DNA from: a virus
Taxonomy: Duplodnaviria; Caudoviricetes
IMG/VR virus record: IMGVR_UViG_3300037467_001807
Span: 1 to 60,658 of that record
DNA length: 60,658 bases
Direction: 5' to 3' (one strand)
Shown here piece after piece: positions 1-60,658 of the stretch. The notes under the pieces were generated by a model. The model had not been told where the DNA came from, ran no database searches, and worked only from the letters and a program-made list of their open reading frames with translations. How positions within the stretch are numbered: the stretch's first letter is position 1; every line of letters starts with the position of its first letter. The translations under genes were made by a program, and so were the position numbers.

Positions 1-148
1 CCTGGAGCGGCGGCTCGCCGCTCAGCGCGGCGTCACCACCAGGATGAAGAACCGGGTCGCGAACGGCGTCTGTCCCTGCTGCAACCGGACCTTCGTCAAC
101 CTGCAGCGCCACATGGCGTCGAAACATGCCGGCTTCGTGGCTGAGGAA
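1..148. repeat. Terminal overlap copy 1 (identical to 60511-60658 except position 22); circular genome
   Basis: Direct comparison: 148 nt, single T/G mismatch (22 vs 60532); one ORF reads through the junction. Confidence 0.95.
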
Positions 149-177
149 GTCCAGGAACAGGTCGGAAGGACGCTGCA

Positions 178-1443
178 ATGAGCACCGTCGCTCGCCTCAC
201 CGACCACCTGGCCCAGCGCGCCGCCACCCTGGAGGCTGAGGCAGAGCATGCCGGTCAAGCGGCGAGCCTGGAGATCGGATCGATCCAGGGCGGAGGCGGC
301 GGCACGCTCTACCTCAACCTGGAACGGCTTCTCGCCGGACGCCTGCTTGTCCAGGGCAGCTCCGGCGCCGGCAAGAGCTCGGCGCTGCGCAAGATCATCG
401 AAGAGGCGTTCGAGTACGTCACCACCATGATCGTCGATCCCGACGGGGAGTTCGGGAACCTCGCCGAGCATATCGGGGCGACGACGATCCGCGGGGCGGA
501 GCTGGCCGCAGACGGACTGACGGCCGCGGCGACGCGGGCGAAGCATCACCGGATCAGTCTCCATCTCGACCTCACCGACCTGGCTCCGGACGAGCGGATC
601 GCGAAGGCCGCGGCGTTCTTCGCAGGCCTGGTCTCGGCGCCGCGCGAGGACTGGGCCAACACCGTCCTGATATGCATCGATGAAGCCCACCTCCTGGCTC
701 CGAACCTCGCTGCTTCTGCGCGGGATGCGGAGACACGCAGGCTCGGCGTCGCGGCCCTGACCGACCTCTGTTCCCGGGGTCGGAAGCGCGGGATCGCGCC
801 GGTCATCGCGACCCAGAAGCTGTCGAAGCTCGCCGGGTCCGTGACCTCCGAGCTCCACAACGTCCTCATCGGTCTCAGCGTCTTTGACCGTGACGTCGCC
901 AGGGCCGGCGAGTTCCTCGGGTTCAGCGGCGCCGACGCCGACCAGCTCCGTCACCTCAGCCCCGGCGAGTTCTACGCCTTCGGACCTGCCCTGAGCAGGC
1001 GTCCGATCCTTGGCAAGATCGGGGCTACAGTCACCCGCCACCTCGGAGCGACGCCAGACCTCGTCGGGCCGTCAGACACGACTTCCGAAGAAGCCTCCGA
1101 ACTGCTGGCCCTCGAAGCGCTCAGGGAGACGCCACAGCAGTCCAGGCGAGAACTGGCCCGAGGACCCGGTCGGCATCAGCTCGACGCCTTCCTCATGGAC
1201 CCTGCCGCTGCAGCTGCGGTTCGGATCGTGGAGGCGCTGCGCAAGATCGCGCCCAATGCGACGACGGCAGCCGACCTGGCCGGGCATCTCGGCGTCGAAG
1301 CTGCTGATATCGACGCCGGACTCGATCTCCTCGCGATCCTGGGCGCCGTGGATACGATGCCGAGAGGCGACGGCCGCATCGCCCGGCTCTCCGCACGGCT
1401 TCGACTCCGCGCCTCCGACTGCCCTGTGGTGGGGTTGGCCTGA
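178..1443 (+). CDS. HerA/FtsK-like ATPase (DUF87-type) with C-terminal winged-helix-like domain
   Basis: Walker A GSSGAGKS, VDPDGEF, Walker B ICIDEAH, GRKRGI, ATQ motifs; C-terminal TAADLAGHLGV HTH-like segment. Confidence 0.85.
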   Translation: MSTVARLTDHLAQRAATLEAEAEHAGQAASLEIGSIQGGGGGTLYLNLERLLAGRLLVQGSSGAGKSSALRKIIEEAFEYVTTMIVDPDGEFGNLAEHIGATTIRGAELAADGLTAAATRAKHHRISLHLDLTDLAPDERIAKAAAFFAGLVSAPREDWANTVLICIDEAHLLAPNLAASARDAETRRLGVAALTDLCSRGRKRGIAPVIATQKLSKLAGSVTSELHNVLIGLSVFDRDVARAGEFLGFSGADADQLRHLSPGEFYAFGPALSRRPILGKIGATVTRHLGATPDLVGPSDTTSEEASELLALEALRETPQQSRRELARGPGRHQLDAFLMDPAAAAAVRIVEALRKIAPNATTAADLAGHLGVEAADIDAGLDLLAILGAVDTMPRGDGRIARLSARLRLRASDCPVVGLA

Positions 1444-2654
1444 TGGAGCTCGGAGCCGACATCGTCGAGCTTGCGCCATACGTCCCGCCGGCTCCGGCTC
1501 CGCTGCGCGAGATCGCGTACCGGAGAGACGCCTGGTCGGCGGACCAGGTCGAGACGCTCCGACGCCTTTTCGAAGCCGATGAACCTATCGCGGAAATAGC
1601 CGCAGCCCTCGGCCGTCCCTTCCAGGGCGTCCGGCACAAGATCTACGAGCTGGCCCTGCGCCGAAATTCGCAGCGACCCTGGTCCGAGCTCGAGGACGCC
1701 GAGCTGGCCCAGCGCTACGGTTCCGAGACGGCCGCGACCATCGCCCAGGACCTCGGGCGAGGCGTCTGCGCTGTCTATTCGAGGGCCGCCCTGCTCGGTC
1801 TCTCTGAGCCTTCCGCGCTGCCATGGACGGAGTGGGAACTCGCCCAACTTAGGGCCGGGTTCAGCTCCGGCGTTCCTGTCGCTCAGATCGCGGTGCTGAT
1901 CGGTCGGCCGGTGTCCGGTGTCCGCGACAAGGCCCACAACTTGAGCCTGCGACACGCCACGACGCCTCCGGACTGGTCGGAGGATGAGGTCGGCCGGATG
2001 GTCGAGCTGGCCCACCAAGGCGTCCGCTATCTCCGGATCATCGAGATGCTGGTGTCTGAAGGCTTCCCGCGGCGGACGCTCAGCGCTCTCAAAGGCCAGC
2101 TCTGGAAGACCGGATACGGCCGCGGCTGGGGCAGGCCCTGGAACCCCGATGAAGACGAACTGCTCCGTCGCGCCTATCAGGACGGTGCAAGCCTGACGCC
2201 CCTCCTAGAGCGTCTTGGGCGCACCAAGACCTCGATGGCGCATCGCGCCAGCTTCCTCGGTATCCGAGGCACCCACGCCAGGCCGAACGGATTCCGGCAG
2301 GGTCCGGATTGGACCGAGGCGGAAGAAGCGCGGCTGCGCGAGACCTACGGCAAGGTCCGTCCGAAGGAGATTGCCGCCGAACTGGGACGGCCGATTCGGG
2401 CAATCTACAGCCGGGCGAACAGGCTCGGGCTCGTCGATCGCGCGGTCTTCTCCGAGCTGGACAAGCGTGCCGTCGCAATCGCCTGCCGCCACCAGCTCCG
2501 GCTCAAGGATGTCGCCGTCGCCCTCCGTCGCCCCTACGGCGGCCTCTCAAAGTATGCAGCCAAGCAGGGGCTCAGCTTTGCCGACACCCGGCACCAGCGT
2601 CCGGCGCGGCCGGACCTCACACTGGAACAGATCCTGGAACTGGAGCCCTCATGA
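1443..2654 (+). CDS. Protein with seven tandem Myb/GcrA-N-terminal-like HTH repeats
   Basis: Repeated W(S/T)xxE..L....G....IA..LGR....V..(R/K)A..LGL; TGATG coupling to the ATPase gene. Confidence 0.8.
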   Translation: MELGADIVELAPYVPPAPAPLREIAYRRDAWSADQVETLRRLFEADEPIAEIAAALGRPFQGVRHKIYELALRRNSQRPWSELEDAELAQRYGSETAATIAQDLGRGVCAVYSRAALLGLSEPSALPWTEWELAQLRAGFSSGVPVAQIAVLIGRPVSGVRDKAHNLSLRHATTPPDWSEDEVGRMVELAHQGVRYLRIIEMLVSEGFPRRTLSALKGQLWKTGYGRGWGRPWNPDEDELLRRAYQDGASLTPLLERLGRTKTSMAHRASFLGIRGTHARPNGFRQGPDWTEAEEARLRETYGKVRPKEIAAELGRPIRAIYSRANRLGLVDRAVFSELDKRAVAIACRHQLRLKDVAVALRRPYGGLSKYAAKQGLSFADTRHQRPARPDLTLEQILELEPS

Positions 2655-3079
2655 TCAACGGCCACAAGACGCCACAGTCGCTCAAGGAGGAGCTGGAGGC
2701 GAACGCGCAGGTCAATGCCGCGGCCCGGTTCTGGATGCTGGCCCAAGCGCAGGAGCTCGCCGAGAACCCTGGTCTCAAGACCGGGCTGGGTTCCACGACC
2801 ATGGCCGACGAGCGACGGCGGATCGCGCTGATCAACCTCGTCGGCCGGCGCGTCGTGCGCCTCATGTTCGGTGTGCTGCTCCGTGAGGTGAGCGCCCGAC
2901 CTGGCGTCTTCACGGCCGCGGTCGCCGCCCTGGCCAACGGCATGGCCCTGGAGATCGGGGAGAACCTGCAGGCTTTTTCCTTCGACGAGCGGCTCCGGGC
3001 CCTGACCGGGCTGACGCAGCAGCTCGCGGCCGGGATGCAGATCGGGCTGGCGGCCGCTGACGACGAGGCGGAGGGCTGA
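2651..3079 (+). CDS. Hypothetical protein
   Basis: ATGA overlap with the upstream gene; starts MINGHK. Confidence 0.7.
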   Translation: MINGHKTPQSLKEELEANAQVNAAARFWMLAQAQELAENPGLKTGLGSTTMADERRRIALINLVGRRVVRLMFGVLLREVSARPGVFTAAVAALANGMALEIGENLQAFSFDERLRALTGLTQQLAAGMQIGLAAADDEAEG

Positions 3080-3081
3080 CG

Positions 3082-3306
3082 ATGGCGCTGGACCGGATCG
3101 AAGCGCGGGAGCGCGCCGAGCGCCTAGGGTGCCTCCCGATCGCGCCTGGCGGCGCGCGGCGCTGGCTGAGCCACGAGGAAGCGATGGCCGCCATCATCGG
3201 CTGCTCGACGACCGTGACCCTGCTTTCGTACGAGGAGGCCATCGGGGCCTACCTGTCACTGCGGGGCGTGGACGTCCCTGACTTTCCGCGGCCGCAGCAG
3301 CGATGA
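3082..3306 (+). CDS. Hypothetical protein
   Basis: SD-like GGAGGG, tight operon packing. Confidence 0.6.
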   Translation: MALDRIEARERAERLGCLPIAPGGARRWLSHEEAMAAIIGCSTTVTLLSYEEAIGAYLSLRGVDVPDFPRPQQR

Positions 3307-3632
3307 GCGAAGCCCGCGACCCTGCCCTCGGTCCCGTGACGGAGGCGCGCTTCCAGGCGGAGTTCGCCGAGCGCGCCATCGTGGGCATCGGCGTCGCGGC
3401 CCGGCTGCTCGGGCTTGACGAGAAGACCGTCGAAGCCCTGACTGCGGCGCGGATCCTGCGGTCGGTCCCGAAGGGCACGAAGCACCGCGGCTACACCGAG
3501 CGGGATCTGCGCGCCTACCTGATCGAAGGGCCTGACCTGGAATGCGCCCGCCCCGAACCGAAGCCGAGGGCCAAGCCCGCGAGCAACGTGCGGCACGTCA
3601 ACTTCTCGGAGCGCCGCGGCCGGCGCCGGTGA
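3303..3632 (+). CDS. xis: Putative excisionase (MerR-like HTH)
   Basis: VGIGVAARLLGLDEKTV...HRGYTERDLRAYL motif; directly upstream of the integrase. Confidence 0.65.
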   Translation: MSEARDPALGPVTEARFQAEFAERAIVGIGVAARLLGLDEKTVEALTAARILRSVPKGTKHRGYTERDLRAYLIEGPDLECARPEPKPRAKPASNVRHVNFSERRGRRR

Positions 3633-3636
3633 CCTC

Positions 3637-4818
3637 GTGAGCGTCTACAAGCCCCGCAACAGCCGCATCTGGCAGTTCGACTTCGTCGTCGCCGGCACGC
3701 GCTACCACGGCTCGACGGGCGTGATGACGAGGCGCGCGGCCGAGGGCGTAGAGCGGACCAAGCGCAACGAGGTCGCCAGCGGCCAGTTCGGCTCGGTAGC
3801 CCAGATGACCTTCGACGCCGCCGCGGGCCGCTACTGGGAGGAGAAGGGCAAGCACCGCGGCGATGCGGACGATGTGGAACGCCGGATCGAGGTGCTTCTG
3901 ATCCTGATCGGCAAGACCACCAAGCTCGCGGACATCCACCAGGCGAAGGTCGCAGAGGCCATCGAGAAGCGGCGCGGGATGACCTACACGAAGCGCCGGG
4001 GCGATCAGACCGACGCCATGAAGGCGAAGGCGCGCAAGCGGGACCGCGACAAGGGCCCCGTCAAGGAGTATGCGCCGACGGCCGCCACGGTGAACCGGGA
4101 CGTGATTGACACCCTGCGGCCGATCCTGCGCCGCGCCCGGACCCACTGGACGCCGAAGAACTCGCAGCACGGGCTCCCGGAGATCGATTGGCGCGAGCTG
4201 CGCCTGACCGAGCCGCGCGAGCTCGTGCGGACCTACAGCGCTCGGGAGCGCGGATCCTGGGTTGACGCCTGCGAGGCCGAGAACGTGCGCCTGGCCGTCG
4301 AGATGATCCTCACCTATGGCCTGCGGTTCGGGGAGTTGTTCTTCGAGCCCGGCGCCTTCATGCCGGAGACCGACGACGGCGCCGTCCTGAAGCTCCAGAA
4401 GGGCCGCAAGAAGGACGTCGTGCTCTACCTGCCGATCGTAGAGCGCCACGCGCGGCAGCTGGCCGCCCTCGCCGGCCGGGCGGTCGCCGCAGGCCTACCG
4501 CACCTCTGGTTCGACGAGAAGGCCGGCAAGCTGATCCCCCTCACCTACGGCCAGCTGGAGTACCGGGTGCGCAAGGCGGCGGACGCCGGCGGCGTTCAGG
4601 GCGAGCGGCGCATCCATGGCGCGCGCCACCATGCCGGCTCGGCCATGCTGCGCAAGACCAAGAACCTGAAGGCCGTCCAGCAGCTGCTCGGGCATGCCAC
4701 GATCGCCAGTTCGCAGCGCTATGCCCACGTCCTGATCGGTGACCTTCGGGCGGCCCTGGAAGACGACATTCCCCGGAATAGTCCCGAAGCGCCGACCCCG
4801 GAGAAGAAGAAAGCGTAG
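3637..4818 (+). CDS. int: Tyrosine integrase
   Basis: YGLRFGEL (R), HGARH (HxxR), LLGH, QRYAH (Y); N-terminal arm-binding-like WQFDF...RYHGSTG. Confidence 0.95.
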   Translation: MSVYKPRNSRIWQFDFVVAGTRYHGSTGVMTRRAAEGVERTKRNEVASGQFGSVAQMTFDAAAGRYWEEKGKHRGDADDVERRIEVLLILIGKTTKLADIHQAKVAEAIEKRRGMTYTKRRGDQTDAMKAKARKRDRDKGPVKEYAPTAATVNRDVIDTLRPILRRARTHWTPKNSQHGLPEIDWRELRLTEPRELVRTYSARERGSWVDACEAENVRLAVEMILTYGLRFGELFFEPGAFMPETDDGAVLKLQKGRKKDVVLYLPIVERHARQLAALAGRAVAAGLPHLWFDEKAGKLIPLTYGQLEYRVRKAADAGGVQGERRIHGARHHAGSAMLRKTKNLKAVQQLLGHATIASSQRYAHVLIGDLRAALEDDIPRNSPEAPTPEKKKA

Positions 4819-5029
4819 TGGCGGCGGGGACTTAGGTGCAGGCGCCCTAAGGTCTTGAAAACCGCCGTGCGTGCAAGCGCACCGTGGGTTCGAATCCCAC
4901 CCTGTCCGCCAGCGCGTTGATCCTGCACGGGTTTTACGTGCGGGGTCGACGCGGCCAGGATCGACGGCCGGAGAACGAACCGGAAAAACCCCCGAAGCAG
5001 CCCCCTGGAAGTCCCGAAATAGTCCCGAG
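4772..5029. repeat. Putative integrase arm-type sites flanking the attP core
   Basis: CCCGGAATAGTCCCGAA (4772-4788) and TCCCGAAATAGTCCCGAG (5012-5029), with a weaker copy near 4980-4996. Confidence 0.6.
4851..4911 (+). other. attP: attP core: 3' part of tRNA-Ser(TGA), from anticodon arm to CCA
   Basis: GGTCTTGAAAACCG anticodon loop, long variable arm, GGTTCGAATCC T-arm, CCA end; no 5' half; 33 nt after the int stop. Confidence 0.9.
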
Positions 5030-5063
5030 ATGATGTTCGGCGGCCGTTCGCGGAGGCGGCGGG

Positions 5064-5393
5064 ATGGACGACATCATGACCGATGCGCAGAAGCGCGAGC
5101 GCCATGCGGCCTGGCTGAAGAGCTTCGGCTTCAGCGACCAGGACTGGCGGCGGATGAAGGATCTGGCCGAGCGCGTGACCGGGAATGCGAACCCTCCGGC
5201 GCTGATCGACCTTTCAGTCCCCATCCGGGTCGCGGCATGCCCGCCCAAGGACGCGAGGCATTTCAATGGCCGGCTGTTGGGCGTCCACGCCGGCGCCGCC
5301 CTGCTCTACTGGCCAATGTCGGAGCGAGAGGTCGAGAGCTGGACCCGGAGGGTACGGCCGCTGGCGCCTCGAACGCAAAAGCCCCCGGCCTGA
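5064..5393 (+). CDS. Hypothetical protein downstream of attP
   Basis: GGAGG upstream of ATG; ends in a hairpin. Confidence 0.55.
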   Translation: MDDIMTDAQKRERHAAWLKSFGFSDQDWRRMKDLAERVTGNANPPALIDLSVPIRVAACPPKDARHFNGRLLGVHAGAALLYWPMSEREVESWTRRVRPLAPRTQKPPA

Positions 5394-5410
5394 TGGGACC
5401 GAGGGCTTGG
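5377..5410. terminator. Hairpin terminator between convergent genes
   Basis: AAAAGCCCCCGG...CCGAGGGCTT. Confidence 0.5.
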
Positions 5411-5486
5411 CGGTGTCGTTCGCGGCTGGTCGGGTTTGGGGGGATGGGACCGCCGCACCCGTTCAACGCGCGGATCCTGCGCAGGT

Positions 5487-5702
5487 TCAGACCAGCTCGG
5501 TAAGGCCATCCGGGTCATGCTTGGCGATCACCGCCTTGAGGCGCGCGATCTGCTCCTCGGTCCGGGCGATGCTGTCGGCCGTCGTGTCGCGGTCGCCCTC
5601 ACGGGTGCGGAAGGCGCCGCCCTGGAGCACCTCCAGCTGTTGTCGCAGCTCGGCTACGGTCCGGCGGTGATGGTGGAGCAGTTCGGCGAGCGCTGGCGTC
5701 AT
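5487..5702 (-). CDS. Small coiled-coil hypothetical protein
   Basis: MTPALAELL...; GGAG upstream; amphipathic helices. Confidence 0.55.
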   Translation of the reverse strand: MTPALAELLHHHRRTVAELRQQLEVLQGGAFRTREGDRDTTADSIARTEEQIARLKAVIAKHDPDGLTELV

Positions 5703-5732
5703 GGCTGGACCGTAGCTCCGGCTGCGGAAACG

Positions 5733-5768
5733 AAAAAGGCCCCCCGGCGGCGCAACCGGAGGGCCTTT
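5733..5768 (-). terminator. Rho-independent terminator (possibly bidirectional)
   Basis: GC stem with T5 on the minus strand and TTT on the plus strand. Confidence 0.75.
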
Positions 5769-5881
5769 GTGCTGTCCGCTGATGTGCGCGCCGGTGAGGC
5801 CGTTACATGGCCGCCTCCGTAGGTTCCAGGGTCTCGTGGCGGGGTTCGAGCCCGCGCGAGGCTCTGACACCCTATGGAACG

Positions 5882-5913
5882 AAAAGGACCCCGCAGCGCG
5901 AGGCTGCAGGGCC
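5882..5913 (-). terminator. Putative terminator ending the late operon
   Basis: Imperfect GC stem followed by TTTT on the minus strand, after the DUF1353-like gene. Confidence 0.5.
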
Positions 5914-5953
5914 CAGGTGCGGCGCGCCTGTGGGGGAGGATGTTGCGCCGGTT

Positions 5954-6505
5954 CTAGTGGCCCCATCCGGAGCCGCCGAAGCCGCGCACGGCTTCGAAGA
6001 TCACCACCCGCTTCCAGGTCGGAACCTGCAGGGCGACCATGCCCTCGCGGAGGATCTCGTCGCACTCGGCTCGGGTGTATGGCTTGGCTCTGGTCCGGCC
6101 GAGGTGCGCGTACCACTGGAACGTCCCCTTCGTCCGGTAGCAGGCGTCATGGGGGAGCGCCACCTCGGCCCACGGTCCGTCGGGCGGGAGGACCCACCAG
6201 ACCGGTTGCGGGATAGAGGCGAGGTCGGTCCGCTGGCCGGCGAAGAACGTCACCGTCTCGCCGGCGTCGGTCTTCAGCGAGACCGGGTTGCGGGCGGCGT
6301 AGTACTGATGGCCGTTGCGGAGGACGGGGCAACGGGTCTTCGCGACCGCCTTCCCCGCCTTGTCCTTGCAATCGGCGAAGAGCGGGACGAGCTCGAACTT
6401 CCCGCTGAAGGTTGCCGCCCGCGCGTGGCAGGCGAACGCCAACGCCAGGACCGCGAGGAGGCCCGCCACGACAGCGAGCCTCCCACGCGTGGTCAGGATG
6501 CCCAT
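5954..6505 (-). CDS. DUF1353-like protein with signal peptide
   Basis: TDLASIP..W...G.W...A.PHD..Y...TRAECD.IL.E.M...F.AVR.FG motif. Confidence 0.8.
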   Translation of the reverse strand: MGILTTRGRLAVVAGLLAVLALAFACHARAATFSGKFELVPLFADCKDKAGKAVAKTRCPVLRNGHQYYAARNPVSLKTDAGETVTFFAGQRTDLASIPQPVWWVLPPDGPWAEVALPHDACYRTKGTFQWYAHLGRTRAKPYTRAECDEILREGMVALQVPTWKRVVIFEAVRGFGGSGWGH

Positions 6506-6509
6506 CGGC

Positions 6510-6983
6510 CTACTTGCCGGGGGCGGTCGCCGAGGCAGGCTGCGCCGGCGCCAGCGGGCTCAGGGGAGGCACGGTCGAGGGCGTGGCCAGGCCATTGCCC
6601 TTACAGTCAACCGAACCGCTGACCGCCGCCCCCGGTGTGACAACCCCAACTCCGGCCTGAAACGTGATGTGCCGGTCGCACTGGGCGAAGTTCTGGTCGA
6701 GCTGCTTCAGCAGGTCGGCCGAGCCTTGCTGGCCCAGGCTGGAACAGCCGGCGGCGCCGACCGCGACGCCCACCATCGCGATCGCCGGCAGGATGAAGCG
6801 GAGCACGCGTCGGCGCTGGTCCGGCCGGAGCGCGATCAGGCTGAGCACCAGGATGGCCAGCGCGATCGCCGCGAGGAAGTGGATGGGATGGGCGACCGCG
6901 ACCAGCGCGAACTGGCCGTTGAAGGTCAGCAGCGCGAGGGCGACCACCAGGACCGCGAGAGCGGCCAGGAGGAGCTTGAGCAT
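6510..6983 (-). CDS. Membrane protein with internal lipoprotein signal (spanin-like candidate)
   Basis: Two hydrophobic segments, then RRR-hydrophobic-AAG|C lipobox; Pro-rich tail. Confidence 0.6.
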   Translation of the reverse strand: MLKLLLAALAVLVVALALLTFNGQFALVAVAHPIHFLAAIALAILVLSLIALRPDQRRRVLRFILPAIAMVGVAVGAAGCSSLGQQGSADLLKQLDQNFAQCDRHITFQAGVGVVTPGAAVSGSVDCKGNGLATPSTVPPLSPLAPAQPASATAPGK

Positions 6984-7026
6984 TGGATAGTCCTTAGGCT
7001 GAGCCCGGTCATCCCCCGGGCGGGGA

Positions 7027-7500
7027 TCAGGTTTTCCGCTTCCGGGTCTGCACGATCCGGGCGGGGCCGAGGTGCCAGGCGAGCTTCTCCCACGCCGGCG
7101 GCGGGTCGGTGACGTACATGCCGAGCGGGTGGCGAGGGTTTTCCTTGCCGGGATACCTCTTGTTTGCGTGGCTCATCGACTGGATCTGGAAGTCGACAGG
7201 CAGACCGCCAGTCTGCTCACGCAGGTAAAGGCTGATCGATGTGCAGAGGAGCTGCCAGAAGGTCGTCAGTTGGCTATCGCCGCTGGTTCCGAACAGGAGC
7301 TCGAACTTGGCGTCGCCCATGATCATCCGGACGTCGACATCTCGGAAGTCCGGCCGCTGGAGAGCAGAGCCCACGAGGTAGCAGTGCTCATCGAAAGCGC
7401 GGTTCACGAACCACAACGCCTGACTCAGCCGAAACAGCGTCGGCGGCCCCAGATAGCAGGACTTCTCGCGCTTAGTTGGACCGGCTTTCCGCGGGGCCAT
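7027..7500 (-). CDS. Minimal Pol-beta-superfamily nucleotidyltransferase
   Basis: YLVGS..x..RDVDV motif and third Asp in PVDFQIQ. Confidence 0.7.
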   Translation of the reverse strand: MAPRKAGPTKREKSCYLGPPTLFRLSQALWFVNRAFDEHCYLVGSALQRPDFRDVDVRMIMGDAKFELLFGTSGDSQLTTFWQLLCTSISLYLREQTGGLPVDFQIQSMSHANKRYPGKENPRHPLGMYVTDPPPAWEKLAWHLGPARIVQTRKRKT

Positions 7501-7796
7501 CAGCGGATCTCGCCGTTCGTGATGAAGCCGTGCCAGTGACCCGCTTCGCTCGCGTCCACCGAAGGCGTCAGGCTCACGTCGGCGAAGCTGCTGCCGCCGG
7601 CGACCGTCCAGACGTGCTCGCCATCGCGGAAGACCTGCAGCGTGTTCGGGTCATCGTCCAAGGCCGTGCCGTCGAGGTGGACGGCGATGGCGAGGCGCTG
7701 GCCGGTGCTTGGGCAATGCGGGCAGTTGAAGCTGAAGCCGAGACGCCCACCGCCGTAGGTGGCGTACCAGCGCGGCTCTAGGTCCATGAGGCGCAT
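7500..7796 (-). CDS. DUF6527-like small metal-binding protein
   Basis: CPHC ... W ... SLTPSV ... HWHGFITNG. Confidence 0.6.
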   Translation of the reverse strand: MRLMDLEPRWYATYGGGRLGFSFNCPHCPSTGQRLAIAVHLDGTALDDDPNTLQVFRDGEHVWTVAGGSSFADVSLTPSVDASEAGHWHGFITNGEIR

Positions 7797-7804
7797 GGCG
7801 GCTC

Positions 7805-8371
7805 CTACTCGGCGGGGGTGGGGGTGAGGTCGTCCCGCACACCCGGCGCCGGGGAGGCCTTCTCGGGCTCACCCGGCAGAGGTCCGACGTACTTTTCATA
7901 GGCGACCAGCCAGTTGCCGAGGAGCGCCGCCCTCGCCTCCTCAAGGCTGATCGTGCCCTTGCAGACCGCGCGGGAAAGCTTGGTCTCCAACACGTCCTTG
8001 ACCCGGGCGCCGTAGCGGTCGGCGTAGATCATCCACCAAAGGTTGGCTGGGTCGGAAGGATGGCCGCCGTCCTCGATCGAGAGACGGTGATCGAGCTCCC
8101 CGTCGAGCGGCTTGTGGCCGGCCGGGGTCAGGGCGTTCCGGAGCTTGTCGGTGTAGCTGGTCTTGGGCCGCACCGTGGCCGTCCAGCCGTGGACGCAGAT
8201 CGTCGTCTTGATCGTGGCGTCGGTCACCGCCGAGTTGATCACGCCCGGGTGCGCGCCATCCGGCAGGACGTGGGCGGCGACCAACTGGTCATAGGTCCGG
8301 CCGTCCGGAGCGACGTACGAGGCAGGCGACGACGCGCTGACGGCCGCAGCCGCCGCGAGGGCGAGAAGCAT
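7805..8371 (-). CDS. Secreted HNH-like (His-Me finger) protein
   Basis: Ala-rich signal-like N-terminus; ELDHRLSIEDGGHPSDPANLW...KDVLE; two Cys. Confidence 0.65.
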   Translation of the reverse strand: MLLALAAAAAVSASSPASYVAPDGRTYDQLVAAHVLPDGAHPGVINSAVTDATIKTTICVHGWTATVRPKTSYTDKLRNALTPAGHKPLDGELDHRLSIEDGGHPSDPANLWWMIYADRYGARVKDVLETKLSRAVCKGTISLEEARAALLGNWLVAYEKYVGPLPGEPEKASPAPGVRDDLTPTPAE

Positions 8372-8386
8372 GGCGATGTCTCCGGA

Positions 8387-8557
8387 TCAGTCGGTGGGGA
8401 AGACGTGCAAGCGGAGCTGCTCGGCGAGCTCGGTCGGCAGCGTCTCGAAGAGCGCCTCGAGGGCGACGCGCCCGATCCCCTCGAAACCGCGCCACGTGTC
8501 CGGGTCGGCCCCGATGTGGCGGCATACGGCGCGGATCGCGGCTTCCATGGGCGTCAT
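8387..8557 (-). CDS. Hypothetical protein
   Basis: ATGA coupling; MTPMEAAIRAVC. Confidence 0.45.
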   Translation of the reverse strand: MTPMEAAIRAVCRHIGADPDTWRGFEGIGRVALEALFETLPTELAEQLRLHVFPTD

Positions 8558-8661
8558 CGGCCTTTCATGGGACGGAGGAAGGACTTGAGCGCGAGGCCGG
8601 CAGCCGCGACGGCGACGCAGCCGGCGGCTAGCCAGAAGAGGTCGCCCCACCAGGCGGGCAT
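8554..8661 (-). CDS. Small single-TM protein (35 aa)
   Basis: TGATG coupling to endolysin; MPAWWGDLFWLAAGCVAVAAAGLALKSFLRPMKGR; not in the ORF track. Confidence 0.45.
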   Translation of the reverse strand: MPAWWGDLFWLAAGCVAVAAAGLALKSFLRPMKGR

Positions 8662-9251
8662 CAAAGGGCGGCGCGGACCAGCCACCCCTTCTTGAAGGTG
8701 ACGAGCTCGGGCTGAAGGACGCAGATGCGAGTGTAGAAGGCCGCCTGCTCCGCCCGCAGGGCGGCGAGGAGCTTGGCGCCGCCGTCAGCCTTCGCCTGAG
8801 CCTGCACAGCGGCGACGATGGTGTCGTTCACGCCGGAGACCCGGCCGACGTCGACCTTCAGGTCGCCCAGCGCCCGCTGCAGGATGATCGCGGCGCGCTT
8901 CGGCCCGGTGTTCACCGCGATGTCGAAGCACTTCCATGCGACCATCTGCGGGGCGAGGCGGCCGTACCAGCCGCGAAGCCACCAGCACTCGAAGTAGATG
9001 TCCGCCGCCTGGTCCTTGGTCAGCCCGGCGATGTCCTTGCGAGTGATGTGGCCGTCGTGGTCGGCGTCCAGCCAGCGGGCTTCGCTCGGCTCGAGCTTCG
9101 CTTCGGCGATCGCCCAGCGCAGCGAGACACCGAAGTTCGTCAGGCCACCCGGGTCCTTGGGGTTGTCGACGAGGCCGCCCTCGAGCGGGAGCGTCTTCGC
9201 GATCGAGAACCCCGCGACGGGGTCCTGGCGGGTGATCAGGGCGAGGGTCAC
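8661..9251 (-). CDS. Endolysin, glycoside hydrolase family 108
   Basis: EGGLVDNPKDPGGLTNFGV catalytic motif, FDIAVNTG, C-terminal F.KGW..R. Confidence 0.9.
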   Translation of the reverse strand: MTLALITRQDPVAGFSIAKTLPLEGGLVDNPKDPGGLTNFGVSLRWAIAEAKLEPSEARWLDADHDGHITRKDIAGLTKDQAADIYFECWWLRGWYGRLAPQMVAWKCFDIAVNTGPKRAAIILQRALGDLKVDVGRVSGVNDTIVAAVQAQAKADGGAKLLAALRAEQAAFYTRICVLQPELVTFKKGWLVRAAL

Positions 9252-9254
9252 CGG

Positions 9255-9623
9255 TCAGTCGCCGTCGCGCGTGCGGGTCGCCGGCTTGACCCGCCCGGTG
9301 AGCAGGTTGCGGAGATCGTGGTCGAGCTGCTCGATCCGCTTGGTTACGGCCTCACCGAAGCCCTTCAGCTCGCCCTGCATGCCCGTGACGAGGGTGCGCA
9401 GGACCGCCATCTCGGTGCGGTACGCCTCGGCCTTATCCTCGCTCTCCTGGAGCCCCTTGATGTGCTCCTCGGCCTGCTTCATGCGCTGCGCATGCTCACC
9501 GAACTTGTAGGCGGTCTTCACGGCATGAAGGATCGTTCCGCCGGCGATGGAGATGACCATCACGAGCAGGCCCCCGAACGCGATGGTTTCGGCCCACCCC
9601 CAGCCGTGGGCCGCGGCGTTCAT
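9255..9623 (-). CDS. Single-TM coiled-coil protein (holin/antiholin-like)
   Basis: N-terminal TM followed by a heptad region; immediately upstream of endolysin. Confidence 0.6.
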   Translation of the reverse strand: MNAAAHGWGWAETIAFGGLLVMVISIAGGTILHAVKTAYKFGEHAQRMKQAEEHIKGLQESEDKAEAYRTEMAVLRTLVTGMQGELKGFGEAVTKRIEQLDHDLRNLLTGRVKPATRTRDGD

Positions 9624-9901
9624 TGGGCCGCGGCCTTCTTCAGGGCCTCCGATGCACCCCAGCGGTAGCCGGCGTAGCCGGCGATTACCGCTGAGATCAG
9701 CGCGGAGACGATGCTGGCGACGATCGGCAGCGTGAGCTTCAGGTCGGCCGCGAGGAGCCGCCAGAGCACGAAGCCGACGATGAACAGCACGCCCACGACG
9801 AGGATCGCGTCGAGCCTGCTAGGCGTCGGGACTGAGGCCGGGGGGCCGGCAGTAGGCGGCGTCGGCGCGGCCGGAGGCGCGCCCGTGACAGGCTCGGACA
9901 T
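9620..9901 (-). CDS. Putative holin (2 TM)
   Basis: Two hydrophobic helices, charged C-terminus, position in the lysis cassette; start uncertain (9901 or 10036). Confidence 0.6.
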   Translation of the reverse strand: MSEPVTGAPPAAPTPPTAGPPASVPTPSRLDAILVVGVLFIVGFVLWRLLAADLKLTLPIVASIVSALISAVIAGYAGYRWGASEALKKAAAQ

Positions 9902-10084
9902 AGGGAGATCGCCCTTCTCGATGATGCGGAAGAAGGCCGCCTCTGTCGGGCGGCTCAGGATCAGGATGAGGTCGGATCTGGTCATGCCCGCAGGTTCGGG
10001 GCGGCCAGGGCCGTGCGGATTGGGTGGGGCGCTCATGGCCCAAGGATCGGGCCGTCGGCGGCTACCTTGCGCCGGGCGAAAGGG

Positions 10085-10483
10085 TCAGGCCCAGGGCGCG
10101 CCTTGGTGCGTGACGGCGGTGGCGTCGAGGCTCTGATACTGGACCGGCCGGTGCGGACACTGCCCGGCCGGATAGGCGGCCTTGAAGGTGTCTCCGACGA
10201 TCCAGGCCAAGCCCGCGTCGTCCCAGGTGCAGGCGATCATGTGGTCGATCCTGCCAGAGCCGGCATCGACTTCGAGACGATAGAGGTTCGAGAGCGAGGC
10301 CCCGGCCCGGAACAGAAGGTCCAGCGCGGTGCTGGCGAGATCGTCGCAATCACCACTCCAAGGCCGGCCGGCCAGGGCCTCGTCTGCATGGCTGCGCCAC
10401 CTGTCATCTCCGACAGGGTCGGCGAGATAGGTGAACCCTGCCCTCGCCTGCGCATCGAGGCGGCAGATCGCGTCAGCGTCCAC
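10085..10483 (-). CDS. Transglutaminase-like cysteine peptidase (BTLCP/LapG-like)
   Basis: GDCDDLA (Cys), HMIA (His), IVGD (Asp) in BTLCP order. Confidence 0.7.
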   Translation of the reverse strand: MDADAICRLDAQARAGFTYLADPVGDDRWRSHADEALAGRPWSGDCDDLASTALDLLFRAGASLSNLYRLEVDAGSGRIDHMIACTWDDAGLAWIVGDTFKAAYPAGQCPHRPVQYQSLDATAVTHQGAPWA

Positions 10484-10623
10484 GGCAGCCCGGGAACGTC
10501 GGTTGCGCGCGGCATTGGTCGCCGATCTGTGGCCATGGGGCCGAGATGACCGGGCCTGTCCGGTGCGGCGTCGTCGGGGAGCCGCAGCTGGCCATCGCGA
10601 CCGCCGCCAGGCTCAGGAGCAGG

Positions 10624-11202
10624 CTACGCAAGGATCGCGGCCTGATCGTCCGCGGTCAGGTAGCCCTTCAGAACGAGGTCACCGACGTACTGGCGCACCA
10701 GCGGATCATCCAAGTTCACCACGGGCCCGTTCGGACCCCCGACCGAGTTGATCAGCTCGTCGGCGTAGGCGATCTCCGGATCCGTGGTGCGCGCGGCGAG
10801 GATCGCCATCGCCTTCGCCGCCGGGATACGGAGCTTGAAGTCCAGGAGGCTGATCACCCGCGGGTTCGCCGGCTGCGGGGCCGGGTCGCTCGGCGAATAG
10901 GCGATCGGCGGCAGGGCGTTGACCGGCCCCGTCACGGCGTCGAACGTCGCCTGATCGGGGAATTGCAGGGTGACGGTGAGCGTCGGGTTCGCCGGGTCGT
11001 CGCCGCCCAGGACGTGCTGGGCCGGGACCTGCGTCACCCGGTAGGGCGAAAGCGCGTCCGACGAGCGCGCGAAGGTCGCCAGGTCGGTGATCGCGAACAC
11101 GCCGGCGAGCGGCGGATAGGCGGGATAGGTCCCGCCGTGGCCGTCGTCGGTCAGGGTCGGCGTGGCGCTGTAGTCGAAGCAAACGAAGGCGTCGGAGATC
11201 AT
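10624..11202 (-). CDS. Tail fibre-associated protein
   Basis: Follows the fibre gene; C-terminal RVISLLDFKLRI...L.ADD.AAIL module typical of fibre assembly proteins. Confidence 0.55.
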   Translation of the reverse strand: MISDAFVCFDYSATPTLTDDGHGGTYPAYPPLAGVFAITDLATFARSSDALSPYRVTQVPAQHVLGGDDPANPTLTVTLQFPDQATFDAVTGPVNALPPIAYSPSDPAPQPANPRVISLLDFKLRIPAAKAMAILAARTTDPEIAYADELINSVGGPNGPVVNLDDPLVRQYVGDLVLKGYLTADDQAAILA

Positions 11203-11229
11203 GGGCTAAGCTCCCGAACTTGAGGGCGA

Positions 11230-14200
11230 TCAGGTGGCGTCGGCTTGGAGTTGCGCGTTGGTGCGCCGACCGCGCCAGCGCTTCAGCTTGCGGATGCCGG
11301 GACCCCATTCGAGGCCGGTTCCGTTGGCCGTGCCGATCCAGAAGTTGGCCAGCGACGGCAGGGCCACGCTTGCCGATTTCGTGACGCAGGCCGCCCCGTT
11401 CACGGAGGCCGCCACGTCGTTGAGGGCGACCGCCGCGGCGATCTTGTAGGTGCTTCCTGCGGCGACCGCGCCGAGGTCCAGGTTCGCCTGCTGCACGTTC
11501 CCCACATAGACCTGAAGGAACAGGTGTCCCGAGGCGCGGTCGTAGATCAGCGCTACGATGTCGGTGTTGGTGGCGTTGTCCCACCGCCACGCGGCGGCCG
11601 CGCTGCGGGTGGACGCCGGGATCGTCACCTCGCATTGCACGCTGAAGCTCGCCGGGTTCGCCTCCGCGGACGTCAGCACGTCGGCGTTGCGCTGCACCGG
11701 CGCCCCTGCCGTGTCGATCGGCGTCGTGGTTGAGCCGCCCGCTTCCACCTGCACGCGCGTCGGCCCCCCCGCGACGGTCACCGTGATCGTGCCCGTCGCC
11801 GTGCAGTTGATGATCAGCGGCGCGGCGGCCGTGGCCGCGCCCGCCCCGGTGATCGTCGCCGTCCCGGCCGCGACGGTCGCCGAGCCGGAGCCCAAGACGC
11901 TGATCGCGTAGTTGCCCGTCGCGGAGAGGGTGATCGTCTGCGTCGCGGGCGCGGTCGAGTTGAGGAACAGGTTCGTGCGTGTGGGTTCGACCGTCAGGCC
12001 GGCGTCGGAGACGCGCAGCGCCCCGCTGGCGACCGCCAGGAGGAACCCGGCGCTGGTCAGCACATTGGCGGTCGTCGCCCGGCTGAACGTCGTCCCCGGA
12101 AGCTCGGCGATCGTCCCGTATTGCTGCCCGAGATACTTGTAGGTCTGCGTCGTGAAGTCGTAAGAGCGCTCAAGGCTCACGTCGGAGGCGGTCTGCACCT
12201 CCGCCGCGCTCATGGCGCGCATGAGGACGTTCAGCTCGCGCAAGGTCGAGTTGAGTTGGAGGTCGCCTTGCAGACGGCAGCCGAGGCCTAGACGCGTAAG
12301 CGCCTGCGCCAGCGCACCTCCCGCCGAGGTGAAGCTCTGCGCCGCCTGCCCGTTGAAGCTGAACGTCACGGCGTCGCCGTTGACACTGATCGCGAAGCCG
12401 ACCGGCTGGCCGCCGGCGATCCCGAGCGAAGCCCAACTCGCCTGAAGCTGGGCGAATTGGCTGTTGGTGGTGGACGCGACCCCTAGCGCGGAGCCTGTGG
12501 TGTAAAGCTCCAAGAGGTCGTTGGTGTTTGCCGCGGCGGCAAGCTGGAACACCCGGTAGGAGTTGGCGGGCGCCAGCGGGAGGATGAACTTCCCCGTGAC
12601 GGTGAACGCCTGCCCGACCGCGATGTTGACGGTCTCCGTCGCCACGTCGGGGTTGCGGGTGACGGTGGCCGTGGTGGTCGGGATGCGGGAGGTCGGGAAG
12701 CCTCCGGCCTGTTCGTCCGCCTGCCAGAGGGAGAGCGTCTCGGTTCCCGCCGCGGTCCAGATGGGTTGGCCGCTGCTGTTGAAGATGTTGCCCGAAGCGG
12801 CGCCCGCAAGGCCGGCGATGATCGTCGGATTGGCCCCGGTGACATTGGCGACCAGGGTGCAGCGATACCAGCCGCTCCCGACCGGCGACGGCTCGATCGT
12901 GCGGCTTACGACAGCGCCCGACCCTGACCCGACGCTCGTTTCGCCCAGAGCCCCCGCCCCCACGTCGAACACGGCCGCGGCGTAGTTGTTGCCCGACGCC
13001 ACAAGGTCGATGAAGGCGAAGCCGTGGGTCCCCTTCTTGAAGTCGAAGGCCACGGAGACGTTCGTCGCGCTCGCCAGGACGTTCCCCGCCTGGGTGACGT
13101 TGTGGGCCGAGTTGCCCGCGATCGCGGTCAGCAAGTCGCCCGTCGCCGTGCCGTCGGGGGCCGTCGTGGCGTTCGCCGTCACGGTCACGCCGCTTTTCGT
13201 CCAGGCGGCGTTGTCGAACGCCTGCGACTGAAGCGCGAGGTTGGTCCGCGCCTCCTCGGAGAGATAGCCCGCCGTCGTGACCCGCGGCGCGCCGGAGGCG
13301 ACCGAGGAGACGTTCCCGCTCTGATCGGTCGCCGTCGCCGTGGTGGCGCGGGTGAAGCTGGCGACCGCGGTCAGGTTGGACGAGGCCAACAAACCCCGCC
13401 GGAAGTAGGCCGCGCCCGACGACGCGGCCGGGCGGTTCTCGACGCCGCGCTGCACCGTGGCGGCGGCCTGCGCGAGCGTCGCGCTCGGGTCCTGCGTCGC
13501 CGCCCGCTCCAGGATCAGCGCCGCGCCCGCCGTGTCGTTGACGTTCGCCGAGGCGGCCGACGACGCGGCGGCCGTGGCGGAGGCGGCGGCGTTGGTCGCC
13601 TGGGTGGCCGCGATTCCGGCCTGGGTCGTGGCCGTGGTCGCCGAGCCGGAGGCGTCGGAGGCGTAAGCCTTGGCCGACTTGGACGTGTCGTCCACGGTCC
13701 CGCCCATGTAGGACGCCCAGTCCTTCGCCGAGCCCCCGCCGGCGACGCCGCGCAGCGTGGTCCCGATCGACCATTCCTTGGCGGAGTAGTCGGTCGCCGC
13801 GACCTGGGAGCCGGTCTGGGACGCCCATTGCTGGGCGAGGGTGGCGGACCCGGAGGCCGCGGTCGCGGAGCCCGCCGCGGCCGTGGCGGAGCCGGCGGCG
13901 TCCGTCGCGTCCGTGTCGGCCGCCAGCTTGTCAGCGTGGACCGCCGTCCGGTCGGCCGCCGTCGCCGCCGCGTCCTGGCCAGTCTGGGTGCGATCCGCGC
14001 CGGTTTGGACCCGGTCCGCCGCGGTCTGGGTGGCGGCGGCGCTGGCCGAGGCCACGTCGGCGTCCGCCTGGAGCCGGTCCGCATGGGCCGCCGCCGCGTC
14101 GCTCGCCGCCGAGGTCGCCGAGCCGGCAGCATCCGTGGCGCTGGCTGCCGCCGCCGCTGCGCTCTGCTCCGCCGCAAGTGCTGCCCCGGCCGCCTCGCCG

Positions 14201-14646
14201 CGCACGATCTGCACCGCGGTCGGTCCGTTGAACAGCTGCACCGCGGCCCCAGCAGTGCTGGGGAGCACGGAACCGCCGCCGAGGCTCGGTAGGTCGGACA
14301 GGCCACGAGCGACGGTGACGGTCCCGACGTAGATCGGCTCCGGGCTGGCGAGGTTCGTCTGCCGCAGCTCGACCTGATAGACGCCGGGCGCCCAGCCGGT
14401 CCACGTCGCGTTGGAGACCGTGACAGTGTTCCCGGAGACGGTGATGCCGCCGTTCACGGCCGTGGTCATCTCATGGACATCAGCGGCCGCCGGCTGGCTC
14501 CGCCCCTTCGGCGCGAAGACCAGCGACCAAGTCGTCCCGGTCTGGTCCAGCGGCGTGGCGGTGCTGGCGCCGAAGAACTCGAAGGGGACCGTCCAGACGC
14601 CATCCGTGAGGATCGGCGGCAACGGCGTGTCGTCGCGCGCGTACAT
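11230..14646 (-). CDS. Tail fibre / receptor-binding protein
   Basis: N-terminal adaptor-like domain, Ala/Thr-rich shaft, two F(T/S)RATTA...E..RTNL modules each followed by beta-sandwich (CBM/LamG-like) domains. Confidence 0.8.
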   Translation of the reverse strand: MYARDDTPLPPILTDGVWTVPFEFFGASTATPLDQTGTTWSLVFAPKGRSQPAAADVHEMTTAVNGGITVSGNTVTVSNATWTGWAPGVYQVELRQTNLASPEPIYVGTVTVARGLSDLPSLGGGSVLPSTAGAAVQLFNGPTAVQIVRGEAAGAALAAEQSAAAAAASATDAAGSATSAASDAAAAHADRLQADADVASASAAATQTAADRVQTGADRTQTGQDAAATAADRTAVHADKLAADTDATDAAGSATAAAGSATAASGSATLAQQWASQTGSQVAATDYSAKEWSIGTTLRGVAGGGSAKDWASYMGGTVDDTSKSAKAYASDASGSATTATTQAGIAATQATNAAASATAAASSAASANVNDTAGAALILERAATQDPSATLAQAAATVQRGVENRPAASSGAAYFRRGLLASSNLTAVASFTRATTATATDQSGNVSSVASGAPRVTTAGYLSEEARTNLALQSQAFDNAAWTKSGVTVTANATTAPDGTATGDLLTAIAGNSAHNVTQAGNVLASATNVSVAFDFKKGTHGFAFIDLVASGNNYAAAVFDVGAGALGETSVGSGSGAVVSRTIEPSPVGSGWYRCTLVANVTGANPTIIAGLAGAASGNIFNSSGQPIWTAAGTETLSLWQADEQAGGFPTSRIPTTTATVTRNPDVATETVNIAVGQAFTVTGKFILPLAPANSYRVFQLAAAANTNDLLELYTTGSALGVASTTNSQFAQLQASWASLGIAGGQPVGFAISVNGDAVTFSFNGQAAQSFTSAGGALAQALTRLGLGCRLQGDLQLNSTLRELNVLMRAMSAAEVQTASDVSLERSYDFTTQTYKYLGQQYGTIAELPGTTFSRATTANVLTSAGFLLAVASGALRVSDAGLTVEPTRTNLFLNSTAPATQTITLSATGNYAISVLGSGSATVAAGTATITGAGAATAAAPLIINCTATGTITVTVAGGPTRVQVEAGGSTTTPIDTAGAPVQRNADVLTSAEANPASFSVQCEVTIPASTRSAAAAWRWDNATNTDIVALIYDRASGHLFLQVYVGNVQQANLDLGAVAAGSTYKIAAAVALNDVAASVNGAACVTKSASVALPSLANFWIGTANGTGLEWGPGIRKLKRWRGRRTNAQLQADAT

Positions 14647-14661
14647 GCGGCCTCCGTCGCC

Positions 14662-14970
14662 TCAGTGGCTCATCAGGGGATGGATTTCGGCCAGCCTCTC
14701 GGCCGCCTCGAGCATGGTCTCGTCGCCGGTCAGGCCGAGGTCCGCGAGCTTGGTGTGGTCGATCTTCGCCTTGATCGCGGTGCGGGCATCGATCAGCTTC
14801 GGCATCGGCTTCCAGGTCGCCGGCGCCGCGACGTGTTCGTCGACCAGGGTGACGAGGTTGTGCCCCTTCCCGGCCTTGCCGTGGCTGCCGAGGTGGATGG
14901 CATGCCAGTGGCCGAAGTTGTCCTCCAGCGCTGGCATGTCCGCGTCGGCGACGATGAAGTAGCGCCTCAT
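14662..14970 (-). CDS. Hypothetical tail-region protein
   Basis: GAGGA SD; lies between the tail tip and fibre genes. Confidence 0.7.
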   Translation of the reverse strand: MRRYFIVADADMPALEDNFGHWHAIHLGSHGKAGKGHNLVTLVDEHVAAPATWKPMPKLIDARTAIKAKIDHTKLADLGLTGDETMLEAAERLAEIHPLMSH

Positions 14971-14977
14971 CCGGTCC

Positions 14978-17900
14978 TCAGGGCTTCGGGTTGTGGCAGA
15001 GCAGTTCGCGTGGCCCGACGAAGTAGAGGTGCGGCGCCTCCAGCTCGATGCAGACCAGGTCGGCCAGGTCCTTCAGGAGCCACAGACCGGTGACCTCGGC
15101 ATGGTCGCCGGAGGTGGCGAGCAGCTGGCCGAGACGAAGGTCCTTGGCGCGGACCTCGCCGCCGGCCGCCAGCAGGAAGCGGTGTTCCGCCGTGACGACG
15201 ACAGGCTCGCCGCCGCCATCGACCTGCACGGCGAACCACTCCGAGCAGGCCTTGCGCGTTAGGTGCCGGATCCGGGTATGACCAGCCGGCGACTTGACGA
15301 CATCGCCCACGGCGAGTTCGGCGGCGCGGCGGTTGCCGACCAGCTGGTCCGGATGGAGGCAGCCGAGGCCGCCGCCGCCGCCGCCGCCGGTGCCCGACGA
15401 CGTGGTGGCCACCGAGAAGCCGTTCAGCGGGATCCGGTTCTGCAGATACATCTGCGACGCCCCGAAGGCGTCGGCCGATGGGTAGGCGTCGGCGGGGGAG
15501 CCGACCCCGTTGCCGCCCGTGGCCCAGCCGAGGGTGAGCGGCCCGGAGCCGCCGGTGTCGGTCGCGTAGGGATAGACCTTGTACGTGGTCCCCGCCGAGA
15601 GGGAGCTGATCGCCAGGCTGCCGCTGCTGATGGTCACCGTCGTGCCATCGGAGCGATACATGGTGATCGTGGACCATGAGATGGTGATCGAGCTGGTCGT
15701 CGAGCTGTAGGTGAAGGACTGCGCCGGGACGCTCGGAGGGATCGAGCCAGTGGCCTTCACGCGCTTGGTGGAGCTCGGGTCGATCAGGGCCGGAAGGTTC
15801 GTCGCGGCGTCATTCCACGGCGAGGCCTGCGAGCCCTTCTCCAGCATGATCTTGTAGATGAAGGCCGAGGAGCTGGAGGAGGACGTGACCAGATTGTCCA
15901 TCGTGAAGAACACGCGGACGTGGTCGGTGCTCGCGATCGTCGTGAACTGCCCGGAGACGAAGCCCCCGGTCATCGCAATGGAGCCGGAGGCGTTGCCGAG
16001 GAACGTGTCGCTGGAGTTGTAGCAGGCCAGGGTCAGGTCGATGCTGCCGCTGGAGCGGGCGACGAAGTCGCAGATCGCCTGGATCGTGAAGGTGACCCCG
16101 GATCCGATGGCGCTCCCCACCGGGTCGGAGAAGAAGTGCATCGCGTTGAAGGTCGACGCGGCGCCGAAGCTCCAGAGGAAGCCCCACCCCTTCTGGCTGT
16201 CGAAGGCGGGCACGAAGTGCGAGGTGGCGTCGTTCGTCCACCCGGTCAGGTCGTTGATCTGGCCCGTCGAGTTGAACAGGAGGTTCTGGTTCGGCTGAGT
16301 GCCCGCCAGCACCCAGGCGGTTCCGCTCCAGACGTAGACGCCGATAGGCGTCGTACCTGAGAGCTGGATCCAGACATCGTTGACCGTCGGCGTGCTCGGC
16401 GCCGTCGAGGACTGGGTGACGTTGTTGTTGGTCGCGGTCTGGACCCACGAGGTCCCGTTCCATGTCGCCACGCCGGTGACCCGGGAGTTGCTGTCGAGCT
16501 GGACCCAGACGTCGCCGGCGACCGGGCTCGACGGAGCGGTGATGGACCGGGTGACGTTGTTGACCGTCGAGGTCGAGACCCAGGCCGAGCCGTTCCAGGT
16601 CTGGAAGCCCGTCACCCGGGAGTTGGTGTCCAGCACCACCCAGATGTCCCCCGTCGTCGGGGTGCTGGGCGCCGTGGTCGACCTCGTGATGTTGTTGCTG
16701 GTCGAAGCCGTCAGCCAGGCGCTGCCGTTCCAAGTCGCCGAACCAGTGATGCGCCCGTTCGAATCGAGCTGAACCCAGATATCCCCGGTGGTCGGCGTGG
16801 ACGGCGCCGTCGCCGAGGTGGTGATGATGTTGGTGGTCCCCGAGACCACCCATGCGCTGCCGTTCCAGGTGGCGAAGCCGGTGACACGGCTGTTCGCATC
16901 CAGCTGCACCCAGATATCGCCCACCGTGGGCGTGCTAGGAGCTGTCGCGGACCTCGTGATGTTGTTCGACGTGGCGACGGTGAGCCAAGACGAGCCGTTC
17001 CAGGTGGCCGTGCCCGTCGTCCGGCCGTTGCTGTCCAGCTGGACCCAGATGTCGCCAGGGTTGGGGCCCGACGGGGCCGAGCTCGACCGCGTGATGACGT
17101 TCGGCGTCGCGTCCCGGAGCGACGGGCCAGGCGTGTAGGGCGGCACGGCCGTGGAGGCGGTGGCGTTGGTCGGCAGCCGCACCACCTCGGGCTGCATGAC
17201 CCAGAGCTTCGGGCTCGCTGCGCCGTTGCAGAGCGCACGGGCGACTATCTGGCACCACTTCGCCGAGGCCGGCGCCTGGGTGACCATCGTCATCAGGCCG
17301 TAGGTGGCCGGGTCCACGGTGTCGCCGTTGACGTTCGCGCCGCCGGTCGCGCCGTTGCTCACCGCGGAGACCTGGGCGCCGGAGCCGTCGTAGAAGATGG
17401 CGTAGAGGTTGACCCCGGTGCAGTTCTGGTAGGCGACGCGCGCGGCGAGCGCGACCCAGTCGTTCGGCAGCACCGGCGTCAGGAAGTTCGCCGGTTTCGC
17501 GATGTCCTGGGTGTAGGCGTCGAACTGCTTGCCCGACGCCGGCGTGCCAGTGATCGCGCCCTTCGCCGCCCGGAAGCTGTTCGTCGAGACGATGCTCGAG
17601 GTCAGCGTCAGGCCCGTGTTGTTGGTCCCGGCGACCCAGCCGGTCGGTGGATCGCCGCCGGTCAGGAATTCCGAGTTCACCACGGCGTTCTGGCCGACCG
17701 GGGCGAGGAAGTTCACGAGGTCGGTCCAGGTGTAGACCGTCGTTCCCGGGCCAGAGATGCCCGACGCGGTGAGGTCGATCACGGGCGCCGCGCCCGGGTT
17801 CAGCACGACGTTGTGGGCGGTGACGGTGCTCAGGTCCTCGGCGGCGTTGCCGAAGAGGTTGAAACTCTGGAGCTTGACGGAGAGCGTCGCGCCGACCTGC

Positions 17901-19726
17901 GCCGCGGCGTAGGTCCAGCGGAACATCGCGTCGTCGAGCCGGACGAAGGTCCCGCCGATCGCGTGCGCCCCGATGGTCGAGTGGTAGAGGCCGCGCCGCA
18001 GGTGCGCCAGGGTGTAGACGCCCGTCGAAACCAGCGTGGCGTCGCGGTAGGCGATCAGCTCGTTGTCGACGATGCAGAGGATGGTGGCGTTGTCCTGGTC
18101 GGCCTGTACGCCGGTCAGCAGCTGCGCCTCCGTCGTGGAGACGTCGACGTTGAAGGTGTTGACGTTGTCAGGATCGGAACCGCTGGCGAGCGCCGTGCTC
18201 AGCACCCCCATCCGGGCCTTGTTGTAGATGGAGCCGACCTGCAGGTACTCGCCGCCCCCAACGCTGACCCAGACGTGGCAGCCGCCCCAGTTGGCGTTGT
18301 CGCCGTTCGCCCCGATCCAGAGCTCGTAATCCCCGCCGGTGAGGTTCCGGTTCGCATTGATCAGCGCGAAGTCCGTCACCGAGCCCGGCGCGGCCTGGTA
18401 GTTGGCGGCGTAGCCGGTCGAGCTCGCCCGGGTCAGCGCCGCCGCGTGCGCGGATCCGACCAGCATCTCCTCGGCCTGGAATTCGATCTGGTCTTCGCCG
18501 TCGGCGCCGACCACCTCGTTGGTCTCGGTGATCCGGACGAGGACCCGGTTGAGGTCCGCCCAGGTGAGCGTGACCAGGTCCATCGGATCGACGAGGCCGT
18601 AGTTGTCGGCCGTGCGCCAGGTGAAGGTCTTCCGGACCTGCGATGTCCGCTGCACCAGCAGCTGGGCGACGACGGCCGCCACGCCGGGATCGCAGATCGA
18701 GTGCAGGGATGAGGGGCTCGGGTTCGGCCGTTTCCCCCATTGGTCGATGCTCGCCTGGTCCGTGCCGGGCACGGTCTGCGAGTTGTACTGGTTCGAGCGG
18801 TCCAGGAACTCGACCTGGACGTAGTTGTAGCTGTCCGCCTGGCGCTTGATGTTGACCAGCACCGGCGGGTCGCCCTCGGCGGCCGGCACGAAGTCGCTCT
18901 CGGTGAAGTCGTAGACCGGCGTCAGGTTCGGCGTCCAGGTGACGCCGTTGCCGGTGACCTGGGTATCCCCGTAGGGGATGAACTTCAGCACCCCTTCGGA
19001 CCACACCACGTCCGAGTTCGAGGCGGTCAGGATCTCGGTGATGAAGTCCGACGCGGCGCGCGCGCTGTCGAGCAGCGGCGAGAGCAGAAGGCCTGCGGCG
19101 AGGCAGTAGTTGCCGTAGTCGGTCAGGCTCGTCGAATCGAGGAGGCTCGCCGCCCAGAAGGGGATCGACGGGATGAACGACGAGAGGATCGTCGACGGGT
19201 TCGCGTCGTCGAGCCCGGAGACCCGGTCCGAGGTGTAGACCTCGAAGCTGTGGTTCGGGAGCGTGGCCGAGCTGTTCAGCGGGTAGTTCGAGGCATAGGC
19301 GATCGCGATGCCGCTGTAGCCGATCGCCTGGCTCGGGAAGTTGGTGGTCAGGTAGGACCACGTGGCCTGCCCGAACGCGCCGGTGTTCAGGGAGAGCCCT
19401 GCCTGCTGCAGCGCGGTCTGGGCGCCGTCGACGAAGACGCTCTGGTCCTTGTAGATCGACCGGACACCGAGCACCCGCCCCTCGCCGGCGCAGATGCCCA
19501 TGATGATGGACGCCGAGTAGGTGTAGCTGGTGACCTGCCCGCCGCCGCCCTTGCCGCCCGCGCTCTGGGTCTGCGACTGCGACTGGAAGCCGCCGTACCA
19601 CAAGAGGTTGGCCGACACCCGGAAGGTGCCCCAGCCGCGCGGGATGGGCCGGCCGGAGACGCTGGACTGGACGACGACGCCGTCCAGGCGCGTTGGCCCC
19701 GCGCTCGAAGAGTTGCGGCCACCCAT
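14978..19726 (-). CDS. Tail tip / central fibre protein (GTA-like) with six internal repeats and C-terminal Hint domain
   Basis: PIPRGWGTFRVSANLLW...GGKGGGG...YTYSAS N-terminus; YTLAHLRRGLY...FVRLDD; terminal C...TAEH...HNPKP. Confidence 0.9.
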   Translation of the reverse strand: MGGRNSSSAGPTRLDGVVVQSSVSGRPIPRGWGTFRVSANLLWYGGFQSQSQTQSAGGKGGGGQVTSYTYSASIIMGICAGEGRVLGVRSIYKDQSVFVDGAQTALQQAGLSLNTGAFGQATWSYLTTNFPSQAIGYSGIAIAYASNYPLNSSATLPNHSFEVYTSDRVSGLDDANPSTILSSFIPSIPFWAASLLDSTSLTDYGNYCLAAGLLLSPLLDSARAASDFITEILTASNSDVVWSEGVLKFIPYGDTQVTGNGVTWTPNLTPVYDFTESDFVPAAEGDPPVLVNIKRQADSYNYVQVEFLDRSNQYNSQTVPGTDQASIDQWGKRPNPSPSSLHSICDPGVAAVVAQLLVQRTSQVRKTFTWRTADNYGLVDPMDLVTLTWADLNRVLVRITETNEVVGADGEDQIEFQAEEMLVGSAHAAALTRASSTGYAANYQAAPGSVTDFALINANRNLTGGDYELWIGANGDNANWGGCHVWVSVGGGEYLQVGSIYNKARMGVLSTALASGSDPDNVNTFNVDVSTTEAQLLTGVQADQDNATILCIVDNELIAYRDATLVSTGVYTLAHLRRGLYHSTIGAHAIGGTFVRLDDAMFRWTYAAAQVGATLSVKLQSFNLFGNAAEDLSTVTAHNVVLNPGAAPVIDLTASGISGPGTTVYTWTDLVNFLAPVGQNAVVNSEFLTGGDPPTGWVAGTNNTGLTLTSSIVSTNSFRAAKGAITGTPASGKQFDAYTQDIAKPANFLTPVLPNDWVALAARVAYQNCTGVNLYAIFYDGSGAQVSAVSNGATGGANVNGDTVDPATYGLMTMVTQAPASAKWCQIVARALCNGAASPKLWVMQPEVVRLPTNATASTAVPPYTPGPSLRDATPNVITRSSSAPSGPNPGDIWVQLDSNGRTTGTATWNGSSWLTVATSNNITRSATAPSTPTVGDIWVQLDANSRVTGFATWNGSAWVVSGTTNIITTSATAPSTPTTGDIWVQLDSNGRITGSATWNGSAWLTASTSNNITRSTTAPSTPTTGDIWVVLDTNSRVTGFQTWNGSAWVSTSTVNNVTRSITAPSSPVAGDVWVQLDSNSRVTGVATWNGTSWVQTATNNNVTQSSTAPSTPTVNDVWIQLSGTTPIGVYVWSGTAWVLAGTQPNQNLLFNSTGQINDLTGWTNDATSHFVPAFDSQKGWGFLWSFGAASTFNAMHFFSDPVGSAIGSGVTFTIQAICDFVARSSGSIDLTLACYNSSDTFLGNASGSIAMTGGFVSGQFTTIASTDHVRVFFTMDNLVTSSSSSSAFIYKIMLEKGSQASPWNDAATNLPALIDPSSTKRVKATGSIPPSVPAQSFTYSSTTSSITISWSTITMYRSDGTTVTISSGSLAISSLSAGTTYKVYPYATDTGGSGPLTLGWATGGNGVGSPADAYPSADAFGASQMYLQNRIPLNGFSVATTSSGTGGGGGGGLGCLHPDQLVGNRRAAELAVGDVVKSPAGHTRIRHLTRKACSEWFAVQVDGGGEPVVVTAEHRFLLAAGGEVRAKDLRLGQLLATSGDHAEVTGLWLLKDLADLVCIELEAPHLYFVGPRELLCHNPKP
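16303..17101 (-). repeat. Six ~45-aa repeats in the tail tip protein
   Basis: N(I/V)T.S.TAPS.P..GD(I/V)WVQLD.N.R.TG..TWNGS.W at a 135-nt period; last copy diverged. Confidence 0.9.
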
Positions 19727-20157
19727 CAGTCGCGCACCGTGTAGAAGCGGCGCTCGCGGACGCGCAGCTCCTCGTGGGCATTGATGTCGTCGAGGGTGAC
19801 GCCGATCCCGATGTAGGCGTGGATCACCATCGGGTACTCCGTGATGATCCCGCCGTGGCTGAAGGTGTTGCCGAAGCGCCAGACCACGTAGTCACCTGGC
19901 AGCACCTCCGATTCCTCGATCTGCACGCCCAGGCGCTCGATCCAGGCGAGGTAGAGTTCGTCACGGCTCCGGATGTGCCAGTCACGCAGGTACTGCGGGC
20001 TGATCGGCTCGATCACGCCGCAGGCCGCATAGACCGCGATGGGGAAGCGGGCGCAGTCCGCGCCAGCGCCCTTCACCGCGGCCTGGTGGTGGTACTTGGT
20101 GCCGAGCCAGGTCATCGCCTCCGCGACGACTTCGGCCCGCTTTTCCGCGCTGATCAT
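19726..20157 (-). CDS. NlpC/P60 tail peptidase
   Basis: WLGTKYHHQAAVKGAGADC, PGDYVVWRFG..FSHGGI..VIHAY. Confidence 0.9.
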   Translation of the reverse strand: MISAEKRAEVVAEAMTWLGTKYHHQAAVKGAGADCARFPIAVYAACGVIEPISPQYLRDWHIRSRDELYLAWIERLGVQIEESEVLPGDYVVWRFGNTFSHGGIITEYPMVIHAYIGIGVTLDDINAHEELRVRERRFYTVRD

Positions 20158-21017
20158 CAGAACGCGGTTTCCGGCACCGGGATGTAAGGCTGGCCCCGGA
20201 AGTTCACGAGGTTGTTGAACTTCGCCGAGCAGGTCCCCTGCTTCAGGTCGCAGCCGGGGTAGGCCGTGAAGGTGTCGCCGTTCGCCGGAGCCGCCGGCAG
20301 GGGCTGGATCAGCTGCAGGTTGCCCGAGGCGTCCTGGCTCTTCACCGTCCGCCGCAGCCCGTTGTTGGCGCCCGAGGTGAAGACGATGGTGCCGAGGTTG
20401 TAGGTCCCGGCCGTCACCGCGAGGCTCGATGTCACCAGCGTCTGGGTGCAGCCGGCGTGCGCCGTGGCCGCCGCGGCGAACGAGGCCGGGTTCAGCGTGC
20501 AGTGCGTGTCGAAGAGGGCGTTCAGGCAGCTCGCCTGGTAGTCCTCGATCGGCATCTGCGTGTCGAAGAGCTCGGTCCACGACGCGATGGAGAGCGCGAC
20601 CGAGATGTCGCCGCCGTCCTGCAGTTCCGAGAACCGACCGGCGAAGCGGATGTAGCCGCCGGTGAGCGCATCGGCCCAGCTCGGCGCAAAGACCCGGTCG
20701 ACACGCACGTTCGCCCCGTCCAGGCCGTTCGCCTTCAGGAAGGTGATCAGCGCGATGCCGTTCACCGTCGTGCGGCCGTCGTCGCTGACGTCGATCAGCA
20801 GCGTGGAGACCTGCGCCCCGCGGACCTGCTTCACGCCACGGTCGCCGATGACCGGCCCGCGCACGAAGGTCTGGCCGCCGTAGGTCAGCGGGATGTCCGC
20901 GCTGGAGTAGCGCAGCACCGGGCCGCCGGCCGGCAGGGTGAAGGTGTAGAGGTCGGCCTTGACGTACCCCTGCTTGTTGAGGAGCAGCGTCTTCAGCGCC
21001 GTGGAAGCGGACTTCAT
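20157..21017 (-). CDS. Baseplate hub protein (DUF2163/BR0599)
   Basis: YQASCLNALFDTHC, YPGCDLKQGTCSAKFNNLVNFRGQPYIPVPE. Confidence 0.9.
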   Translation of the reverse strand: MKSASTALKTLLLNKQGYVKADLYTFTLPAGGPVLRYSSADIPLTYGGQTFVRGPVIGDRGVKQVRGAQVSTLLIDVSDDGRTTVNGIALITFLKANGLDGANVRVDRVFAPSWADALTGGYIRFAGRFSELQDGGDISVALSIASWTELFDTQMPIEDYQASCLNALFDTHCTLNPASFAAAATAHAGCTQTLVTSSLAVTAGTYNLGTIVFTSGANNGLRRTVKSQDASGNLQLIQPLPAAPANGDTFTAYPGCDLKQGTCSAKFNNLVNFRGQPYIPVPETAF

Positions 21018-21020
21018 GGC

Positions 21021-21683
21021 TTAGGGCTTGTCCGTGGTGAACGTGAGGCCCTTCTGCTCCCAGAGGTCCTTGACCATCTGGCTGAAGCTCAGGGTGTCGT
21101 CGTCGAAGTGCGCGACGTAGAGGAAGCCGCCGGTCCAGGTGATCGCCACGCCATTGGCCGGCGCAGCGTTGAAGGTGATCGTCCCCCAGGCGTTGATCGT
21201 GTATCCGGCGGCGCTCTGCAGCACGCCGTTGAAGTAGACGCTGGGCGCGAGCCACAGTGCGTAGACGGGCTCGACCGTGGCGTACGGCGTCCCCTTCCCC
21301 ACCTGCCGCACGAACTGGAAGGTCGTGGTCGCGCCGTCGCCGGTGGCCAGCGGCTCGGCCGTCACCGCGTTGTCGAACGGATCCTGGTAGAAGAACGTCG
21401 CGAAGCCGCCCTGTCGGCTGTTGTAGAAGCCCCAGAGCGACTTCAGCTCCTGCAGTGCCGGCCGGTCGCGGATGACGTTGTGCTGCAGCTTGAACTGGTA
21501 GAGCGGCGCGGAGAAGTAGGCCGACCGGATCATCCGGCCCGAGGCTGACTTCTTCCGGCCCGTCGACCAGATCGGCGTCTTCTCGACGGTGAAGTCGACG
21601 CCTGGCAGCTGCGGGAACACGTCGGCATCGCCCGTGATCGGGTTCGTGTTGACGACGCCGCGCGTCGGATAGGGGTACGGCAT
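21021..21683 (-). CDS. Distal tail protein (DUF2460-like)
   Basis: SASGR..R, F.YQDPFD, GDGATTTFQ, AAPANGVAITW.G.F...HFDDD. Confidence 0.85.
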   Translation of the reverse strand: MPYPYPTRGVVNTNPITGDADVFPQLPGVDFTVEKTPIWSTGRKKSASGRMIRSAYFSAPLYQFKLQHNVIRDRPALQELKSLWGFYNSRQGGFATFFYQDPFDNAVTAEPLATGDGATTTFQFVRQVGKGTPYATVEPVYALWLAPSVYFNGVLQSAAGYTINAWGTITFNAAPANGVAITWTGGFLYVAHFDDDTLSFSQMVKDLWEQKGLTFTTDKP

Positions 21684-24232
21684 CAGGCGGCCAGGTTACG
21701 GGCCTGACGCTGCGCGGCGCGCTTCAGGACGTTCGGGTTCTCCTCGATCAGCCGGGCGAAGGACTTCGCGTCGACAGCGTTGATGTGCCAGTGGTGGTGG
21801 GTGTCACCGCCGCCCATGGGTCCGGCCCCGCTGCTCGCCGATGGCCCGACGTTGCCGGCTCCGCTGACCATCTGGCGCAGCGGCTGAGCGATCGTCGCGG
21901 GCAGCACCATCTCCTTCTTGTGGAGGACGGTCGGCGCGCCGTCGAAGGGCACCTCGCCCCAGCCTCGCTCGGCGCTGAAGGCTAGAGCCCCGAGGAAGCT
22001 CAGCGCGCCGCCGTAGGCCGCCGCCGCCGCTTCCGGCGCGAGTTCGGGCCCGATGATCGGGATCGCCGCCGTCGAGGCGAACGCGGCCGCGCCGGCGACT
22101 GCGGCATTGTCGGCGACCTGCGCCGCAGCCGTCGTCGTGCTGGCCACCTTGTTGGTCAGCATGTTGACGAGCCAGTTCTCGACCAGCCGCTCGCCGATGT
22201 TGATGAAGGTCGAGAGGACGGCGTCGGCGACGTTCAGCATCGCCTGCTGGAAGGTCTGCGTCCCCTCGAGCATGCCCTTTATGCCCGAGCCGAAGGACTG
22301 CACGATCCCGTCGATGTGGCTGTGCCACTGCTGCCGAAGCTGGTCGAGGGCCTGACGTTCATTCGCCTGGATCTGGCGGTTGGCCTGCACATCGGCCGCG
22401 ACGCGCGCCTTCTGCAGGTCGTCCCACGCCTTTTGCTCGTCCCGGACCATGGCCCGAAACTCGGTGGTGTTCTCGGCGTAGTGGCTCTTGATCTGGTCAT
22501 CGGCCGTGACGCGCGCCGTATAGATCTCCAGCGCCGCCTGCTTCTGGGCCGCCGCCTCCTCGCGGATCAGGCCGAGGATCCGGGTCTGCGCGTCCTGCCA
22601 GCTGATCTGGTGCTGACGCGCGGCGTCTTGGGTGGCGCGGATCTCCTCCTGGATGGTCTCTATCCGCTGCCGCAGCTGGGCGTTGATGGTCGCGGTCTGG
22701 TCCGCGGCCGCCTGGCGGATGTCGGAGACCTCCTGCTGCAGCTCCTGCTTCTTCAGCTGGTGGGTCAGCTCGGCGATGCGGCGATGCACGTCGACGATGT
22801 GCCTCGCCGGGACCTCGCCCATGTCCTGGAGCTTCTGCCAGTAGGCCAGTTCGTCGGCGAGCTCGTTGGTGAGGAACTGATTGTGCGCGTTCTCGACGTC
22901 AAGGAACGCGGTCTTCTGCTCCTCCATCCACTTGTCGGGCGCCTTCTTGGCAGTTCCGCCGCCGAGCCCGTCGCCGGTGGTGCGGATCGGCGGCGTGTTC
23001 GCAGCGGCGGGCGATGCCGGGTGAAGGAGCCGCTGCTCCCACTCCTCGAGGCCCTTCCCGGAGCGCTGGATCTTGTCCATGTCGTCGCGCACGACCTGGG
23101 CCGCGGCGTGGAAGCCCTTGGACCAGTCCTCCGAGGCCGCGACGAAGTTGCCGGTCAGGATGTCGCCGAGGACCCGGCCGAACGTATAGGCCGAGCGGTA
23201 CAGGCCCTCGAAGGCGGCGTCGCCGATTTCCCAGAGCTGGTAGAGCTTCACGCCGAGGAAGGCGACGGTGTCGGCCACGCCGATGAGGACGATCCGCAGG
23301 AGGTCCATGACCGTCTTCGCGGTTCCGCCATGCTCGTAGGACTGGATGAAGGCCTTCGCGAGCTCGTTCACCCCGTCGACGATGACGGTCAGCACCGGCG
23401 CGAAGGCCTGGGCCATCACGTTGCTGATGCCCTGCATCGCGTTCTTGTTCTCATTGAACGCTTCGCCGAGCGCGGCCGCCTTGGTCACCGCGTCGTCGTT
23501 CTTCAGGTTGTAGGCTTCGGTCTGCCGCTGGACTTCCGCAAGCTGCTCGGCCGTGAGGCCGATGAGCGGCGCGACCTCGGCGATATTGCGCCCGAACAGC
23601 GCCATGGCTTCCTGGCTCTTGTTCAGCGACGGCGGCATCTCGGCGAACTTCGCCACCACCTCGTTGAACAGCTCAGCCGGCGTCCGGGCCTCGTTGATGT
23701 CGATGCCCAGCTGCTTGAAGGCGGCCGCCTGGCGGTTGATGGACGTGCTGGAGGACGTGTGCGCCATGCCCAGCGCGCGCTCCAGGCGCTGCGCCGCGCC
23801 CGTCACGCCATCCAGGCTCATTCCCGTGGCGTTGGCGATCGCCTGGAGGCCTTGGACCTCCGTGGTGGTCATCCCGAGCGCGAGGGCGGTGTGCTCCACC
23901 TTCTCGCCCGCTTCGCCCATCTTCTTGGCGAACTCGACGAGCTGCTCCACGGCAAAGGCCGCGATGAGCGCCTCGCCGATGCCGGTGATCGCTTCCCGCA
24001 GGGCCACGACGCTCTCGGCGGCGCCGGTGATCTGCTCGTGCGCCTCCAGGGCGCCCGTCCGCATCTCGCGGAAAGACCCCGTCGCCGCGCCACCGAGCAC
24101 CAGCAGCGCGTCAGTGAGCGTCTGGACGGATCCGCGAAGCCCGGTGAACTCCGCCTTCACCCCGTCGGCGCCGGCCTGGAATTCCTTGGTGTCCGCGCCG
24201 AATTTGACTGAGAGGTCGCTGCCGTCCGCCAT
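21683..24232 (-). CDS. Tape measure protein
   Basis: 849-aa Ala-rich helical protein; C-terminal SAERGWGEVP...LHKKEMVLPA. Confidence 0.9.
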   Translation of the reverse strand: MADGSDLSVKFGADTKEFQAGADGVKAEFTGLRGSVQTLTDALLVLGGAATGSFREMRTGALEAHEQITGAAESVVALREAITGIGEALIAAFAVEQLVEFAKKMGEAGEKVEHTALALGMTTTEVQGLQAIANATGMSLDGVTGAAQRLERALGMAHTSSSTSINRQAAAFKQLGIDINEARTPAELFNEVVAKFAEMPPSLNKSQEAMALFGRNIAEVAPLIGLTAEQLAEVQRQTEAYNLKNDDAVTKAAALGEAFNENKNAMQGISNVMAQAFAPVLTVIVDGVNELAKAFIQSYEHGGTAKTVMDLLRIVLIGVADTVAFLGVKLYQLWEIGDAAFEGLYRSAYTFGRVLGDILTGNFVAASEDWSKGFHAAAQVVRDDMDKIQRSGKGLEEWEQRLLHPASPAAANTPPIRTTGDGLGGGTAKKAPDKWMEEQKTAFLDVENAHNQFLTNELADELAYWQKLQDMGEVPARHIVDVHRRIAELTHQLKKQELQQEVSDIRQAAADQTATINAQLRQRIETIQEEIRATQDAARQHQISWQDAQTRILGLIREEAAAQKQAALEIYTARVTADDQIKSHYAENTTEFRAMVRDEQKAWDDLQKARVAADVQANRQIQANERQALDQLRQQWHSHIDGIVQSFGSGIKGMLEGTQTFQQAMLNVADAVLSTFINIGERLVENWLVNMLTNKVASTTTAAAQVADNAAVAGAAAFASTAAIPIIGPELAPEAAAAAYGGALSFLGALAFSAERGWGEVPFDGAPTVLHKKEMVLPATIAQPLRQMVSGAGNVGPSASSGAGPMGGGDTHHHWHINAVDAKSFARLIEENPNVLKRAAQRQARNLAA

Positions 24233-24306
24233 AACGCCTCCCTCCGCACGCTTTACGGTTGAGCTGATCGGGAGCAGTCTCCGCCCCCTCTTTGGGGAGA
24301 TGGATC

Positions 24307-24687
24307 ATGAGACTGCGTTTCGTGGCGCCGCTTGCCTTGGCGCTCGTTGCGGCCGCATCTGCGGCGGTCGCGGGCCAGATCACCGCCGAGCAGGTCGCAG
24401 CCCTGAAGGTCGGCGAGGCGACCTATGACCAGGTGGTCGGCCAATTCGGCAAGCCCACCACGGTGGAGACTTCATCCGACGGCAGCCGAACCATCAGCTA
24501 CGTGACGACCCACACGCACGTGAAGGCGACCAGCTTCGTCCCGGTCGTTGGTCTCTTCGCCGGCGGCGCCAAGGGATCGACCGCCGTCGAGCGGCTGGAG
24601 TTCGATAAGGACGGCAAGCTGGTGAAGACCTACACCAGAGAGACCAACGTCGAGTGCCACACCTTCGGCGGCTGCGGGACCAAGTAG
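24307..24687 (+). CDS. BamE/SmpA-like exported protein, moron antisense to the tail operon
   Basis: Signal peptide, LKVGEATYDQVVGQFGKP, SFVPVVGLFAGG, LEFDKDGKL. Confidence 0.7.
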   Translation: MRLRFVAPLALALVAAASAAVAGQITAEQVAALKVGEATYDQVVGQFGKPTTVETSSDGSRTISYVTTHTHVKATSFVPVVGLFAGGAKGSTAVERLEFDKDGKLVKTYTRETNVECHTFGGCGTK

Positions 24688-24688
24688 C

Positions 24689-24988
24689 TCAGCCCCAGCC
24701 CTCCGGCGCTAGCTGCTGCATCAGCTGCTCGAAGGTCAGATCGGGCTGCGTCGGCTTGTTCGCGAACTTCGGCTTGAAGCCTGCGGCAAGGGCCGCAGCG
24801 ACGTGCGCCGGCGGCCCCCATTTCACCCAGTGCCGCTGCAGGGCGTAGTAGCGGTGGAAATTCCAGGAGCGGGCTACGCCGTCCCAGTCGGCTGATCCGA
24901 GGCCGGCGAGGATCTCGCAGATGATGGCTCCGAAATCGCCGTCGAAGGGCTCCCCGTCTCCGTCTCCTCCGCCGGCTCGGGCTCCCCC
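24689..24988 (-). CDS. Tail assembly chaperone gpT part, reached by -1 frameshift
   Basis: Slippery CCG GGG GAG at 24982-24990; the -1 frame is open to TGA at 24689 (…WNFHRYYALQRHWVKWGPP…). Confidence 0.7.
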   Translation of the reverse strand, partial: GGARAGGGDGDGEPFDGDFGAIICEILAGLGSADWDGVARSWNFHRYYALQRHWVKWGPPAHVAAALAAGFKPKFANKPTQPDLTFEQLMQQLAPEGWG

Positions 24989-25296
24989 GGGGGCGCGGCG
25001 AGCCCGATCTCCACAAGCAGCGGGTTCACGAAGCCGCGGAGACCTGGGATCTCTGTCGACTTCAGCGCTTTCGCCAGCTCGGCGACCCGCGGGGCCATCT
25101 TCTCGACCGTGAGGTCATCCGGCTCGGCGTCATCCGGCGCGGAGCCGACGGCCACGATGCCGAGGAGCGCCCGGACGTTGGCCATCGGGTCGGCGCCGCC
25201 AAGCACCTTCTCGATGTAGGCCCAAGCCGCCTCGAGCTTCACGAAGTTGGGGAGCGAGACCTTGATGGCCTCGCCCCCGATCACTGCTTCCGCCAT
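24874..25296 (-). CDS. Tail assembly chaperone (gpG-like)
   Basis: Position between the tail tube and tape measure genes. Confidence 0.8.
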   Translation of the reverse strand: MAEAVIGGEAIKVSLPNFVKLEAAWAYIEKVLGGADPMANVRALLGIVAVGSAPDDAEPDDLTVEKMAPRVAELAKALKSTEIPGLRGFVNPLLVEIGLAAPPGEPEPAEETETGSPSTAISEPSSARSSPASDQPTGTA

Positions 25297-25300
25297 GCCC

Positions 25301-26041
25301 TTAGCCGCCGGTCGCGGTCCAGGAGAAGACGCGGCCGGTGCCGTCGTCCTGGGCCATGAAGTCCACCTCGGTGATCTCGTAGTCGTCCTGCTTGAACGGC
25401 ATCGAGAGCTTGGACGCGACGCAGTTGTAGAACACCAGCGTCTGGGTCTTGCCCTTGTCGGTGTTCGCCAGGATCACCTGGAACGAGGGGATGGAGCCCA
25501 TCAGCTGGTTGGTCACCGCGAGCGTGTTGCCCGTGGTGGTCGAGCCGTAGGTGTAGTTGAGCAGCACCGCCTTGTTCGCGTCAGCCGCGGCGAAGGTGTA
25601 GACGCCGACCGCGCTCACCGAGTACTTGCCCACCGCCTCAGAGCCCGCGGCCACCTGGGTCAGCTTCGCACCCGTGGTGGCATAGTAGACGCCGAGGTCG
25701 TTGAGGAAGGTGGCGCCGTTGGCGGCGGTGACTGTGTAGGTCGTCGATCCCGGCACGGTGCCGGCCTCGTTGAAGGCCGCCAGCGTCTCGCCGGTGGTGA
25801 CGGTCTGCCCGAAGAAGATCGAGTTATAGATGTTCGGGTCGATCAGGCCCCACTTGGCCTTGATGTCGATCTTCACCTTCCCGCGGGCGACGTCGAGCGC
25901 GAACTGCTTCGTGCCGTACAGCTGCTTGATGTCGCCGCTGATGTCGACGCCGACGTCCTGCAGGGCGCCGAACGGAAGCGGGTTGCCGCCGCCGACAGGC
26001 GTGGCCACGAGCTGGCCCATGCCGAATTGGTAGTGACGCAA
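25301..26041 (-). CDS. Major tail tube protein
   Basis: FGALQDVGVDISGDIKQLYG..QFALDVARGK, KLSMPFKQDDY; synteny; start uncertain. Confidence 0.8.
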   Translation of the reverse strand: MRHYQFGMGQLVATPVGGGNPLPFGALQDVGVDISGDIKQLYGTKQFALDVARGKVKIDIKAKWGLIDPNIYNSIFFGQTVTTGETLAAFNEAGTVPGSTTYTVTAANGATFLNDLGVYYATTGAKLTQVAAGSEAVGKYSVSAVGVYTFAAADANKAVLLNYTYGSTTTGNTLAVTNQLMGSIPSFQVILANTDKGKTQTLVFYNCVASKLSMPFKQDDYEITEVDFMAQDDGTGRVFSWTATGG

Positions 26042-26044
26042 GGC

Positions 26045-26266
26045 TTAGCCCTCCAGGCTGGCCGCCAGCTGCGGAAGCACGCTGACGAGGTGGTTGTAGG
26101 CGTCCGTGGAGCGGGACACCGGGGAGTTGAGGATGTGCTCGTCGAGCCAGGCCTTGATGGCGAGGTCGACCTTGGTCGGCTCAGGCGCGGGCACGGCTTC
26201 GGCGGCCGGAGCCTCCGGAACGGCTTCAGGCGCCGGCGCGGGCGCGTCGGCCTCAGGCTTGGGCAT
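26045..26266 (-). CDS. Hypothetical neck/tail protein
   Basis: GAAGGA SD, operon position. Confidence 0.6.
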   Translation of the reverse strand: MPKPEADAPAPAPEAVPEAPAAEAVPAPEPTKVDLAIKAWLDEHILNSPVSRSTDAYNHLVSVLPQLAASLEG

Positions 26267-26277
26267 CGCTATGTCCT

Positions 26278-26745
26278 TCAGGGGGCCAGGATGGTGATAG
26301 GCACGACGATCAGCCCCTGACCGTCGAGGTCGCCGGGGTCCTTCAGGACCTTGCCGTCGATGAAGCAGTGGTAGACGAGCCCGCCCAACGTGTTGCGCGG
26401 ATCGGGGAAGCCAGGATCCGTGGGCAGCGGCGCGAGCGCGGCCTCGACGGCGTCCATGATGGCGTTGTTGGTCTGCGCCGGGATCGCGTCATCGTCCTTG
26501 CCGGCGTTGTGATAGATGAACCACCACGCCGGCAGGCGGCGCTTGTATGGCTGGTTGGACACCTGGCTCATCGCCTCGGTGTATTCCGCCTGGCAGAAGG
26601 CAGGCTGCGCCGGGACGTCAGCCCAGAGCTTCAGCCGGCGCGACGAGAACTCGAAGCTCTGGCCGCCGCCCCAGGTGATCCCCTGCCCTCGCAGGAAGAG
26701 CGCCTGGTAGATCTCTTCGCGCGTCGGGCTCGGCAGGTCGCTCAT
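26278..26745 (-). CDS. Tail terminator-like protein
   Basis: NTLGGLVYHCFIDG...GDLDGQG..VVPI; synteny. Confidence 0.7.
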   Translation of the reverse strand: MSDLPSPTREEIYQALFLRGQGITWGGGQSFEFSSRRLKLWADVPAQPAFCQAEYTEAMSQVSNQPYKRRLPAWWFIYHNAGKDDDAIPAQTNNAIMDAVEAALAPLPTDPGFPDPRNTLGGLVYHCFIDGKVLKDPGDLDGQGLIVVPITILAP

Positions 26746-27224
26746 CGCTTCCTCATCCCCTCCACGACCGCCTGCTTCAGCCCGGTGGTGATCTCCTCCG
26801 CCATCTCGGCGAGCGAAGACTTCATGAACGGACGGGCGTCTTGATCGACACGGCGCTCGAAGGGCCCGACGCTGAAGGGATCGACCTCGCGGCCGAAGAT
26901 CATGGTCCTGATGTGCTGGCGGACCTGCTCGACGCCGTGGAAGCCCTCTTCCCAGAAGCGGGCGTATTTGACGTCGCCGGCGCTGAAGACCCGACCGAAG
27001 ATGCCCGTCCCTTCACGGATCGGGGCTTCCTCCTGGATCGACCGGGCCAGATCGCCGCTGCGCTGACCCAGGACCTGGCCGTGCAGCTTTTCGGTCACGA
27101 TGTGGCGCTGCAGCTTCAGGGCCAGCGCAGTCACCTTCGCCTCGAGCGCCGCCTGGACGTTGTCCGGCAGCATGTCGAAGCGGGCGACCAGCTCGCGATC
27201 GCCGACGAGGCTGGCGTTGAACAT
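26742..27224 (-). CDS. Neck protein (HK97 gp10-like)
   Basis: RSGDLARSI, VKYARFWEEG, RPFMKSSL. Confidence 0.75.
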   Translation of the reverse strand: MFNASLVGDRELVARFDMLPDNVQAALEAKVTALALKLQRHIVTEKLHGQVLGQRSGDLARSIQEEAPIREGTGIFGRVFSAGDVKYARFWEEGFHGVEQVRQHIRTMIFGREVDPFSVGPFERRVDQDARPFMKSSLAEMAEEITTGLKQAVVEGMRKR

Positions 27225-27784
27225 CAGACCGGCGCGACGGCCCGGTACTGCGCCAGCGTGGTCTTCACGAAGGCGTTCATGTCGGCGGTGCTGAACGAGA
27301 TGACCTCGCTCGCCTGGCCGCCCATGGACTTCGAGTTCTGGCCGATCCGGTCCTTGACCTTGAAGCGCTCGCCGACGAGCTCGGTCACCGCCTGCTTCAG
27401 GTCGGCCGGGATCGTGGTGAAGCCGGCGCTGTAGCTGACCTGCACGGGCGCGCCGTAGACGAACCGGTACCCGATCAGGGTGATCTGGCGGCCGCTGAAC
27501 AGGATGCCGCTGGTCTGCATCACCGGATCCGCGGCGGCCGTGATCGTCTGCCCGGCGAAGGCGACGGAGGCGACGGCCGTGATCGGGCCATTGCGCACCA
27601 TCATCTTGTTGCCGGCGTTGCCGTCGTAGACCTCGACGTAGTCCTGCAGCGACAGGTCCCGGTTGAGGTAGGACCTGACGAACGTCGAGGCCGCGCTGAT
27701 CAGCTGGGTCAGCAGCTGGTCCGACCCGTTGGTCGTCAGCTGCAGCCACGCCTTGACGCTGTCGAGGTCGGTCAGGTCCGTCAC
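27224..27784 (-). CDS. Head-tail adaptor
   Basis: LTDLDSVKAWL...LISAAS...YLNR; VSYSAGF..IPADLKQAV. Confidence 0.85.
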   Translation of the reverse strand: MTDLTDLDSVKAWLQLTTNGSDQLLTQLISAASTFVRSYLNRDLSLQDYVEVYDGNAGNKMMVRNGPITAVASVAFAGQTITAAADPVMQTSGILFSGRQITLIGYRFVYGAPVQVSYSAGFTTIPADLKQAVTELVGERFKVKDRIGQNSKSMGGQASEVISFSTADMNAFVKTTLAQYRAVAPV

Positions 27785-27792
27785 GGCGGCTC

Positions 27793-28008
27793 CTACTCGG
27801 TGGGCGGCTGCTCAGCCTCGGCGGCCGGCTCTTCCGACGCCTCCGGCGCGGGCTCGGGCGCGGCATCGGGCTCGTCGACGAAGCCCGCGGCGTAGAGCGC
27901 CACGGCATCCTCGTCCGGCGCCGTCACGGTCCCGTCGAGGCCGACGGTGTAGAGCCTCGTGCCCACCGAGGCCTGGTCGCAAAGATGCGGGGCGCGAAGG
28001 CGGCGCAT
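27793..28008 (-). CDS. Small head-region protein
   Basis: ATG two nt after the upstream stop; acidic Pro-rich tail. Confidence 0.55.
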   Translation of the reverse strand: MRRLRAPHLCDQASVGTRLYTVGLDGTVTAPDEDAVALYAAGFVDEPDAAPEPAPEASEEPAAEAEQPPTE

Positions 28009-28009
28009 C

Positions 28010-28243
28010 TTAGGCGTCGGCCTTCTGCTCGGCGGCCGCCGCGGCAGCGGCTTCCTCCGGGGCGACGTCGGCCTCGGCGTTCTCGCCGTCGACGACGAAG
28101 CCGTGGGCGCGCAGCTCCTCGACCTGCGCCTGCGGCACGACGGCGAAACCATCGACCACGTTGGCGACCGAGCAGCCGATGTTCGGGTCCTCGTGCTTCA
28201 TCAGCACGTGCCCGTGCGGCACCTTGATCTTCTTGCTGGCCAT
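28010..28243 (-). CDS. Small head-region protein
   Basis: Strong SD AAGGAGG; ELRAHGF motif. Confidence 0.65.
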   Translation of the reverse strand: MASKKIKVPHGHVLMKHEDPNIGCSVANVVDGFAVVPQAQVEELRAHGFVVDGENAEADVAPEEAAAAAAAEQKADA

Positions 28244-28290
28244 TGGGCCCTCCTTCCTTCGGGAAAGCGTCTGCGGAGGCGCTTGCCGGA

Positions 28291-28321
28291 AGAAAGGAGC
28301 CGGGGACGAGCCCCGGCCCCT
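28291..28321 (-). terminator. Terminator after the major capsid gene
   Basis: GCCGGGG-ctcgt-CCCCGGC followed by TCCTTTCTT on the minus strand. Confidence 0.6.
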
Positions 28322-28345
28322 CCATGTTCAGGATCCTGCCTCGCG

Positions 28346-29884
28346 CTAACCCGGGGCGATGTTGGTGATCACGCCCATTGCGAAGGGCGCGTAGACGGCG
28401 AGGGTCTCCTCGACGTAGACGCCCACCATGTCGGCGCGGGTCGTGACCGGCCAATCGACCTGGTAGTAGTCGCGGCGGACCTTCATCTCCGCGACGTTCG
28501 GGACCTCGTTGCTCATGTACTGAGCCGGCAGGTCTTCCGCCCAGCCGATGATCGTGCCCGGAGCCACCTGCGGGTGCACGATGATCGGGATTTTCTTGTT
28601 CAGGTAGGGGTTGAAGTAGAACTCGATCGACGAGCCCGCGGTCAGCTTGACCTCGCCGTCGGCCGGGTTCTGGAAGTACTGCAGCAGCGGCGCGGAGCCG
28701 CTCGACAGGGCCCTGGTGGTCAGGTCCTTCTGCTGCTGGGAGTTCACCAGCAGCAGCGAGACGCTGCACTGGTAGTTGTCCCACATGGTCTGCATCATCT
28801 GGTCGACCTCGGTGCACGAACCCTTGCCCGAAGCGGTCAGGGTCGTGCCCGTGCCGGCGGTGCCGGTGGCCAGCGAGCTGATGTAGGCGCCGGAGCCGTT
28901 CTTCAGCGCCGTGGTGAGCAGGCCGTCGTAGGCGTTCAGGCCCGAGTTGTTCGAGCAGTCCGCGGTGACGGCGGTGGCGGCCTGGCCGGTGCCGGCGAGC
29001 GGCGCGGTGAAGGTCACGGAGTTGATCGTGGTGATCTTCTCCAGCTTCTCCGAGCCGGCGGTGCCGACGTACCAGGCGTAGGCGACCGCGCCCTGGATCG
29101 GGGTCGCGGTGCAGAACAGCGTCTGCCCGAGGGTGACCGCCTGGGTCGCGTTGGCCGACTTCTGCGAGGAGCCGCCGTTGATGGTGAAGGTCTTGCCGTC
29201 AGCGCCGGTGACCGTCTTCGACGTCGCGACGCCGCCCGCCACGGACGAGTTCCGGTAGCCCTCCATGGTGAGCGCGACCACGATGACCGAATAGGTGGCC
29301 GAGCCCAGCGTGGCGCCGGAGCCGGAGGCTGACAGGGTCGGAGCCGAGGGCGTGCCCAGCGACAGCGACCCGTTGCCGAAGAGGACCGCGCTCTCTTCCT
29401 TGAGCTTCGTCTTGTTGATGAGGCGCATGGTCATCGTCGCACGGACGTCCTCGAACGTCCGGCCGGCGCTGACCGCTTCCCAGGTCGCCTGGTCCTCTTC
29501 GCCGAGGGTCGCGTAGGCGGCCGACTTCGAGGAGGTGGTGTAGCTCATCTGGCCGGCGCGCTGGCCTTCCGGCACCCAGCCGGAGTTGTCCCATCCGGAA
29601 CCGGTGATGGCGTTGACCGCCTTCCAGTTCGTGGCGGTACCGGTGCCGCCGCCGATGCGCGGGATGCGCTTGATCAGCGGGGTGTTGACCGGGAAGAGGT
29701 TCTTCGCCGGCGCCTGCAGGTCATAGGCGACCAGACCGGAGCCGGTGGCGATCGCCTTCTCGATGCGGTCGGGACGGATGCCGGCCGCGGCCATGATCTG
29801 GCGGCTGATGTCCTCCGACGGCGGAGCCGTGAAAGTGTCGACGAGAGCCTTGCGGATATCGTCTTCGGAAACGTGGACAGTCAT
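28346..29884 (-). CDS. Major capsid protein with inserted beta-rich domain
   Basis: Follows protease/scaffold; YDLQAPAKNLFPVNTPL, GWVPEG, EETLAVYAP...ITNI. Confidence 0.85.
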   Translation of the reverse strand: MTVHVSEDDIRKALVDTFTAPPSEDISRQIMAAAGIRPDRIEKAIATGSGLVAYDLQAPAKNLFPVNTPLIKRIPRIGGGTGTATNWKAVNAITGSGWDNSGWVPEGQRAGQMSYTTSSKSAAYATLGEEDQATWEAVSAGRTFEDVRATMTMRLINKTKLKEESAVLFGNGSLSLGTPSAPTLSASGSGATLGSATYSVIVVALTMEGYRNSSVAGGVATSKTVTGADGKTFTINGGSSQKSANATQAVTLGQTLFCTATPIQGAVAYAWYVGTAGSEKLEKITTINSVTFTAPLAGTGQAATAVTADCSNNSGLNAYDGLLTTALKNGSGAYISSLATGTAGTGTTLTASGKGSCTEVDQMMQTMWDNYQCSVSLLLVNSQQQKDLTTRALSSGSAPLLQYFQNPADGEVKLTAGSSIEFYFNPYLNKKIPIIVHPQVAPGTIIGWAEDLPAQYMSNEVPNVAEMKVRRDYYQVDWPVTTRADMVGVYVEETLAVYAPFAMGVITNIAPG

Positions 29885-29971
29885 ACGGGTCCCCTCATGA
29901 TTGGGGGGTCGAACAAAAGGCCCCGCGACTCGGCGGCGGCCTACGACGTCGGCTCTCGCCGAGGTGTTGGG

Positions 29972-31816
29972 TTAGGCGCCGATCGGCAGGCCGAGCGCGG
30001 CCTTCGTCAGCAGCATGTTGCGCTCGTCCGGGTCCATCTTGGCGAGCTCTGCCTTGACCTGATCGGCCGTCAGCTTGGGCGCCGTGGTGACCGGGCTCAC
30101 GTCCTCGGTCTTGGCGACCGCATGCACGGATCCGGCGACCTTCGGCGCGGCGGGCGTGGCTTCGACGACCTCGAGGCGCTTCTTCAGGTCGGCGTTCTCG
30201 GCGCGCAGCTCCTCGAAGCCCTTGGTCAGGCGCTCCATGGCCGGCAGCGCCTTCTCGATCGCCGTCTGGGCCTTGGTCAGGTCCTCGGCCTCGCCGCCGG
30301 ACTTGTCCATGCCCTCGCACTTCGCGCCGAGCTCGACGCTCTGGTCGTGCATCGCCTGGATGGTGGCCGCGTCCTTCTTCGAGTTCCGGGCGCCGGCCTT
30401 CTCCATCAGGGCGGTGTCGGCCTTCACGATGTCGACGACGCGCGCGGCGTAGGCGAAGTCTGCGTCGTCCTCGACGATGACGATCTCGATGTCCGCGCCG
30501 CGCTCCTTCATGGCCGCCACCAGCTCGGCGACTTCCTCGCTGGCCATGGTGACGAGCGTCGCGCCCAGCGACTGGACCGCGGCCGCGAGCTCGGTCGGCA
30601 CGACGGAGCCGTCGCCCTCGTCCTTGGCTTCCCAGACGGTGCTGCTCTGGATGCAGGCCAGCTCCTCGATCAGGCGCGCGAGCGAGCCGACGGTCCAGAG
30701 GCCCTTCGCCAGCGGATCGTCGGCGTAGATCGCCGCCAGCTTGGCGAGGCCCTTGCCGAACTCCGCCATGCCCGGCGTGACCTGGGCCGGCGCGGCGGTC
30801 TCTTCCGCGGGATGCGCCGTCAGGCTGTCCGCCTTTTCGATCGCGGCTTCGAGCGCCGCGGCGAGGTCCACCTTCTCCGGCCCGGCCGGCGGCGCGCCCT
30901 TCTCGGTCGGCTCGCCTTCGCCATCCTCGGCGCCGGCGACCTTCTCCGCGTCCGGAGCAGCCTCACTCTCCACCGGCTGGCCGGGGTCGGCCTGGACCTG
31001 CGTCTCCTCGCCGGAGGTCTCGGCGGTGGCGGCCTTGGCGACAGCTTCCGCGACCGCGCCCTCGATCTGCTCGTCGAACGGCTTGTCGGCGATGAAGACG
31101 GCGTCGTTCGCGACCTTCTGCACCTGCGCCTCGGTGAGGTTCGGCGCCTGGCGCTGCACCTCCGCGACGATGCGGCCGCGCTTCTCGACCAGGTCGGCCT
31201 GTGCCGCCTCATGGTCGCCGATCAGCTTCTCGCGCGCCTTGGCGATGAAGTCGTTGGTCTTGCCCGTCTTGCCGGCCGCCTTCGCCATGGCTTCAGCGGT
31301 CGCCTTCACCTCGTCGTTCGTCGGAGCGTAGGCCATCTCGGTTCCTTCAGGTTCGACGTCGGCGGCCTTCCAGAGACCGATCATCGCGTCAGGATTGCAG
31401 GGGCGGTCCACGAGGCTGATTTCGCTCAGCCGGATCTTCGTGATGACCGTGCGGTCGTTGGGATCGCGGGCCAGCACCTTCCCGCCGATGCTGAAGCCCT
31501 TGTAGACGCCGGTCTTCACCTTGGTGATCGCGACGGGATCGACGATCACCGTCTCGATGTTGGTGAAGCCGTCGTCGTCGACGTCGGCCGACACGGCGAC
31601 GCCGGCGGCCTTCGCGTCGTGCATCTCGCGGATGTTGGCGAAGCGCATGTAGTCGGGCAGCGCCGCCTTCATCGCCTCGGCCAGGATGACCTCGCCGGCG
31701 TCGTCGCGGTTGCCCGAGGAGGCGACGCCGGAGACCGTCAGCGTCCCGTCGTCGTTCTCCTCGACCTTCCGGAACGCGCCGTAGATCTGCTTCGTGAGCA
31801 GGCCCAGCGTCGCCAT
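29972..31816 (-). CDS. Prohead protease fused to scaffold
   Basis: IREMH, YKGFSIGG, EISLVDRPCNP; acidic coiled-coil C-terminal part. Confidence 0.85.
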   Translation of the reverse strand: MATLGLLTKQIYGAFRKVEENDDGTLTVSGVASSGNRDDAGEVILAEAMKAALPDYMRFANIREMHDAKAAGVAVSADVDDDGFTNIETVIVDPVAITKVKTGVYKGFSIGGKVLARDPNDRTVITKIRLSEISLVDRPCNPDAMIGLWKAADVEPEGTEMAYAPTNDEVKATAEAMAKAAGKTGKTNDFIAKAREKLIGDHEAAQADLVEKRGRIVAEVQRQAPNLTEAQVQKVANDAVFIADKPFDEQIEGAVAEAVAKAATAETSGEETQVQADPGQPVESEAAPDAEKVAGAEDGEGEPTEKGAPPAGPEKVDLAAALEAAIEKADSLTAHPAEETAAPAQVTPGMAEFGKGLAKLAAIYADDPLAKGLWTVGSLARLIEELACIQSSTVWEAKDEGDGSVVPTELAAAVQSLGATLVTMASEEVAELVAAMKERGADIEIVIVEDDADFAYAARVVDIVKADTALMEKAGARNSKKDAATIQAMHDQSVELGAKCEGMDKSGGEAEDLTKAQTAIEKALPAMERLTKGFEELRAENADLKKRLEVVEATPAAPKVAGSVHAVAKTEDVSPVTTAPKLTADQVKAELAKMDPDERNMLLTKAALGLPIGA

Positions 31817-31818
31817 CG

Positions 31819-32109
31819 TCAGACCGCAGCGCCGGAGGTGGGGTTGCGCCAGGCCTTGCCGTCGTAGCGGATCGTGTAGCCGAGCGTCGTGTCGTGGAAC
31901 TCGTCGCCCTTCTTGGGGTTCGCCGGCCGGCTGGTCGTGGTCCCGGCGCCGCCGACGCTCGCCAGCGTCCAGCCGTTCGCCGCCATCACCAGCCCGTCGA
32001 CGTCGGGCACGTCCACCGTCGCGCCGAGCGCGCAGGTGTAGGTGCGGCCGTTGACCGTGATCGTGCCGTGCAGCCCGTCAGCGGGCGGCATCATGCGATG
32101 CGTGGCCAT
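31819..32109 (-). CDS. Putative head decoration/fibre protein
   Basis: C-terminal GTTTSRP..P..G..FHDTTLG..I.YDG..W motif of fibre-type proteins. Confidence 0.55.
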   Translation of the reverse strand: MATHRMMPPADGLHGTITVNGRTYTCALGATVDVPDVDGLVMAANGWTLASVGGAGTTTSRPANPKKGDEFHDTTLGYTIRYDGKAWRNPTSGAAV

Positions 32110-32142
32110 TCGAGGTCGTCCTTGTGCAGAGGGTTCTGTGGC

Positions 32143-34434
32143 CTACTCGCCGCCGGTCTCGACGACTTCGACATAGGTCACGCAGTGGCAGTTCGGGTGG
32201 CTGTCGCCCTCGTCCTCCGCCCCGGAGGGGAAGGCCTCATCGAAGGGAATCAGGCCGACCGCTTCATTGTCCGAGCACTCGTCGCAGCAGGTGTCGTCGT
32301 TGCTGGTCTGCCAGCCCTTCACCAGCTGCACGCCCTGGTCGGCGCGGGCGGCTTCCCAGGCTTCGGTCTTGCCTGCGGCGTTCGCCATCCGGATCTCGGA
32401 GCTGGCGATCAGCTCGGCCCGGGCGGCGCTGAACGCCGGAAGCGCCTGAATGGCGTCGGCGATTGCGGCCGAGCCGAGGTTCTCTTCCAGGCCTGCGGCG
32501 ATCGCCTCGCGGATCTGCTCGCGGGTCGCCGTCACGATGTTCATGTCGCCCTGCAGCGAGACGAGCTGCGCAGCGCGGGCCTTGGCGTAGGCGACGGCGC
32601 GCTGGTGCACTTGGTCGACCAGGGCATCCGTCGAGGTCGCCCCGATGCTGGCCAGCGCCAGTTCGCCTGCGTCCGCCGCCACCTCGAAGAGGTCCTCGAA
32701 GATCGCCGCGACCAGCTCATCGAAGGCTTCCAGGTCCGCCGCGGCCGCCAGGCGTGCCGCGATGGAGCCGTCGTCGGCCGCCTTGCCGAGCGCCCTCAGT
32801 CCCTTCGCCACCGACGCCGCGGCTTCGTCCGCCGCCTTGGCCAGCACCTTGGTGACCGTCTTGCGGACCGCAGCCGTGGCGCGGCGCGCCAGCGGACGGT
32901 CCGTCGTGATCAGCTTCGAAGCCTTCGCCAGCTTCTCGGTCGGCTGATCGTCCTTTGTCTTGCCGCCCTGCCCCGGCTTTGCCGCCGCAGGCTTACCGCC
33001 TGGGCCCGGCTTCGCGCTGGGCTGGGCGCCGGGCTCTGCCGGCTGCTCCCCGGGCTTCAGGGTGGCAGGCTGCGGCTCCGGCGGCTCCAGGGCCTGTTCC
33101 GCGGCCGCCAGGACCTGCTCGATCGTCTGGGCCCCGGTGCCGGTGTAGATCAGCGGCTTGGAGCCGAGCCCATCGGGCAGCGGATCCTGGCCGCGCGCGT
33201 CACGGACCTCGTCGATGACGGTCGAGCCGTTCCGCAGGTTCTTGTCGTCGATCTCCGACTGCGCTTTCGGGTCGATCTCCGGCGTGTTGACCCACGCGAA
33301 CTCCAGCCCCGGCTCGCCGAGGTCATCCTGGATCACCGCATCGGCGAAGCGCTTCACCCAGAGCTTCAGCGGCTCCAGGCCCTCCTCCATCGAGCGATCC
33401 GCATCGGTCTGACCGGTGCTGCGGTTCATCTGCTTGATGAAAGGGGTCGGCGGCAGCGAGAAGGCGTAGGCGACGATGCGCGCGAGCCACTCGTCGAAGT
33501 CGTCCTTGATCGGGGCGTCCTTGAACGCCTGGTACTTCATCTCGGGGACGACGAGCAGCTTGGCGCGCTCCGCTTCGTTCCCGGAGGTCTTGGCGTCCAG
33601 CCAAGCCTGCATGTCCTTGATCTGGTCCGGGTTCCACGAGGCCGGCGCGTTCAGCAGGCCGTCGGGGCGGTTGCCCGCCGTGAACCAGCTGAGCTGTGCG
33701 GCCTGGCGGCGGATGATCGTCTGGATCGTGACGATGATCTGCTCGACCGGCGAGAAGCCGTAGAGGTGGTTCGGGCGCGGGTTCCGCGGGGTGTAGATGA
33801 TGTCGGCGTTGGTCAGGTTGTTCCAGACCATGCCCTTGATCACCTGCTGGTAGGCGATGTCGCCGGGCTGGCGCGGTCGCCGGCCGGTCTCGTCCACCAT
33901 CGGCAGGATCGTGTCGCCCGGGATCACCTCGAGCCCGGTGAGACCGCCGCCGCGGGTCCGCATCCGCGCCACCGTCGGGGCGTCGAGGACGAGCAGGTCC
34001 TCCATGAGGAGGCGCACCCAGGAGGCGAAGGGCGTGATCCCGTCGGGCTTGCGCCAGAACTTCGTCACCCGCTCCATGGCCGCCGTCGGAATGCCGCTCG
34101 CACCCTTGCGCCGCAGCTTCTGGTCGGTCGGCGTGATCTGCCATTCCAGCCGCTCCAGCTGGTCCTTGCGCGTCTCGATGGCCATGCGGACCAACTCGAC
34201 GTTGGCGAAGGCGCGGAGCTCGGGGAAGCCGATCGGCGCGAAGGCGCGCGGCCGGATGTTGGTGTTGACGCTTACGGGATAGTCGACGAACCGGATCGGG
34301 TTCTGCTGCGCCGGCTGGATTGGAAGGCCGGGCCCGAACGTGCCGCTCGCCCAGCCCGCCATCGGGCCGGACATGGCGAAGGCCAGGCTGGTGCGGACGC
34401 CGCCGGCAGGCGGGGCCTTCTGCAGGTCCGTCAT
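32143..34434 (-). CDS. Portal protein fused to MuF/SPP1 gp7-like minor head domain
   Basis: LYGFSPVEQI portal motif; C-terminal RAELIASSE...KGWQTSNDD.CC..C..N...HPNCHC. Confidence 0.88.
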   Translation of the reverse strand: MTDLQKAPPAGGVRTSLAFAMSGPMAGWASGTFGPGLPIQPAQQNPIRFVDYPVSVNTNIRPRAFAPIGFPELRAFANVELVRMAIETRKDQLERLEWQITPTDQKLRRKGASGIPTAAMERVTKFWRKPDGITPFASWVRLLMEDLLVLDAPTVARMRTRGGGLTGLEVIPGDTILPMVDETGRRPRQPGDIAYQQVIKGMVWNNLTNADIIYTPRNPRPNHLYGFSPVEQIIVTIQTIIRRQAAQLSWFTAGNRPDGLLNAPASWNPDQIKDMQAWLDAKTSGNEAERAKLLVVPEMKYQAFKDAPIKDDFDEWLARIVAYAFSLPPTPFIKQMNRSTGQTDADRSMEEGLEPLKLWVKRFADAVIQDDLGEPGLEFAWVNTPEIDPKAQSEIDDKNLRNGSTVIDEVRDARGQDPLPDGLGSKPLIYTGTGAQTIEQVLAAAEQALEPPEPQPATLKPGEQPAEPGAQPSAKPGPGGKPAAAKPGQGGKTKDDQPTEKLAKASKLITTDRPLARRATAAVRKTVTKVLAKAADEAAASVAKGLRALGKAADDGSIAARLAAAADLEAFDELVAAIFEDLFEVAADAGELALASIGATSTDALVDQVHQRAVAYAKARAAQLVSLQGDMNIVTATREQIREAIAAGLEENLGSAAIADAIQALPAFSAARAELIASSEIRMANAAGKTEAWEAARADQGVQLVKGWQTSNDDTCCDECSDNEAVGLIPFDEAFPSGAEDEGDSHPNCHCVTYVEVVETGGE

Positions 34435-34448
34435 CAGATCCCTCCGCC

Positions 34449-35909
34449 TCAGAGGTCGCCGTGGGCCTGCGTCCACTCGACGGACCCGGGCTGGTGCTGG
34501 ACCGGTGTCTCAGCAGGATCGGAACCGGCGCGTCTCGCCGCGTTCTCGGCCTGCACCATGGCCAGGAACCCGGCATGGTCGGCGGTCTGGAGCATCAGCT
34601 CCGTCACGGCCCAGACCAGGGCATCGGCCCGGTCCGGGGAGCCGCCGCCCTGATAGCCGGCGGTCGTGAACATCCCGAGCTGTTCTTCGAGCTCGGCGAA
34701 CTCATCCCCGGGCCGGTCCGGATCAGTGACGTGGTGGACGCGACCTTCGCGGATCACCCTGCCGTCGACGTCGAGGACGTCCTCGTAGAGCGCGGCGACA
34801 GGCTCGGCTCTGACGTGCTTGCCCCGCGAGGCGGTGACGTTCCGGTAGTGGACGTTGGGATCAGCGGTACGGACCGTCGATTCCACCATGGCGCCGCCGA
34901 AGTTGATCTCGCCGACGATCAGGTCCGCCTTGAACTCGTGGTAGGCGTTGACAGCCTGGCGGGCCCAGCCGTGTGGCGGCAGCCGGCAGCTCCGGTCGGC
35001 CAGGACGTAGCAGTCGCCGTCGGCGCCTAGCCCGACGACCATGATGCCCTGGCAGTCGCCACCGGTCCCATCGGAACCCGAGGGGTCCAAGGCGACGACG
35101 ATCCGGACGAAGAAGCTCTCGTCTGGACGGACGCGACGGAGCCGCTCGATCCGGTCCATGGTCCAGAGCGCGCCCGGGATCTCGGAGAGGTAGGCGCCGT
35201 CGAAGAACCGCTTCCGCTGCCGCTCCGGCATCGCGGCGTAGATCGCCAGCGTCGTCGCCGGGAGGTGCGGGTTGTCGGTCGGGTTGAGCTGGATCGCCTG
35301 GTAGTCGGCTGGATTGTCCAGGGGAAGCCCGTTTTCCGGCCGGACCTTCTCGACGAACTCCTTGTAGGTCCAGTGGCCCCGCCCGACCGGGTTCAGGTCG
35401 TAGTAGGCCTTGAGCCGGAGCGGGGCGCCGTTCACCTTCGCCACGTTCTGGGCCAGACGGGTCCGGACCGTGATGACAGTGTCGTAGCTGAGCTGCGAGG
35501 TCTCGTTGAAGTAGACCGTCGCGTATTCCTTGCCGAGGATCTTCTCGACGCGGTCCTTGTCGTCGAGCCCGAGGAACCAGACCTCGGCTCCATTGCCCAA
35601 CGTGACGTACTGGTCAGACTTATTGGTCTCGTAATCGACGCCGGGATAGGCCAGCCGCATCATCTTCGGCCAGGTGTCCATCATGACGGCCTGGCGGACA
35701 TCGATGTTGTGGAGCCTGGAGATCAGGTGCCGACTGTTCGGCGCCGACAGCGCCCGGGTCCCGGTGCAGTAGCAGAAGCCGAAGGTCTTCCCGGACCTGG
35801 CGCCGCCGAAAGCCAGGACGTGCGTGGCTGGCGTCGCCGCTAGGTCCCGAAGCGCAGCCTGCTTGTCGCTGAGGCTGAAACCGGCCTCAGCTGGGTTCGT
35901 GGCCTGCAT
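34449..35909 (-). CDS. terL: Terminase large subunit
   Basis: GGARSGKT Walker A, YFNE Walker B, DLNP coupling motif, VALDPSGS, SPDRADALVWA. Confidence 0.95.
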   Translation of the reverse strand: MQATNPAEAGFSLSDKQAALRDLAATPATHVLAFGGARSGKTFGFCYCTGTRALSAPNSRHLISRLHNIDVRQAVMMDTWPKMMRLAYPGVDYETNKSDQYVTLGNGAEVWFLGLDDKDRVEKILGKEYATVYFNETSQLSYDTVITVRTRLAQNVAKVNGAPLRLKAYYDLNPVGRGHWTYKEFVEKVRPENGLPLDNPADYQAIQLNPTDNPHLPATTLAIYAAMPERQRKRFFDGAYLSEIPGALWTMDRIERLRRVRPDESFFVRIVVALDPSGSDGTGGDCQGIMVVGLGADGDCYVLADRSCRLPPHGWARQAVNAYHEFKADLIVGEINFGGAMVESTVRTADPNVHYRNVTASRGKHVRAEPVAALYEDVLDVDGRVIREGRVHHVTDPDRPGDEFAELEEQLGMFTTAGYQGGGSPDRADALVWAVTELMLQTADHAGFLAMVQAENAARRAGSDPAETPVQHQPGSVEWTQAHGDL

Positions 35910-36067
35910 GCGCCGGACAGTGCTGGAGCTGGCGGTCGCCATCGGAGCTCTCGCCCCAGCGCGAGGCTCTGAGCACGGCGACTGCCGCATCAGGATGCGT
36001 CGTCTCCGTCACCAGCACGGATCCGCAGTCCGGGGTGTCACAGCTGAAGCTGATCTGGCCGGAGCTA

Positions 36068-36742
36068 TCAGAGGTCTGCATCGGGCCCCGCAATCGTGAC
36101 GGTGAGATTACCGCCATGCTCGACCTGGTCCTTGAACATGCCGAGGTGCTTGCCGACCTGGACCAGCGCCGCGGCCCGGTCATGCATCTTCACCTCGATG
36201 CCGTCCTTGCCGATCTTGACCCCGGCATAGAGCGCCTTGCCGCCGGGGCCGTACCTGGCGGTGTCCTTGAGCCTGACCTTGCCATGACCTTCACCGAAGC
36301 ACTCCGGGCATGCCGGGTTCGGCGGTCGCCTCGGATCCCAGTCGGAGCCGCCGCTAACATCGACCTGCTGGGGCTCCTCGCCGCGCTCCTCGGCAGCTGC
36401 AGCAGATGCCTCGATCTTCTCGATCTCGCGGGCGCTGTGCTGGTAGTGGTGGCCGATGCCCCAGCAGTAGCGGCAGCACCGGACCTGGTACTCGATCAGC
36501 TCCGCCGCATCGGCTGTCGCGATCGCCCAGAGCTCTTTCAGGACATTGTCCGCCGTGATCTCGGTCCGAGCCGCCCGCTCCGACATGGCGGCCTGAACCG
36601 CAGCTCCGATCTCAACATCCTTCAACAGCCTCTGGCCCTGCGAATAGGCCGTCTTGGCGCTATAGCCGCACCGGATCGCGGCCTGGGTGGCGTTGAGGTC
36701 GATGAGGTATTCGCGGACGAAGAGCTGCTTCTTCGGTGTCAC
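36068..36742 (-). CDS. terS: Terminase small subunit with Cys-rich insertion
   Basis: FVREYLIDLNATQAAIRCGYSAKTA; RCCRYCWG...PNPACPECFGEG; VGKHLGMF. Confidence 0.92.
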   Translation of the reverse strand: MTPKKQLFVREYLIDLNATQAAIRCGYSAKTAYSQGQRLLKDVEIGAAVQAAMSERAARTEITADNVLKELWAIATADAAELIEYQVRCCRYCWGIGHHYQHSAREIEKIEASAAAAEERGEEPQQVDVSGGSDWDPRRPPNPACPECFGEGHGKVRLKDTARYGPGGKALYAGVKIGKDGIEVKMHDRAAALVQVGKHLGMFKDQVEHGGNLTVTIAGPDADL

Positions 36743-36753
36743 CACAGCCCTCC

Positions 36754-36972
36754 TCAGCGATCGACCTGGCAGAGCAGACCGACGAGAAAGGTCTCGACGT
36801 CCCTGCGGTTGGTGAAGGTGCCGACGCGCCGCCATTCCTGGTCCGGCTCAGCCTCGGTGGGCTCTTCGCGGACGAACAGCTCGGCGCCGGCCGCGGACCA
36901 GTTGATCCGGAACCGGAGCGCCTCGGCGCCGAGCTTGGCTTTCTGGATCAGGCCGTGCTGAACCTCTGCCAT
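36754..36972 (-). CDS. Hypothetical protein, first gene of the late operon
   Basis: GAGGAGG SD before ATG at 36972. Confidence 0.55.
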   Translation of the reverse strand: MAEVQHGLIQKAKLGAEALRFRINWSAAGAELFVREEPTEAEPDQEWRRVGTFTNRRDVETFLVGLLCQVDR

Positions 36973-37291
36973 GGCCCTCCTCGAGGGACAGGGCCCGAAC
37001 CGGCCAGGACAACCGGTCCGGGCTAAACCGCGTTCTGCGGTCCCTGAGAAGATCGGGCTCTGCCGGCGCTGACCCTCGCTAGCGTCATTGCCGAGGTGAT
37101 CGAGGTGCTGGCCGGCGATGGCGGGAGCGGCTGAGCCGCTGCATCGGTGAAGCCCAAAGCTTCGCATCTGAGGTCCGGCGTCTGGCCCGGTGCCTCGGGG
37201 ATCGGCCTGCCCGCTGGGCCTTGTTCAGGGAGCGCGTTCGCTCTCAGCCGGTCGTCCCGCCGTCAGAAACGGCATTGACAGCCACATAGAC

Positions 37292-37318
37292 TGATTCGCC
37301 CGTTAAGGGCGAGTGAAC
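37292..37318. promoter_or_regulatory. CtrA-box-like site plus adjacent GANTC site upstream of the late operon
   Basis: TTAA-GGGCGAG-TGAAC (37303-37318; one mismatch to TTAA-N7-TTAAC) and TGATTCG (37292-37298). Confidence 0.45.
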
Positions 37319-37950
37319 TACGGGGCCGGGCTCAGATAGGCGACCTCGACAACGGTTCCCCTGGCGCAGGGCCCTTCCATCATGAGGTGGGCCCGTTCGC
37401 CGCGCGGCGTCGCCAGGACCTTCCCGATGAAGCTGAACCAGGGTCCGGCCCTGACCTGGACCCGTTCCCCCTTCTTCGGCCGGTACGGTGTCCGGATATG
37501 ACGGGTGTAGTCGTAGTCGCCTCTCCGTTCGGCAACCTGGATCTCGAGGATCGCGATAACAGGGATCAACAGGGGCCGGTTGGCGCCGTCATCATCAGAG
37601 GTCCCGACGATGTCGTGGACACCCTCGGTGGCGCCAACGATGTGAAGGTCGTCTTCAGCGACAGTCACGAAGAGGTAGCCGGGGAAGAGCGGCCGGCTCA
37701 CCGGCTCCCGGTCCTGGAAGCGATCCAAGCGGGACCAGCGCGTCTCCATCGGCAGGAACACCGTGATCCCCTGCTCCTGGAGCGCAGCTGCCGCGGCCCG
37801 CTCCCGGCGTGTCGCCGTCCGCACCGCATACCAGCTCAGGATCCTGTTACCGCTCCGGTTCGGCTCCGGCTCACCGGGCCAGGGAAGGTCCGGACCGGGA
37901 TATCGGGCCAGGATCGAGGCTTCGTCAAAATCGGCAGGTCGGCAGTTCAT
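37318..37950 (-). CDS. NusG/RfaH-family antiterminator
   Basis: WYAVRT, FLPM, RPLFPGYLFV (NGN); KGERVQVRAGPW..FIGKV (KOW). Confidence 0.9.
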   Translation of the reverse strand: MNCRPADFDEASILARYPGPDLPWPGEPEPNRSGNRILSWYAVRTATRRERAAAAALQEQGITVFLPMETRWSRLDRFQDREPVSRPLFPGYLFVTVAEDDLHIVGATEGVHDIVGTSDDDGANRPLLIPVIAILEIQVAERRGDYDYTRHIRTPYRPKKGERVQVRAGPWFSFIGKVLATPRGERAHLMMEGPCARGTVVEVAYLSPAP

Positions 37951-38061
37951 CGTGGCCCCCGTGACATCGGGACCACGTCGGAAATCAGTGTGCCAGCGAA
38001 GGGTCGCTGAACAGGCTTAACCGTTCAAGAACGCGCGTCGTCGCACCCCTTCAGGGGCCAG

Positions 38062-38289
38062 CCTTCACGGTCTTCACGAAAAACAGGGGGGTATATCTAT
38101 ATCCCTATGAATCACATACCTCTGTGAAGACCGTGAAGACCGTGAAGACTGTCTCAATATGTTGATATATATAGATATTCCTACACTCTAAGGGGTATCG
38201 GTCTTCACGGTCTTCACGCCCTTCGTTTCCGAAACGGCGCGGTCTTCACCGTGAAGACCGGTACTGATGTGAAGAGCGGTGTGAAGACC
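38062..38289. repeat. Putative replication origin: about 11 GTGAAGACC iterons in both orientations around AT-rich tracts
   Basis: Tandem and inverted GTGAAGACC/GGTCTTCAC copies, TATATCTATAT and GATATATATAGATAT tracts. Confidence 0.75.
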
Positions 38290-38540
38290 GACCCGGCCTC
38301 AAAGGGGCCGGCGGATCCCGGATGCGGTCCTGATCCAGTGGCCGAGCCTGACCTGCATCTCGTCGCGACGAAGCAGCGGGCAGTCTGGCCCAGCGGCCAG
38401 CACGATCCAGGCGATGTAGCCGGCCAGCAACCGCTCGACCCTGGCATAGTGCCGGCGCAGGATGGCCCGGACGATATCGGGCGTAGCGGAGCGATCCCAA
38501 GCCTCAGCCAAGCCGCCGTCGTACTCGGGCATGACCTGGG

Positions 38541-38777
38541 TCATCGAAGATCACGCGGGACGTGGATCGTGACGACAACCGGCTCTGCGTGGACAACAGG
38601 TGGGGGAACCAGCGCAGCGAGCCGCCGGGCCTGCTCCGGTGTCATGACGAAGGGAAGGCTGATCTCACCGACAAGGGGTGGCAGCTCGGACTGAACGATG
38701 CCGCCCGACGCCCATGCCATCCGGTCGGCCGGGAACTGCGACAGCAGCTTCCGGGCCGCGGCCTCGGCCACAGTCAT
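38541..38777 (-). CDS. Hypothetical protein
   Basis: MTVAEAAARK...; packed operon. Confidence 0.45.
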   Translation of the reverse strand: MTVAEAAARKLLSQFPADRMAWASGGIVQSELPPLVGEISLPFVMTPEQARRLAALVPPPVVHAEPVVVTIHVPRDLR

Positions 38778-38860
38778 CAGGAGCCCGTCGATCCGCAGGG
38801 CCCGTTGCCGCCGTCTGAGCTGGAGGACCTGACGACGATGAAGGGTCCGCAGCCTAGCCA

Positions 38861-39097
38861 TCAGCTCAGGACTTCGAGGACGACGCCGCGGCAGATCACG
38901 CGCCTGTCCTCTAGCCGGAACTCCAGAACGGAACCGCTGAACGCCGGTTCGAGGCCATGATCGGTGATGGCGACGTGCACCGGCCGCATTTCCCAAACCC
39001 ACCTGCAGTAGCCGTGTTCGCGAAGCATCGGCATCATAGCCGTCCGCTCCCGGTCCCAGACCTCGCGGATCTGCTCTTCGGTCGGGGACTGCGTCAT
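38861..39097 (-). CDS. Hypothetical protein
   Basis: ATGA overlap with the upstream gene. Confidence 0.55.
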   Translation of the reverse strand: MTQSPTEEQIREVWDRERTAMMPMLREHGYCRWVWEMRPVHVAITDHGLEPAFSGSVLEFRLEDRRVICRGVVLEVLS

Positions 39098-39375
39098 AGC
39101 GGCTTCCCGATCTGCACCTCGAGCGGATGCGAGAGGTCGCCCTCGCCGACGACAACGATAAGATCACGCTTCAGGGCAGCGGACGCCAAGGCGTTGAACG
39201 CTCTCTGGGCCCGGCGAATTTCGCGCACCAGGTCCTCTTCCTTCTCCGGTATCGGCGGGTCGGCGGCCAGCACCCAAGCCTCGCCGGTCCAGATCCGGAC
39301 ACCATGTTCGGCGACCCAGATGTCGTCGATCTCGGGTTCCGCCGGCTGCTGCGACTGCTTCCAATAGGTGTTCAT
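39094..39375 (-). CDS. Hypothetical protein
   Basis: MNTYWKQ...; coupled to the next gene. Confidence 0.55.
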   Translation of the reverse strand: MNTYWKQSQQPAEPEIDDIWVAEHGVRIWTGEAWVLAADPPIPEKEEDLVREIRRAQRAFNALASAALKRDLIVVVGEGDLSHPLEVQIGKPL

Positions 39376-39429
39376 GCCTCGCACCTTACACTGTGGTCCG
39401 CCCGGATCGGCAATCGTCAGACAGCGCCA

Positions 39430-39600
39430 TCACCGGGGGTCCTTCACGATCTGCGTTGCATGCTCGAACCAGTCCTTCTTCGGCTGGCGAACCCAGGAGA
39501 GCCCGCAGGCGCAGGAGACCAAGACCGAGCCGTCAGAGGCGGTCGTGGCGGTCTTCCGCTTGGCGGGAACGCGCCGGCAATGGCGGCATTTAACGCGCAT
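39430..39600 (-). CDS. Small Cys-rich (zinc ribbon-like) protein
   Basis: CRHC...CACG; overlaps the upstream stop; SD-like GAGGGGAAGG. Confidence 0.45.
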   Translation of the reverse strand: MRVKCRHCRRVPAKRKTATTASDGSVLVSCACGLSWVRQPKKDWFEHATQIVKDPR

Positions 39601-39913
39601 CGGCCTTCCCCTCCTGTGAGAGGCCCGCGAGGGCGAGCCAAACGAACTTCGGCGTCAGGCTTGGATCAGCCTCATACTTCAGCCATGACGTGCGGCCGAT
39701 CCCGATAGCCTTGGCGGCGTCGGCCGAGGTCAGACCACGCGCCAGCCGCCACGCCTTCAGGTCGAGCACGGGTCGCGGCCCAGAGGCCCGGCGGCGCTGT
39801 AACTCGGCGAGCGAGGCGCGGGCTTCCAGCAGGAAGCGGTAGGCGGTCTCAACGTCGCGGCCCACAGAAAGCATGAGCGTGTCGCTATCGACCATGGATG
39901 GATCGTCGCTCAC
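39590..39913 (-). CDS. XRE-family HTH protein
   Basis: LKAWRLARGLTSADAAKAIGIGRTSWLKYE. Confidence 0.75.
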   Translation of the reverse strand: MSDDPSMVDSDTLMLSVGRDVETAYRFLLEARASLAELQRRRASGPRPVLDLKAWRLARGLTSADAAKAIGIGRTSWLKYEADPSLTPKFVWLALAGLSQEGKADAR

Positions 39914-40500
39914 CGCTTCCCCTCCTGCGGGTGGAAGGAGGCTGTACGGGAATCGATGAGGCCGGTCGCGCAAGCCCTCCAGAGGACGACATCGACTGTC
40001 CTGATCGCCAGCCCTGAAGCCACGGAGAGACGCTGGCACAGCGCCATGACTGTCTCGCCGTAGTGGTCGGCGAGACGCTGGAGATGGACGTCCGGCTTGG
40101 GGACGTCGACGCCGAAGTTCTTGGCGAGGTGGTACTTCGTGATCCCGCCGATGTGCGGCAGATCGTCGAGGTAGATGAGCTTCTGCTCTTCGGTCACGCA
40201 GCCGAGATAGCCGAGGTAGAGGTCGAGCTGGTTCGCCCAGATCGTGTCGATCGCCCTGGCCTTCAGCTTGTGACCGAACGCCGTCGAGGCGCTGCGCCCA
40301 TCCGCTAGAGCGGCCATGACGCGGTCGTAGATCAGCCGGGCAACAGTGTTCTTCATGCCGGAGTTGCAGATCACGAAGATCGCTTCCTCGGCGAAGTCTC
40401 CGGCGCTCTCCGGGGCGCCACAGCTCTCCGACCACTCGATGTCGTCCTCGCCCTGCTGACCCAGCGCACGCACGACAGCTGCGAAGGTCTCCGGTGTCAT
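39910..40500 (-). CDS. HhH-GPD superfamily DNA glycosylase-like protein
   Basis: LDDLPHIGGITKYHLAKNFG..KPDVHLQR and VDVVLW. Confidence 0.65.
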   Translation of the reverse strand: MTPETFAAVVRALGQQGEDDIEWSESCGAPESAGDFAEEAIFVICNSGMKNTVARLIYDRVMAALADGRSASTAFGHKLKARAIDTIWANQLDLYLGYLGCVTEEQKLIYLDDLPHIGGITKYHLAKNFGVDVPKPDVHLQRLADHYGETVMALCQRLSVASGLAIRTVDVVLWRACATGLIDSRTASFHPQEGKR

Positions 40501-40754
40501 GCTTCCCTCCTCAGGCAGCAGCCGCGCACCTGGTCGGCCTCGTCGTTGTCCCCATAGTCGCAGTCGCCGCAGACCGCGCACTCGTGCACGGGAACCGAGC
40601 AGCTGCAGAAGCCATCCTCCTGACAGCCAGCATTGCGACCGCCTATGGAATGCCAGTCGTGCCCCGCGACATCGCAGGCCTCGGCTGCGATCCGGCGGCG
40701 CAGGTGCTCTGCCGTCGCCTCGGCCTCGGATAGCTGCTCGCGGAGCGTGGTCAT
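40497..40754 (-). CDS. Cys-rich hypothetical protein
   Basis: GHDW...CSCSVPVHECAVCGDCDYG. Confidence 0.65.
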   Translation of the reverse strand: MTTLREQLSEAEATAEHLRRRIAAEACDVAGHDWHSIGGRNAGCQEDGFCSCSVPVHECAVCGDCDYGDNDEADQVRGCCLRREA

Positions 40755-40763
40755 CTCGGCCTC

Positions 40764-43061
40764 TTATGCTGCGCTGTACCAGGTCGTTTCCGTCCCGCCG
40801 CTCTCCGGCCGGACTTTCTCGATGCGGATCTGGCCGGCGTCGGCCAGCGAGCTGATCAGCTCCTTCAGGTCCTTGGCCTTGACCCGGTGCTGCATCACCC
40901 GGACCAGATCGCCATGCTTGATCCGGCCCTGGTCCTTCAGGGCGCGGAGCACCCGCTGGGCCTCGGCCTGATTCTGGGTGTCCGCCATGTAGTCGGAGGT
41001 TTCCGCCATCATCCGTTCCGCCGACCAGAGCGCGACGTCCCGGCCCCACTCCATGTCTTCGGCGGTGACGACAGGCGAACGGTAGTCGATGCCGATCGCA
41101 CGGATCGTGGCCAGACGCTGCGCCATCTCGACGGTCCTGGCGAGAAAGGCGAGGTCGCGCTCCCGGTCCTCGATGTAGCGACCGAAGTCGCGGTAGACGT
41201 CACGGGCGCCATCGCCCCAGTCGGCCGTGGTCAGCGGCTCATCGGCGATGCCGTTGTGGCTGGACGCCATCGCCAGGGCAGAGCCTGATCCGTACAGGGC
41301 CTGGAGGCCGGACTTGATCTCCAGGGGGACGTTGAAGGCATCCGCCTTCGGTTCCCGCTCCCGCGGCCTCTGCTGCGTCGAGATCAGCAGGAACCGGTTC
41401 AAGAAGCCGTTGTGGACGTCGCCACCCTCCAGCGAGGCGTAGAACTCCTCCGGCGTCGAGACACCATAGATGCTCAGCGCCGGGGCGTGGATCGGCTCCC
41501 CAGGCGACGACGCCCATTCCGGCGGGGTCATGGTCTGGAAGCTGGAGCCCCAGGCGGTTCGGAGGACCCCAGTGATCGCCTTCTCGTGCGGGCTGGCCCT
41601 GCGGTTGTTGATCCTGGCCAGGAAGGAGCCGAACTCGTCCATGGGACAGAGCGTCAGCGGATGCCGGGTCAGGCGCTTCACCACAGCCGACAGCGACATG
41701 AACTGGCTGGGTCCGAGGTGTGCCGTCATCCCAGCCGCCGCCAGCAGCCTCGCGATCTGCTGCAGCGCATGATCCTTGCCCGCCGAGGTCCTGGCCAAGC
41801 CGAGGACGTAGAGGTGGGTCCCGGTCCGGGTCGGTCCGGCATACTTCCGCCCGGCGGCTGTTCCGATGACGCTCAGCGCGGCGCCAAGGGCAAGACCGCG
41901 CTGCGGTCGTCTCGAGCTGTCCGCGATCCAGTCCGTGATCAGCCCGAGGAGCCCGGGCACGCGGGTCAGGACATCGTCGAGCTCGCCGGTCACTGGCGAG
42001 TGACTGGGTAGTGACAGTTCTGCCGGTTCCGGCTCGACGGTCGGCTGCGACCGCGCTTCCGGCACGAAGACAGGCGCTGCATCGACGAGCCCGAGCTGCT
42101 CCCGGAGCCACTGTGTCGCCTCGGCCTGCGGGACGCCGCGGGCTGCCATGACCAAGTCGATCGCGCTGTAGGTGTCGCCGGTACCGAAGTCCTTGATCCC
42201 GTTCGCCTGGATCGAGAGGTTCCGCTTCCGCTTCTGCAACGGCCGGCCCGACGAGCTGGGCCGCCAGACCGCAACTGCTTCGAATCCGCCTCTGGCTGGC
42301 CTGCAGTTGTAGAGGTCCAGCTGGGGAACCCAGTCCTGGAGACGGTTCAGCGCCTCGGCCTTAACCTCGGACCAGAAGTCGTCGTCGTCACTGATCTCGC
42401 GCGCCGGTCGGACCGGTTCCGAGGCGCGGTGTGCCGGACGATGATCCGGATCCCAGCCCAGCGCCTGCAGGGTATCCTCGAGCTTTTCGAGGTGGTCGGC
42501 TGTGAAGACCGGCAGTTCCGCGGCTGGAACGGGCCCGCGCAGCCAGCGGTAGGCCGCGCCTGTTTCGGGATGCACGCTCGGCGGAACGACGGTCTGTCTC
42601 GTCTCCGATCCGGTCAGGAGATCGACAAGGCGCCTCCCCTTCCCGGCCGGTTTCGTATGGTCGTCGTACGGCCTGGACTTGATCTCGGCCGGGGCCAGAT
42701 AGAACCTGGTCTCGCCCTTTCGCCCCTTCTTCACCATGGGCGACGGGGGGATCTGGCGCTGCAGCTCCTCCAGCTGGTCAGGATCCTCGGCATCGAGATC
42801 TAACGCGATGACCCTGTATTCGCCGACCTTGGTTCCCAAGACGACGGAGACGTTGGCGTCGGGGAAGTTCCGGGTCCAGAGCTGGAGCTGGAACTTGGTC
42901 GGAACCGCGTCCCTGAAGCGCTGCCACTGCGACATCGCGAACCAGCGGCCGGACCTGAACTCGCCCGGCATCTTGTCGCGCGGCATCGCCGGGATGGCGT
43001 GGTAGCCCATCCCGATCAGCTCAGGCGCACCCCTGGCGTATGGTGACTGTAACTCCCCCAC
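40764..43061 (-). CDS. Primase-polymerase fused to helicase-like (DUF3987-type) domain
   Basis: IALDLD, QTVVPPSVHPETG..YRW (Prim-Pol); ARTSAGKD, MDEFG, GFLNRFL; GTG start at 43061 inferred. Confidence 0.85.
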   Translation of the reverse strand: MGELQSPYARGAPELIGMGYHAIPAMPRDKMPGEFRSGRWFAMSQWQRFRDAVPTKFQLQLWTRNFPDANVSVVLGTKVGEYRVIALDLDAEDPDQLEELQRQIPPSPMVKKGRKGETRFYLAPAEIKSRPYDDHTKPAGKGRRLVDLLTGSETRQTVVPPSVHPETGAAYRWLRGPVPAAELPVFTADHLEKLEDTLQALGWDPDHRPAHRASEPVRPAREISDDDDFWSEVKAEALNRLQDWVPQLDLYNCRPARGGFEAVAVWRPSSSGRPLQKRKRNLSIQANGIKDFGTGDTYSAIDLVMAARGVPQAEATQWLREQLGLVDAAPVFVPEARSQPTVEPEPAELSLPSHSPVTGELDDVLTRVPGLLGLITDWIADSSRRPQRGLALGAALSVIGTAAGRKYAGPTRTGTHLYVLGLARTSAGKDHALQQIARLLAAAGMTAHLGPSQFMSLSAVVKRLTRHPLTLCPMDEFGSFLARINNRRASPHEKAITGVLRTAWGSSFQTMTPPEWASSPGEPIHAPALSIYGVSTPEEFYASLEGGDVHNGFLNRFLLISTQQRPREREPKADAFNVPLEIKSGLQALYGSGSALAMASSHNGIADEPLTTADWGDGARDVYRDFGRYIEDRERDLAFLARTVEMAQRLATIRAIGIDYRSPVVTAEDMEWGRDVALWSAERMMAETSDYMADTQNQAEAQRVLRALKDQGRIKHGDLVRVMQHRVKAKDLKELISSLADAGQIRIEKVRPESGGTETTWYSAA

Positions 43062-43069
43062 GGCCGGAC

Positions 43070-43288
43070 CTAGAACGGCGCTGTGCTGTTCTGAGGCGGT
43101 TTCGCCGCGTAGATGAAGCTGTAGCCGACGACCTTGAACAGGAAGTCCTGCCACTCCTGCGCGCTGAGCGTCGCCAGATCGGTCTTCCCGATCTCGTCGA
43201 GGTACTGACCGGCGACGTCGCCGGCCTTCAGGACAGCAGCGGTGTCGATGACGAAGACCGGATCAGGGTTCTTGTCGTTCTTGGCCAT
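43070..43288 (-). CDS. DUF6511-like protein
   Basis: AGQYLDEIGKTDLATLSAQEW..F; ends APF; adjacent to primase. Confidence 0.6.
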   Translation of the reverse strand: MAKNDKNPDPVFVIDTAAVLKAGDVAGQYLDEIGKTDLATLSAQEWQDFLFKVVGYSFIYAAKPPQNSTAPF

Positions 43289-43364
43289 GGCGGTCTCCGG
43301 ACAGGCAGGACAGGGGCAGTAGGCGCCGGCCGGGTGGCAGCCCGAGCGGTGCTGGAGGCGGCGG

Positions 43365-43784
43365 TCATCCCAGCGCCTCCCTGAGATCGGTAGCGGTGAC
43401 GTCGAAGAGCGCGGCTACGGACCGGACGGTCCAGCCGGCATCAAGGAACCAGCGGCAGTACCTGAGCTTGCGCGGCGTCACCGGGTTGTAGGGTTCCCTG
43501 GCGCCGGCCGGCGGGTCGACGCGGTCCCAGACCTGAGACCAGGCGCCGGAGCTCGCCGACCGCGGCTCCTCAGGGTCCGTGACGGAGACGGCAAACTCGG
43601 TCCCGGCCTCCGGCGCCGGGAAGTCGATGATGACCGCCCCGGGGGCCGGAGCGGCACGAGCGGCAATGAGCCTGTCGATCCGGCGTTGCAGACCAGGGGC
43701 GCCGACGCCCAGGATCGAGGCGATCGACTGGACCGACATCTTGGCGTCGACCATGGCGAGGAGATTGCGGTCGGCCTCGGTCAC
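43365..43784 (-). CDS. Protein with two HTH-like segments
   Basis: SVQSIASILGV and WTVRSVAALFDV. Confidence 0.55.
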   Translation of the reverse strand: MTEADRNLLAMVDAKMSVQSIASILGVGAPGLQRRIDRLIAARAAPAPGAVIIDFPAPEAGTEFAVSVTDPEEPRSASSGAWSQVWDRVDPPAGAREPYNPVTPRKLRYCRWFLDAGWTVRSVAALFDVTATDLREALG

Positions 43785-43990
43785 GCCTGCGCCCTCCCCG
43801 CGTTGATCAGGCGTCTGCAGGCCGGACAGCCGACGAAGGTCGTCTGGTCCGTCATCAGGGCTGTTGTGGGCTGGTCGGGCATGATGAAACCGAGCCTGGA
43901 GACCCGGCAGCGCGGCAGCTCCCGATCACCGCCCTGCCAGGACGGCAGGTAGTGGATGGACCTGAGGTGGAGGCGGGGTCCGGTGTTCAT
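43781..43990 (-). CDS. Hypothetical protein
   Basis: ATGA/GTGA coupling on both sides; H..C...CPAC. Confidence 0.5.
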   Translation of the reverse strand: MNTGPRLHLRSIHYLPSWQGGDRELPRCRVSRLGFIMPDQPTTALMTDQTTFVGCPACRRLINAGRAQA

Positions 43991-44781
43991 GCCGCCGCTC
44001 CGTTCAAGAGCTGGCCGCCTCTGAGCTGGCCGCCCCAGCGAGCGATGTCGGCTTCGATCTGCCGCCAGTTCTCCGGATGCTGGGTCAGCAGATCAGGTGT
44101 TCGGCCGTTCCGGATGTAGCCGCCATCGGGACCGGGACTGAGGAAGCCGCTCCAGTGGTCGGTCCACCGCGTCGGACTGAGACCGAGAACCTTCATGTCG
44201 GCCCTGGTCACAGACCCGGTCCGCTCCAGGATGATCAGGAGCTTGATCGCCTTGATCTTCCATTCCGAGAGCTGCACCGGGGCGGCCTTGCCGCCGAGGA
44301 CATCAGGCACGTAGTCCGGGAGCTTGCAGCGCTGCGCCGGGCACCAGTTCGGCCAGTCCCGTGCGTTCCACTGATCCGGCAGGTCCGGCGAGAAGTCGAA
44401 GGCTGATCCAACAGGAGCGCTGTGGTAGGCGCGTGGCCTGCCCCGGACGGCGATGACGACGATCCCGAGGTGGCGCGCCAGCTCTGAGACGTAGAGCTGC
44501 AGGCCATCTTCTGGCACCAGCACGGCCCTGAAATCGGGTCCGGCCTCGTCAGCCCAACGTCCAGGAAGGGCCTGGCTCAGCACCTTCGGGTTCAGGGTCA
44601 GCTTGGCTTCGATCCCGATCTGTTGACCGTCAGGATGCGCCAGCAGCAGGTCCCAGCCTGCGGTCTCGTGGTAGGCGACCCACTTCGGAGCCCGGTCCGG
44701 GAATCGGAACCGCTCCGGCGCGATGCAGCTGCAGAACGCAGCGACGAGGTCAGCCTCGGTGCTGAAGAGCCGTTCCTTCAT
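43987..44781 (-). CDS. PD-(D/E)xK-like nuclease-fold protein
   Basis: E...YHE..WDLL...GIEAK motif. Confidence 0.5.
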   Translation of the reverse strand: MKERLFSTEADLVAAFCSCIAPERFRFPDRAPKWVAYHETAGWDLLLAHPDGQQIGIEAKLTLNPKVLSQALPGRWADEAGPDFRAVLVPEDGLQLYVSELARHLGIVVIAVRGRPRAYHSAPVGSAFDFSPDLPDQWNARDWPNWCPAQRCKLPDYVPDVLGGKAAPVQLSEWKIKAIKLLIILERTGSVTRADMKVLGLSPTRWTDHWSGFLSPGPDGGYIRNGRTPDLLTQHPENWRQIEADIARWGGQLRGGQLLNGAAA

Positions 44782-47306
44782 GCCGCCTCCGCAGCGTTGC
44801 GGCCGGCGTCGAGCGCGTCGAACAGCGTGGGCTGGCGGACCTCGAACTCCGCCGCCATGAGGTAGCGGAGGCTGTCCCTGAAGTACTTGTCGTTCAGCTC
44901 GGAACCGTAGCCGCGGCGCCCCATCATCACGGCGCGCACCGGTACCGTGCCGAGCCCGGCGAAGGGATCGTAGACCAGGTCATCGCGCGCGGTGCAGAAC
45001 CGGATGACCCGGTCGACGATGTCGATCTGCAGGGGGCAGACGTGCTTCTCCCGACCGCCGAGGGACTGGTCGGCGTTCAGCGTCGCCATGCGCAGGATGT
45101 CGGTCCAGACGACGCCGGTCGGACTTTCGAGCGAAAGCGCGGCGAAGGTCTTGGGCAGGGCGCCGCGGGCCTGCAGGGCTTCGGCGAGTCTGACGTGCTC
45201 CTCGTGATCGTAGACCACCCGGCCGGACTGTTCCCGGAAGGCGCGCTGCAGCTGCTTCGGCGGCAGCGCGGCGAGTTCGTCAGCGGTCAGGTAGCGGTCG
45301 CCGGACGATCGCCAGTAGGCGGCGGCGTCGATCTGCCAGCGGGCGAGGCTGTACTCGTCGAGGCGCTTCGTCACCGGGTCGTCGGCGTAGCCCCGCGCCA
45401 GGTCGGACTGGGCCTTGCGGAAGAAGAGGACGTACTCCGGCGAGCCGGAGCCCATCTTCGTGGCGTCCTTCCGCATCTCGGAGTAGCCGAGCCGGTAGGT
45501 CTGGTTGTTCTCCCGCACCACGTCGGTCTCGACGGGGCGCACCGCCATCAGGTGGAAGCCATGCTTGCGGTAGTGGGCGATGCAGTTGGCGTGGAACGGC
45601 TCGACGGTGGGGAAGCCGAGGCCCGTCACGTTGCCGAACAGGATGCGGTCCTTGACGTGGACCGCCAGCACCCGGCCGGGCCGCAGGATCCTGAGCAGCT
45701 CCGGCGTCAGGAAGTCCATCTGCCGGAAGAAGGCGGCGTTGTCGTCGTTGTGGCCGAAGTCGTTGTAGCTCTCGCAGTACTCGTACTGCGTCCCGAACGG
45801 CACCGAGGTCAGGATCAGGCCCATGTGGTCGCTGGGGAGGCGCCGGGCCTCGTCCACGCAGTCGTTTAGCGCCGCGGTCCACCGCTCCCCGCTCTCGACC
45901 CTGCGCTCGACGCCGATGCTGCGCCGCATCGCCTCGGTCGGGCTGATCCGGTTCAGGCCGTACTTGCGGATGATCTCGCTCATCCGGTCGCGGAGCTCGA
46001 TGTCGCGGGCCCACTTCGCCTCGAAGGAGCGGCGCAGCTCGCGCTCCGTCTCGGCGTAGATCATGTCGATCACGACCTTCTCGGTCTGGCCGAAGCGCTG
46101 GATGCGGTGCCAGGCCTGTGCGATGTCGCGGAACTTGTGGCCGATGCCGGCGAAGATGGCGCGGTGGCAATGCGCCTGCAGGTTCCCGCCGGCGCCGAGC
46201 ATGACGGGCTTGGCGGAGAGGTCGGTGACGGTCCCCTCCTTGAACCCGCGCACCACCTCCTCGCGCTCGTCCAGGTCCTGCGTCCCGTAGACCGACTTCG
46301 CCTGCGGGAGCGCCTGTTCGATGGCCCGGCGCTCGTCCTCTAGGTCGTGCCAGAGGATGAAGTGGTTTTCCGGCTCGGCCTCGCGCAGCTCCTTCAACTT
46401 GGCGATCCGGGCCGGGAGCGTGTCGCGCTTCTCCCGCGCCGCGTCCTGCACGCCGACGGCCGCGTCGCGGATCAGCTTCATCTGCCCCCGGCTGTCGGCG
46501 CCGGCGTCCGCGAGGTCGGCCTGCACCTCGTGCCAGCGCACCTCCATCTCCGGCAGCTCATAGCCCTCGTCGCTGAAGCCGAGGTCGGACGGCCGCTGCA
46601 AGAAGACGGCCCAGGTCGAGACCCAGAGCCAGAACTCCTCCTCCTTGTGCGGGTAGAGGGTGAGGTCATTGGCCTTCTCGGAGTTGCGCTGGAAGAACCG
46701 CGTCAGCGCCTGGCCAGTGTCCATCACGCCGAGGAAGCCGGCGTAGTGGATCAGCTCCTTGTACCGGTTAGGCGAGGGCGTGGCCGTCGCGACGAACTTG
46801 AACCTGACCGGCTCGAAGGCGGGCAGGAACTCCTGGAACGTCTTGGAGCCGTAGCTCCGCAGCACGTCCGCCTCGTCCAGGCTGGCGGCGGTGAAGAGCT
46901 TGGGGTCGATCTTGCCGTCGCGGATCGTCTCGTAATTGACGAGGTTCACCGCGTGGTCGCGGATCTCGGCCTCGGACCGGATGAAGGGCAGCTCCATGCC
47001 GAGCTGCTCGGCGTCGTTGAAGAACTCCTGGCGGACGCCCAGCGGAGCGACCTGCAGCGCCGGTCCCCCTTCCCGCTTCACGATCTGGCGCAGCGTCTCC
47101 AACTGCATCGACGTCTTGTGCAGGCCGTAGGCGGTGAAGTAGGCCCGCGCGCCGCCGGCGAGCCCCCACTGCACGATGGCGCGGCAGTGCGGCTTCAGCC
47201 ACGGGTGCAGCGCATCCTGCTCGACGTGGAAGCCCGTCGCCGGCGCGGCGATCGCCTTCGCCTCGAGGAAGGCCTGATAGCCGTCCTTCTTTTCCGGACG
47301 GCTCAT
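44778..47306 (-). CDS. SF2 helicase-like domain fused to N4/N6 DNA methyltransferase
   Basis: LDEAD, ATATPSPN, QAWHRIQRFGQ; TSVPF and VYDPFAGLGT...GSELN. Confidence 0.85.
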   Translation of the reverse strand: MSRPEKKDGYQAFLEAKAIAAPATGFHVEQDALHPWLKPHCRAIVQWGLAGGARAYFTAYGLHKTSMQLETLRQIVKREGGPALQVAPLGVRQEFFNDAEQLGMELPFIRSEAEIRDHAVNLVNYETIRDGKIDPKLFTAASLDEADVLRSYGSKTFQEFLPAFEPVRFKFVATATPSPNRYKELIHYAGFLGVMDTGQALTRFFQRNSEKANDLTLYPHKEEEFWLWVSTWAVFLQRPSDLGFSDEGYELPEMEVRWHEVQADLADAGADSRGQMKLIRDAAVGVQDAAREKRDTLPARIAKLKELREAEPENHFILWHDLEDERRAIEQALPQAKSVYGTQDLDEREEVVRGFKEGTVTDLSAKPVMLGAGGNLQAHCHRAIFAGIGHKFRDIAQAWHRIQRFGQTEKVVIDMIYAETERELRRSFEAKWARDIELRDRMSEIIRKYGLNRISPTEAMRRSIGVERRVESGERWTAALNDCVDEARRLPSDHMGLILTSVPFGTQYEYCESYNDFGHNDDNAAFFRQMDFLTPELLRILRPGRVLAVHVKDRILFGNVTGLGFPTVEPFHANCIAHYRKHGFHLMAVRPVETDVVRENNQTYRLGYSEMRKDATKMGSGSPEYVLFFRKAQSDLARGYADDPVTKRLDEYSLARWQIDAAAYWRSSGDRYLTADELAALPPKQLQRAFREQSGRVVYDHEEHVRLAEALQARGALPKTFAALSLESPTGVVWTDILRMATLNADQSLGGREKHVCPLQIDIVDRVIRFCTARDDLVYDPFAGLGTVPVRAVMMGRRGYGSELNDKYFRDSLRYLMAAEFEVRQPTLFDALDAGRNAAEAA

Positions 47307-47599
47307 GACCATTCCTCCCAGGACCAGCAGTCCAGAACCATGAAGAGGTCGCTGCGCCCGGGCTCGTAGAAGACCGTGGCGTAGTAGCGGTCGCCTCGGG
47401 CGATGACGCGGGCGGTGCGGCGGGGTCTGTCGCCATGGGCGCGCCGCTCCAGGATGACCGCCTTCATCACCGACGGGGTCAGGGCGAGGACCATCTCGAC
47501 CGGGACCAGCCATTCGCCCTCGGTGGCGGCGCGGGCCATGATGCTGTCGGGATCGGGCTCGCGCCCCGTGGGCGACGCCGACCAGTTGCCGATGCCCAT
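47303..47599 (-). CDS. Hypothetical protein
   Basis: Coupled to both neighbours. Confidence 0.55.
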   Translation of the reverse strand: MGIGNWSASPTGREPDPDSIMARAATEGEWLVPVEMVLALTPSVMKAVILERRAHGDRPRRTARVIARGDRYYATVFYEPGRSDLFMVLDCWSWEEWS

Positions 47600-48102
47600 C
47601 ACAGCCCTCCCACCGAGATCTCGGCGTGACGGCTGCAGTGGCCGTCGGGCCGGGCTTGGAGGCAGCAGGAGCCGATGGAGCCGTCGGGCAGATCGATCGG
47701 CCACTTGCACTGGCCGGGTCCACGCTGTTCCCAGTGACGAGGCTCCGAGCCTGGCAGCGGTGCGAACGCGGCGCCGAACTTCAGCACCGGGACCTTGGAA
47801 CCGAAGTCCGGCTCCGGGAGTTTCGCCTGCGGCTGTTTGGCCGGACGCGAACCACTGGACATGCCGACGGGGCGTTTGGGACGATGGACGTTGTGGTTGC
47901 CCGTCGCGCCCCGCGGCGGCAGGCCGAGCCTGTCCACCTTGGAACAGACGGCATTGCGGGTGATGCCGTGCCCGAGCTCCTTCGCGATCGCGCTGTAGCT
48001 GATCCCCTCTCGATGCAGGGCCTTGAGCTTCTCGACGGCCTCATCGGACCAGCGCTTCGTCCCGGCGGCAGCCGCCTCTGGAAGGACAGGGTTCGGGTTC
48101 AT
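47599..48102 (-). CDS. gcrA: GcrA-family cell-cycle regulator homologue
   Basis: WSDEAVEKLKAL..EGISYSAIAKELG.GITRNAVCSKVDRLGL and C-terminal CKWPI...C...C..H. Confidence 0.9.
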   Translation of the reverse strand: MNPNPVLPEAAAAGTKRWSDEAVEKLKALHREGISYSAIAKELGHGITRNAVCSKVDRLGLPPRGATGNHNVHRPKRPVGMSSGSRPAKQPQAKLPEPDFGSKVPVLKFGAAFAPLPGSEPRHWEQRGPGQCKWPIDLPDGSIGSCCLQARPDGHCSRHAEISVGGL

Positions 48103-49763
48103 GCCGCCTGCTCCCTGGGTCGGAAGCTGCGACCGACAATGTCGAACCACTTCCCGTTCTTGCGGGTCTGGATCGCCACGGGCTGGTGGAGCTCGTCCCA
48201 GCGAAGCAGCGCTTCAGAGACCGTGGCCGGGACCGGTTCGGCGCCGCCATGCGTCTTCCACCACTTTTCCGCCCGGTACCTGGATGGGCCGGTGTGCTCG
48301 AACGTGACCCACTCCGGGTAGGTCATCAGCCCGGCGAGGTAGACGACCTTGACACTGTCCGGGGAGCCGTCCTTGACGTGGCGGATCGCCGACCAGGAGA
48401 CGACAGGCTGCTCATCGACAGCGATCAGCGCCTTGGCCTGGCGCGACAGGATCGGGGCGTCATCAGCCCTGGCCTCGTGCTTGGGCTTCTCGATGACGGG
48501 CCAGACGTGGCCGCAGTCCTTGCAGATCCCGGCGTTCAGCGCGTTCAGGCTGTTGCAGGTCGGGCACTCCTTGGCCATGACCCGGTCTACTGTTGCGGCC
48601 GTTCCGGAGCCGCCGCGCCTGCCCCGGACCTCGACGGTGTCCACGGGCCCGTGGCGGCGGACATTGCCGGCGAAATCTAGGACGAGGCAGTTCTCCTTGC
48701 CCTCGGCCTTGCGGGTCCCGCGGCCGACGATCTGGACGTAGAGCCCGGTGCTGAGCGTTGGCCGCAGCATCGCGACCAAGTCGACCCCAGGCGCATCGAA
48801 GCCCGTCGTCAGGACCTGCGCGTTCGTCAGGGCGCGGATCCGGCCGGCCTTGAAGGCGGCGATGATGGAAGCCCGCTCCGGACCAGGCGTCTCCCCGGTG
48901 ATCGCCTCGGCGCTGATGCCCTGCTGGCGCAGGACGTCACGGACCGCAAAGGCGTGCTTCACCCCGGTGCAGAACACCAGCCAGGACCTGCGGTCCTGCC
49001 CTCGTGCCATCATGTCCTGGACCGCAGCTGCGGTGACGTCGTCTCGGTTCGCGGCGGCCTCCAGGGCGCCGGCGACGAACTCACCGCCGGACCTGGCGAC
49101 GGAGCTGACGTCGATCTCGGTTGCGCCGGCCTTGCTGACCAGGGGGGAGAGCCAGCCGTCGTCGATTCCGGGCCCGATGCCGTAGCTGAAGACGGTCTCG
49201 TCGAAGAGGGCCGGAAGCACCCTCTCCTTGCCGTCCTTCCGCTTCACCGCAGCCTCGTCGAGCCGCCCGGTCCCCATGCGGTACGGCGTGGCGGTGAAGC
49301 CGGCGACGCGCATGTCCGCCCTGAGGTCGCGCAGCCCGTCGAGCAGGGTCCGGTACATGCCGTTGCCCTCGACCGGGATCAGGTGGGCCTCGTCGATCAG
49401 GACCAGGTCACGGGGGCCGAGTTCGCGGGCGCGCCTGAAGACGGACTGGATCGAGGCGAAGGTGATGCGGTGATGGGCGTCCCTGCGGCCTAACCCGGCG
49501 CTGTAGATGCCGACCGGCGCCTGCGGCCAGAGCCGGAGCAGCGCCAAGGCATTCTGTTCCACCAGCTCCCTGGAATGCACGAGCATAAGCACGCGCATGT
49601 CTGGGTAATCGGTCAGCACCCTTTCCACGATGCTGGCGATCACCACGGACTTTCCTAGGCCCGTCGCGAGGTCAACGAGCGGGTTGCCACCACCCCTGCT
49701 CCAGTAGTCGTAGACTGCGTCGATGGCCGCGCGCTGGTACGGCCGAAGGTCAATCAGCGACAT
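48099..49763 (-). CDS. DEAH helicase (RadD/YejH-like) with zinc ribbon
   Basis: LRPYQ, ATGLGKS, DEAH, TATPYR, TGFDAP, QIVGRGTR, CPTC..CKDC. Confidence 0.92.
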   Translation of the reverse strand: MSLIDLRPYQRAAIDAVYDYWSRGGGNPLVDLATGLGKSVVIASIVERVLTDYPDMRVLMLVHSRELVEQNALALLRLWPQAPVGIYSAGLGRRDAHHRITFASIQSVFRRARELGPRDLVLIDEAHLIPVEGNGMYRTLLDGLRDLRADMRVAGFTATPYRMGTGRLDEAAVKRKDGKERVLPALFDETVFSYGIGPGIDDGWLSPLVSKAGATEIDVSSVARSGGEFVAGALEAAANRDDVTAAAVQDMMARGQDRRSWLVFCTGVKHAFAVRDVLRQQGISAEAITGETPGPERASIIAAFKAGRIRALTNAQVLTTGFDAPGVDLVAMLRPTLSTGLYVQIVGRGTRKAEGKENCLVLDFAGNVRRHGPVDTVEVRGRRGGSGTAATVDRVMAKECPTCNSLNALNAGICKDCGHVWPVIEKPKHEARADDAPILSRQAKALIAVDEQPVVSWSAIRHVKDGSPDSVKVVYLAGLMTYPEWVTFEHTGPSRYRAEKWWKTHGGAEPVPATVSEALLRWDELHQPVAIQTRKNGKWFDIVGRSFRPREQAA

Positions 49764-50352
49764 ACGCGATGGCCCTCCGCATGATGTCGGCGTTCTCGCG
49801 GAACAGGCCGATGGCTTGGTAGCAGGGGCCGCAGAGAAGGCCCCGGACCTGCCGGCTCCGGTGGCAGTGATCGACGTGGGTTGAGGTGGCTTGAAGCGGC
49901 TCGCGACAAATGCCGCACCGACCGTCCTGCCGCGCTTTCAGCGCTTCGAACTCTTCTCGGCCGATACCGTACAGGCGCTCGCGGCGTCTCCAGTTCCGCT
50001 GTTCACGGTCACGCCGGAGCTGTGCCTGATTGCAGGCCACGCAGTTATCCGAAGCCGTATAGCGCTCGGTGTGGCCGCGGCGGCAGGGCTTCCCGACATA
50101 GGTCGTGGCTCCGCTCTGAGCCGCAGCCGCCCGCTCTAGGCTGACCAGGCCGCGCACACCGTTCTTAAACTCGTGACCTAGCCGCCGCGCGCTATCGATC
50201 CGCGCGCACAGCACACACCGGCTACCACGTGTGTAGCGGGGTGATCGGTGACCGGCAGGGCAGAGCTGCGCCTCTTTGAAATAGAAGCGCGCACCGGTCC
50301 TAAGCGCCTCTGCCTTGCTCGTCGGCAGGCCAGCGGTGGGGAGCTCGATCAC
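49750..50352 (-). CDS. Endonuclease VII-family free-standing homing endonuclease, possibly inactive
   Basis: CGIC...VDHCH....RGLLCGPCY; N-terminal Cys/His repeats; codon usage differs from neighbours. Confidence 0.8.
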   Translation of the reverse strand: MIELPTAGLPTSKAEALRTGARFYFKEAQLCPAGHRSPRYTRGSRCVLCARIDSARRLGHEFKNGVRGLVSLERAAAAQSGATTYVGKPCRRGHTERYTASDNCVACNQAQLRRDREQRNWRRRERLYGIGREEFEALKARQDGRCGICREPLQATSTHVDHCHRSRQVRGLLCGPCYQAIGLFRENADIMRRAIAYVAD

Positions 50353-50663
50353 GACGCGATCCTCCGACCGGCATGGGGCGGAAGACCGATGCTGCGGACC
50401 CAGTCGCGCCGGCCGGCGGCATAGGCCTCGTTGACCCGGAGCTCCTCGCCGGCATCCATGATCCAGGACCATTGACGCGGCCTCACGGTCCGGTCGCACC
50501 GGGCGCGGCTCTGACCCTCGATGCTTTGCAGTGCCCGCTTCGCCTGCGGCGCCGTAACCTTGGCCCGCTTAGCGATCTCGGCCGCGGAACCGTCTGAGGC
50601 CCGCAGCGCCATGATGACCCGGCTCCGGATCGAACCGGGATCGGGGAGAGGTCCGGGCTTCAT
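50349..50663 (-). CDS. Small wHTH protein
   Basis: SAAEIAKRAKVT...AKRALQSI; ATGA coupling. Confidence 0.55.
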   Translation of the reverse strand: MKPGPLPDPGSIRSRVIMALRASDGSAAEIAKRAKVTAPQAKRALQSIEGQSRARCDRTVRPRQWSWIMDAGEELRVNEAYAAGRRDWVRSIGLPPHAGRRIAS

Positions 50664-51622
50664 GCCGCCGCCCTCCCACCATCGACCCAGGTCCCGCCGT
50701 CGGCGAACCGGTAGGTGATGGTCTCGGCAACAGGATCGGCATCGACCTGCTCGCCGGGCACCAGGTCCGGGAGGTAGAGGTGGTTCGGACAGCCCTGCCG
50801 CTGCTGGTCCGGAGACAGGCTCTGGATCAGGTGGCGGACGCAGCTCCAGCGGCCTGATCCGTCCATCTCGGGTGTGGCATGGATGCAGGTTCGGCAGGTC
50901 CGGCGTGGCAGGGCCCCGTCGTGGCAGACCGCCTTGGCCGGGCAGAACGTGCACTGCCACGCCATCTTGTCGGCGAGGCTCTCGACGATGCGCGCCGGCG
51001 CCTTGTCGCTCCGGATCAACCGTTCGGCACGGGCTAGAACAGCGAGGGCGAAGGCCGGATCGTACTCGACCCGCTCGGTGTAGATCTCGTCGTCGTTCTT
51101 GTTGACGGCGACGTACAGCGCCCGGGTCAGGGCGCGACCATGCATGTAGATCTGCATCTGGGCGAAGTGCATCGGCTTCGCCTCGCGAACCTTCAGCCGC
51201 TTCAGCTCCTTGAACGACTTGTCGTTGTGGGTCTTGCACTCCAGGAGGTGACGGGTCTTCGGAGCCTCCGGGACGCCCTCGACCTCGCCGTCGGTGTGGC
51301 CGGTGAAGTGACCGGCGAGGAAGCTGACCTCGTACTGCTCCCCCGTTTCCGGATCGGTAGCATCGACGTGGCAGCCGATGCGACGGAGGTCCTCGACGAG
51401 CCGGTCCTCCTCGATGTTGCCGGTCTCGAAGATACGCAGGGCCCGGCCGCTATGCCGCTCCGGCGCATGGGCCCAGCGGAAGCCGAACCAGAGCCTGCGG
51501 TCGCAGGGGTCACCGATCTTGGAGGCCCGGAGCGTCGCATCGTCGTGCGGGACCTGGGCCTCGGCCCAGGCGCGTTCGATCGCGGCGGATGTCTCGGACT
51601 GGATTTCTGGCAGGGCGACCAT
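50660..51622 (-). CDS. Cas4/RecB-like PD-(D/E)xK exonuclease
   Basis: CDRRLW, GHTDG, LLECKT, QMQIYM, CTFC..C. Confidence 0.85.
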   Translation of the reverse strand: MVALPEIQSETSAAIERAWAEAQVPHDDATLRASKIGDPCDRRLWFGFRWAHAPERHSGRALRIFETGNIEEDRLVEDLRRIGCHVDATDPETGEQYEVSFLAGHFTGHTDGEVEGVPEAPKTRHLLECKTHNDKSFKELKRLKVREAKPMHFAQMQIYMHGRALTRALYVAVNKNDDEIYTERVEYDPAFALAVLARAERLIRSDKAPARIVESLADKMAWQCTFCPAKAVCHDGALPRRTCRTCIHATPEMDGSGRWSCVRHLIQSLSPDQQRQGCPNHLYLPDLVPGEQVDADPVAETITYRFADGGTWVDGGRAAA

Positions 51623-51813
51623 CAGACCTGCTCCCCCTGCAGCAGCGCGTCGAGGTGACCCTTCGCGAGCTGGAGCGACAGGTGCGCGGAGAAGGCGTCG
51701 CCGGCCTTGAAGTGGGCGACGGCCTCCATGGTCTTTTCCAGGACCTGGCAGCAGACCGAACGCTCGGCCAGGTAGGTCCCATCGGTCTCGACTTGACGTG
51801 CCGAGGCGTTCAT
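51622..51813 (-). CDS. Hypothetical protein
   Basis: MNASARQ...; TGATG coupling. Confidence 0.5.
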   Translation of the reverse strand: MNASARQVETDGTYLAERSVCCQVLEKTMEAVAHFKAGDAFSAHLSLQLAKGHLDALLQGEQV

Positions 51814-51903
51814 CGTCGCGGCTCCGCTACGATGCTCCAAGGAGCGTTGAGGTGGAGGCCCGGCGGGTCAGGTCGTCCAAACAGGACCCGCCGGGCAGCT
51901 AAG

Positions 51904-52404
51904 TCAGCGGTTGCCCCAGGGGCGGCCGCCGCCGGCAGCCTGGCGCGGTTGCTCCTGCTGTTGCGGCGGCGTGTACCCGCTGGACGGCGCCGGTGTCGCA
52001 GCGCCGTTCAGGGGCTCGAAGCCCTTGACCCGGTTCTGCGGCCCGTACTGGCCGGACTTGTCCTCCTCGATCGCGACCCGGATCCGCATCGGCTTGAAGT
52101 GCAGATGCTCCGAATCGGTCAGGACGCCTTGGTGGCCGACGGCGCTGCAGATCCGTTTCAGCGACCGCTGCGCGATCTCCTGCGCCTGCTGATTCGTGTG
52201 CTGGATGTTCAGGTTCTCCCAGACCCGGCGCTTCGCGCAGGGCCCGTCGACGATCTCGAACGTCAGCTTCAGCATCTGGCCGGCGCCGTTCTTCGTGGCG
52301 ACCAGGTCAGATTCGATGATCTGGGCGGTGTAGGTCCCGGCCGGGAGAAGCTCGCGCTCCTCGTCCTGCACCTGGGAGGGGTCAAAAGTTCCGAGTTGGG
52401 CCAT
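51904..52404 (-). CDS. Single-stranded DNA-binding protein (DUF669-like)
   Basis: LLPAGTYTAQI, MLKLTFEI, YGPQNRVKGF, RPW tail; follows Sak4. Confidence 0.8.
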   Translation of the reverse strand: MAQLGTFDPSQVQDEERELLPAGTYTAQIIESDLVATKNGAGQMLKLTFEIVDGPCAKRRVWENLNIQHTNQQAQEIAQRSLKRICSAVGHQGVLTDSEHLHFKPMRIRVAIEEDKSGQYGPQNRVKGFEPLNGAATPAPSSGYTPPQQQEQPRQAAGGGRPWGNR

Positions 52405-52406
52405 GG

Positions 52407-53207
52407 TCAGGCCGCCTTCTTCTTGGCCGCAGCGACGGGCGCCGCGGGCCGGTTGATGGGGAGGTACTGGGCCAGCGATCCGAACCCCTTGCCCTTCTCG
52501 AACAGGATCCGTTCGGGCATGGAGAAGCGGTTGCCGGCGGCGAAGGCGGGACGGCCCTCGGTGTAGATCCAGCGGGTGTCTCCGCCGTCCCCGCGGGCCC
52601 GGCCGGGGTTCCTCGCGGTCCCCTCGGTCTTGATCGTCACGTCCTTCTTGACCAGGAGGATGGCGTCGACCTCGCGGGACAGCGCGGCAACAGCCCGCTT
52701 GTGGAGATCGAGCTCGTAGCGGCTGTAGGACTGCGTCTCCGGATCGTCGAACCGCGAGATCACGGCATGGCCGATCAGGACGATCGTCATGTTCCGCTCG
52801 GTCCGGAGGAAGTTGAAGCCGTCGATGAACTCCTTCCAGACATAGTCCGCCTCGGCGTAGCCCTTGCCGTAGCCGGGCTGCTCGATGGTCTGCCACTTGT
52901 TCCGGGTGCAGACCTCGGTGAAGACCAGCCGCTCCAGCTCGGAGACGCTGTCCAGCACCATGGTCTCGAAGCCGTGCTCCTGCGTCGCCAGAACTGTCAT
53001 CGCGTCCAGCACGGACGTGAAGCTGTCGAGGTGGCCGAAGCTGTCCAGCTCCAAGTCTGCGGGGGCGCCGTCCTCGGTCTGGAGAAACACCGGGTTGGGA
53101 AACTCGGCCGCGAGGCTCGTCTTCCCCATCTTCTCCGGGCCGTAGATCAGTAGCCGCGGAGGCTTGTCGCCACGCACCTTGCGCAGCGACGACATGTCGA
53201 TCGCCAT
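52407..53207 (-). CDS. Sak4-like ssDNA-annealing ATPase (AAA_24)
   Basis: IYGPEKMGKT, TEDG, LDS, GYGKGY, AGNRF. Confidence 0.88.
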   Translation of the reverse strand: MAIDMSSLRKVRGDKPPRLLIYGPEKMGKTSLAAEFPNPVFLQTEDGAPADLELDSFGHLDSFTSVLDAMTVLATQEHGFETMVLDSVSELERLVFTEVCTRNKWQTIEQPGYGKGYAEADYVWKEFIDGFNFLRTERNMTIVLIGHAVISRFDDPETQSYSRYELDLHKRAVAALSREVDAILLVKKDVTIKTEGTARNPGRARGDGGDTRWIYTEGRPAFAAGNRFSMPERILFEKGKGFGSLAQYLPINRPAAPVAAAKKKAA

Positions 53208-53716
53208 TACGATCTGTCCTCTGATTGTGGTGGCTCCTGCATGAACCAGCCGCCCGCGGAGCCTTCAGAGGCGAGCTGGAATTGGATGAACAACGGGGCC
53301 GCCGGCATCACGGCGATGCGGGCCAGGCTGTCGCGTTGTGGCGACCAGGCGGCGGCGAAGCCGACAACCTTGGAGTCGTCCTCGATGACGCCGTGCTCGA
53401 CCAGCAGGTCGAACAGGGCCTTGATCCGGTTGTCGACATCTGCGGCGCCGTTGGCGCGCTCGACACCGACCAGGATCACGACGTCGCCTCTGACAGGCTC
53501 CGGATTCTGCAGCTTCAGCCGCCAGCCGGCATGGCCGCGCCAGTCGTCATAGAGCTTGGTCCGGACCCGCCCCTTGCCGGGCACGTTCCGGAACATCGCG
53601 TTCACCGAGGGCGGCGCCGGAACGACGAGCTGCGTGATGGAGGACGGCGCCAGGACGCCGCCCTCCGTGCACACCGGCCCCGACGTGGCCCCTGGAATGG
53701 ATTGGTGGACCGTCAT
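53207..53716 (-). CDS. rusA: RusA-like Holliday junction resolvase
   Basis: PPSVN, DVDNRIKALFDLL..GVIEDD. Confidence 0.9.
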   Translation of the reverse strand: MTVHQSIPGATSGPVCTEGGVLAPSSITQLVVPAPPSVNAMFRNVPGKGRVRTKLYDDWRGHAGWRLKLQNPEPVRGDVVILVGVERANGAADVDNRIKALFDLLVEHGVIEDDSKVVGFAAAWSPQRDSLARIAVMPAAPLFIQFQLASEGSAGGWFMQEPPQSEDRS

Positions 53717-54141
53717 TGTGGCGGCCCCTCAAACAGCCTCAGCTGTTCCTCTTCTTCTGCAACTCCAGCCAGGCGATACGAACGGCCTTCCACAAGGCCC
53801 TCAATCGCATCCAGATGGCTGCGGGTCGCTTCGAGCTCCCTCGCAAGCCGCGCCTCCCTCTCGGTCAGTTCAGCCAGCACCGGCGCGATCTCGGGCGCAA
53901 GCACGGCTCGCCACACGTTGTTCCCGAAGCGCCGGACGATGGCGGCCATCGTCTCGTCGTTCGGCCAGTGATCTTCGAACAGGTTGCGCGCCGTGCGGTC
54001 GGAGACCCCGATGTCGCGGGCAAGCTGCTGGTGACGACCATAGGCGCTGTGGCCATAGACCGATCTCAAGAACGCCCCGAGCCGATGCCGCGGAAGCGTT
54101 TGGCGATTTCCAGCCATGCTGTGGACCCCGATCGCTGTCAT
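53713..54141 (-). CDS. HTH + coiled-coil regulator (CII-like position)
   Basis: QLARDIGVSDRTARNL...WP. Confidence 0.65.
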   Translation of the reverse strand: MTAIGVHSMAGNRQTLPRHRLGAFLRSVYGHSAYGRHQQLARDIGVSDRTARNLFEDHWPNDETMAAIVRRFGNNVWRAVLAPEIAPVLAELTEREARLARELEATRSHLDAIEGLVEGRSYRLAGVAEEEEQLRLFEGPPQ

Positions 54142-54715
54142 TTCTGACCTCGACGAGGGGCGCTGCGGCGCGAGGGACGGAGGACCAGGCGGACCCGATC
54201 AGGACGGACAGCGGCTGGCAGGCCGCAGGCAGCAGAGAAATCTACCGGGACCGGCTTGGCAGGGCTGGACCGGACCGAACCAGGCATCGAGCCCGGCCAG
54301 GGGACTGGAACCCCGGCCGGGCTCTGGCGCGCCTCCAGGGGAAAGAGCCGGAGGGCGTGCGTTGAAGTCGGCGGCGTCACGTAATGGGTAAGGGAAATCT
54401 CGCCTTCAGGATGAATTTTCAGTTGGCCTTCATAGCTGTCACGGCGATGATTTCGCGTGCCACGCGTACCCGGTTCCAATTTCCCGCCGCGCGACGAACG
54501 CATCATGCGGATCGCGATGGCGTCGCTCATCCTCGGATTGAAGGACAGCGAGAAGGCGACGCGGCGGTGCCGGAAACGGGTGCGCCGGGCTATCGAGATA
54601 CTCGAGGGCGGCGCCACGCCGGTGACAGCGCCCTTCCCGGACCAGGACGGAGCATACGCCGTCGCATGGCTGCGTCGCGGCTGCTTCCAGTGCCGGAGAT
54701 GTCCGGGCGCGTAGA

Positions 54716-54937
54716 TCATGCCGCGGCTTCCTGGCTCCGCGGATCGGCGCCCCTGGCCAGCTCGTCGAGCGACGCGACATCGAGATCGACGAGCGCCTGC
54801 CAGTATTCTCCAGGGATGCTGTTGCGGTCGGCCCAGCGCTGCGGTGTCGACTGGTGGACCTCGATGCCGGCGGCGGCGAGATCCCGCGCGAGCTTCGCAG
54901 CCCCGTGGTCCTGAACGATCTTCTGGTGCGTCCGCAT
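54716..54937 (-). CDS. Cro-like repressor
   Basis: GAAKLARDL...STPQRW..RNSIP.EYW; divergent from CI. Confidence 0.8.
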   Translation of the reverse strand: MRTHQKIVQDHGAAKLARDLAAAGIEVHQSTPQRWADRNSIPGEYWQALVDLDVASLDELARGADPRSQEAAA

Positions 54938-54949
54938 GAAGGCGAAGAT

Positions 54950-54986
54950 ACGACATTATGTGCTAACGGCAAGCACAATTTGTCGT
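54950..54986. promoter_or_regulatory. Right operators (two 15-bp sites) overlapping the cro promoter
   Basis: ACGACATTATGTGCT and AGCACAATTTGTCGT; minus-strand TTGCCG-N16-TATCTT 7 nt before the cro ATG. Confidence 0.8.
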
Positions 54987-55021
54987 TAGCCCGGCAGGAC
55001 GTCGATTGGCAGCTTCGTCGC

Positions 55022-55612
55022 ATGTCGATCGGGACACGGATCAAGAAGGCGCGCGAGGCTGCAGGCTGGTCACAGGGGCGCATCGCCAAGGCCGTCGGCA
55101 AGGAACAGACGACCGTCAGCTCCTGGGAGCGCGGCCGCACCGAACCAACCAGAGAAGATGTGATGCGGATCGCGGATGCGCTCTGCATCCCGGCTGCGAC
55201 ATTGGAGCTCGACGAGCTACGACCGGAACTGACGCGTCCGAAGGTACGACTCGTCGGGTACGTCGGAGCAGGCGCAGAAGCGCACTTTGCCTCGGCGGAC
55301 GACCCCGCCGAAGAAGTCGACGCACCCGAGGGAAGTACCGTGAACACCGTAGCCGCAGAAATCCGCGGCGCCAGCTTAGGCAAGGCTTTCGATCGATGGC
55401 TCGTCTTCTATGACGATGTCCGCTCGCCGGTCACTCCAGACCTCCACAACCAGCTCTGCGTCGTCGGAACCGGCGACCAGGTCCTGGTGAAGATCCTGCG
55501 ACCCGCTGGCGCACCGGATCGCTTCCACCTGATCTCCAACGCCGACGAAGAACCCCTCTTCGACCGAGAGGTCTTGTGGGCCGCTAAGGTCAAGAACCTG
55601 AAGCCGAGATAG
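55022..55612 (+). CDS. cI: CI-like repressor (XRE HTH + S24-like domain)
   Basis: RIKKAREAAGWSQ..IA..VG....TVSSWERG..EP; VGYVGAG, RGAS, VK. Confidence 0.9.
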   Translation: MSIGTRIKKAREAAGWSQGRIAKAVGKEQTTVSSWERGRTEPTREDVMRIADALCIPAATLELDELRPELTRPKVRLVGYVGAGAEAHFASADDPAEEVDAPEGSTVNTVAAEIRGASLGKAFDRWLVFYDDVRSPVTPDLHNQLCVVGTGDQVLVKILRPAGAPDRFHLISNADEEPLFDREVLWAAKVKNLKPR

Positions 55613-55632
55613 GGTCTCGGACCGGCTGATTC

Positions 55633-55692
55633 ACGACGCCTTGTCGTAGGTCAGCACATTTTGTGCTTGCCTGCCTTAGCACATTTTGTCAT
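55633..55692. promoter_or_regulatory. Left operators (three 15-bp sites) and early promoter
   Basis: ACGACGCCTTGTCGT, AGCACATTTTGTGCT, AGCACATTTTGTCAT; TTGCCT-N17-CATTGT. Confidence 0.8.
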
Positions 55693-55720
55693 TGTCTCTC
55701 CAACGACGCGGAGAGACCAG

Positions 55721-55993
55721 ATGCCGGACGGCAGCTTCTTCAACACCGCCTGCGAGATCGTGGCGACGCGGCCGCCGCTTCCGATCCGGAAGCTCAAGCC
55801 GGCACGCCACCTCGGCGAGTATGCCGCCGACCTACACATCGAGCGCGCCGGTGACGGTTACGCGCTGGTGGTGGTCAGCCACTGCATCGATCGCAACGGT
55901 GACAAGGACACCTTCACCGAGACGGTGAGCCGTCATGCCAGCCTCGGCGATGCCGTGGCCGCGATGCAGACCTTCGGCCCGGAGGCGGCGTGA
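55721..55993 (+). CDS. Hypothetical early protein
   Basis: GGAGAG SD; first gene after the operators. Confidence 0.7.
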   Translation: MPDGSFFNTACEIVATRPPLPIRKLKPARHLGEYAADLHIERAGDGYALVVVSHCIDRNGDKDTFTETVSRHASLGDAVAAMQTFGPEAA

Positions 55994-56157
55994 TGCGCGA
56001 CCTCAATCGCCTCATCGACATCGTCGCCGACGCCGAGGGAGCCGGCTGGGACCTCACGCATCCGCGGCTGCTCGACCGAGCCCGGAAGCGGCTCTGGGAC
56101 ATCCTCTGGGCGCGTGACCCGGAACTTGCGGAAACGATCTACGGAAAGGCGGCGTGA
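55993..56157 (+). CDS. Hypothetical early protein
   Basis: TGATG coupling on both sides; not in the ORF track. Confidence 0.6.
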   Translation: MRDLNRLIDIVADAEGAGWDLTHPRLLDRARKRLWDILWARDPELAETIYGKAA

Positions 56158-56354
56158 TGGAGCAGGTCACCCACTACAACTCGTCCAAGGGGCCGGTGGA
56201 GATCGCCTCCATGCCCCTGAAGTACGCGACGAACGCCTGCGAGAAGCTGAAGCGGGAACGCGCCGACGACAGCCGGGACAGCGAGATCGCCGCCCTCGAG
56301 GCCCACATCGCGAAGGTCCAGGCCGAGATCGAGGCTCAAGAGGCCGCGTCCTGA
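56157..56354 (+). CDS. Hypothetical early protein
   Basis: Coupled; YNSSKG.V.I..M...Y..NA motif and coiled coil. Confidence 0.65.
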   Translation: MEQVTHYNSSKGPVEIASMPLKYATNACEKLKRERADDSRDSEIAALEAHIAKVQAEIEAQEAAS

Positions 56355-56356
56355 CC

Positions 56357-56548
56357 ATGGACCTGGCGAAGGTCATGCGCGCCCTGAAGGCGATGGTCGA
56401 GGAGACCAACGGCATCTCGCCGATGCCGGTCGGCCTCGGCTTGGCCCGGTACCAGGCGCTCACGGCAGTCGCCGAAATCGAGGGGCACGCCGCTGCGGCG
56501 CGGCTAACCCCGCCACGTCCGTTCGCCGCTGCAGAACCGAGGAACTGA
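56357..56548 (+). CDS. Hypothetical early protein
   Basis: MDLAKVMRAL...; packed operon. Confidence 0.55.
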   Translation: MDLAKVMRALKAMVEETNGISPMPVGLGLARYQALTAVAEIEGHAAAARLTPPRPFAAAEPRN

Positions 56549-56549
56549 A

Positions 56550-56933
56550 ATGAACGTCATCGAGAAGTCCGCCCGGCAAGGCGACGTCATGCTGGTCCGG
56601 ATCGACAAGCTCCCGGAAGGCCTGATCCCGACGGAACGGGACCGGCTGGGCCGGATCGTCCTGGCGCACGGCGAGAAGTCCGGCCATGGCCACGCCATCC
56701 GCGATCCCTTCGTCTGCTCCTTCCGCCTCGCCACAACGGAGCCGGATCCGACCGGCGTCAGCGGCGGCGTCGACTACATCGAGGTCGGCGGTTCCGGCCC
56801 GGCGACGCTGAGCCACGAATACCAGAGCGGCGCCATGGCGGAACACGAGCCGATCCAGCTCCCGCCGGGGATCTACAAGATCGCGCTGCAGCGGGAATAC
56901 ACGCCGGCCGAAGTGGTCCGCGTCGTCGATTGA
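56550..56933 (+). CDS. His-rich beta protein (RQGDV family), partner of the DUF6745-like gene
   Basis: RQGDV, LAHGEKSGHGH, LSHE...EHEPIQLPPGIY...QREY. Confidence 0.8.
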   Translation: MNVIEKSARQGDVMLVRIDKLPEGLIPTERDRLGRIVLAHGEKSGHGHAIRDPFVCSFRLATTEPDPTGVSGGVDYIEVGGSGPATLSHEYQSGAMAEHEPIQLPPGIYKIALQREYTPAEVVRVVD

Positions 56934-56993
56934 TCGCGCCAGGCGCGGCTTCCGGGCCGCGCCCCCTCCCTTCCCTTCCTGGAGCCTGAAGCT

Positions 56994-58376
56994 GTGACCA
57001 AGCTCGCGCTGACGCCGGAACGGCGCCGCACCATCGAAGAAGCCCGTGACGAGTGGCTGCGGATCGGTCTCAGCACCGACCCGGCGGACTTCGGGGCCGC
57101 CGAAGCTGCGATCACGACGCTCTACGAGAGCATCGGGAAGAAGCGGCCGTACTTCGTAAAGCTCAGCTCCCCGCTCGCGGCCGAACTTTACATTAACCTC
57201 TACTGCGCTACCTGGCCGGCCGCCGCCGGGCCCGGCGGCCAAAAATCAAAGAGCCACACCGGGGGCCAGCTCAGGGACCAGCTCTGGGACCAGCTCGGGG
57301 ACCAGCTCTGGGACCAGCTCAGGGACCAGCTCGGGGACCAGCTCTGGGGCCAGCTCAGGGACCAGCTCGGGGACCAGCTCTGGGGCCAGCTCGGGGACCA
57401 GCTCTGGGACCAGCTCTGGGACCAGCTCAGGGGCCAGCTCTGGGACCAGCTCAGGGGCCAGCTCAGGGACCAGCTCAGGGACCAGCTCGGGGACCAGCTC
57501 TGGGACCAGCTCTGGGACCAGCTCAGGGACCAGCTCGGGGACCAGCTCTGGGACCAGCTCGGGGGCCAGCTCGGGGACCAGCTCGGGGACCAGCTCTGGG
57601 GCCAGCTCTGGGACCAGCTCAGGGACCAGCTCGGGGACCAGCTCAGGGGCCAGCTCTGGGAATCGCGGCTGCGGTTCACCTGGACCTGGTTCTACGGCGC
57701 CTGGGATTACCTCTGGCAGTGGTACGACGGCGGCCGCCGCGTCGGCATGGTGCTGCCGGAGAAACTCAACCAGCAGCTCGACGCCCATCTCACGGTCTGC
57801 CGCAGCATCGGCCTCTGGTACCCGTTCGACGACTTCGTCATCCTCACCGACCGCCCGGACACGATCCGGCGAGACACCCGGAACCGGCTGCACTGCGATG
57901 ACGGGCCGGCGCTCCGTTATCGCGACGGCTACAGCCTCTACTTCCTGAACGGCCTGCCGGTGACCCGGCAGATCGTGGAAGCTCCGGAGACGCTGACGGC
58001 GCACCAGGTGCGCGACGAGACGAACGCCGAGATCCGGCGGCACATGCTGGATCGCTATGCCGGTCTCCGCGGCTCCGCGGCGGCCGGGAAGTGGCTCGCC
58101 GACATCGGAGCGAAGCCGATCAGCTCCGTGGACATCACGGCGAAGATGCAGCCCTCTGGGCTCGCGATCTGGAAGCTCCAGAACGGCGACGCGCCGGTCC
58201 TGTGCAAGCTCTATCGCGCCGACATGCCAGACGACGAGCCGCTGGTGCTGCTCTTCGTGGTCTGCACCTCGACGGCCAAGGAGGTCTTCCTACGGGTCCC
58301 GCCTGACTTCACCGACGCCGCGCGCGCCCGGGACTGGACCTTCGGCGAGAGCCTCGCCGAAGCCGTGGAGACCTGA
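56994..58376 (+). CDS. DUF6745-like protein with 33 QL(W/R/G)(D/G) repeats
   Basis: RLHCDDGPALRYRDGY..Y..NG, NAEIRR, V.CTST...LRVPP...A.DWTFG. Confidence 0.85.
   Translation: MTKLALTPERRRTIEEARDEWLRIGLSTDPADFGAAEAAITTLYESIGKKRPYFVKLSSPLAAELYINLYCATWPAAAGPGGQKSKSHTGGQLRDQLWDQLGDQLWDQLRDQLGDQLWGQLRDQLGDQLWGQLGDQLWDQLWDQLRGQLWDQLRGQLRDQLRDQLGDQLWDQLWDQLRDQLGDQLWDQLGGQLGDQLGDQLWGQLWDQLRDQLGDQLRGQLWESRLRFTWTWFYGAWDYLWQWYDGGRRVGMVLPEKLNQQLDAHLTVCRSIGLWYPFDDFVILTDRPDTIRRDTRNRLHCDDGPALRYRDGYSLYFLNGLPVTRQIVEAPETLTAHQVRDETNAEIRRHMLDRYAGLRGSAAAGKWLADIGAKPISSVDITAKMQPSGLAIWKLQNGDAPVLCKLYRADMPDDEPLVLLFVVCTSTAKEVFLRVPPDFTDAARARDWTFGESLAEAVET
57267..57662 (+). repeat. 33 x 12-bp tandem repeat CAGCTC(T/A/G)GGG(A/G)C
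   Basis: Counted directly, 396 bp; last unit ends GAA. Confidence 0.95.
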
Positions 58377-58379
58377 GCG

Positions 58380-58646
58380 ATGCCGAACCGCATCGACAGG
58401 ATCAGGCGCAGCCAGGACCTTGTCCGGGACGGGATCGAGAGCCCCTTCGCCAGGCCGGTGCAGGAGCCGGTCTCGCCTGAGGTCGAGGCCTGGGCGCGCC
58501 AGCTCTGCATCGGGTTCGGTGACAGCCCGGACCGGCAGATCGGCAACCCGCCTCATCCGGCCTGGCGCGCCTGGGTCGGCTACGCCGAGCTCGCGGTGAA
58601 GGCCGCGGCAACGCTGGGCTACCGGAAGCAGGAGCTTGCCGCATGA
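58380..58646 (+). CDS. Hypothetical protein
   Basis: Packed operon; ARQLC..GDSPD...PAWRAW. Confidence 0.6.
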   Translation: MPNRIDRIRRSQDLVRDGIESPFARPVQEPVSPEVEAWARQLCIGFGDSPDRQIGNPPHPAWRAWVGYAELAVKAAATLGYRKQELAA

Positions 58647-58756
58647 CCCGGTTCGACTGGCGCCTGGTGCAGGCGATGCGGCTTGCAGCCGCCGCCGGCT
58701 TCGTCCTGCTCATCGTCGAGGTGATGTGGCTCCTGGCGCCGGAGCGGCTGCCATGA
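58643..58756 (+). CDS. Small single-TM protein
   Basis: ATGA coupling on both sides; hydrophobic core. Confidence 0.45.
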   Translation: MTRFDWRLVQAMRLAAAAGFVLLIVEVMWLLAPERLP

Positions 58757-58971
58757 CGCGCACCGAATACGAGGTCCTGACCCCGGTCGGCACGGTCCTG
58801 ATGCGGACGCCTGATGTCGAGATCGCCCGCGCCTTCGTCCGCAACCGGTCCAAGAAGGTCCCCGGTCTCCATCTCCGGATCGAGGCTGAGGAGACCACGG
58901 TGAAGCGCAGCCGCGTCGCGGTCCGTCCGAAGCGCCGGCCGGCGCCTCAGCTCAGGGTCGTGTCGGCATGA
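58753..58971 (+). CDS. Hypothetical protein
   Basis: ATGA coupling. Confidence 0.55.
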   Translation: MTRTEYEVLTPVGTVLMRTPDVEIARAFVRNRSKKVPGLHLRIEAEETTVKRSRVAVRPKRRPAPQLRVVSA

Positions 58972-59180
58972 CGGTCCTGACCCGCCACCAGTACGAGCTG
59001 CTCGACCGCATCGTCGATGCCGGGCCACGCGGCCTGCAGGTCTCCGACCTCGCCATGGGCGATGTCATCGGCCTCGCCATCGACGGGCTCGTCAGCATCG
59101 ACAGCGCCAGCCGGCGCGCCACGGCCACGGCCGAGGGCCTCGGCTTCTACCTCACCTCGAACCTCAGGAGCTTGGCATGA
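58968..59180 (+). CDS. Small wHTH-like protein
   Basis: LTRHQYELL...GLV...ATAEG. Confidence 0.55.
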   Translation: MTVLTRHQYELLDRIVDAGPRGLQVSDLAMGDVIGLAIDGLVSIDSASRRATATAEGLGFYLTSNLRSLA

Positions 59181-60013
59181 ACGCCCACGTCAAAACCCCG
59201 GAAGCCGCCGAAGACCAGGTGCCAGCGCTGATCGAGGTCACGGAACAGACCGCAGCCGATGTTCTCAAGGACGAAAAGAAGTTCGAGGCCTTCTACGGCC
59301 AGGTCGAAGCGGCGACGAAGACGCTGGTCGCCGACATCTCCAGCAAGGAGGGCCGCGAGGCCATCGCCTCGATGGCCTACAAGGTCTCGAAGACCAAGAC
59401 CGCGATCGACAAGATCCGGCTCCGGATCACCGAGGACTGGCGGAAGCAGACCGAGGAGGTCAACAAGGCCGGGAAGCGGATCAGCGCCCGGCTCGACGCC
59501 CTGCGCGACGAGGTCCGGAAGCCGCTGACGGAATGGGAGGCCACGGAAAAGGCCCGACAGGATGCCGTGGACGGCATCATGGCGACGTTCCGCGATGTGG
59601 CGCCCAAGTTCTCCGACACCGCCGAGGCCGTGGCGACCCGTCTCGCCGCGGTGAAGGCCACGGTCATCTCGCAAGAGACCTTCCGAGACCAGTACCCCGA
59701 GGCGATGCACCTGCAGGGTCAGGCCATCCAGGCGCTGACGGAGGCGCATGCCGCGCTGGTGCGCCAGGAAGCGGACCAGCGTGAGCTGGCGGAACTGCGG
59801 GCCAGCCGCGGCCAGGCCGAGACGACGGTCCAGGCTCCCCTCGCGGTCCCCACGGGTTCGGATGCTCCGGAGCCGGTCCAGGACCGCGGCGTCGCGACTG
59901 CCGAGACCCTGGCTGACCTGCAGCAGCGGGCTGGGCTGACACTGCAGCAGGCCAAGGCCGTGGTCATGGCGATCACCGCCGGCACGATCCGTCACGTCCG
60001 CATCGAGATCTGA
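59177..60013 (+). CDS. Phage coiled-coil protein
   Basis: DISSKEGREAIASMAYKVSKTKT...LRDEVRKPLTEWE; C-terminal G.IRHVRI. Confidence 0.75.
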   Translation: MNAHVKTPEAAEDQVPALIEVTEQTAADVLKDEKKFEAFYGQVEAATKTLVADISSKEGREAIASMAYKVSKTKTAIDKIRLRITEDWRKQTEEVNKAGKRISARLDALRDEVRKPLTEWEATEKARQDAVDGIMATFRDVAPKFSDTAEAVATRLAAVKATVISQETFRDQYPEAMHLQGQAIQALTEAHAALVRQEADQRELAELRASRGQAETTVQAPLAVPTGSDAPEPVQDRGVATAETLADLQQRAGLTLQQAKAVVMAITAGTIRHVRIEI

Positions 60014-60023
60014 GCCCCCAGGC

Positions 60024-60260
60024 ATGGACTATCACAGCGCCGATACCCGCCTGCCAGGCGAGGCTCCCGAGGTCACGCGCTGGACCGCGGCGCGCAAGGA
60101 CGAGCTGCTGCGTCGGATCCGGCGCGGCGAGCTCTCCGAACCCGAGGCCTGCGCCCGCTGGGGCTTCACGCCTGAGGAGATTGCGGCCTGGAGGCAGCGG
60201 TCGGCGCGGTTCGGGTTCCAGGGCCTCAAGGCGACAACGCTGCAGGTGAAACGGCCGTGA
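60024..60260 (+). CDS. sciP: SciP (DUF1153) CtrA-inhibitor homologue
   Basis: RW...RK.E.....R.G.LS..EAC.R...T.EE..AW.....R.G..GL..T..Q pattern matches recalled Caulobacter SciP. Confidence 0.8.
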   Translation: MDYHSADTRLPGEAPEVTRWTAARKDELLRRIRRGELSEPEACARWGFTPEEIAAWRQRSARFGFQGLKATTLQVKRP

Positions 60261-60658
60261 CCAACTTCGAAGAGCAGGAGTGCATCAGCTGCTTTGTCCG
60301 CTTCGGAGTCCCGAAAGGCTTCACCGCGGCGCGGCGGCAGGACAAGCGCTCCTTCTACTGCCCCAACGGGCACAGCATGTCCTACACGCGTAGCACCGCC
60401 GACGAGCTCCGCGACCAGCTCGCTGCGAAGGAGCGAGAAGCCCAGAACGCAAAGGCCGAAGCCGAGCGGGAGCGGCGCTGGCGCATCGAAGCCCGCGAGG
60501 ACCAGCGCGCCCTGGAGCGGCGGCTCGCCGCGCAGCGCGGCGTCACCACCAGGATGAAGAACCGGGTCGCGAACGGCGTCTGTCCCTGCTGCAACCGGAC
60601 CTTCGTCAACCTGCAGCGCCACATGGCGTCGAAACATGCCGGCTTCGTGGCTGAGGAA
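60257..60658 (+). CDS. Zinc-finger/coiled-coil protein continuing across the circular junction to 181
   Basis: CISC...YCPNGH, coiled coil, CPCCNRTF..LQRHM..KH; GTGA and ATGA couplings. Confidence 0.75.
   Translation, partial: MTNFEEQECISCFVRFGVPKGFTAARRQDKRSFYCPNGHSMSYTRSTADELRDQLAAKEREAQNAKAEAERERRWRIEAREDQRALERRLAAQRGVTTRMKNRVANGVCPCCNRTFVNLQRHMASKHAGFVAEE
60511..60658. repeat. Terminal overlap copy 2
   Basis: Matches 1-148 with one mismatch. Confidence 0.95.

Follow-up and report, generated by a model that had tools for sequence, protein, structure and literature searches.

The window analysed here, a stretch of viral DNA 60,658 nucleotides long, is a complete, circularly closing temperate lambda-like phage (60.5 kb, 68% G+C) of a high-G+C alphaproteobacterium from soil, and its two divergent early operons carry homologues of host cell-cycle regulators, GcrA in one and SciP (the DUF1153 family) in the other. 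Our tentative explanation, which we regard as possible though short of probable, is that the GcrA-like and SciP-like proteins would be early host-reprogramming factors, and that the CtrA-like and GANTC sites proposed in the phage's control regions would be chance occurrences.

Early operons and their operators

The lysis/lysogeny switch is run by the phage's own operators. The control word of the two early operons, AGCACAWTTTGT, matches three times against 0.02 expected, and none of 100 shuffles reaches three. The switch and the other landmarks of the genome are as follows.

54972..55689, unstranded: operator word AGCACAWTTTGT, three copies (54972, 55653, 55678), in both early control regions
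55022..55612, + strand: CI-like repressor (HTH_3)
54716..54937, - strand: Cro-like protein (carph-isopro domain, 37 bits against a cut-off of 38)
48099..49763, - strand: DEAD/ResIII helicase, directly upstream of the GcrA gene
44778..47309, - strand: helicase-like/N6/N4 DNA methylase fusion, directly downstream of the GcrA gene (PF01555, 48.1 bits)
38069..38289, unstranded: origin-like iteron cluster, 10 copies of GGTCTTCAC (at most one mismatch) in both orientations
37318..37950, - strand: NusG/RfaH/UpxY-like antiterminator ahead of the packaging genes (PF02357, 60.7 bits)
3637..4910, + strand: tyrosine integrase (PF00589, 47.4 bits), then a tRNA 3'-half-like stretch

The stretch behind the integrase, a probable attP, has a T-arm-like GGTTCGAATCC context and contains a GANTC at 4892, and ARAGORN finds no whole tRNA in it. 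The iterons surround an A+T-rich core holding a GANTC at 38109, and the NusG-like protein scores 66.6 bits with the UpxY family model (cut-off 100). A GcrA-like ORF directly follows the helicase also in L180, the closest flank-bearing helicase relative (57% identity). The N-terminal part of the methylase fusion is helicase-like, with a weak match at residues 263-422 to DISARM DrmD, an SNF2-like helicase (E 0.0097); related actinophage genes are annotated "DNA helicase/methylase", and an ORF 1.5 kb beyond the GcrA gene of viral record G426 is 68% identical to the fusion over 982 aa. A CcrM-like identity for the fusion was rejected (23.4 bits with the CcrM equivalog, cut-off 830), and its five PDB hits include no CcrM chain.

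A GcrA-family protein with altered contact residues

47599..48102, - strand: GcrA-family protein, 167 aa (PF07750, E 2e-18, 67.7 bits against a cut-off of 26.9)
1443..2654, + strand: 403-aa protein composed of tandem GcrA-head/Myb-like helix-turn-helix repeats, about six in number, encoded in the leftward operon that also carries the DUF1153 gene

A preliminary description of this DNA had placed a GcrA homologue in the replication operon, and the Pfam match bears this out, on the cro side. Cellular GcrA is a sigma-70 cofactor (PMC4647560, PMC5887438). The phage protein shares the layout of Caulobacter crescentus GcrA (7ye1, 5yiu, 5yix; PMC5887438, PMC4647560), with an N-terminal DNA-binding head, a linker and a C-terminal CCCH zinc domain, and it aligns to 7ye1_G over both domains (E 7e-15). 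It retains the base or backbone contacts R33, N34, K39 and R42 and all four zinc ligands; these features and the Pfam match speak for a reprogramming role. In contrast to the Caulobacter protein, it alters the floors of both methyl pockets (I37 to C and G38 to S, G38 being present in 13 of 13 other GcrA-like heads found without pattern bias), carries H41 to D and W15 to H, has a zinc-finger spacing shorter by one residue (C-X14-C-X8-C-X2-H), and extends only eight residues beyond the His ligand, without the C-terminal basic patch. Substitutions at K119, W120, D124, G129, F130, F132, Y142 or Y151 break sigma-70 binding in Caulobacter (PMC5887438); the phage copy keeps only K119 and W120, six of the eight being changed. 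The altered sigma-70 contacts and methyl-pocket floors and the missing basic patch count against early host reprogramming, as does a score of 65.3 bits with the NCBIfam GcrA equivalog, far under its cut-off of 280. Loss of most residues that hold sigma-70 in Caulobacter speaks, too, against the earlier idea that the phage pushes its host towards S phase.

Phage-encoded PF07750 proteins are known from phiCbK (gp222; Gill et al. 2012, PMC3556154), where an alteration of the host replicative state was proposed, and from the Caulobacter phages Senya and Shash (PMC13459779). Unlike the phiCbK-type GcrA phages, which are 200-kb virulent or jumbo-type, the present one is a 60-kb temperate lambda-like phage; its GcrA gene adjoins a helicase and a methylase fusion and is paired with a SciP-family gene, and its methyl-pocket and sigma-70 contact residues are altered.

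These alterations also favour an account that we consider rather unlikely, in which both proteins are ordinary phage transcription factors acting on the phage's own genome with no effect on the host cell cycle, for instance an activator of middle or late genes together with a small helix-turn-helix regulator, the host families having been borrowed as DNA-binding scaffolds. Consistent with such borrowing, the 403-aa protein (repeats starting at W31, W80, W128, W178, W233 and W289) matches PF07750 over its cut-off (33 bits), Myb and sigma-70 region 4, and in three stretches phrog_323, a "transcriptional regulator" (183 bits); in addition, an exact TGATTCG lies at the start of the late operon, and zinc-domain-only fragments adjoin the helicase in related prophages. 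Nevertheless, no repeated promoter-like word was found as a common target, none of the 20 largest direct-repeat families, out of at least 60, being a short intergenic motif; the genome holds only two TGATTCG and 30 GANTC sites; and the DUF1153 core is conserved with chromosomal SciP.

A SciP-family protein on the repressor side

60024..60260, + strand: DUF1153/SciP-family protein, 78 aa (PF06627, E 5.3e-15, 55.8 bits against a cut-off of 23.5)
59177..60013, + strand: phrog_1376 protein of unknown function, adjoining the DUF1153 gene (151.7 bits)

The SciP homologue described in the opposite early operon is likewise present, on the repressor side. It belongs to the same Pfam family as chromosomal SciP (NF051866; DUF1153 structures 2jrt and 2oa4), matches 2jrt_A (E 1.1e-7), and has "CtrA inhibitor SciP" as its best NCBIfam model, although its 54.4 bits fall far under the equivalog cut-off of 100, which weighs against a host-reprogramming role. 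In favour of that role are 11 invariant columns across four viral and 19 chromosomal DUF1153 proteins and matches in 171 of 401 sampled alphaproteobacterial genomes (once in 165, twice in six). The core motifs RW..RK, G.LS, EAC, EE..W and G..GL are common to the phage and chromosomal proteins, but identity to the matches listed for those 171 genomes is only 30-46%, and an N-terminal V-I-G-P-D-G stretch found in 23 of 32 chromosomal copies occurs in none of five viral copies, the window's included. In a Bradyrhizobium genome, the match is also the top DUF1153 locus (136.6 bits).

Our literature search found no published report of a phage SciP homologue, and no PHROG family was found for it, in keeping with the earlier remark that a SciP and GcrA pair is not known to have been characterised in a phage. 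Among 50,697 deposited phage records, the sole tblastn match to the protein is Erythrobacter phage XM05 (XM05_97, PV416404.1, annotated hypothetical; 40.7% identity). Unlike the window, XM05 has no GcrA match, and GANTC, scarce in the window, abounds in its DUF1153 region (54 sites in 6.2 kb, 26.6 being expected).

Cellular SciP, which binds CtrA or DNA, shuts off the S-phase promoters that CtrA activates; its targets include flagellar, pilus-secretion and chemotaxis promoters, its overexpression inhibits motility, and it belongs to G1 phase, CtrA at the origin not being among its targets (PMC4083442). An S-phase push is thus not a simple reading of a phage-borne SciP. A further alternative, which we judge improbable, treats the SciP-like protein as a lysogenic-conversion or exclusion factor, unrelated to GcrA, that would damp CtrA-activated flagellar and pilus genes and so remove receptors for other phages or the phage's own progeny. 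The placement of the gene in the repressor-side operon, the cellular target set and motility block (PMC4083442), and the use of pili or flagella by many phages of these hosts (PMC9437464) fit this alternative; against it, two operator copies (55653 and 55678) separate the SciP-like operon from the repressor gene, so that, by analogy with lambda's left operon, this operon is probably repressed in the lysogen.

Recurrence of the gene pair

The co-occurrence survey suggested in the preliminary description revealed that the pairing is not a one-off. GcrA exceeds its Pfam cut-off in 5 of 12 DUF1153-encoding viral records, while DUF1153 occurs in 2 of 50 GcrA-encoding records (those of 80 with contigs over 22 kb). 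GcrA is also held, by local HMM, in 9 of 90 helicase-relative loci (Fisher p 0.011 against the DUF1153 records, the search spaces being unequal). DUF1153 was found in none of 11 and none of 90 helicase relatives, indicating that the pairing is not obligatory. The two genes run in opposite directions in six of seven records that have both (the window, G441, G426, G464, G472 and G466). In G464 and G472 they flank a cro-like homologue, homologues 41% identical to the window's Cro-like protein lie between the DUF1153 and GcrA genes in L158 and L167, and phrog_1376 and DUF1153 are also adjacent in G426, whose ORF is 38% identical to the window's phrog_1376 protein. Otherwise, the flanks of the paired records have almost nothing in common with the window, so the GcrA and DUF1153 genes sit on diverged backbones. 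Several of these records may share ancestry and would then not be independent events.

Recurrence of the pairing, along with the operon positions and operators, argues for host reprogramming; possible relatedness among the paired records argues against it, as do the 48 of 50 GcrA records without DUF1153 and the 7 of 12 DUF1153 records without GcrA, some of which are incomplete.

CtrA-like sites at background frequency

37292..37317, unstranded: TGATTCG (a GANTC site) at 37292, then TTAA-N7-TGAA(C) at 37303, just past the NusG-like gene
38017..38024, + strand: TTAACCGT, one mismatch from the CtrA half-site, upstream of the NusG-like gene
55628..55632, unstranded: GANTC (TGATTCA), after the repressor stop and before the left operators

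All of the genes and motif strings previously listed are where they were said to be, but the sites do not rise above chance. Exact TTAA-N7-TTAA is absent from the window; with at most one mismatch there is one match against 0.18 expected (at least one in 16 of 100 shuffles), and the half-site TTAACCAT, again with at most one mismatch, has five against 4.0 (at least five in 39 of 100). TGATTCG, the GcrA consensus (PMC4647560), occurs twice against 6.3 expected. A 6-bp hairpin immediately follows the stop of the NusG-like gene; the TTAA of the box at 37303 forms its loop, and TGATTCG overlaps the hairpin.

Very improbable, in our assessment, is the full scheme first put forward, in which host CtrA~P and GcrA/CcrM read the phage sites and the phage GcrA and SciP copies drive an S-phase-like state. 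In its favour, the strings do occur in the leader of the late operon, before the NusG-like gene, within the iteron region and close to the left operators, CtrA control of promoters is known in other phages (PMC9437464), and XM05 has a repeated early promoter with two GANTC sites. However, every site class is at or below shuffle expectation, the TTAA sits in a hairpin loop, a sigma-70-type promoter is called at neither region, and SciP acts in G1 phase (PMC4083442). That the circuit is read by the phage through such sites is not supported, a background frequency having been named in advance as evidence against it, and we infer that the proposed CtrA boxes and GANTC sites are chance and lie outside the mechanism. 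The contrast is with alphaproteobacterial phages tied to the host circuit by "lytic deferment" (Mascolo et al. 2022, PMC9437464), whose CtrA sites are clustered, high-scoring and experimentally bound, whereas the window lacks an exact site and its single near-match is at chance level. That paper records no positional signal for GcrA, SciP or DnaA sites and, as far as its available text goes, does not mention a phage sciP gene.

Avoidance of GANTC

The predicted GANTC enrichment proved to be the reverse, a 3- to 10-fold avoidance: the window has 30 sites, where dinucleotide shuffles give 319 +/- 16 and a trinucleotide model predicts 163. Seven of the 30 lie outside curated genes, compared with 12.2% for 96 control words, an excess that is not significant (binomial p 0.065); one of the seven falls within the tRNA-like probable attP (4892) and another in a hairpin with a T run behind it (29927). 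Ten of 30 fit YGAKTCK against 7.5 expected (p 0.20), the TGATTCA at 55628 not among them. In L158, the one relative read for conservation, the GANTC between a repressor-like ORF (2625-3287) and the ORF that follows (from 3683) is not conserved.

Related high-G+C phage loci generally show strong avoidance, which probably reflects restriction or methylation pressure in hosts where CcrM targets GANTC, unrelated to the phage GcrA; the pressure could come from a HinfI-type or methyl-dependent nuclease, or from the cost of stray methylated sites. In line with this, no other of the 256 XYNZW words is as depleted as GANTC in the window, G441, G426 and G001, and synonymous-codon shuffles of 66 genes give 61.7 +/- 5.9 against 22 seen, with seven control palindromes near expectation (O/E 0.89-1.24). 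A tie to GcrA was rejected: in a set of 40 helicase-relative loci whose G+C is 0.58 or higher, depletion is stronger in the 31 that lack a GcrA hit (median O/E 0.25) than in the nine that have one (0.51). Less readily accommodated are the Bradyrhizobium prophage relatives, depleted only about 2-fold, and phiCbK versus CcrColossus (0.38 versus 0.70), which points the other way with one phage each. The XM05 promoter indicates that phages can use such sites.

Proposed early action on the host

Under early host reprogramming, the GcrA-like protein would use its CCCH zinc domain to ride on host RNA polymerase and would bias transcription, its DNA head perhaps reading a methylation state or sequence unlike that of Caulobacter GcrA, and the SciP-like protein would damp CtrA-activated promoters of motility, pili, chemotaxis and division. 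Both would act early in infection, and host takeover by these phage copies of GcrA and SciP is plausible.

Two cell-cycle gene families in opposite early operons

The window encodes a GcrA-family protein and a SciP/DUF1153-family protein, one in each early operon of a lambda-like gene layout, and the pair recurs in other viral records. Gene mapping by frame-specific G+C gave a clean result (G+C runs between 64 and 72% along the window), and CheckV completeness is 100 for the window, which is the whole IMG/VR virus record. Its first 148 bases equal its last 148 except for one mismatch, so the window is circular or terminally redundant; an open frame at 60257 continues across the junction to base 181.

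Control-region and operon features of the window
54716–54937, minus strand: Cro-like gene, divergent from the CI-like repressor gene
54972: copy of AGCACAWTTTGT, between the repressor and Cro-like genes
55022–55612, plus strand: CI-like repressor, divergent from the Cro-like gene
55653 and 55678: copies of AGCACAWTTTGT, immediately past the repressor gene
Leftward operon (repressor side), in order: small genes of unknown function, DUF6745 protein, phrog_1376 protein, DUF1153 gene (60024–60260), HerA-like ATPase, 403-aa multi-HTH protein, HTH_17 protein, tyrosine integrase
Rightward operon (cro side), in order: RusA, AAA_24, DUF669, PD-(D/E)XK nuclease, endonuclease VII, DEAD/ResIII helicase, GcrA gene (47599–48102), helicase-like/N6-N4 methylase fusion, Prim-Pol protein, iteron cluster, NusG/RfaH-like protein, small and large terminase, virion genes
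38069–38289: iteron cluster, ten copies of GGTCTTCAC flanking an A+T-rich core

The operator word AGCACAWTTTGT occurs at these three places and nowhere else in the window (expected 0.02; none of 100 shuffles reaches three). The preliminary description had spoken of a replication operon, an opposite early operon and an origin, and the gene map and iteron cluster make these fair terms. As to the host, Bradyrhizobium prophages were the only prophages found, at 42% helicase identity; scanning viral contigs with the window integrase returned no relatives.

Several other features of the early regions were observed. Directly past the integrase gene, at 4819–5063, lies a stretch resembling a tRNA 3' half (T arm GGTTCGAATCC and acceptor end), which is the probable attP; its assignment to tRNA-Ser was made by eye. 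The DUF6745 gene (56994–58376, plus strand) contains about 35 tandem 12-base units at 57145–57700 that encode a long (G/R/W)DQL run. The 403-aa protein (1443–2654, plus strand) consists of some six 48-aa units in tandem, each a GcrA-head/Myb-like HTH (W-x2-E-x3-L ... IA-x2-LGR ... LGL); its Pfam GcrA score of 33 bits is above the cut-off, and phrog_323 is a further match.

The DUF1153 protein is a distant cousin of chromosomal SciP

The gene at 60024–60260 had been described as a SciP homologue, and it does match DUF1153 (PF06627, E 5e-15), with 55.8 bits against a gathering score of 23.5 over profile positions 24–85 of 87. On the NCBIfam model NF051866 ("CtrA inhibitor SciP") the protein scores 54.4 bits and does not reach the equivalog cut-off of 100; with the Pfam model, Bradyrhizobium SciP reaches 136.6 bits. 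Of 401 genomes drawn from across the class to which a Bradyrhizobium genome belongs, 171 contain a match to the window protein, 165 of them once and six twice, which makes the DUF1153 family in essence the single-copy SciP of Alphaproteobacteria; the tally includes one genome flagged as unpublished (G253), on which no locus or further claim depends. Identity to the chromosomal matches listed is 30–46%, and the window protein is an equally distant cousin of all chromosomal copies, with no close donor in the 401-genome sample.

The core motifs of the family (RW..RK, G.LS, EAC, EE..W and G..GL) are present in the window protein, and an alignment of the HTH core (23 sequences including the query, four of them viral) holds 11 invariant and 8 nearly invariant columns. 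The N-terminal stretch V-I-G-P-D-G-x-P-L-T is missing from all five viral copies; since 9 of 32 chromosomal copies also lack it (23 carry it), the stretch does not define the family. The homologue search yielded a single relative, P0003, with 69% identity on a 1.2-kb contig. Viral contigs scanned with the DUF1153 protein alone returned no relatives, and PHROGs has no family for it.

The GcrA protein has altered methyl-pocket and sigma-70 residues

Cellular GcrA works as a monomer; it is a cofactor of sigma-70 and recognizes methylated sites close to promoters (PMC4647560; PMC5887438). The proposed GcrA homologue at 47599–48102 is confirmed by its match to Pfam GcrA (PF07750, E 2e-18): 67.7 bits against a gathering score of 26.9, over profile positions 2–143 of 155. 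A chromosomal Bradyrhizobium GcrA scores 206 bits on this model, and on NCBIfam NF050816 ("sigma 70 cofactor GcrA") the window protein scores 65.3 bits, with the equivalog cut-off of 280 not reached.

We aligned the protein to Caulobacter GcrA (7ye1_G and 5yiu_A) and compared it with the residues named in PMC5887438. In the DNA-binding head, the base and backbone contacts R33, N34, K39 and R42 are all identical to those of both chains. Over the alignment as a whole, W3, S20, S22, T32, K119, W120, P121, I122 and P125 are likewise retained, and W15, A21 and H41 are replaced by H, Y and D, respectively. Residues I37 and G38, which the same source gives as the floors of the two m6A methyl pockets, are both altered, to C and S. 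G38 is retained in all 13 other GcrA heads found by HMM or with the window protein, that is, without pattern bias, and position 37 is I, L or C among them. The 80 GcrA loci were gathered using the pattern NAVIGKVH among others, which makes their 81/81 count of "IG" circular, and this count was not used. A C in place of I37 is also seen in one truncated paralogue from Bradyrhizobium and in L180, the closest flanked relative of the helicase that adjoins the window GcrA gene (helicase 57% identity; GcrA-like ORF at the matching position).

The CCCH zinc ligands are kept, with the spacing C-X14-C-X8-C-X2-H compared with C-X14-C-X9-C-X2-H in Caulobacter GcrA. Substitutions at K119, W120, D124, G129, F130, F132, Y142 and Y151 abolish binding to sigma-70 region 2 (PMC5887438). 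Only K119 and W120 are retained in the alignment of the window copy, where the remaining six read L, I, G, C, H and V; the C-terminal basic patch is absent, as the protein ends 8 residues past the His ligand. Judged by its sequence, the protein is a GcrA by descent and architecture, and given the changed pocket and sigma-70 residues, neither reading of methylated GANTC nor a hold on sigma-70 can be assumed for it. With its changed methyl-pocket residues, it offers a natural variant on which the encoding of m6A reading can be studied.

Viral contigs scanned with the window GcrA protein returned one relative. In five Bradyrhizobium-type proviruses (L007, L008, L009, L010 and L014), small ORFs adjoining the helicase resemble GcrA in its C-terminal zinc (sigma-interacting) part alone; they fall below the Pfam cut-off, some contain in-frame TGA codons, and they may be head-less GcrA fragments.

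Recurrence of the GcrA–DUF1153 pair

The co-occurrence survey proposed in the preliminary description bears out a recurring pair. GcrA exceeds its Pfam cut-off in 5 of the 12 DUF1153-encoding viral records found using an alignment of the DUF1153 protein (G441, G472, G464, G469 and G466). Conversely, DUF1153 occurs in 2 (G441 and G426) of 50 GcrA-encoding IMG/VR records, these being the records with contigs over 22 kb out of 80 found. By local HMM, 9 of 90 helicase-relative loci carry GcrA (four strongly) and none carries DUF1153, which was also absent from 11 whole records of such relatives. A Fisher test of 5/12 against 9/90 gives p 0.011; as it sets whole records against 20-kb loci, the excess of GcrA in DUF1153 records is only suggestive. 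Among deposited phages, tblastn returned three weak GcrA matches and a single DUF1153 match, in Erythrobacter phage XM05 (annotated hypothetical), where GcrA is absent.

The two genes run in opposite directions in 6 of the 7 records holding both, the window included, and lie 11.4–11.9 kb apart in the window, G441, G472 and G464. In G464 and G472 a cro-like gene with 41% identity lies between them; the 20-kb flanks otherwise have almost nothing in common with the window. Like the window, G426 has GcrA followed by the methylase fusion (68% identity over 982 aa) and phrog_1376 adjoining DUF1153. The paired records may have common ancestry.

The methylase beside GcrA

The methylase encoded beside GcrA was considered as a CcrM analogue and rejected, scoring 23.4 bits against an ortholog-level cut-off of 830. 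Its strongest matches in the PDB were to TTHA0409-type, M.MboIIA and N4-cytosine enzymes, and CcrM chains were absent from the hits. Of the 50 GcrA records, 14 encode a methylase somewhere, and in 6 it is found no more than 3.5 kb from the GcrA gene. Stretches of the fusion gene (44778–47309, minus strand) have about 75% DNA identity to "DNA helicase/methylase" genes of Arthrobacter and Mycobacterium phages, and numerous contigs from soil metagenome runs that belong to other organisms stack on 44.9–46.9 kb of the window. In G464 and G472, a gene of the DUF1153-side operon (7515–8204 of locus L158 and 7331–8113 of locus L167) has an N-terminal motif like that of DNA cytosine-C5 methylases, recognized by eye.

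Proposed CtrA and GcrA/CcrM sites are at background

A CtrA box and a TGATTCG site had been proposed upstream of the late operon, a CtrA half-site upstream of the NusG-like gene, and GANTC sites beside the left operators and in the origin. Scored as consensus strings against shuffles, rather than by a curated CtrA matrix, TTAA-N7-TTAA has no exact occurrence and one single-mismatch site, at 37303 (expected 0.18; 16 of 100 shuffles have at least one). TTAA itself occurs six times in the whole window, and the copy at 37303 forms the loop of a hairpin (TCGCCC / GGGCGA) a few bases past the NusG-like stop codon. One-mismatch matches to the half-site number 5 against 4.0 expected. In a genome of 68% G+C, an isolated box close to the CtrA consensus carries no weight as evidence.

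TGATTCG, the GcrA consensus (PMC4647560), occurs twice against 6.3 expected. The mark of a GcrA/CcrM-dependent promoter is a YGAKTCK site near -20 or at +2 to +30 of a sigma-70 promoter. The TGATTCG at 37292 fits YGAKTCK, and the sites at 55628 (TGATTCA) and 38109 do not; among all 30 GANTC sites, 10 match it in one orientation where 7.5 would be expected (p 0.20). No sigma-70-type promoter was called near 37292 or 55628, which is weak evidence because the scan used the E. coli consensus. The proposed sites thus score at background, the very outcome that the preliminary description had set against its own proposal.

Site conservation could be compared with helicase relatives that are at nearest 57–65% identical in protein and mostly on short contigs. 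Over 36900–56800, contigs of 8.2 and 10.1 kb from a second soil metagenome (X2) are identical to the window, with no differences, and short identical pieces come from rhizosphere, plant and soil runs of other studies (X3–X5). The read differences listed for this interval lie mostly inside the methylase gene, where other organisms' contigs stack, which leaves no natural variation for testing site conservation. In L158, GANTC is absent between the repressor-like ORF (2625–3287) and the next ORF at 3683.

Separately, two imperfect palindromes centred on TTAA, each with TGAAC/GTTCA, lie on either side of the NusG/RfaH-like gene (37292–37320 and 38003–38030) and may be sites for a phage factor.

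GANTC is avoided rather than collected

The window contains 30 GANTC sites against 319 ± 16 in dinucleotide shuffles and 179 expected from base composition. A trinucleotide model predicts 163, and with it none of the other 256 XYNZW words is as depleted as GANTC. Codon usage was held in synonymous-codon shuffles of 66 genes, which gave 61.7 ± 5.9 sites (minimum 42 in 300) against 22 seen; in the same test seven control palindromes had observed/expected ratios (O/E) of 0.89–1.24.

Intergenic enrichment of GANTC, put forward as a check on the proposed sites, was not significant. Seven of the 30 sites lie outside curated genes, which make up all but 11.3% of the genome; by this share GANTC comes 5th among 96 control words (binomial p 0.065), and O/E is 0.36 outside curated genes and 0.15 within genes. 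Two of the seven are otherwise explained, one by the tRNA-like attP stretch and one by a hairpin followed by a T run. The three control-region GANTC sites are survivors, not a collection.

Depletion extends to other viruses: G001, an 84,383-bp viral record, has 1 GANTC against 241 expected, G426 has 61 against 262 and G441 has 79 against 193. GcrA-bearing viral loci have a median O/E of 0.36 (n = 73; 7 of 80 loci under 8 kb dropped), and the phiCbK sample stands at 0.38 versus 0.70 in CcrColossus, without GcrA. We also observed near-total loss in loci L194 (1 against 37 expected) and L234 (3 against 70).

A tie between the GcrA gene and GANTC avoidance was rejected by a matched control among helicase relatives with G+C of at least 0.58, in which the median O/E was 0.25 without a GcrA hit (n = 31) and 0.51 with one (n = 9; one-sided Mann-Whitney p 0.998 for GcrA loci being more depleted); 36 of 90 loci under 8 kb were dropped, and GcrA was scored within ±10 kb flanks only. 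The phages of this group avoid the CcrM target as a rule.

The early region of XM05 presents a different picture. In the 6.2 kb around its DUF1153 gene (PV416404.1, 76929–83105) there are 54 GANTC sites against 26.6 expected, 42 of them outside annotated genes. A promoter-like word, AAAAAGTGCTTGACC-GAATC-...-CCTAGAAAC-GAATC, stands in at least 12 copies ahead of small genes, with one GANTC directly past a -35-like TTGACC and another directly past the -10-like part. TTAAC words lie close by, an exact TTAACCAT among them. From their sequence, the promoter-like words look like a set of methylation- or GcrA-dependent phage promoters.

Possible roles of the pair

Both genes of the window stand in early operons amid replication and recombination genes, which is where lambda-like phages have their host-directed functions, and on this ground we tentatively favor early host reprogramming by both proteins over two rivals, while holding it to be somewhat short of an even chance. 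We know of no phage GcrA homologue with a demonstrated function; that GcrA and SciP-like phage proteins may be early host-reprogramming factors is a role we infer from the cellular proteins. With the same placement in view, it seems somewhat less likely that both proteins are purely phage-directed regulators.

Cellular SciP binds CtrA or a DNA word and silences CtrA-activated flagellar, pilus and chemotaxis promoters, and its overexpression stops motility (PMC4083442). Receptor shut-down in lysogens is the other rival, and we consider it improbable beside early host reprogramming, given where the two genes lie. The preliminary description had the phage pushing its host toward an S-phase-like state. 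Such a push is no simple consequence of early host reprogramming by the pair, as SciP is a G1 factor that, in the same source, does not act on CtrA at the origin.

A more elaborate and unlikely possibility is an old temperate alphaproteobacterial phage lineage carrying a two-part cell-cycle mimic at fixed positions, in which the early operon on the repressor side encodes a short SciP-like inhibitor of CtrA and the replication operon encodes a polymerase cofactor of the GcrA type. The inhibitor would then be the first viral anti-CtrA factor and would halt division and appendage synthesis. The GcrA-like protein, its methyl pockets reshaped, would direct sigma-70 polymerase according to a methylation state unlike the host's.

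Phage GcrA homologues have been reported since 2012 (PMC3556154; PMC13459779), and CtrA-controlled phage promoters are also known (PMC9437464). The preliminary description had taken the SciP and GcrA combination to be uncharacterized in phages, and the literature searched yielded neither a phage homologue of SciP/DUF1153 nor any account of one paired with GcrA. Through the recurrent pairing of GcrA and SciP it could become clear by what means temperate phages seize the cell cycle of soil and rhizosphere bacteria.

Follow-up and report, generated by a model that had tools for sequence, protein, structure and literature searches.

SciP and phage-borne cell-cycle regulators

SciP binds CtrA and blocks the recruitment of RNA polymerase, and its T24I and T65A variants are hypomorphs (PMC4083442). 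Regulators of the alphaproteobacterial cell cycle are also carried by phages: a GcrA homologue is described in phiCbK (PMC9437464, PMC7987155) and CcrM analogues in Sinorhizobium phages (PMC9437464). The gene analyzed here resembles these cases in concept, an alphaproteobacterial phage carrying its own version of a cell-cycle transcription factor of the host. The phiCbK GcrA and CcrM analogues, however, belong to other protein families and are recognizable full-length copies, whereas the present gene represents a divergent and truncated branch of its family. No report of a phage-encoded SciP homologue was found in the full-text literature open to searching, subscription papers and supplements lying outside that search, and a search of the same kind with the family name DUF1153 gave no match.

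The phage and its plus-strand block

The window, that is, the whole stretch of 60,658 nucleotides that was analyzed, is an entire IMG/VR virus record with a CheckV completeness of 100, and the element is a temperate siphovirus whose 60.7-kb genome is complete. The record that contains the DUF1153 gene also has genes for a terminase, a portal, a tape measure and an integrase, which agrees with the claim of the earlier note that this gene is phage-borne. The record is classed as 'linear, no end repeats' despite a 148-nt direct terminal repeat, and a 7,711-nt contig from an independent soil run extends approximately 4.7 kb beyond the right end of the window. Because of the terminal repeat and the overrunning contig, the record is considered to be either circularly closed or terminally redundant, with a plus-strand block that continues across its ends.

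The minus strand encodes a Sak4-like protein, a helicase, a helicase/methylase and a primase, followed by the large terminase, portal, protease, tape measure and tail genes. The plus-strand block begins at approximately 55.0 kb, crosses the window ends and reaches approximately 5.4 kb (Table 1). It opens with an XRE-type repressor-like gene, several small genes, the gene of a DUF6745 repeat protein, a gene of phrog_1376 and the DUF1153 gene, in this order. These are followed by the zinc-finger gene of phrog_33336, the genes of the HerA-like ATPase and of the multi-HTH protein with GcrA-N-like domains, an excisionase candidate of the HTH_17 type and, last, the integrase. The designation 'early operon' that had been given to the surroundings of the gene is not confirmed by this layout, in which the gene shares its strand with the XRE-type repressor-like gene and the integrase and lies opposite the replication and structural genes. 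By position, the block corresponds to the repressor/integrase arm of the phage, and it could be transcribed in the lysogen or early after induction. The scan revealed no plus-strand terminator-like site in the block, and the promoter and terminator scans were uninformative. The central part of the DUF6745 protein (56994-58376, plus strand; 113.6 bits) contains many short D-Q-L-W/R/G repeats in succession.

Table 1. Coordinates of the DUF1153 gene and of the features that surround it in the window.
Feature	Position	Strand	Remarks
Phage DUF1153 gene	60024..60260	+	78-aa short DUF1153 (SciP-like) helix-turn-helix protein; ATG start
DUF1153-matched core	60063..60248	+	profile positions 24-85 of 87
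Upstream gene	59177..60013	+	278 aa, phrog_1376 (unknown function); ORF list, PHROGs match
Downstream zinc-finger-like protein gene	60257..60658	+	phrog_33336; crosses the terminal repeat to approximately position 181
HerA/DUF87-like ATPase	178..1443	+	next gene of the block; matches the PADLOC HerA and mad8 models
Multi-HTH protein	1443..2654	+	403 aa, phrog_323; several helix-turn-helix units
Small HTH_17-like protein	3303..3632	+	excisionase candidate; directly 5' of the integrase; below the Pfam cut-off
Tyrosine integrase	3637..4818	+	phrog_1; ends the same-strand block
XRE-type (HTH_3/HTH_31) repressor-like gene	54854..55612	+	heads the plus-strand block; true start probably later than 54854
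Small divergent gene	54716..54937	-	first of the minus-strand (replication/lytic) arm; Cro-like position; no family match
Direct terminal repeat	1..148 = 60511..60658	.	1 mismatch

For the large terminase subunit (TerL), relatives with 58-63% identity are encoded in genomes of Haematobacter, Aurantimonas, Sphingopyxis and Caulobacteraceae, and the nearest cultured relatives of the portal protein, at 39% identity, belong to Brevundimonas phages. The nearest relatives of both proteins reside in alphaproteobacterial prophages and phages, which identifies the host, at the level of the class, as an alphaproteobacterium. Near-identical copies of the phage DNA are present in contigs of soil and rhizosphere metagenomes, which differ from it too little for selection to be tested. 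Two parts of the helicase/methylase gene (approximately 45262-45788 and 46525-46945) share about 75% DNA identity with genes of Arthrobacter/Mycobacterium phages (50 records), and the rest of the 20.7-kb stretch from 40000 to 60658 matched no phage record at the DNA level.

A divergent and shortened member of the DUF1153 family

The 78-aa ORF described in the earlier note is present at its reported position, and the peptide quoted there corresponds to residues 19-74 of the protein. The GC content by codon position (0.68/0.58/0.86) resembles that of the flanking genes, and the antisense frame displays the mirror pattern; the ORF is a genuine coding gene. A spacer of 10 nt separates the stop codon of the phrog_1376 gene from the ATG, and the stop codon at the other end shares 4 nt (GTGA) with the GTG start of the zinc-finger gene. 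The protein has no PHROGs family and no PADLOC match.

The phage protein passes the Pfam model PF06627 (DUF1153) with 55.8 bits and an E-value of 5.3e-15 at a cut-off of 23.5, and the same ORF scores 54.6 bits in a six-frame search of the phage genome with this profile. The DUF1153 core pattern recognized in the earlier note is thereby recovered by a profile search. The match involves residues 14-75 and enters the profile at position 24, whereas canonical copies cover the profile from 2-87 to 8-87 with 120-145 bits. The lack of the host N-terminal extension, likewise proposed in the earlier note, is thus apparent in the alignment, in which canonical copies start from position 2.

A different picture emerges with the NCBIfam equivalog model of SciP, NF051866, on which the phage protein reaches 54.4 bits and remains below the cut-off of 100. 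All five canonical SciPs from different genomes that served as controls pass this model with 122.8-143.7 bits. An 82-aa form of SciP devoid of the N-terminal motif still scores 110.8 bits, and the low score of the phage protein is therefore attributed to a divergent core and not to truncation alone. A survey of 201 alphaproteobacterial genomes with PF06627 yielded matches in 90 of them, mostly one per genome and most at 90-145 bits; the phage protein belongs to the low tail of that survey, which comprises nine rows at 46-75 bits.

The comparison at the residue level uses Caulobacter numbering, in which a 93-aa Caulobacteraceae SciP carries T24, R35, R40 and T65 at the C. crescentus numbers. 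A set of 23 canonical SciPs, with a mean identity of 60%, displays 30 invariant columns, half of which (15/30) are retained in the phage protein. In the core from R35 to R93, which contains 25 of these columns, 13 are identical in the phage protein and 6 more show conservative changes. The retained positions are the equivalents of R35, W36, R40, K41, T65, E68, W72, G80, G83, L84, T87, Q90 and R93, with R19, R24 and T49 standing for R35, R40 and T65, respectively. Substitutions at canonical invariants include V37T, R39A, A42D, G50R, Q73R and Y92K. The T24 region is missing, and of the N-terminal SciP segment (G17, P18, G20, P22, T24, L28 and P29) the phage protein lacks G17 and G20 and retains only the L-P pair.

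The phage protein thus resembles SciP in its Pfam family, its three-helix core, its C-terminal tail and end, and its alphaproteobacterial setting, but differs in the absence of the N-terminal V-I-G-P-x-G-x-P-L-T segment and in the change of 12 of the 25 invariant core columns. Judged by its sequence, the gene is a divergent, shortened member of the SciP family (DUF1153) and not an orthologue of SciP. The designation as a SciP homologue does not hold in the orthologue sense, given 54.4 bits against a cut-off of 100, 13 of 25 invariant columns and a position in a separate clade (see below). Irrespective of any contact with CtrA, a DUF1153 match alone does not show SciP function and is not enough to name a gene SciP, because the Pfam model also accepts the OrfA protein of an IS3 element and, marginally, a match in Escherichia coli. 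In this control genome, which has no CtrA, the profile exceeds its cut-off marginally when the E-value limit is relaxed to 0.01.

A short DUF1153 clade apart from canonical SciP

A search of 1.84 billion protein representatives returned 1,104 proteins at an E-value of 1e-3 or better, of which only 5 remain at a limit of 1e-10; the best matches other than the protein itself are approximately 50% identical to it. Apart from the query, a word-indexed search found a single protein, 69% identical and located on a 1.2-kb contig. In a tree of 81 rows and 84 columns, a branch with support values of 97/93 (bootstrap/SH-aLRT) parts 40 rows from 32 canonical SciPs. These 40 rows consist of 38 members of a short clade, the chromosomal locus L043 and the phage protein. 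The phylogeny against host SciP suggested in the earlier note consequently places the phage protein outside the canonical clade, in an alignment of only 84 columns that leaves the deeper branching order unresolved. A quick tree of 187 rows agrees in outline with the smaller one.

The mean column identity of the short clade is 26%, compared to 60% in the 23 canonical SciPs, and its invariant or nearly invariant positions are R19, W20, R24, K25, E52, W56, G64, G67 and L68. None of the 39 members reaches an E-value of 1e-27 on any NCBIfam model. Of the 20 short-clade clusters that were looked up, all of which are metagenomic, 15 consist of one sequence and the largest contains 6. Regardless of any contact with CtrA, these sequences define a large and fast-evolving short branch of the DUF1153 family, devoid of the conserved N-terminal segment and intermediate between canonical SciP and the OrfA domains of IS3 transposases.

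No relatives were found in viral contigs searched with the phage protein, A2, P0004, P0016 and P0003, or in metagenome contigs searched with A2. Metagenome contigs searched with P0009 yielded 8 loci that carry full-length or short-N-terminal SciP-type ORFs (RW-V type), and the R-W-T arm of the short clade occurs in none of these 8 loci. Two weak partial matches to P0044 and P0009 (L092 and L093) were considered as relatives and discarded, since they are unsupported by the A3 profile and PF06627 was detected in 0 of 5 records.

The genomic setting sets the phage gene apart as well. Six canonical sciP loci were inspected, four of which lie beside flagellar genes: L007 and L034 are located between flgE and fliF, the neighborhood of L013 contains flgD and fliF as well as a gene resembling fliK, and L016 is flanked by flgD on the only side inspected. 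As for the remaining two, one adjoins a response regulator of the OmpR/CtrA type and the other has a GNAT gene on the single flank inspected. By contrast, the phage gene is part of a phage operon and occupies neither a flgE/flgD-fliF position nor one adjacent to ctrA. The very divergent locus L043 (7959-8264, genome G045) is the sole DUF1153 gene of its genome, which is the only one of its order in the comparison set; it scores 56 bits on the SciP model and lies between flgE and fliF. A low score and a placement with the short clade are therefore compatible with a SciP-like role, because L043 combines them with the canonical sciP position.

Relation to the OrfA proteins of IS3 elements

A gene annotated as DUF1153 on a Vibrio maritimus plasmid is the OrfA of an IS3 element and passes two Pfam models, DUF1153 with 38.4 bits and HTH_Tnp_1 with 35.7 bits. 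The phage protein is 48% identical to this OrfA over the 42 residues from 15 to 56, and the similarity ends at W56. The shared part comprises the R-W-T-A-x-R-K arm together with the first two and a half helices, but OrfA runs on into a coiled coil and its gene is followed by a transposase gene, whereas the phage protein ends at residue 78. The IS3 OrfA retains 13 of the 25 canonical SciP core invariants, a count equal to that of the phage protein, and also carries the equivalents of R35, W36, R40 and K41, although its source bacterium has no CtrA. The basic arm residues are hence regarded as a feature of the family and not as the mark of a CtrA interface, because the IS3 OrfA possesses them too. 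In a tree, OrfA attaches among the short-clade rows with weak support (73-77), and the short-clade member P0012 likewise passes HTH_Tnp_1. Overall, the phage protein is no nearer to true SciP than to the DNA-binding domains of transposases.

These similarities raise the question of whether the phage gene is a remnant, or an accessory HTH gene, of an IS3-type OrfA insertion. The identity over 42 residues and weak matches to the NCBIfam IS481 and Pfam HTH_Tnp_1 models point in this direction, but the score on HTH_Tnp_1 (PF01527), 15.7 bits, is below the cut-off of 24.1. Furthermore, the gene is followed by the zinc-finger gene of phrog_33336 and not by a transposase (OrfB) gene, the protein ends in a SciP-type tail in place of the coiled coil of OrfA, and GC3 and gene spacing are the same as in the surrounding operon. 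We consider such an origin highly improbable.

Predicted structure and proposed DNA binding

The AlphaFold2 model of the phage protein has a mean pLDDT of 77.7 and contains helices at residues 22-34, 39-46, 50-63 and 66-69. The best structural match of the model is 2jrt_A, with a Z-score of 4.5 and a root mean square deviation of 2.5 over 54 residues at 32% identity. This entry, from Rhodobacter sphaeroides (RHOS4_12090), and 2oa4 (SiR5) are NMR structures of DUF1153 proteins, which match the phage protein in sequence with E-values of 1.1e-7 and 1.2e-4, respectively. Both proteins (95-101 aa) have about 28 extra N-terminal residues with respect to the phage protein, and no function has been deposited for them. 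Many DNA-binding HTH domains are found among the structural matches of the model (Z 3.3-4.2), including those of LsrR, TnsB, KorB, resolvase, IstA and small terminase (Z 3.8-4.2). Foldseek retrieved no match of the model in the PDB at an E-value of 1e-3 or better. For a predicted model of this kind, the low Z-scores indicate a common HTH fold only.

The reading that we favor, tentatively and with somewhat less than even confidence, is that the phage protein binds DNA sequence-specifically, as an HTH regulator or adaptor of the operon on the repressor/integrase side, and does so without a need for CtrA. Contacts with DNA would be made by the basic N-terminal arm (R19, W20, R24 and K25) and by helix 3 (residues 50-63), as in HTH domains of the OrfA type and of the Tc3/CENP-B type. 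The targets would be phage or host operators, and the protein would work in concert with those genes of the operon that are translationally coupled. Variable DNA targets are a better match for the fast divergence of the short clade than one highly conserved partner would be. The divergence from SciP, the similarity to the transposase HTH and the tight gene spacing likewise speak for this reading. No operator, repeat or binding site was identified for the phage protein. Against a plain regulator, the SciP-like similarity extends to the C-terminus (41% over residues 19-77), where the protein carries the SciP-type tail G-x-x-G-L-K/R-x-T-x-x-Q-x-x-R, whereas the similarity to OrfA stops at W56. 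The HTH_Tnp_1 score below its cut-off and the lack of a downstream transposase gene count against it as well. The location of L043 at flgE-fliF, together with its equally low score, may also weigh against this reading.

The close spacing of the genes allows for a further alternative, in which the DUF1153 protein is the DNA-recognition subunit of a multi-protein module formed with its coupled neighbors, namely the phrog_1376 protein, the zinc-finger protein, the HerA-like ATPase and the multi-HTH protein. Such a module would serve in defence, anti-defence, partition or DNA processing, and the DUF1153 protein would direct it to DNA. The 10-nt spacing and the 4-nt overlaps among the member genes are in line with this arrangement, as are the matches of the ATPase to PADLOC models (Table 1) and the presence of HTH domains of the transposase OrfA type and small-terminase type among the structural neighbors. 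Nevertheless, MT835519 and MT836346, two metagenomic phage records without annotation, encode the pair formed by the ATPase and the multi-HTH protein at 52-67% identity, and a search of both whole records with the PF06627 profile found no DUF1153 in either. The relatives of the zinc-finger-like protein occur in actinobacterial phages, none of which was matched in the phage-wide tblastn search with the DUF1153 protein, and PADLOC gave no match for that protein itself. The block appears to be mosaic, because the neighbors occur without DUF1153 and the zinc-finger relatives lie in actinobacterial phages, and a dedicated module of this composition is quite unlikely.

SciP-family genes on mobile elements and a possible action on CtrA

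A tblastn search of 50,697 phage records gave a single match to the phage protein, gene 97 of Erythrobacter phage XM05, at 40.7% identity. This gene (L089, 4998-5192) is part of a run of small genes in a 152-kb phage and encodes a 64-aa 'hypothetical protein'. Like the protein described here, it lacks the N-terminal segment of SciP, but it is nearer to canonical SciP, since it retains 17 of the 25 invariant core columns and scores 63.6 bits with the SciP model. Full-length genes of the canonical SciP type, annotated only as DUF1153, are present on the Novosphingobium plasmids pP6W2 and pLA4 (L095 and L096, both at 4923-5222). One of these plasmids is mobilizable and the other conjugative, and the pLA4 copy is located beside ssb, DUF736 and toxin-antitoxin genes. 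In the 199-aa protein P0034, a CtrA-like winged-helix DNA-binding domain (Trans_reg_C, 64 bits) is fused to a DUF1153 domain of the short type (63.5 bits); the former shares 51% identity with the response regulator that adjoins sciP in Haematobacter. The fusion, a singleton, comes from a contig of 915 nt and may be an artefact of assembly or gene calling.

The main alternative to the DNA-binding regulator, put forward in the earlier note and possible though less likely in our view, is a SciP-like modulator of CtrA, whose conserved DUF1153 core would engage the CtrA of the host or promoters occupied by CtrA. The outcome would be a block of flagellar, pilus and division genes or, given the absent N-terminal segment, the displacement of host SciP by competition. 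A modulator encoded on the repressor/integrase strand could be made in the lysogen, leading to receptor shut-off and superinfection exclusion, as well as after induction. Several lines of evidence are consistent with this activity. The whole SciP core is kept to the C-terminus with 41% identity to a Caulobacteraceae SciP, and the equivalents of R35, W36, R40, K41 and T65 are all present. Gora and colleagues are said to have found in 2010 that R35 and R40 of SciP are needed for CtrA binding. The host is an alphaproteobacterium, and SciP-family genes are carried by other mobile elements of that class, i.e., phage XM05 and the two Novosphingobium plasmids. P0034 joins a CtrA-like DNA-binding domain to a DUF1153 domain of the short type. 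A protein with GcrA-N-like domains is encoded in the same plus-strand block, two genes downstream; it scores 33 bits on the Pfam GcrA N-terminal domain at a cut-off of 26.9, with no single stretch that passes. The only characterized DUF1153 protein is SciP, a CtrA binder (PMC4083442), and the phiCbK GcrA and the CcrM analogues provide precedents for cell-cycle regulators on phages.

The same comparisons also contain evidence against a CtrA modulator. The protein fails the SciP equivalog cut-off through its divergent core and not through truncation alone, it belongs to a clade apart from canonical SciP, and V37, R39, A42, G50, Q73 and Y92, invariant in the 23 canonical SciPs, are altered. The invariant N-terminal region with G17, G20 and T24 is absent, and T24I is one of the hypomorphs described in PMC4083442. 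The equivalents of R35, W36, R40 and K41 are present in the IS3 OrfA of a bacterium that has no CtrA, and P0034, as a singleton on a 915-nt contig, may be an artefact. A predicted complex of the phage protein (39-row alignment) with the Swiss-Prot entry CTRA_CAUVC obtained a score of 0.00 in both runs, in which the controls did not fold, and counts neither in favor of binding nor against it.

A broader proposal, which we regard as unlikely, holds that SciP-family genes serve alphaproteobacterial mobile elements, including this phage, XM05 and the Novosphingobium plasmids, as a weapon directed at the CtrA regulon, the phage copy being a minimal, N-terminally stripped SciP that docks on CtrA. 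If so, a minimal SciP would be made from the repressor/integrase-side operon, and it would silence flagellum and pilus genes (superinfection exclusion), stall division or displace host SciP; the fusion of a CtrA domain to DUF1153 in P0034 would then be a Rosetta-stone trace of the contact with CtrA. If the phage protein does contact CtrA, the SciP-CtrA switch would for the first time be the target of a phage factor, and the protein would offer a natural minimal SciP for mapping the parts that bind CtrA and those that block RNA polymerase.

The phage DNA displays no enrichment of CtrA boxes or SciP motifs, which also argues against an action on CtrA. The CtrA box TTAA-N7-TTAA has no exact site in the whole phage, and the SciP motif TGTCGCG is found at 15 sites compared to 22.2 expected, i.e., not in excess. 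One CtrA box with a single mismatch is present at 37303-37317, and 16 of 100 shuffles do as well. This site is located in the gap upstream of a minus-strand gene that starts at 37167, and adjoins a NusG-like gene (37318-37950, minus strand; 60.7 bits) that is encoded upstream of the packaging genes.
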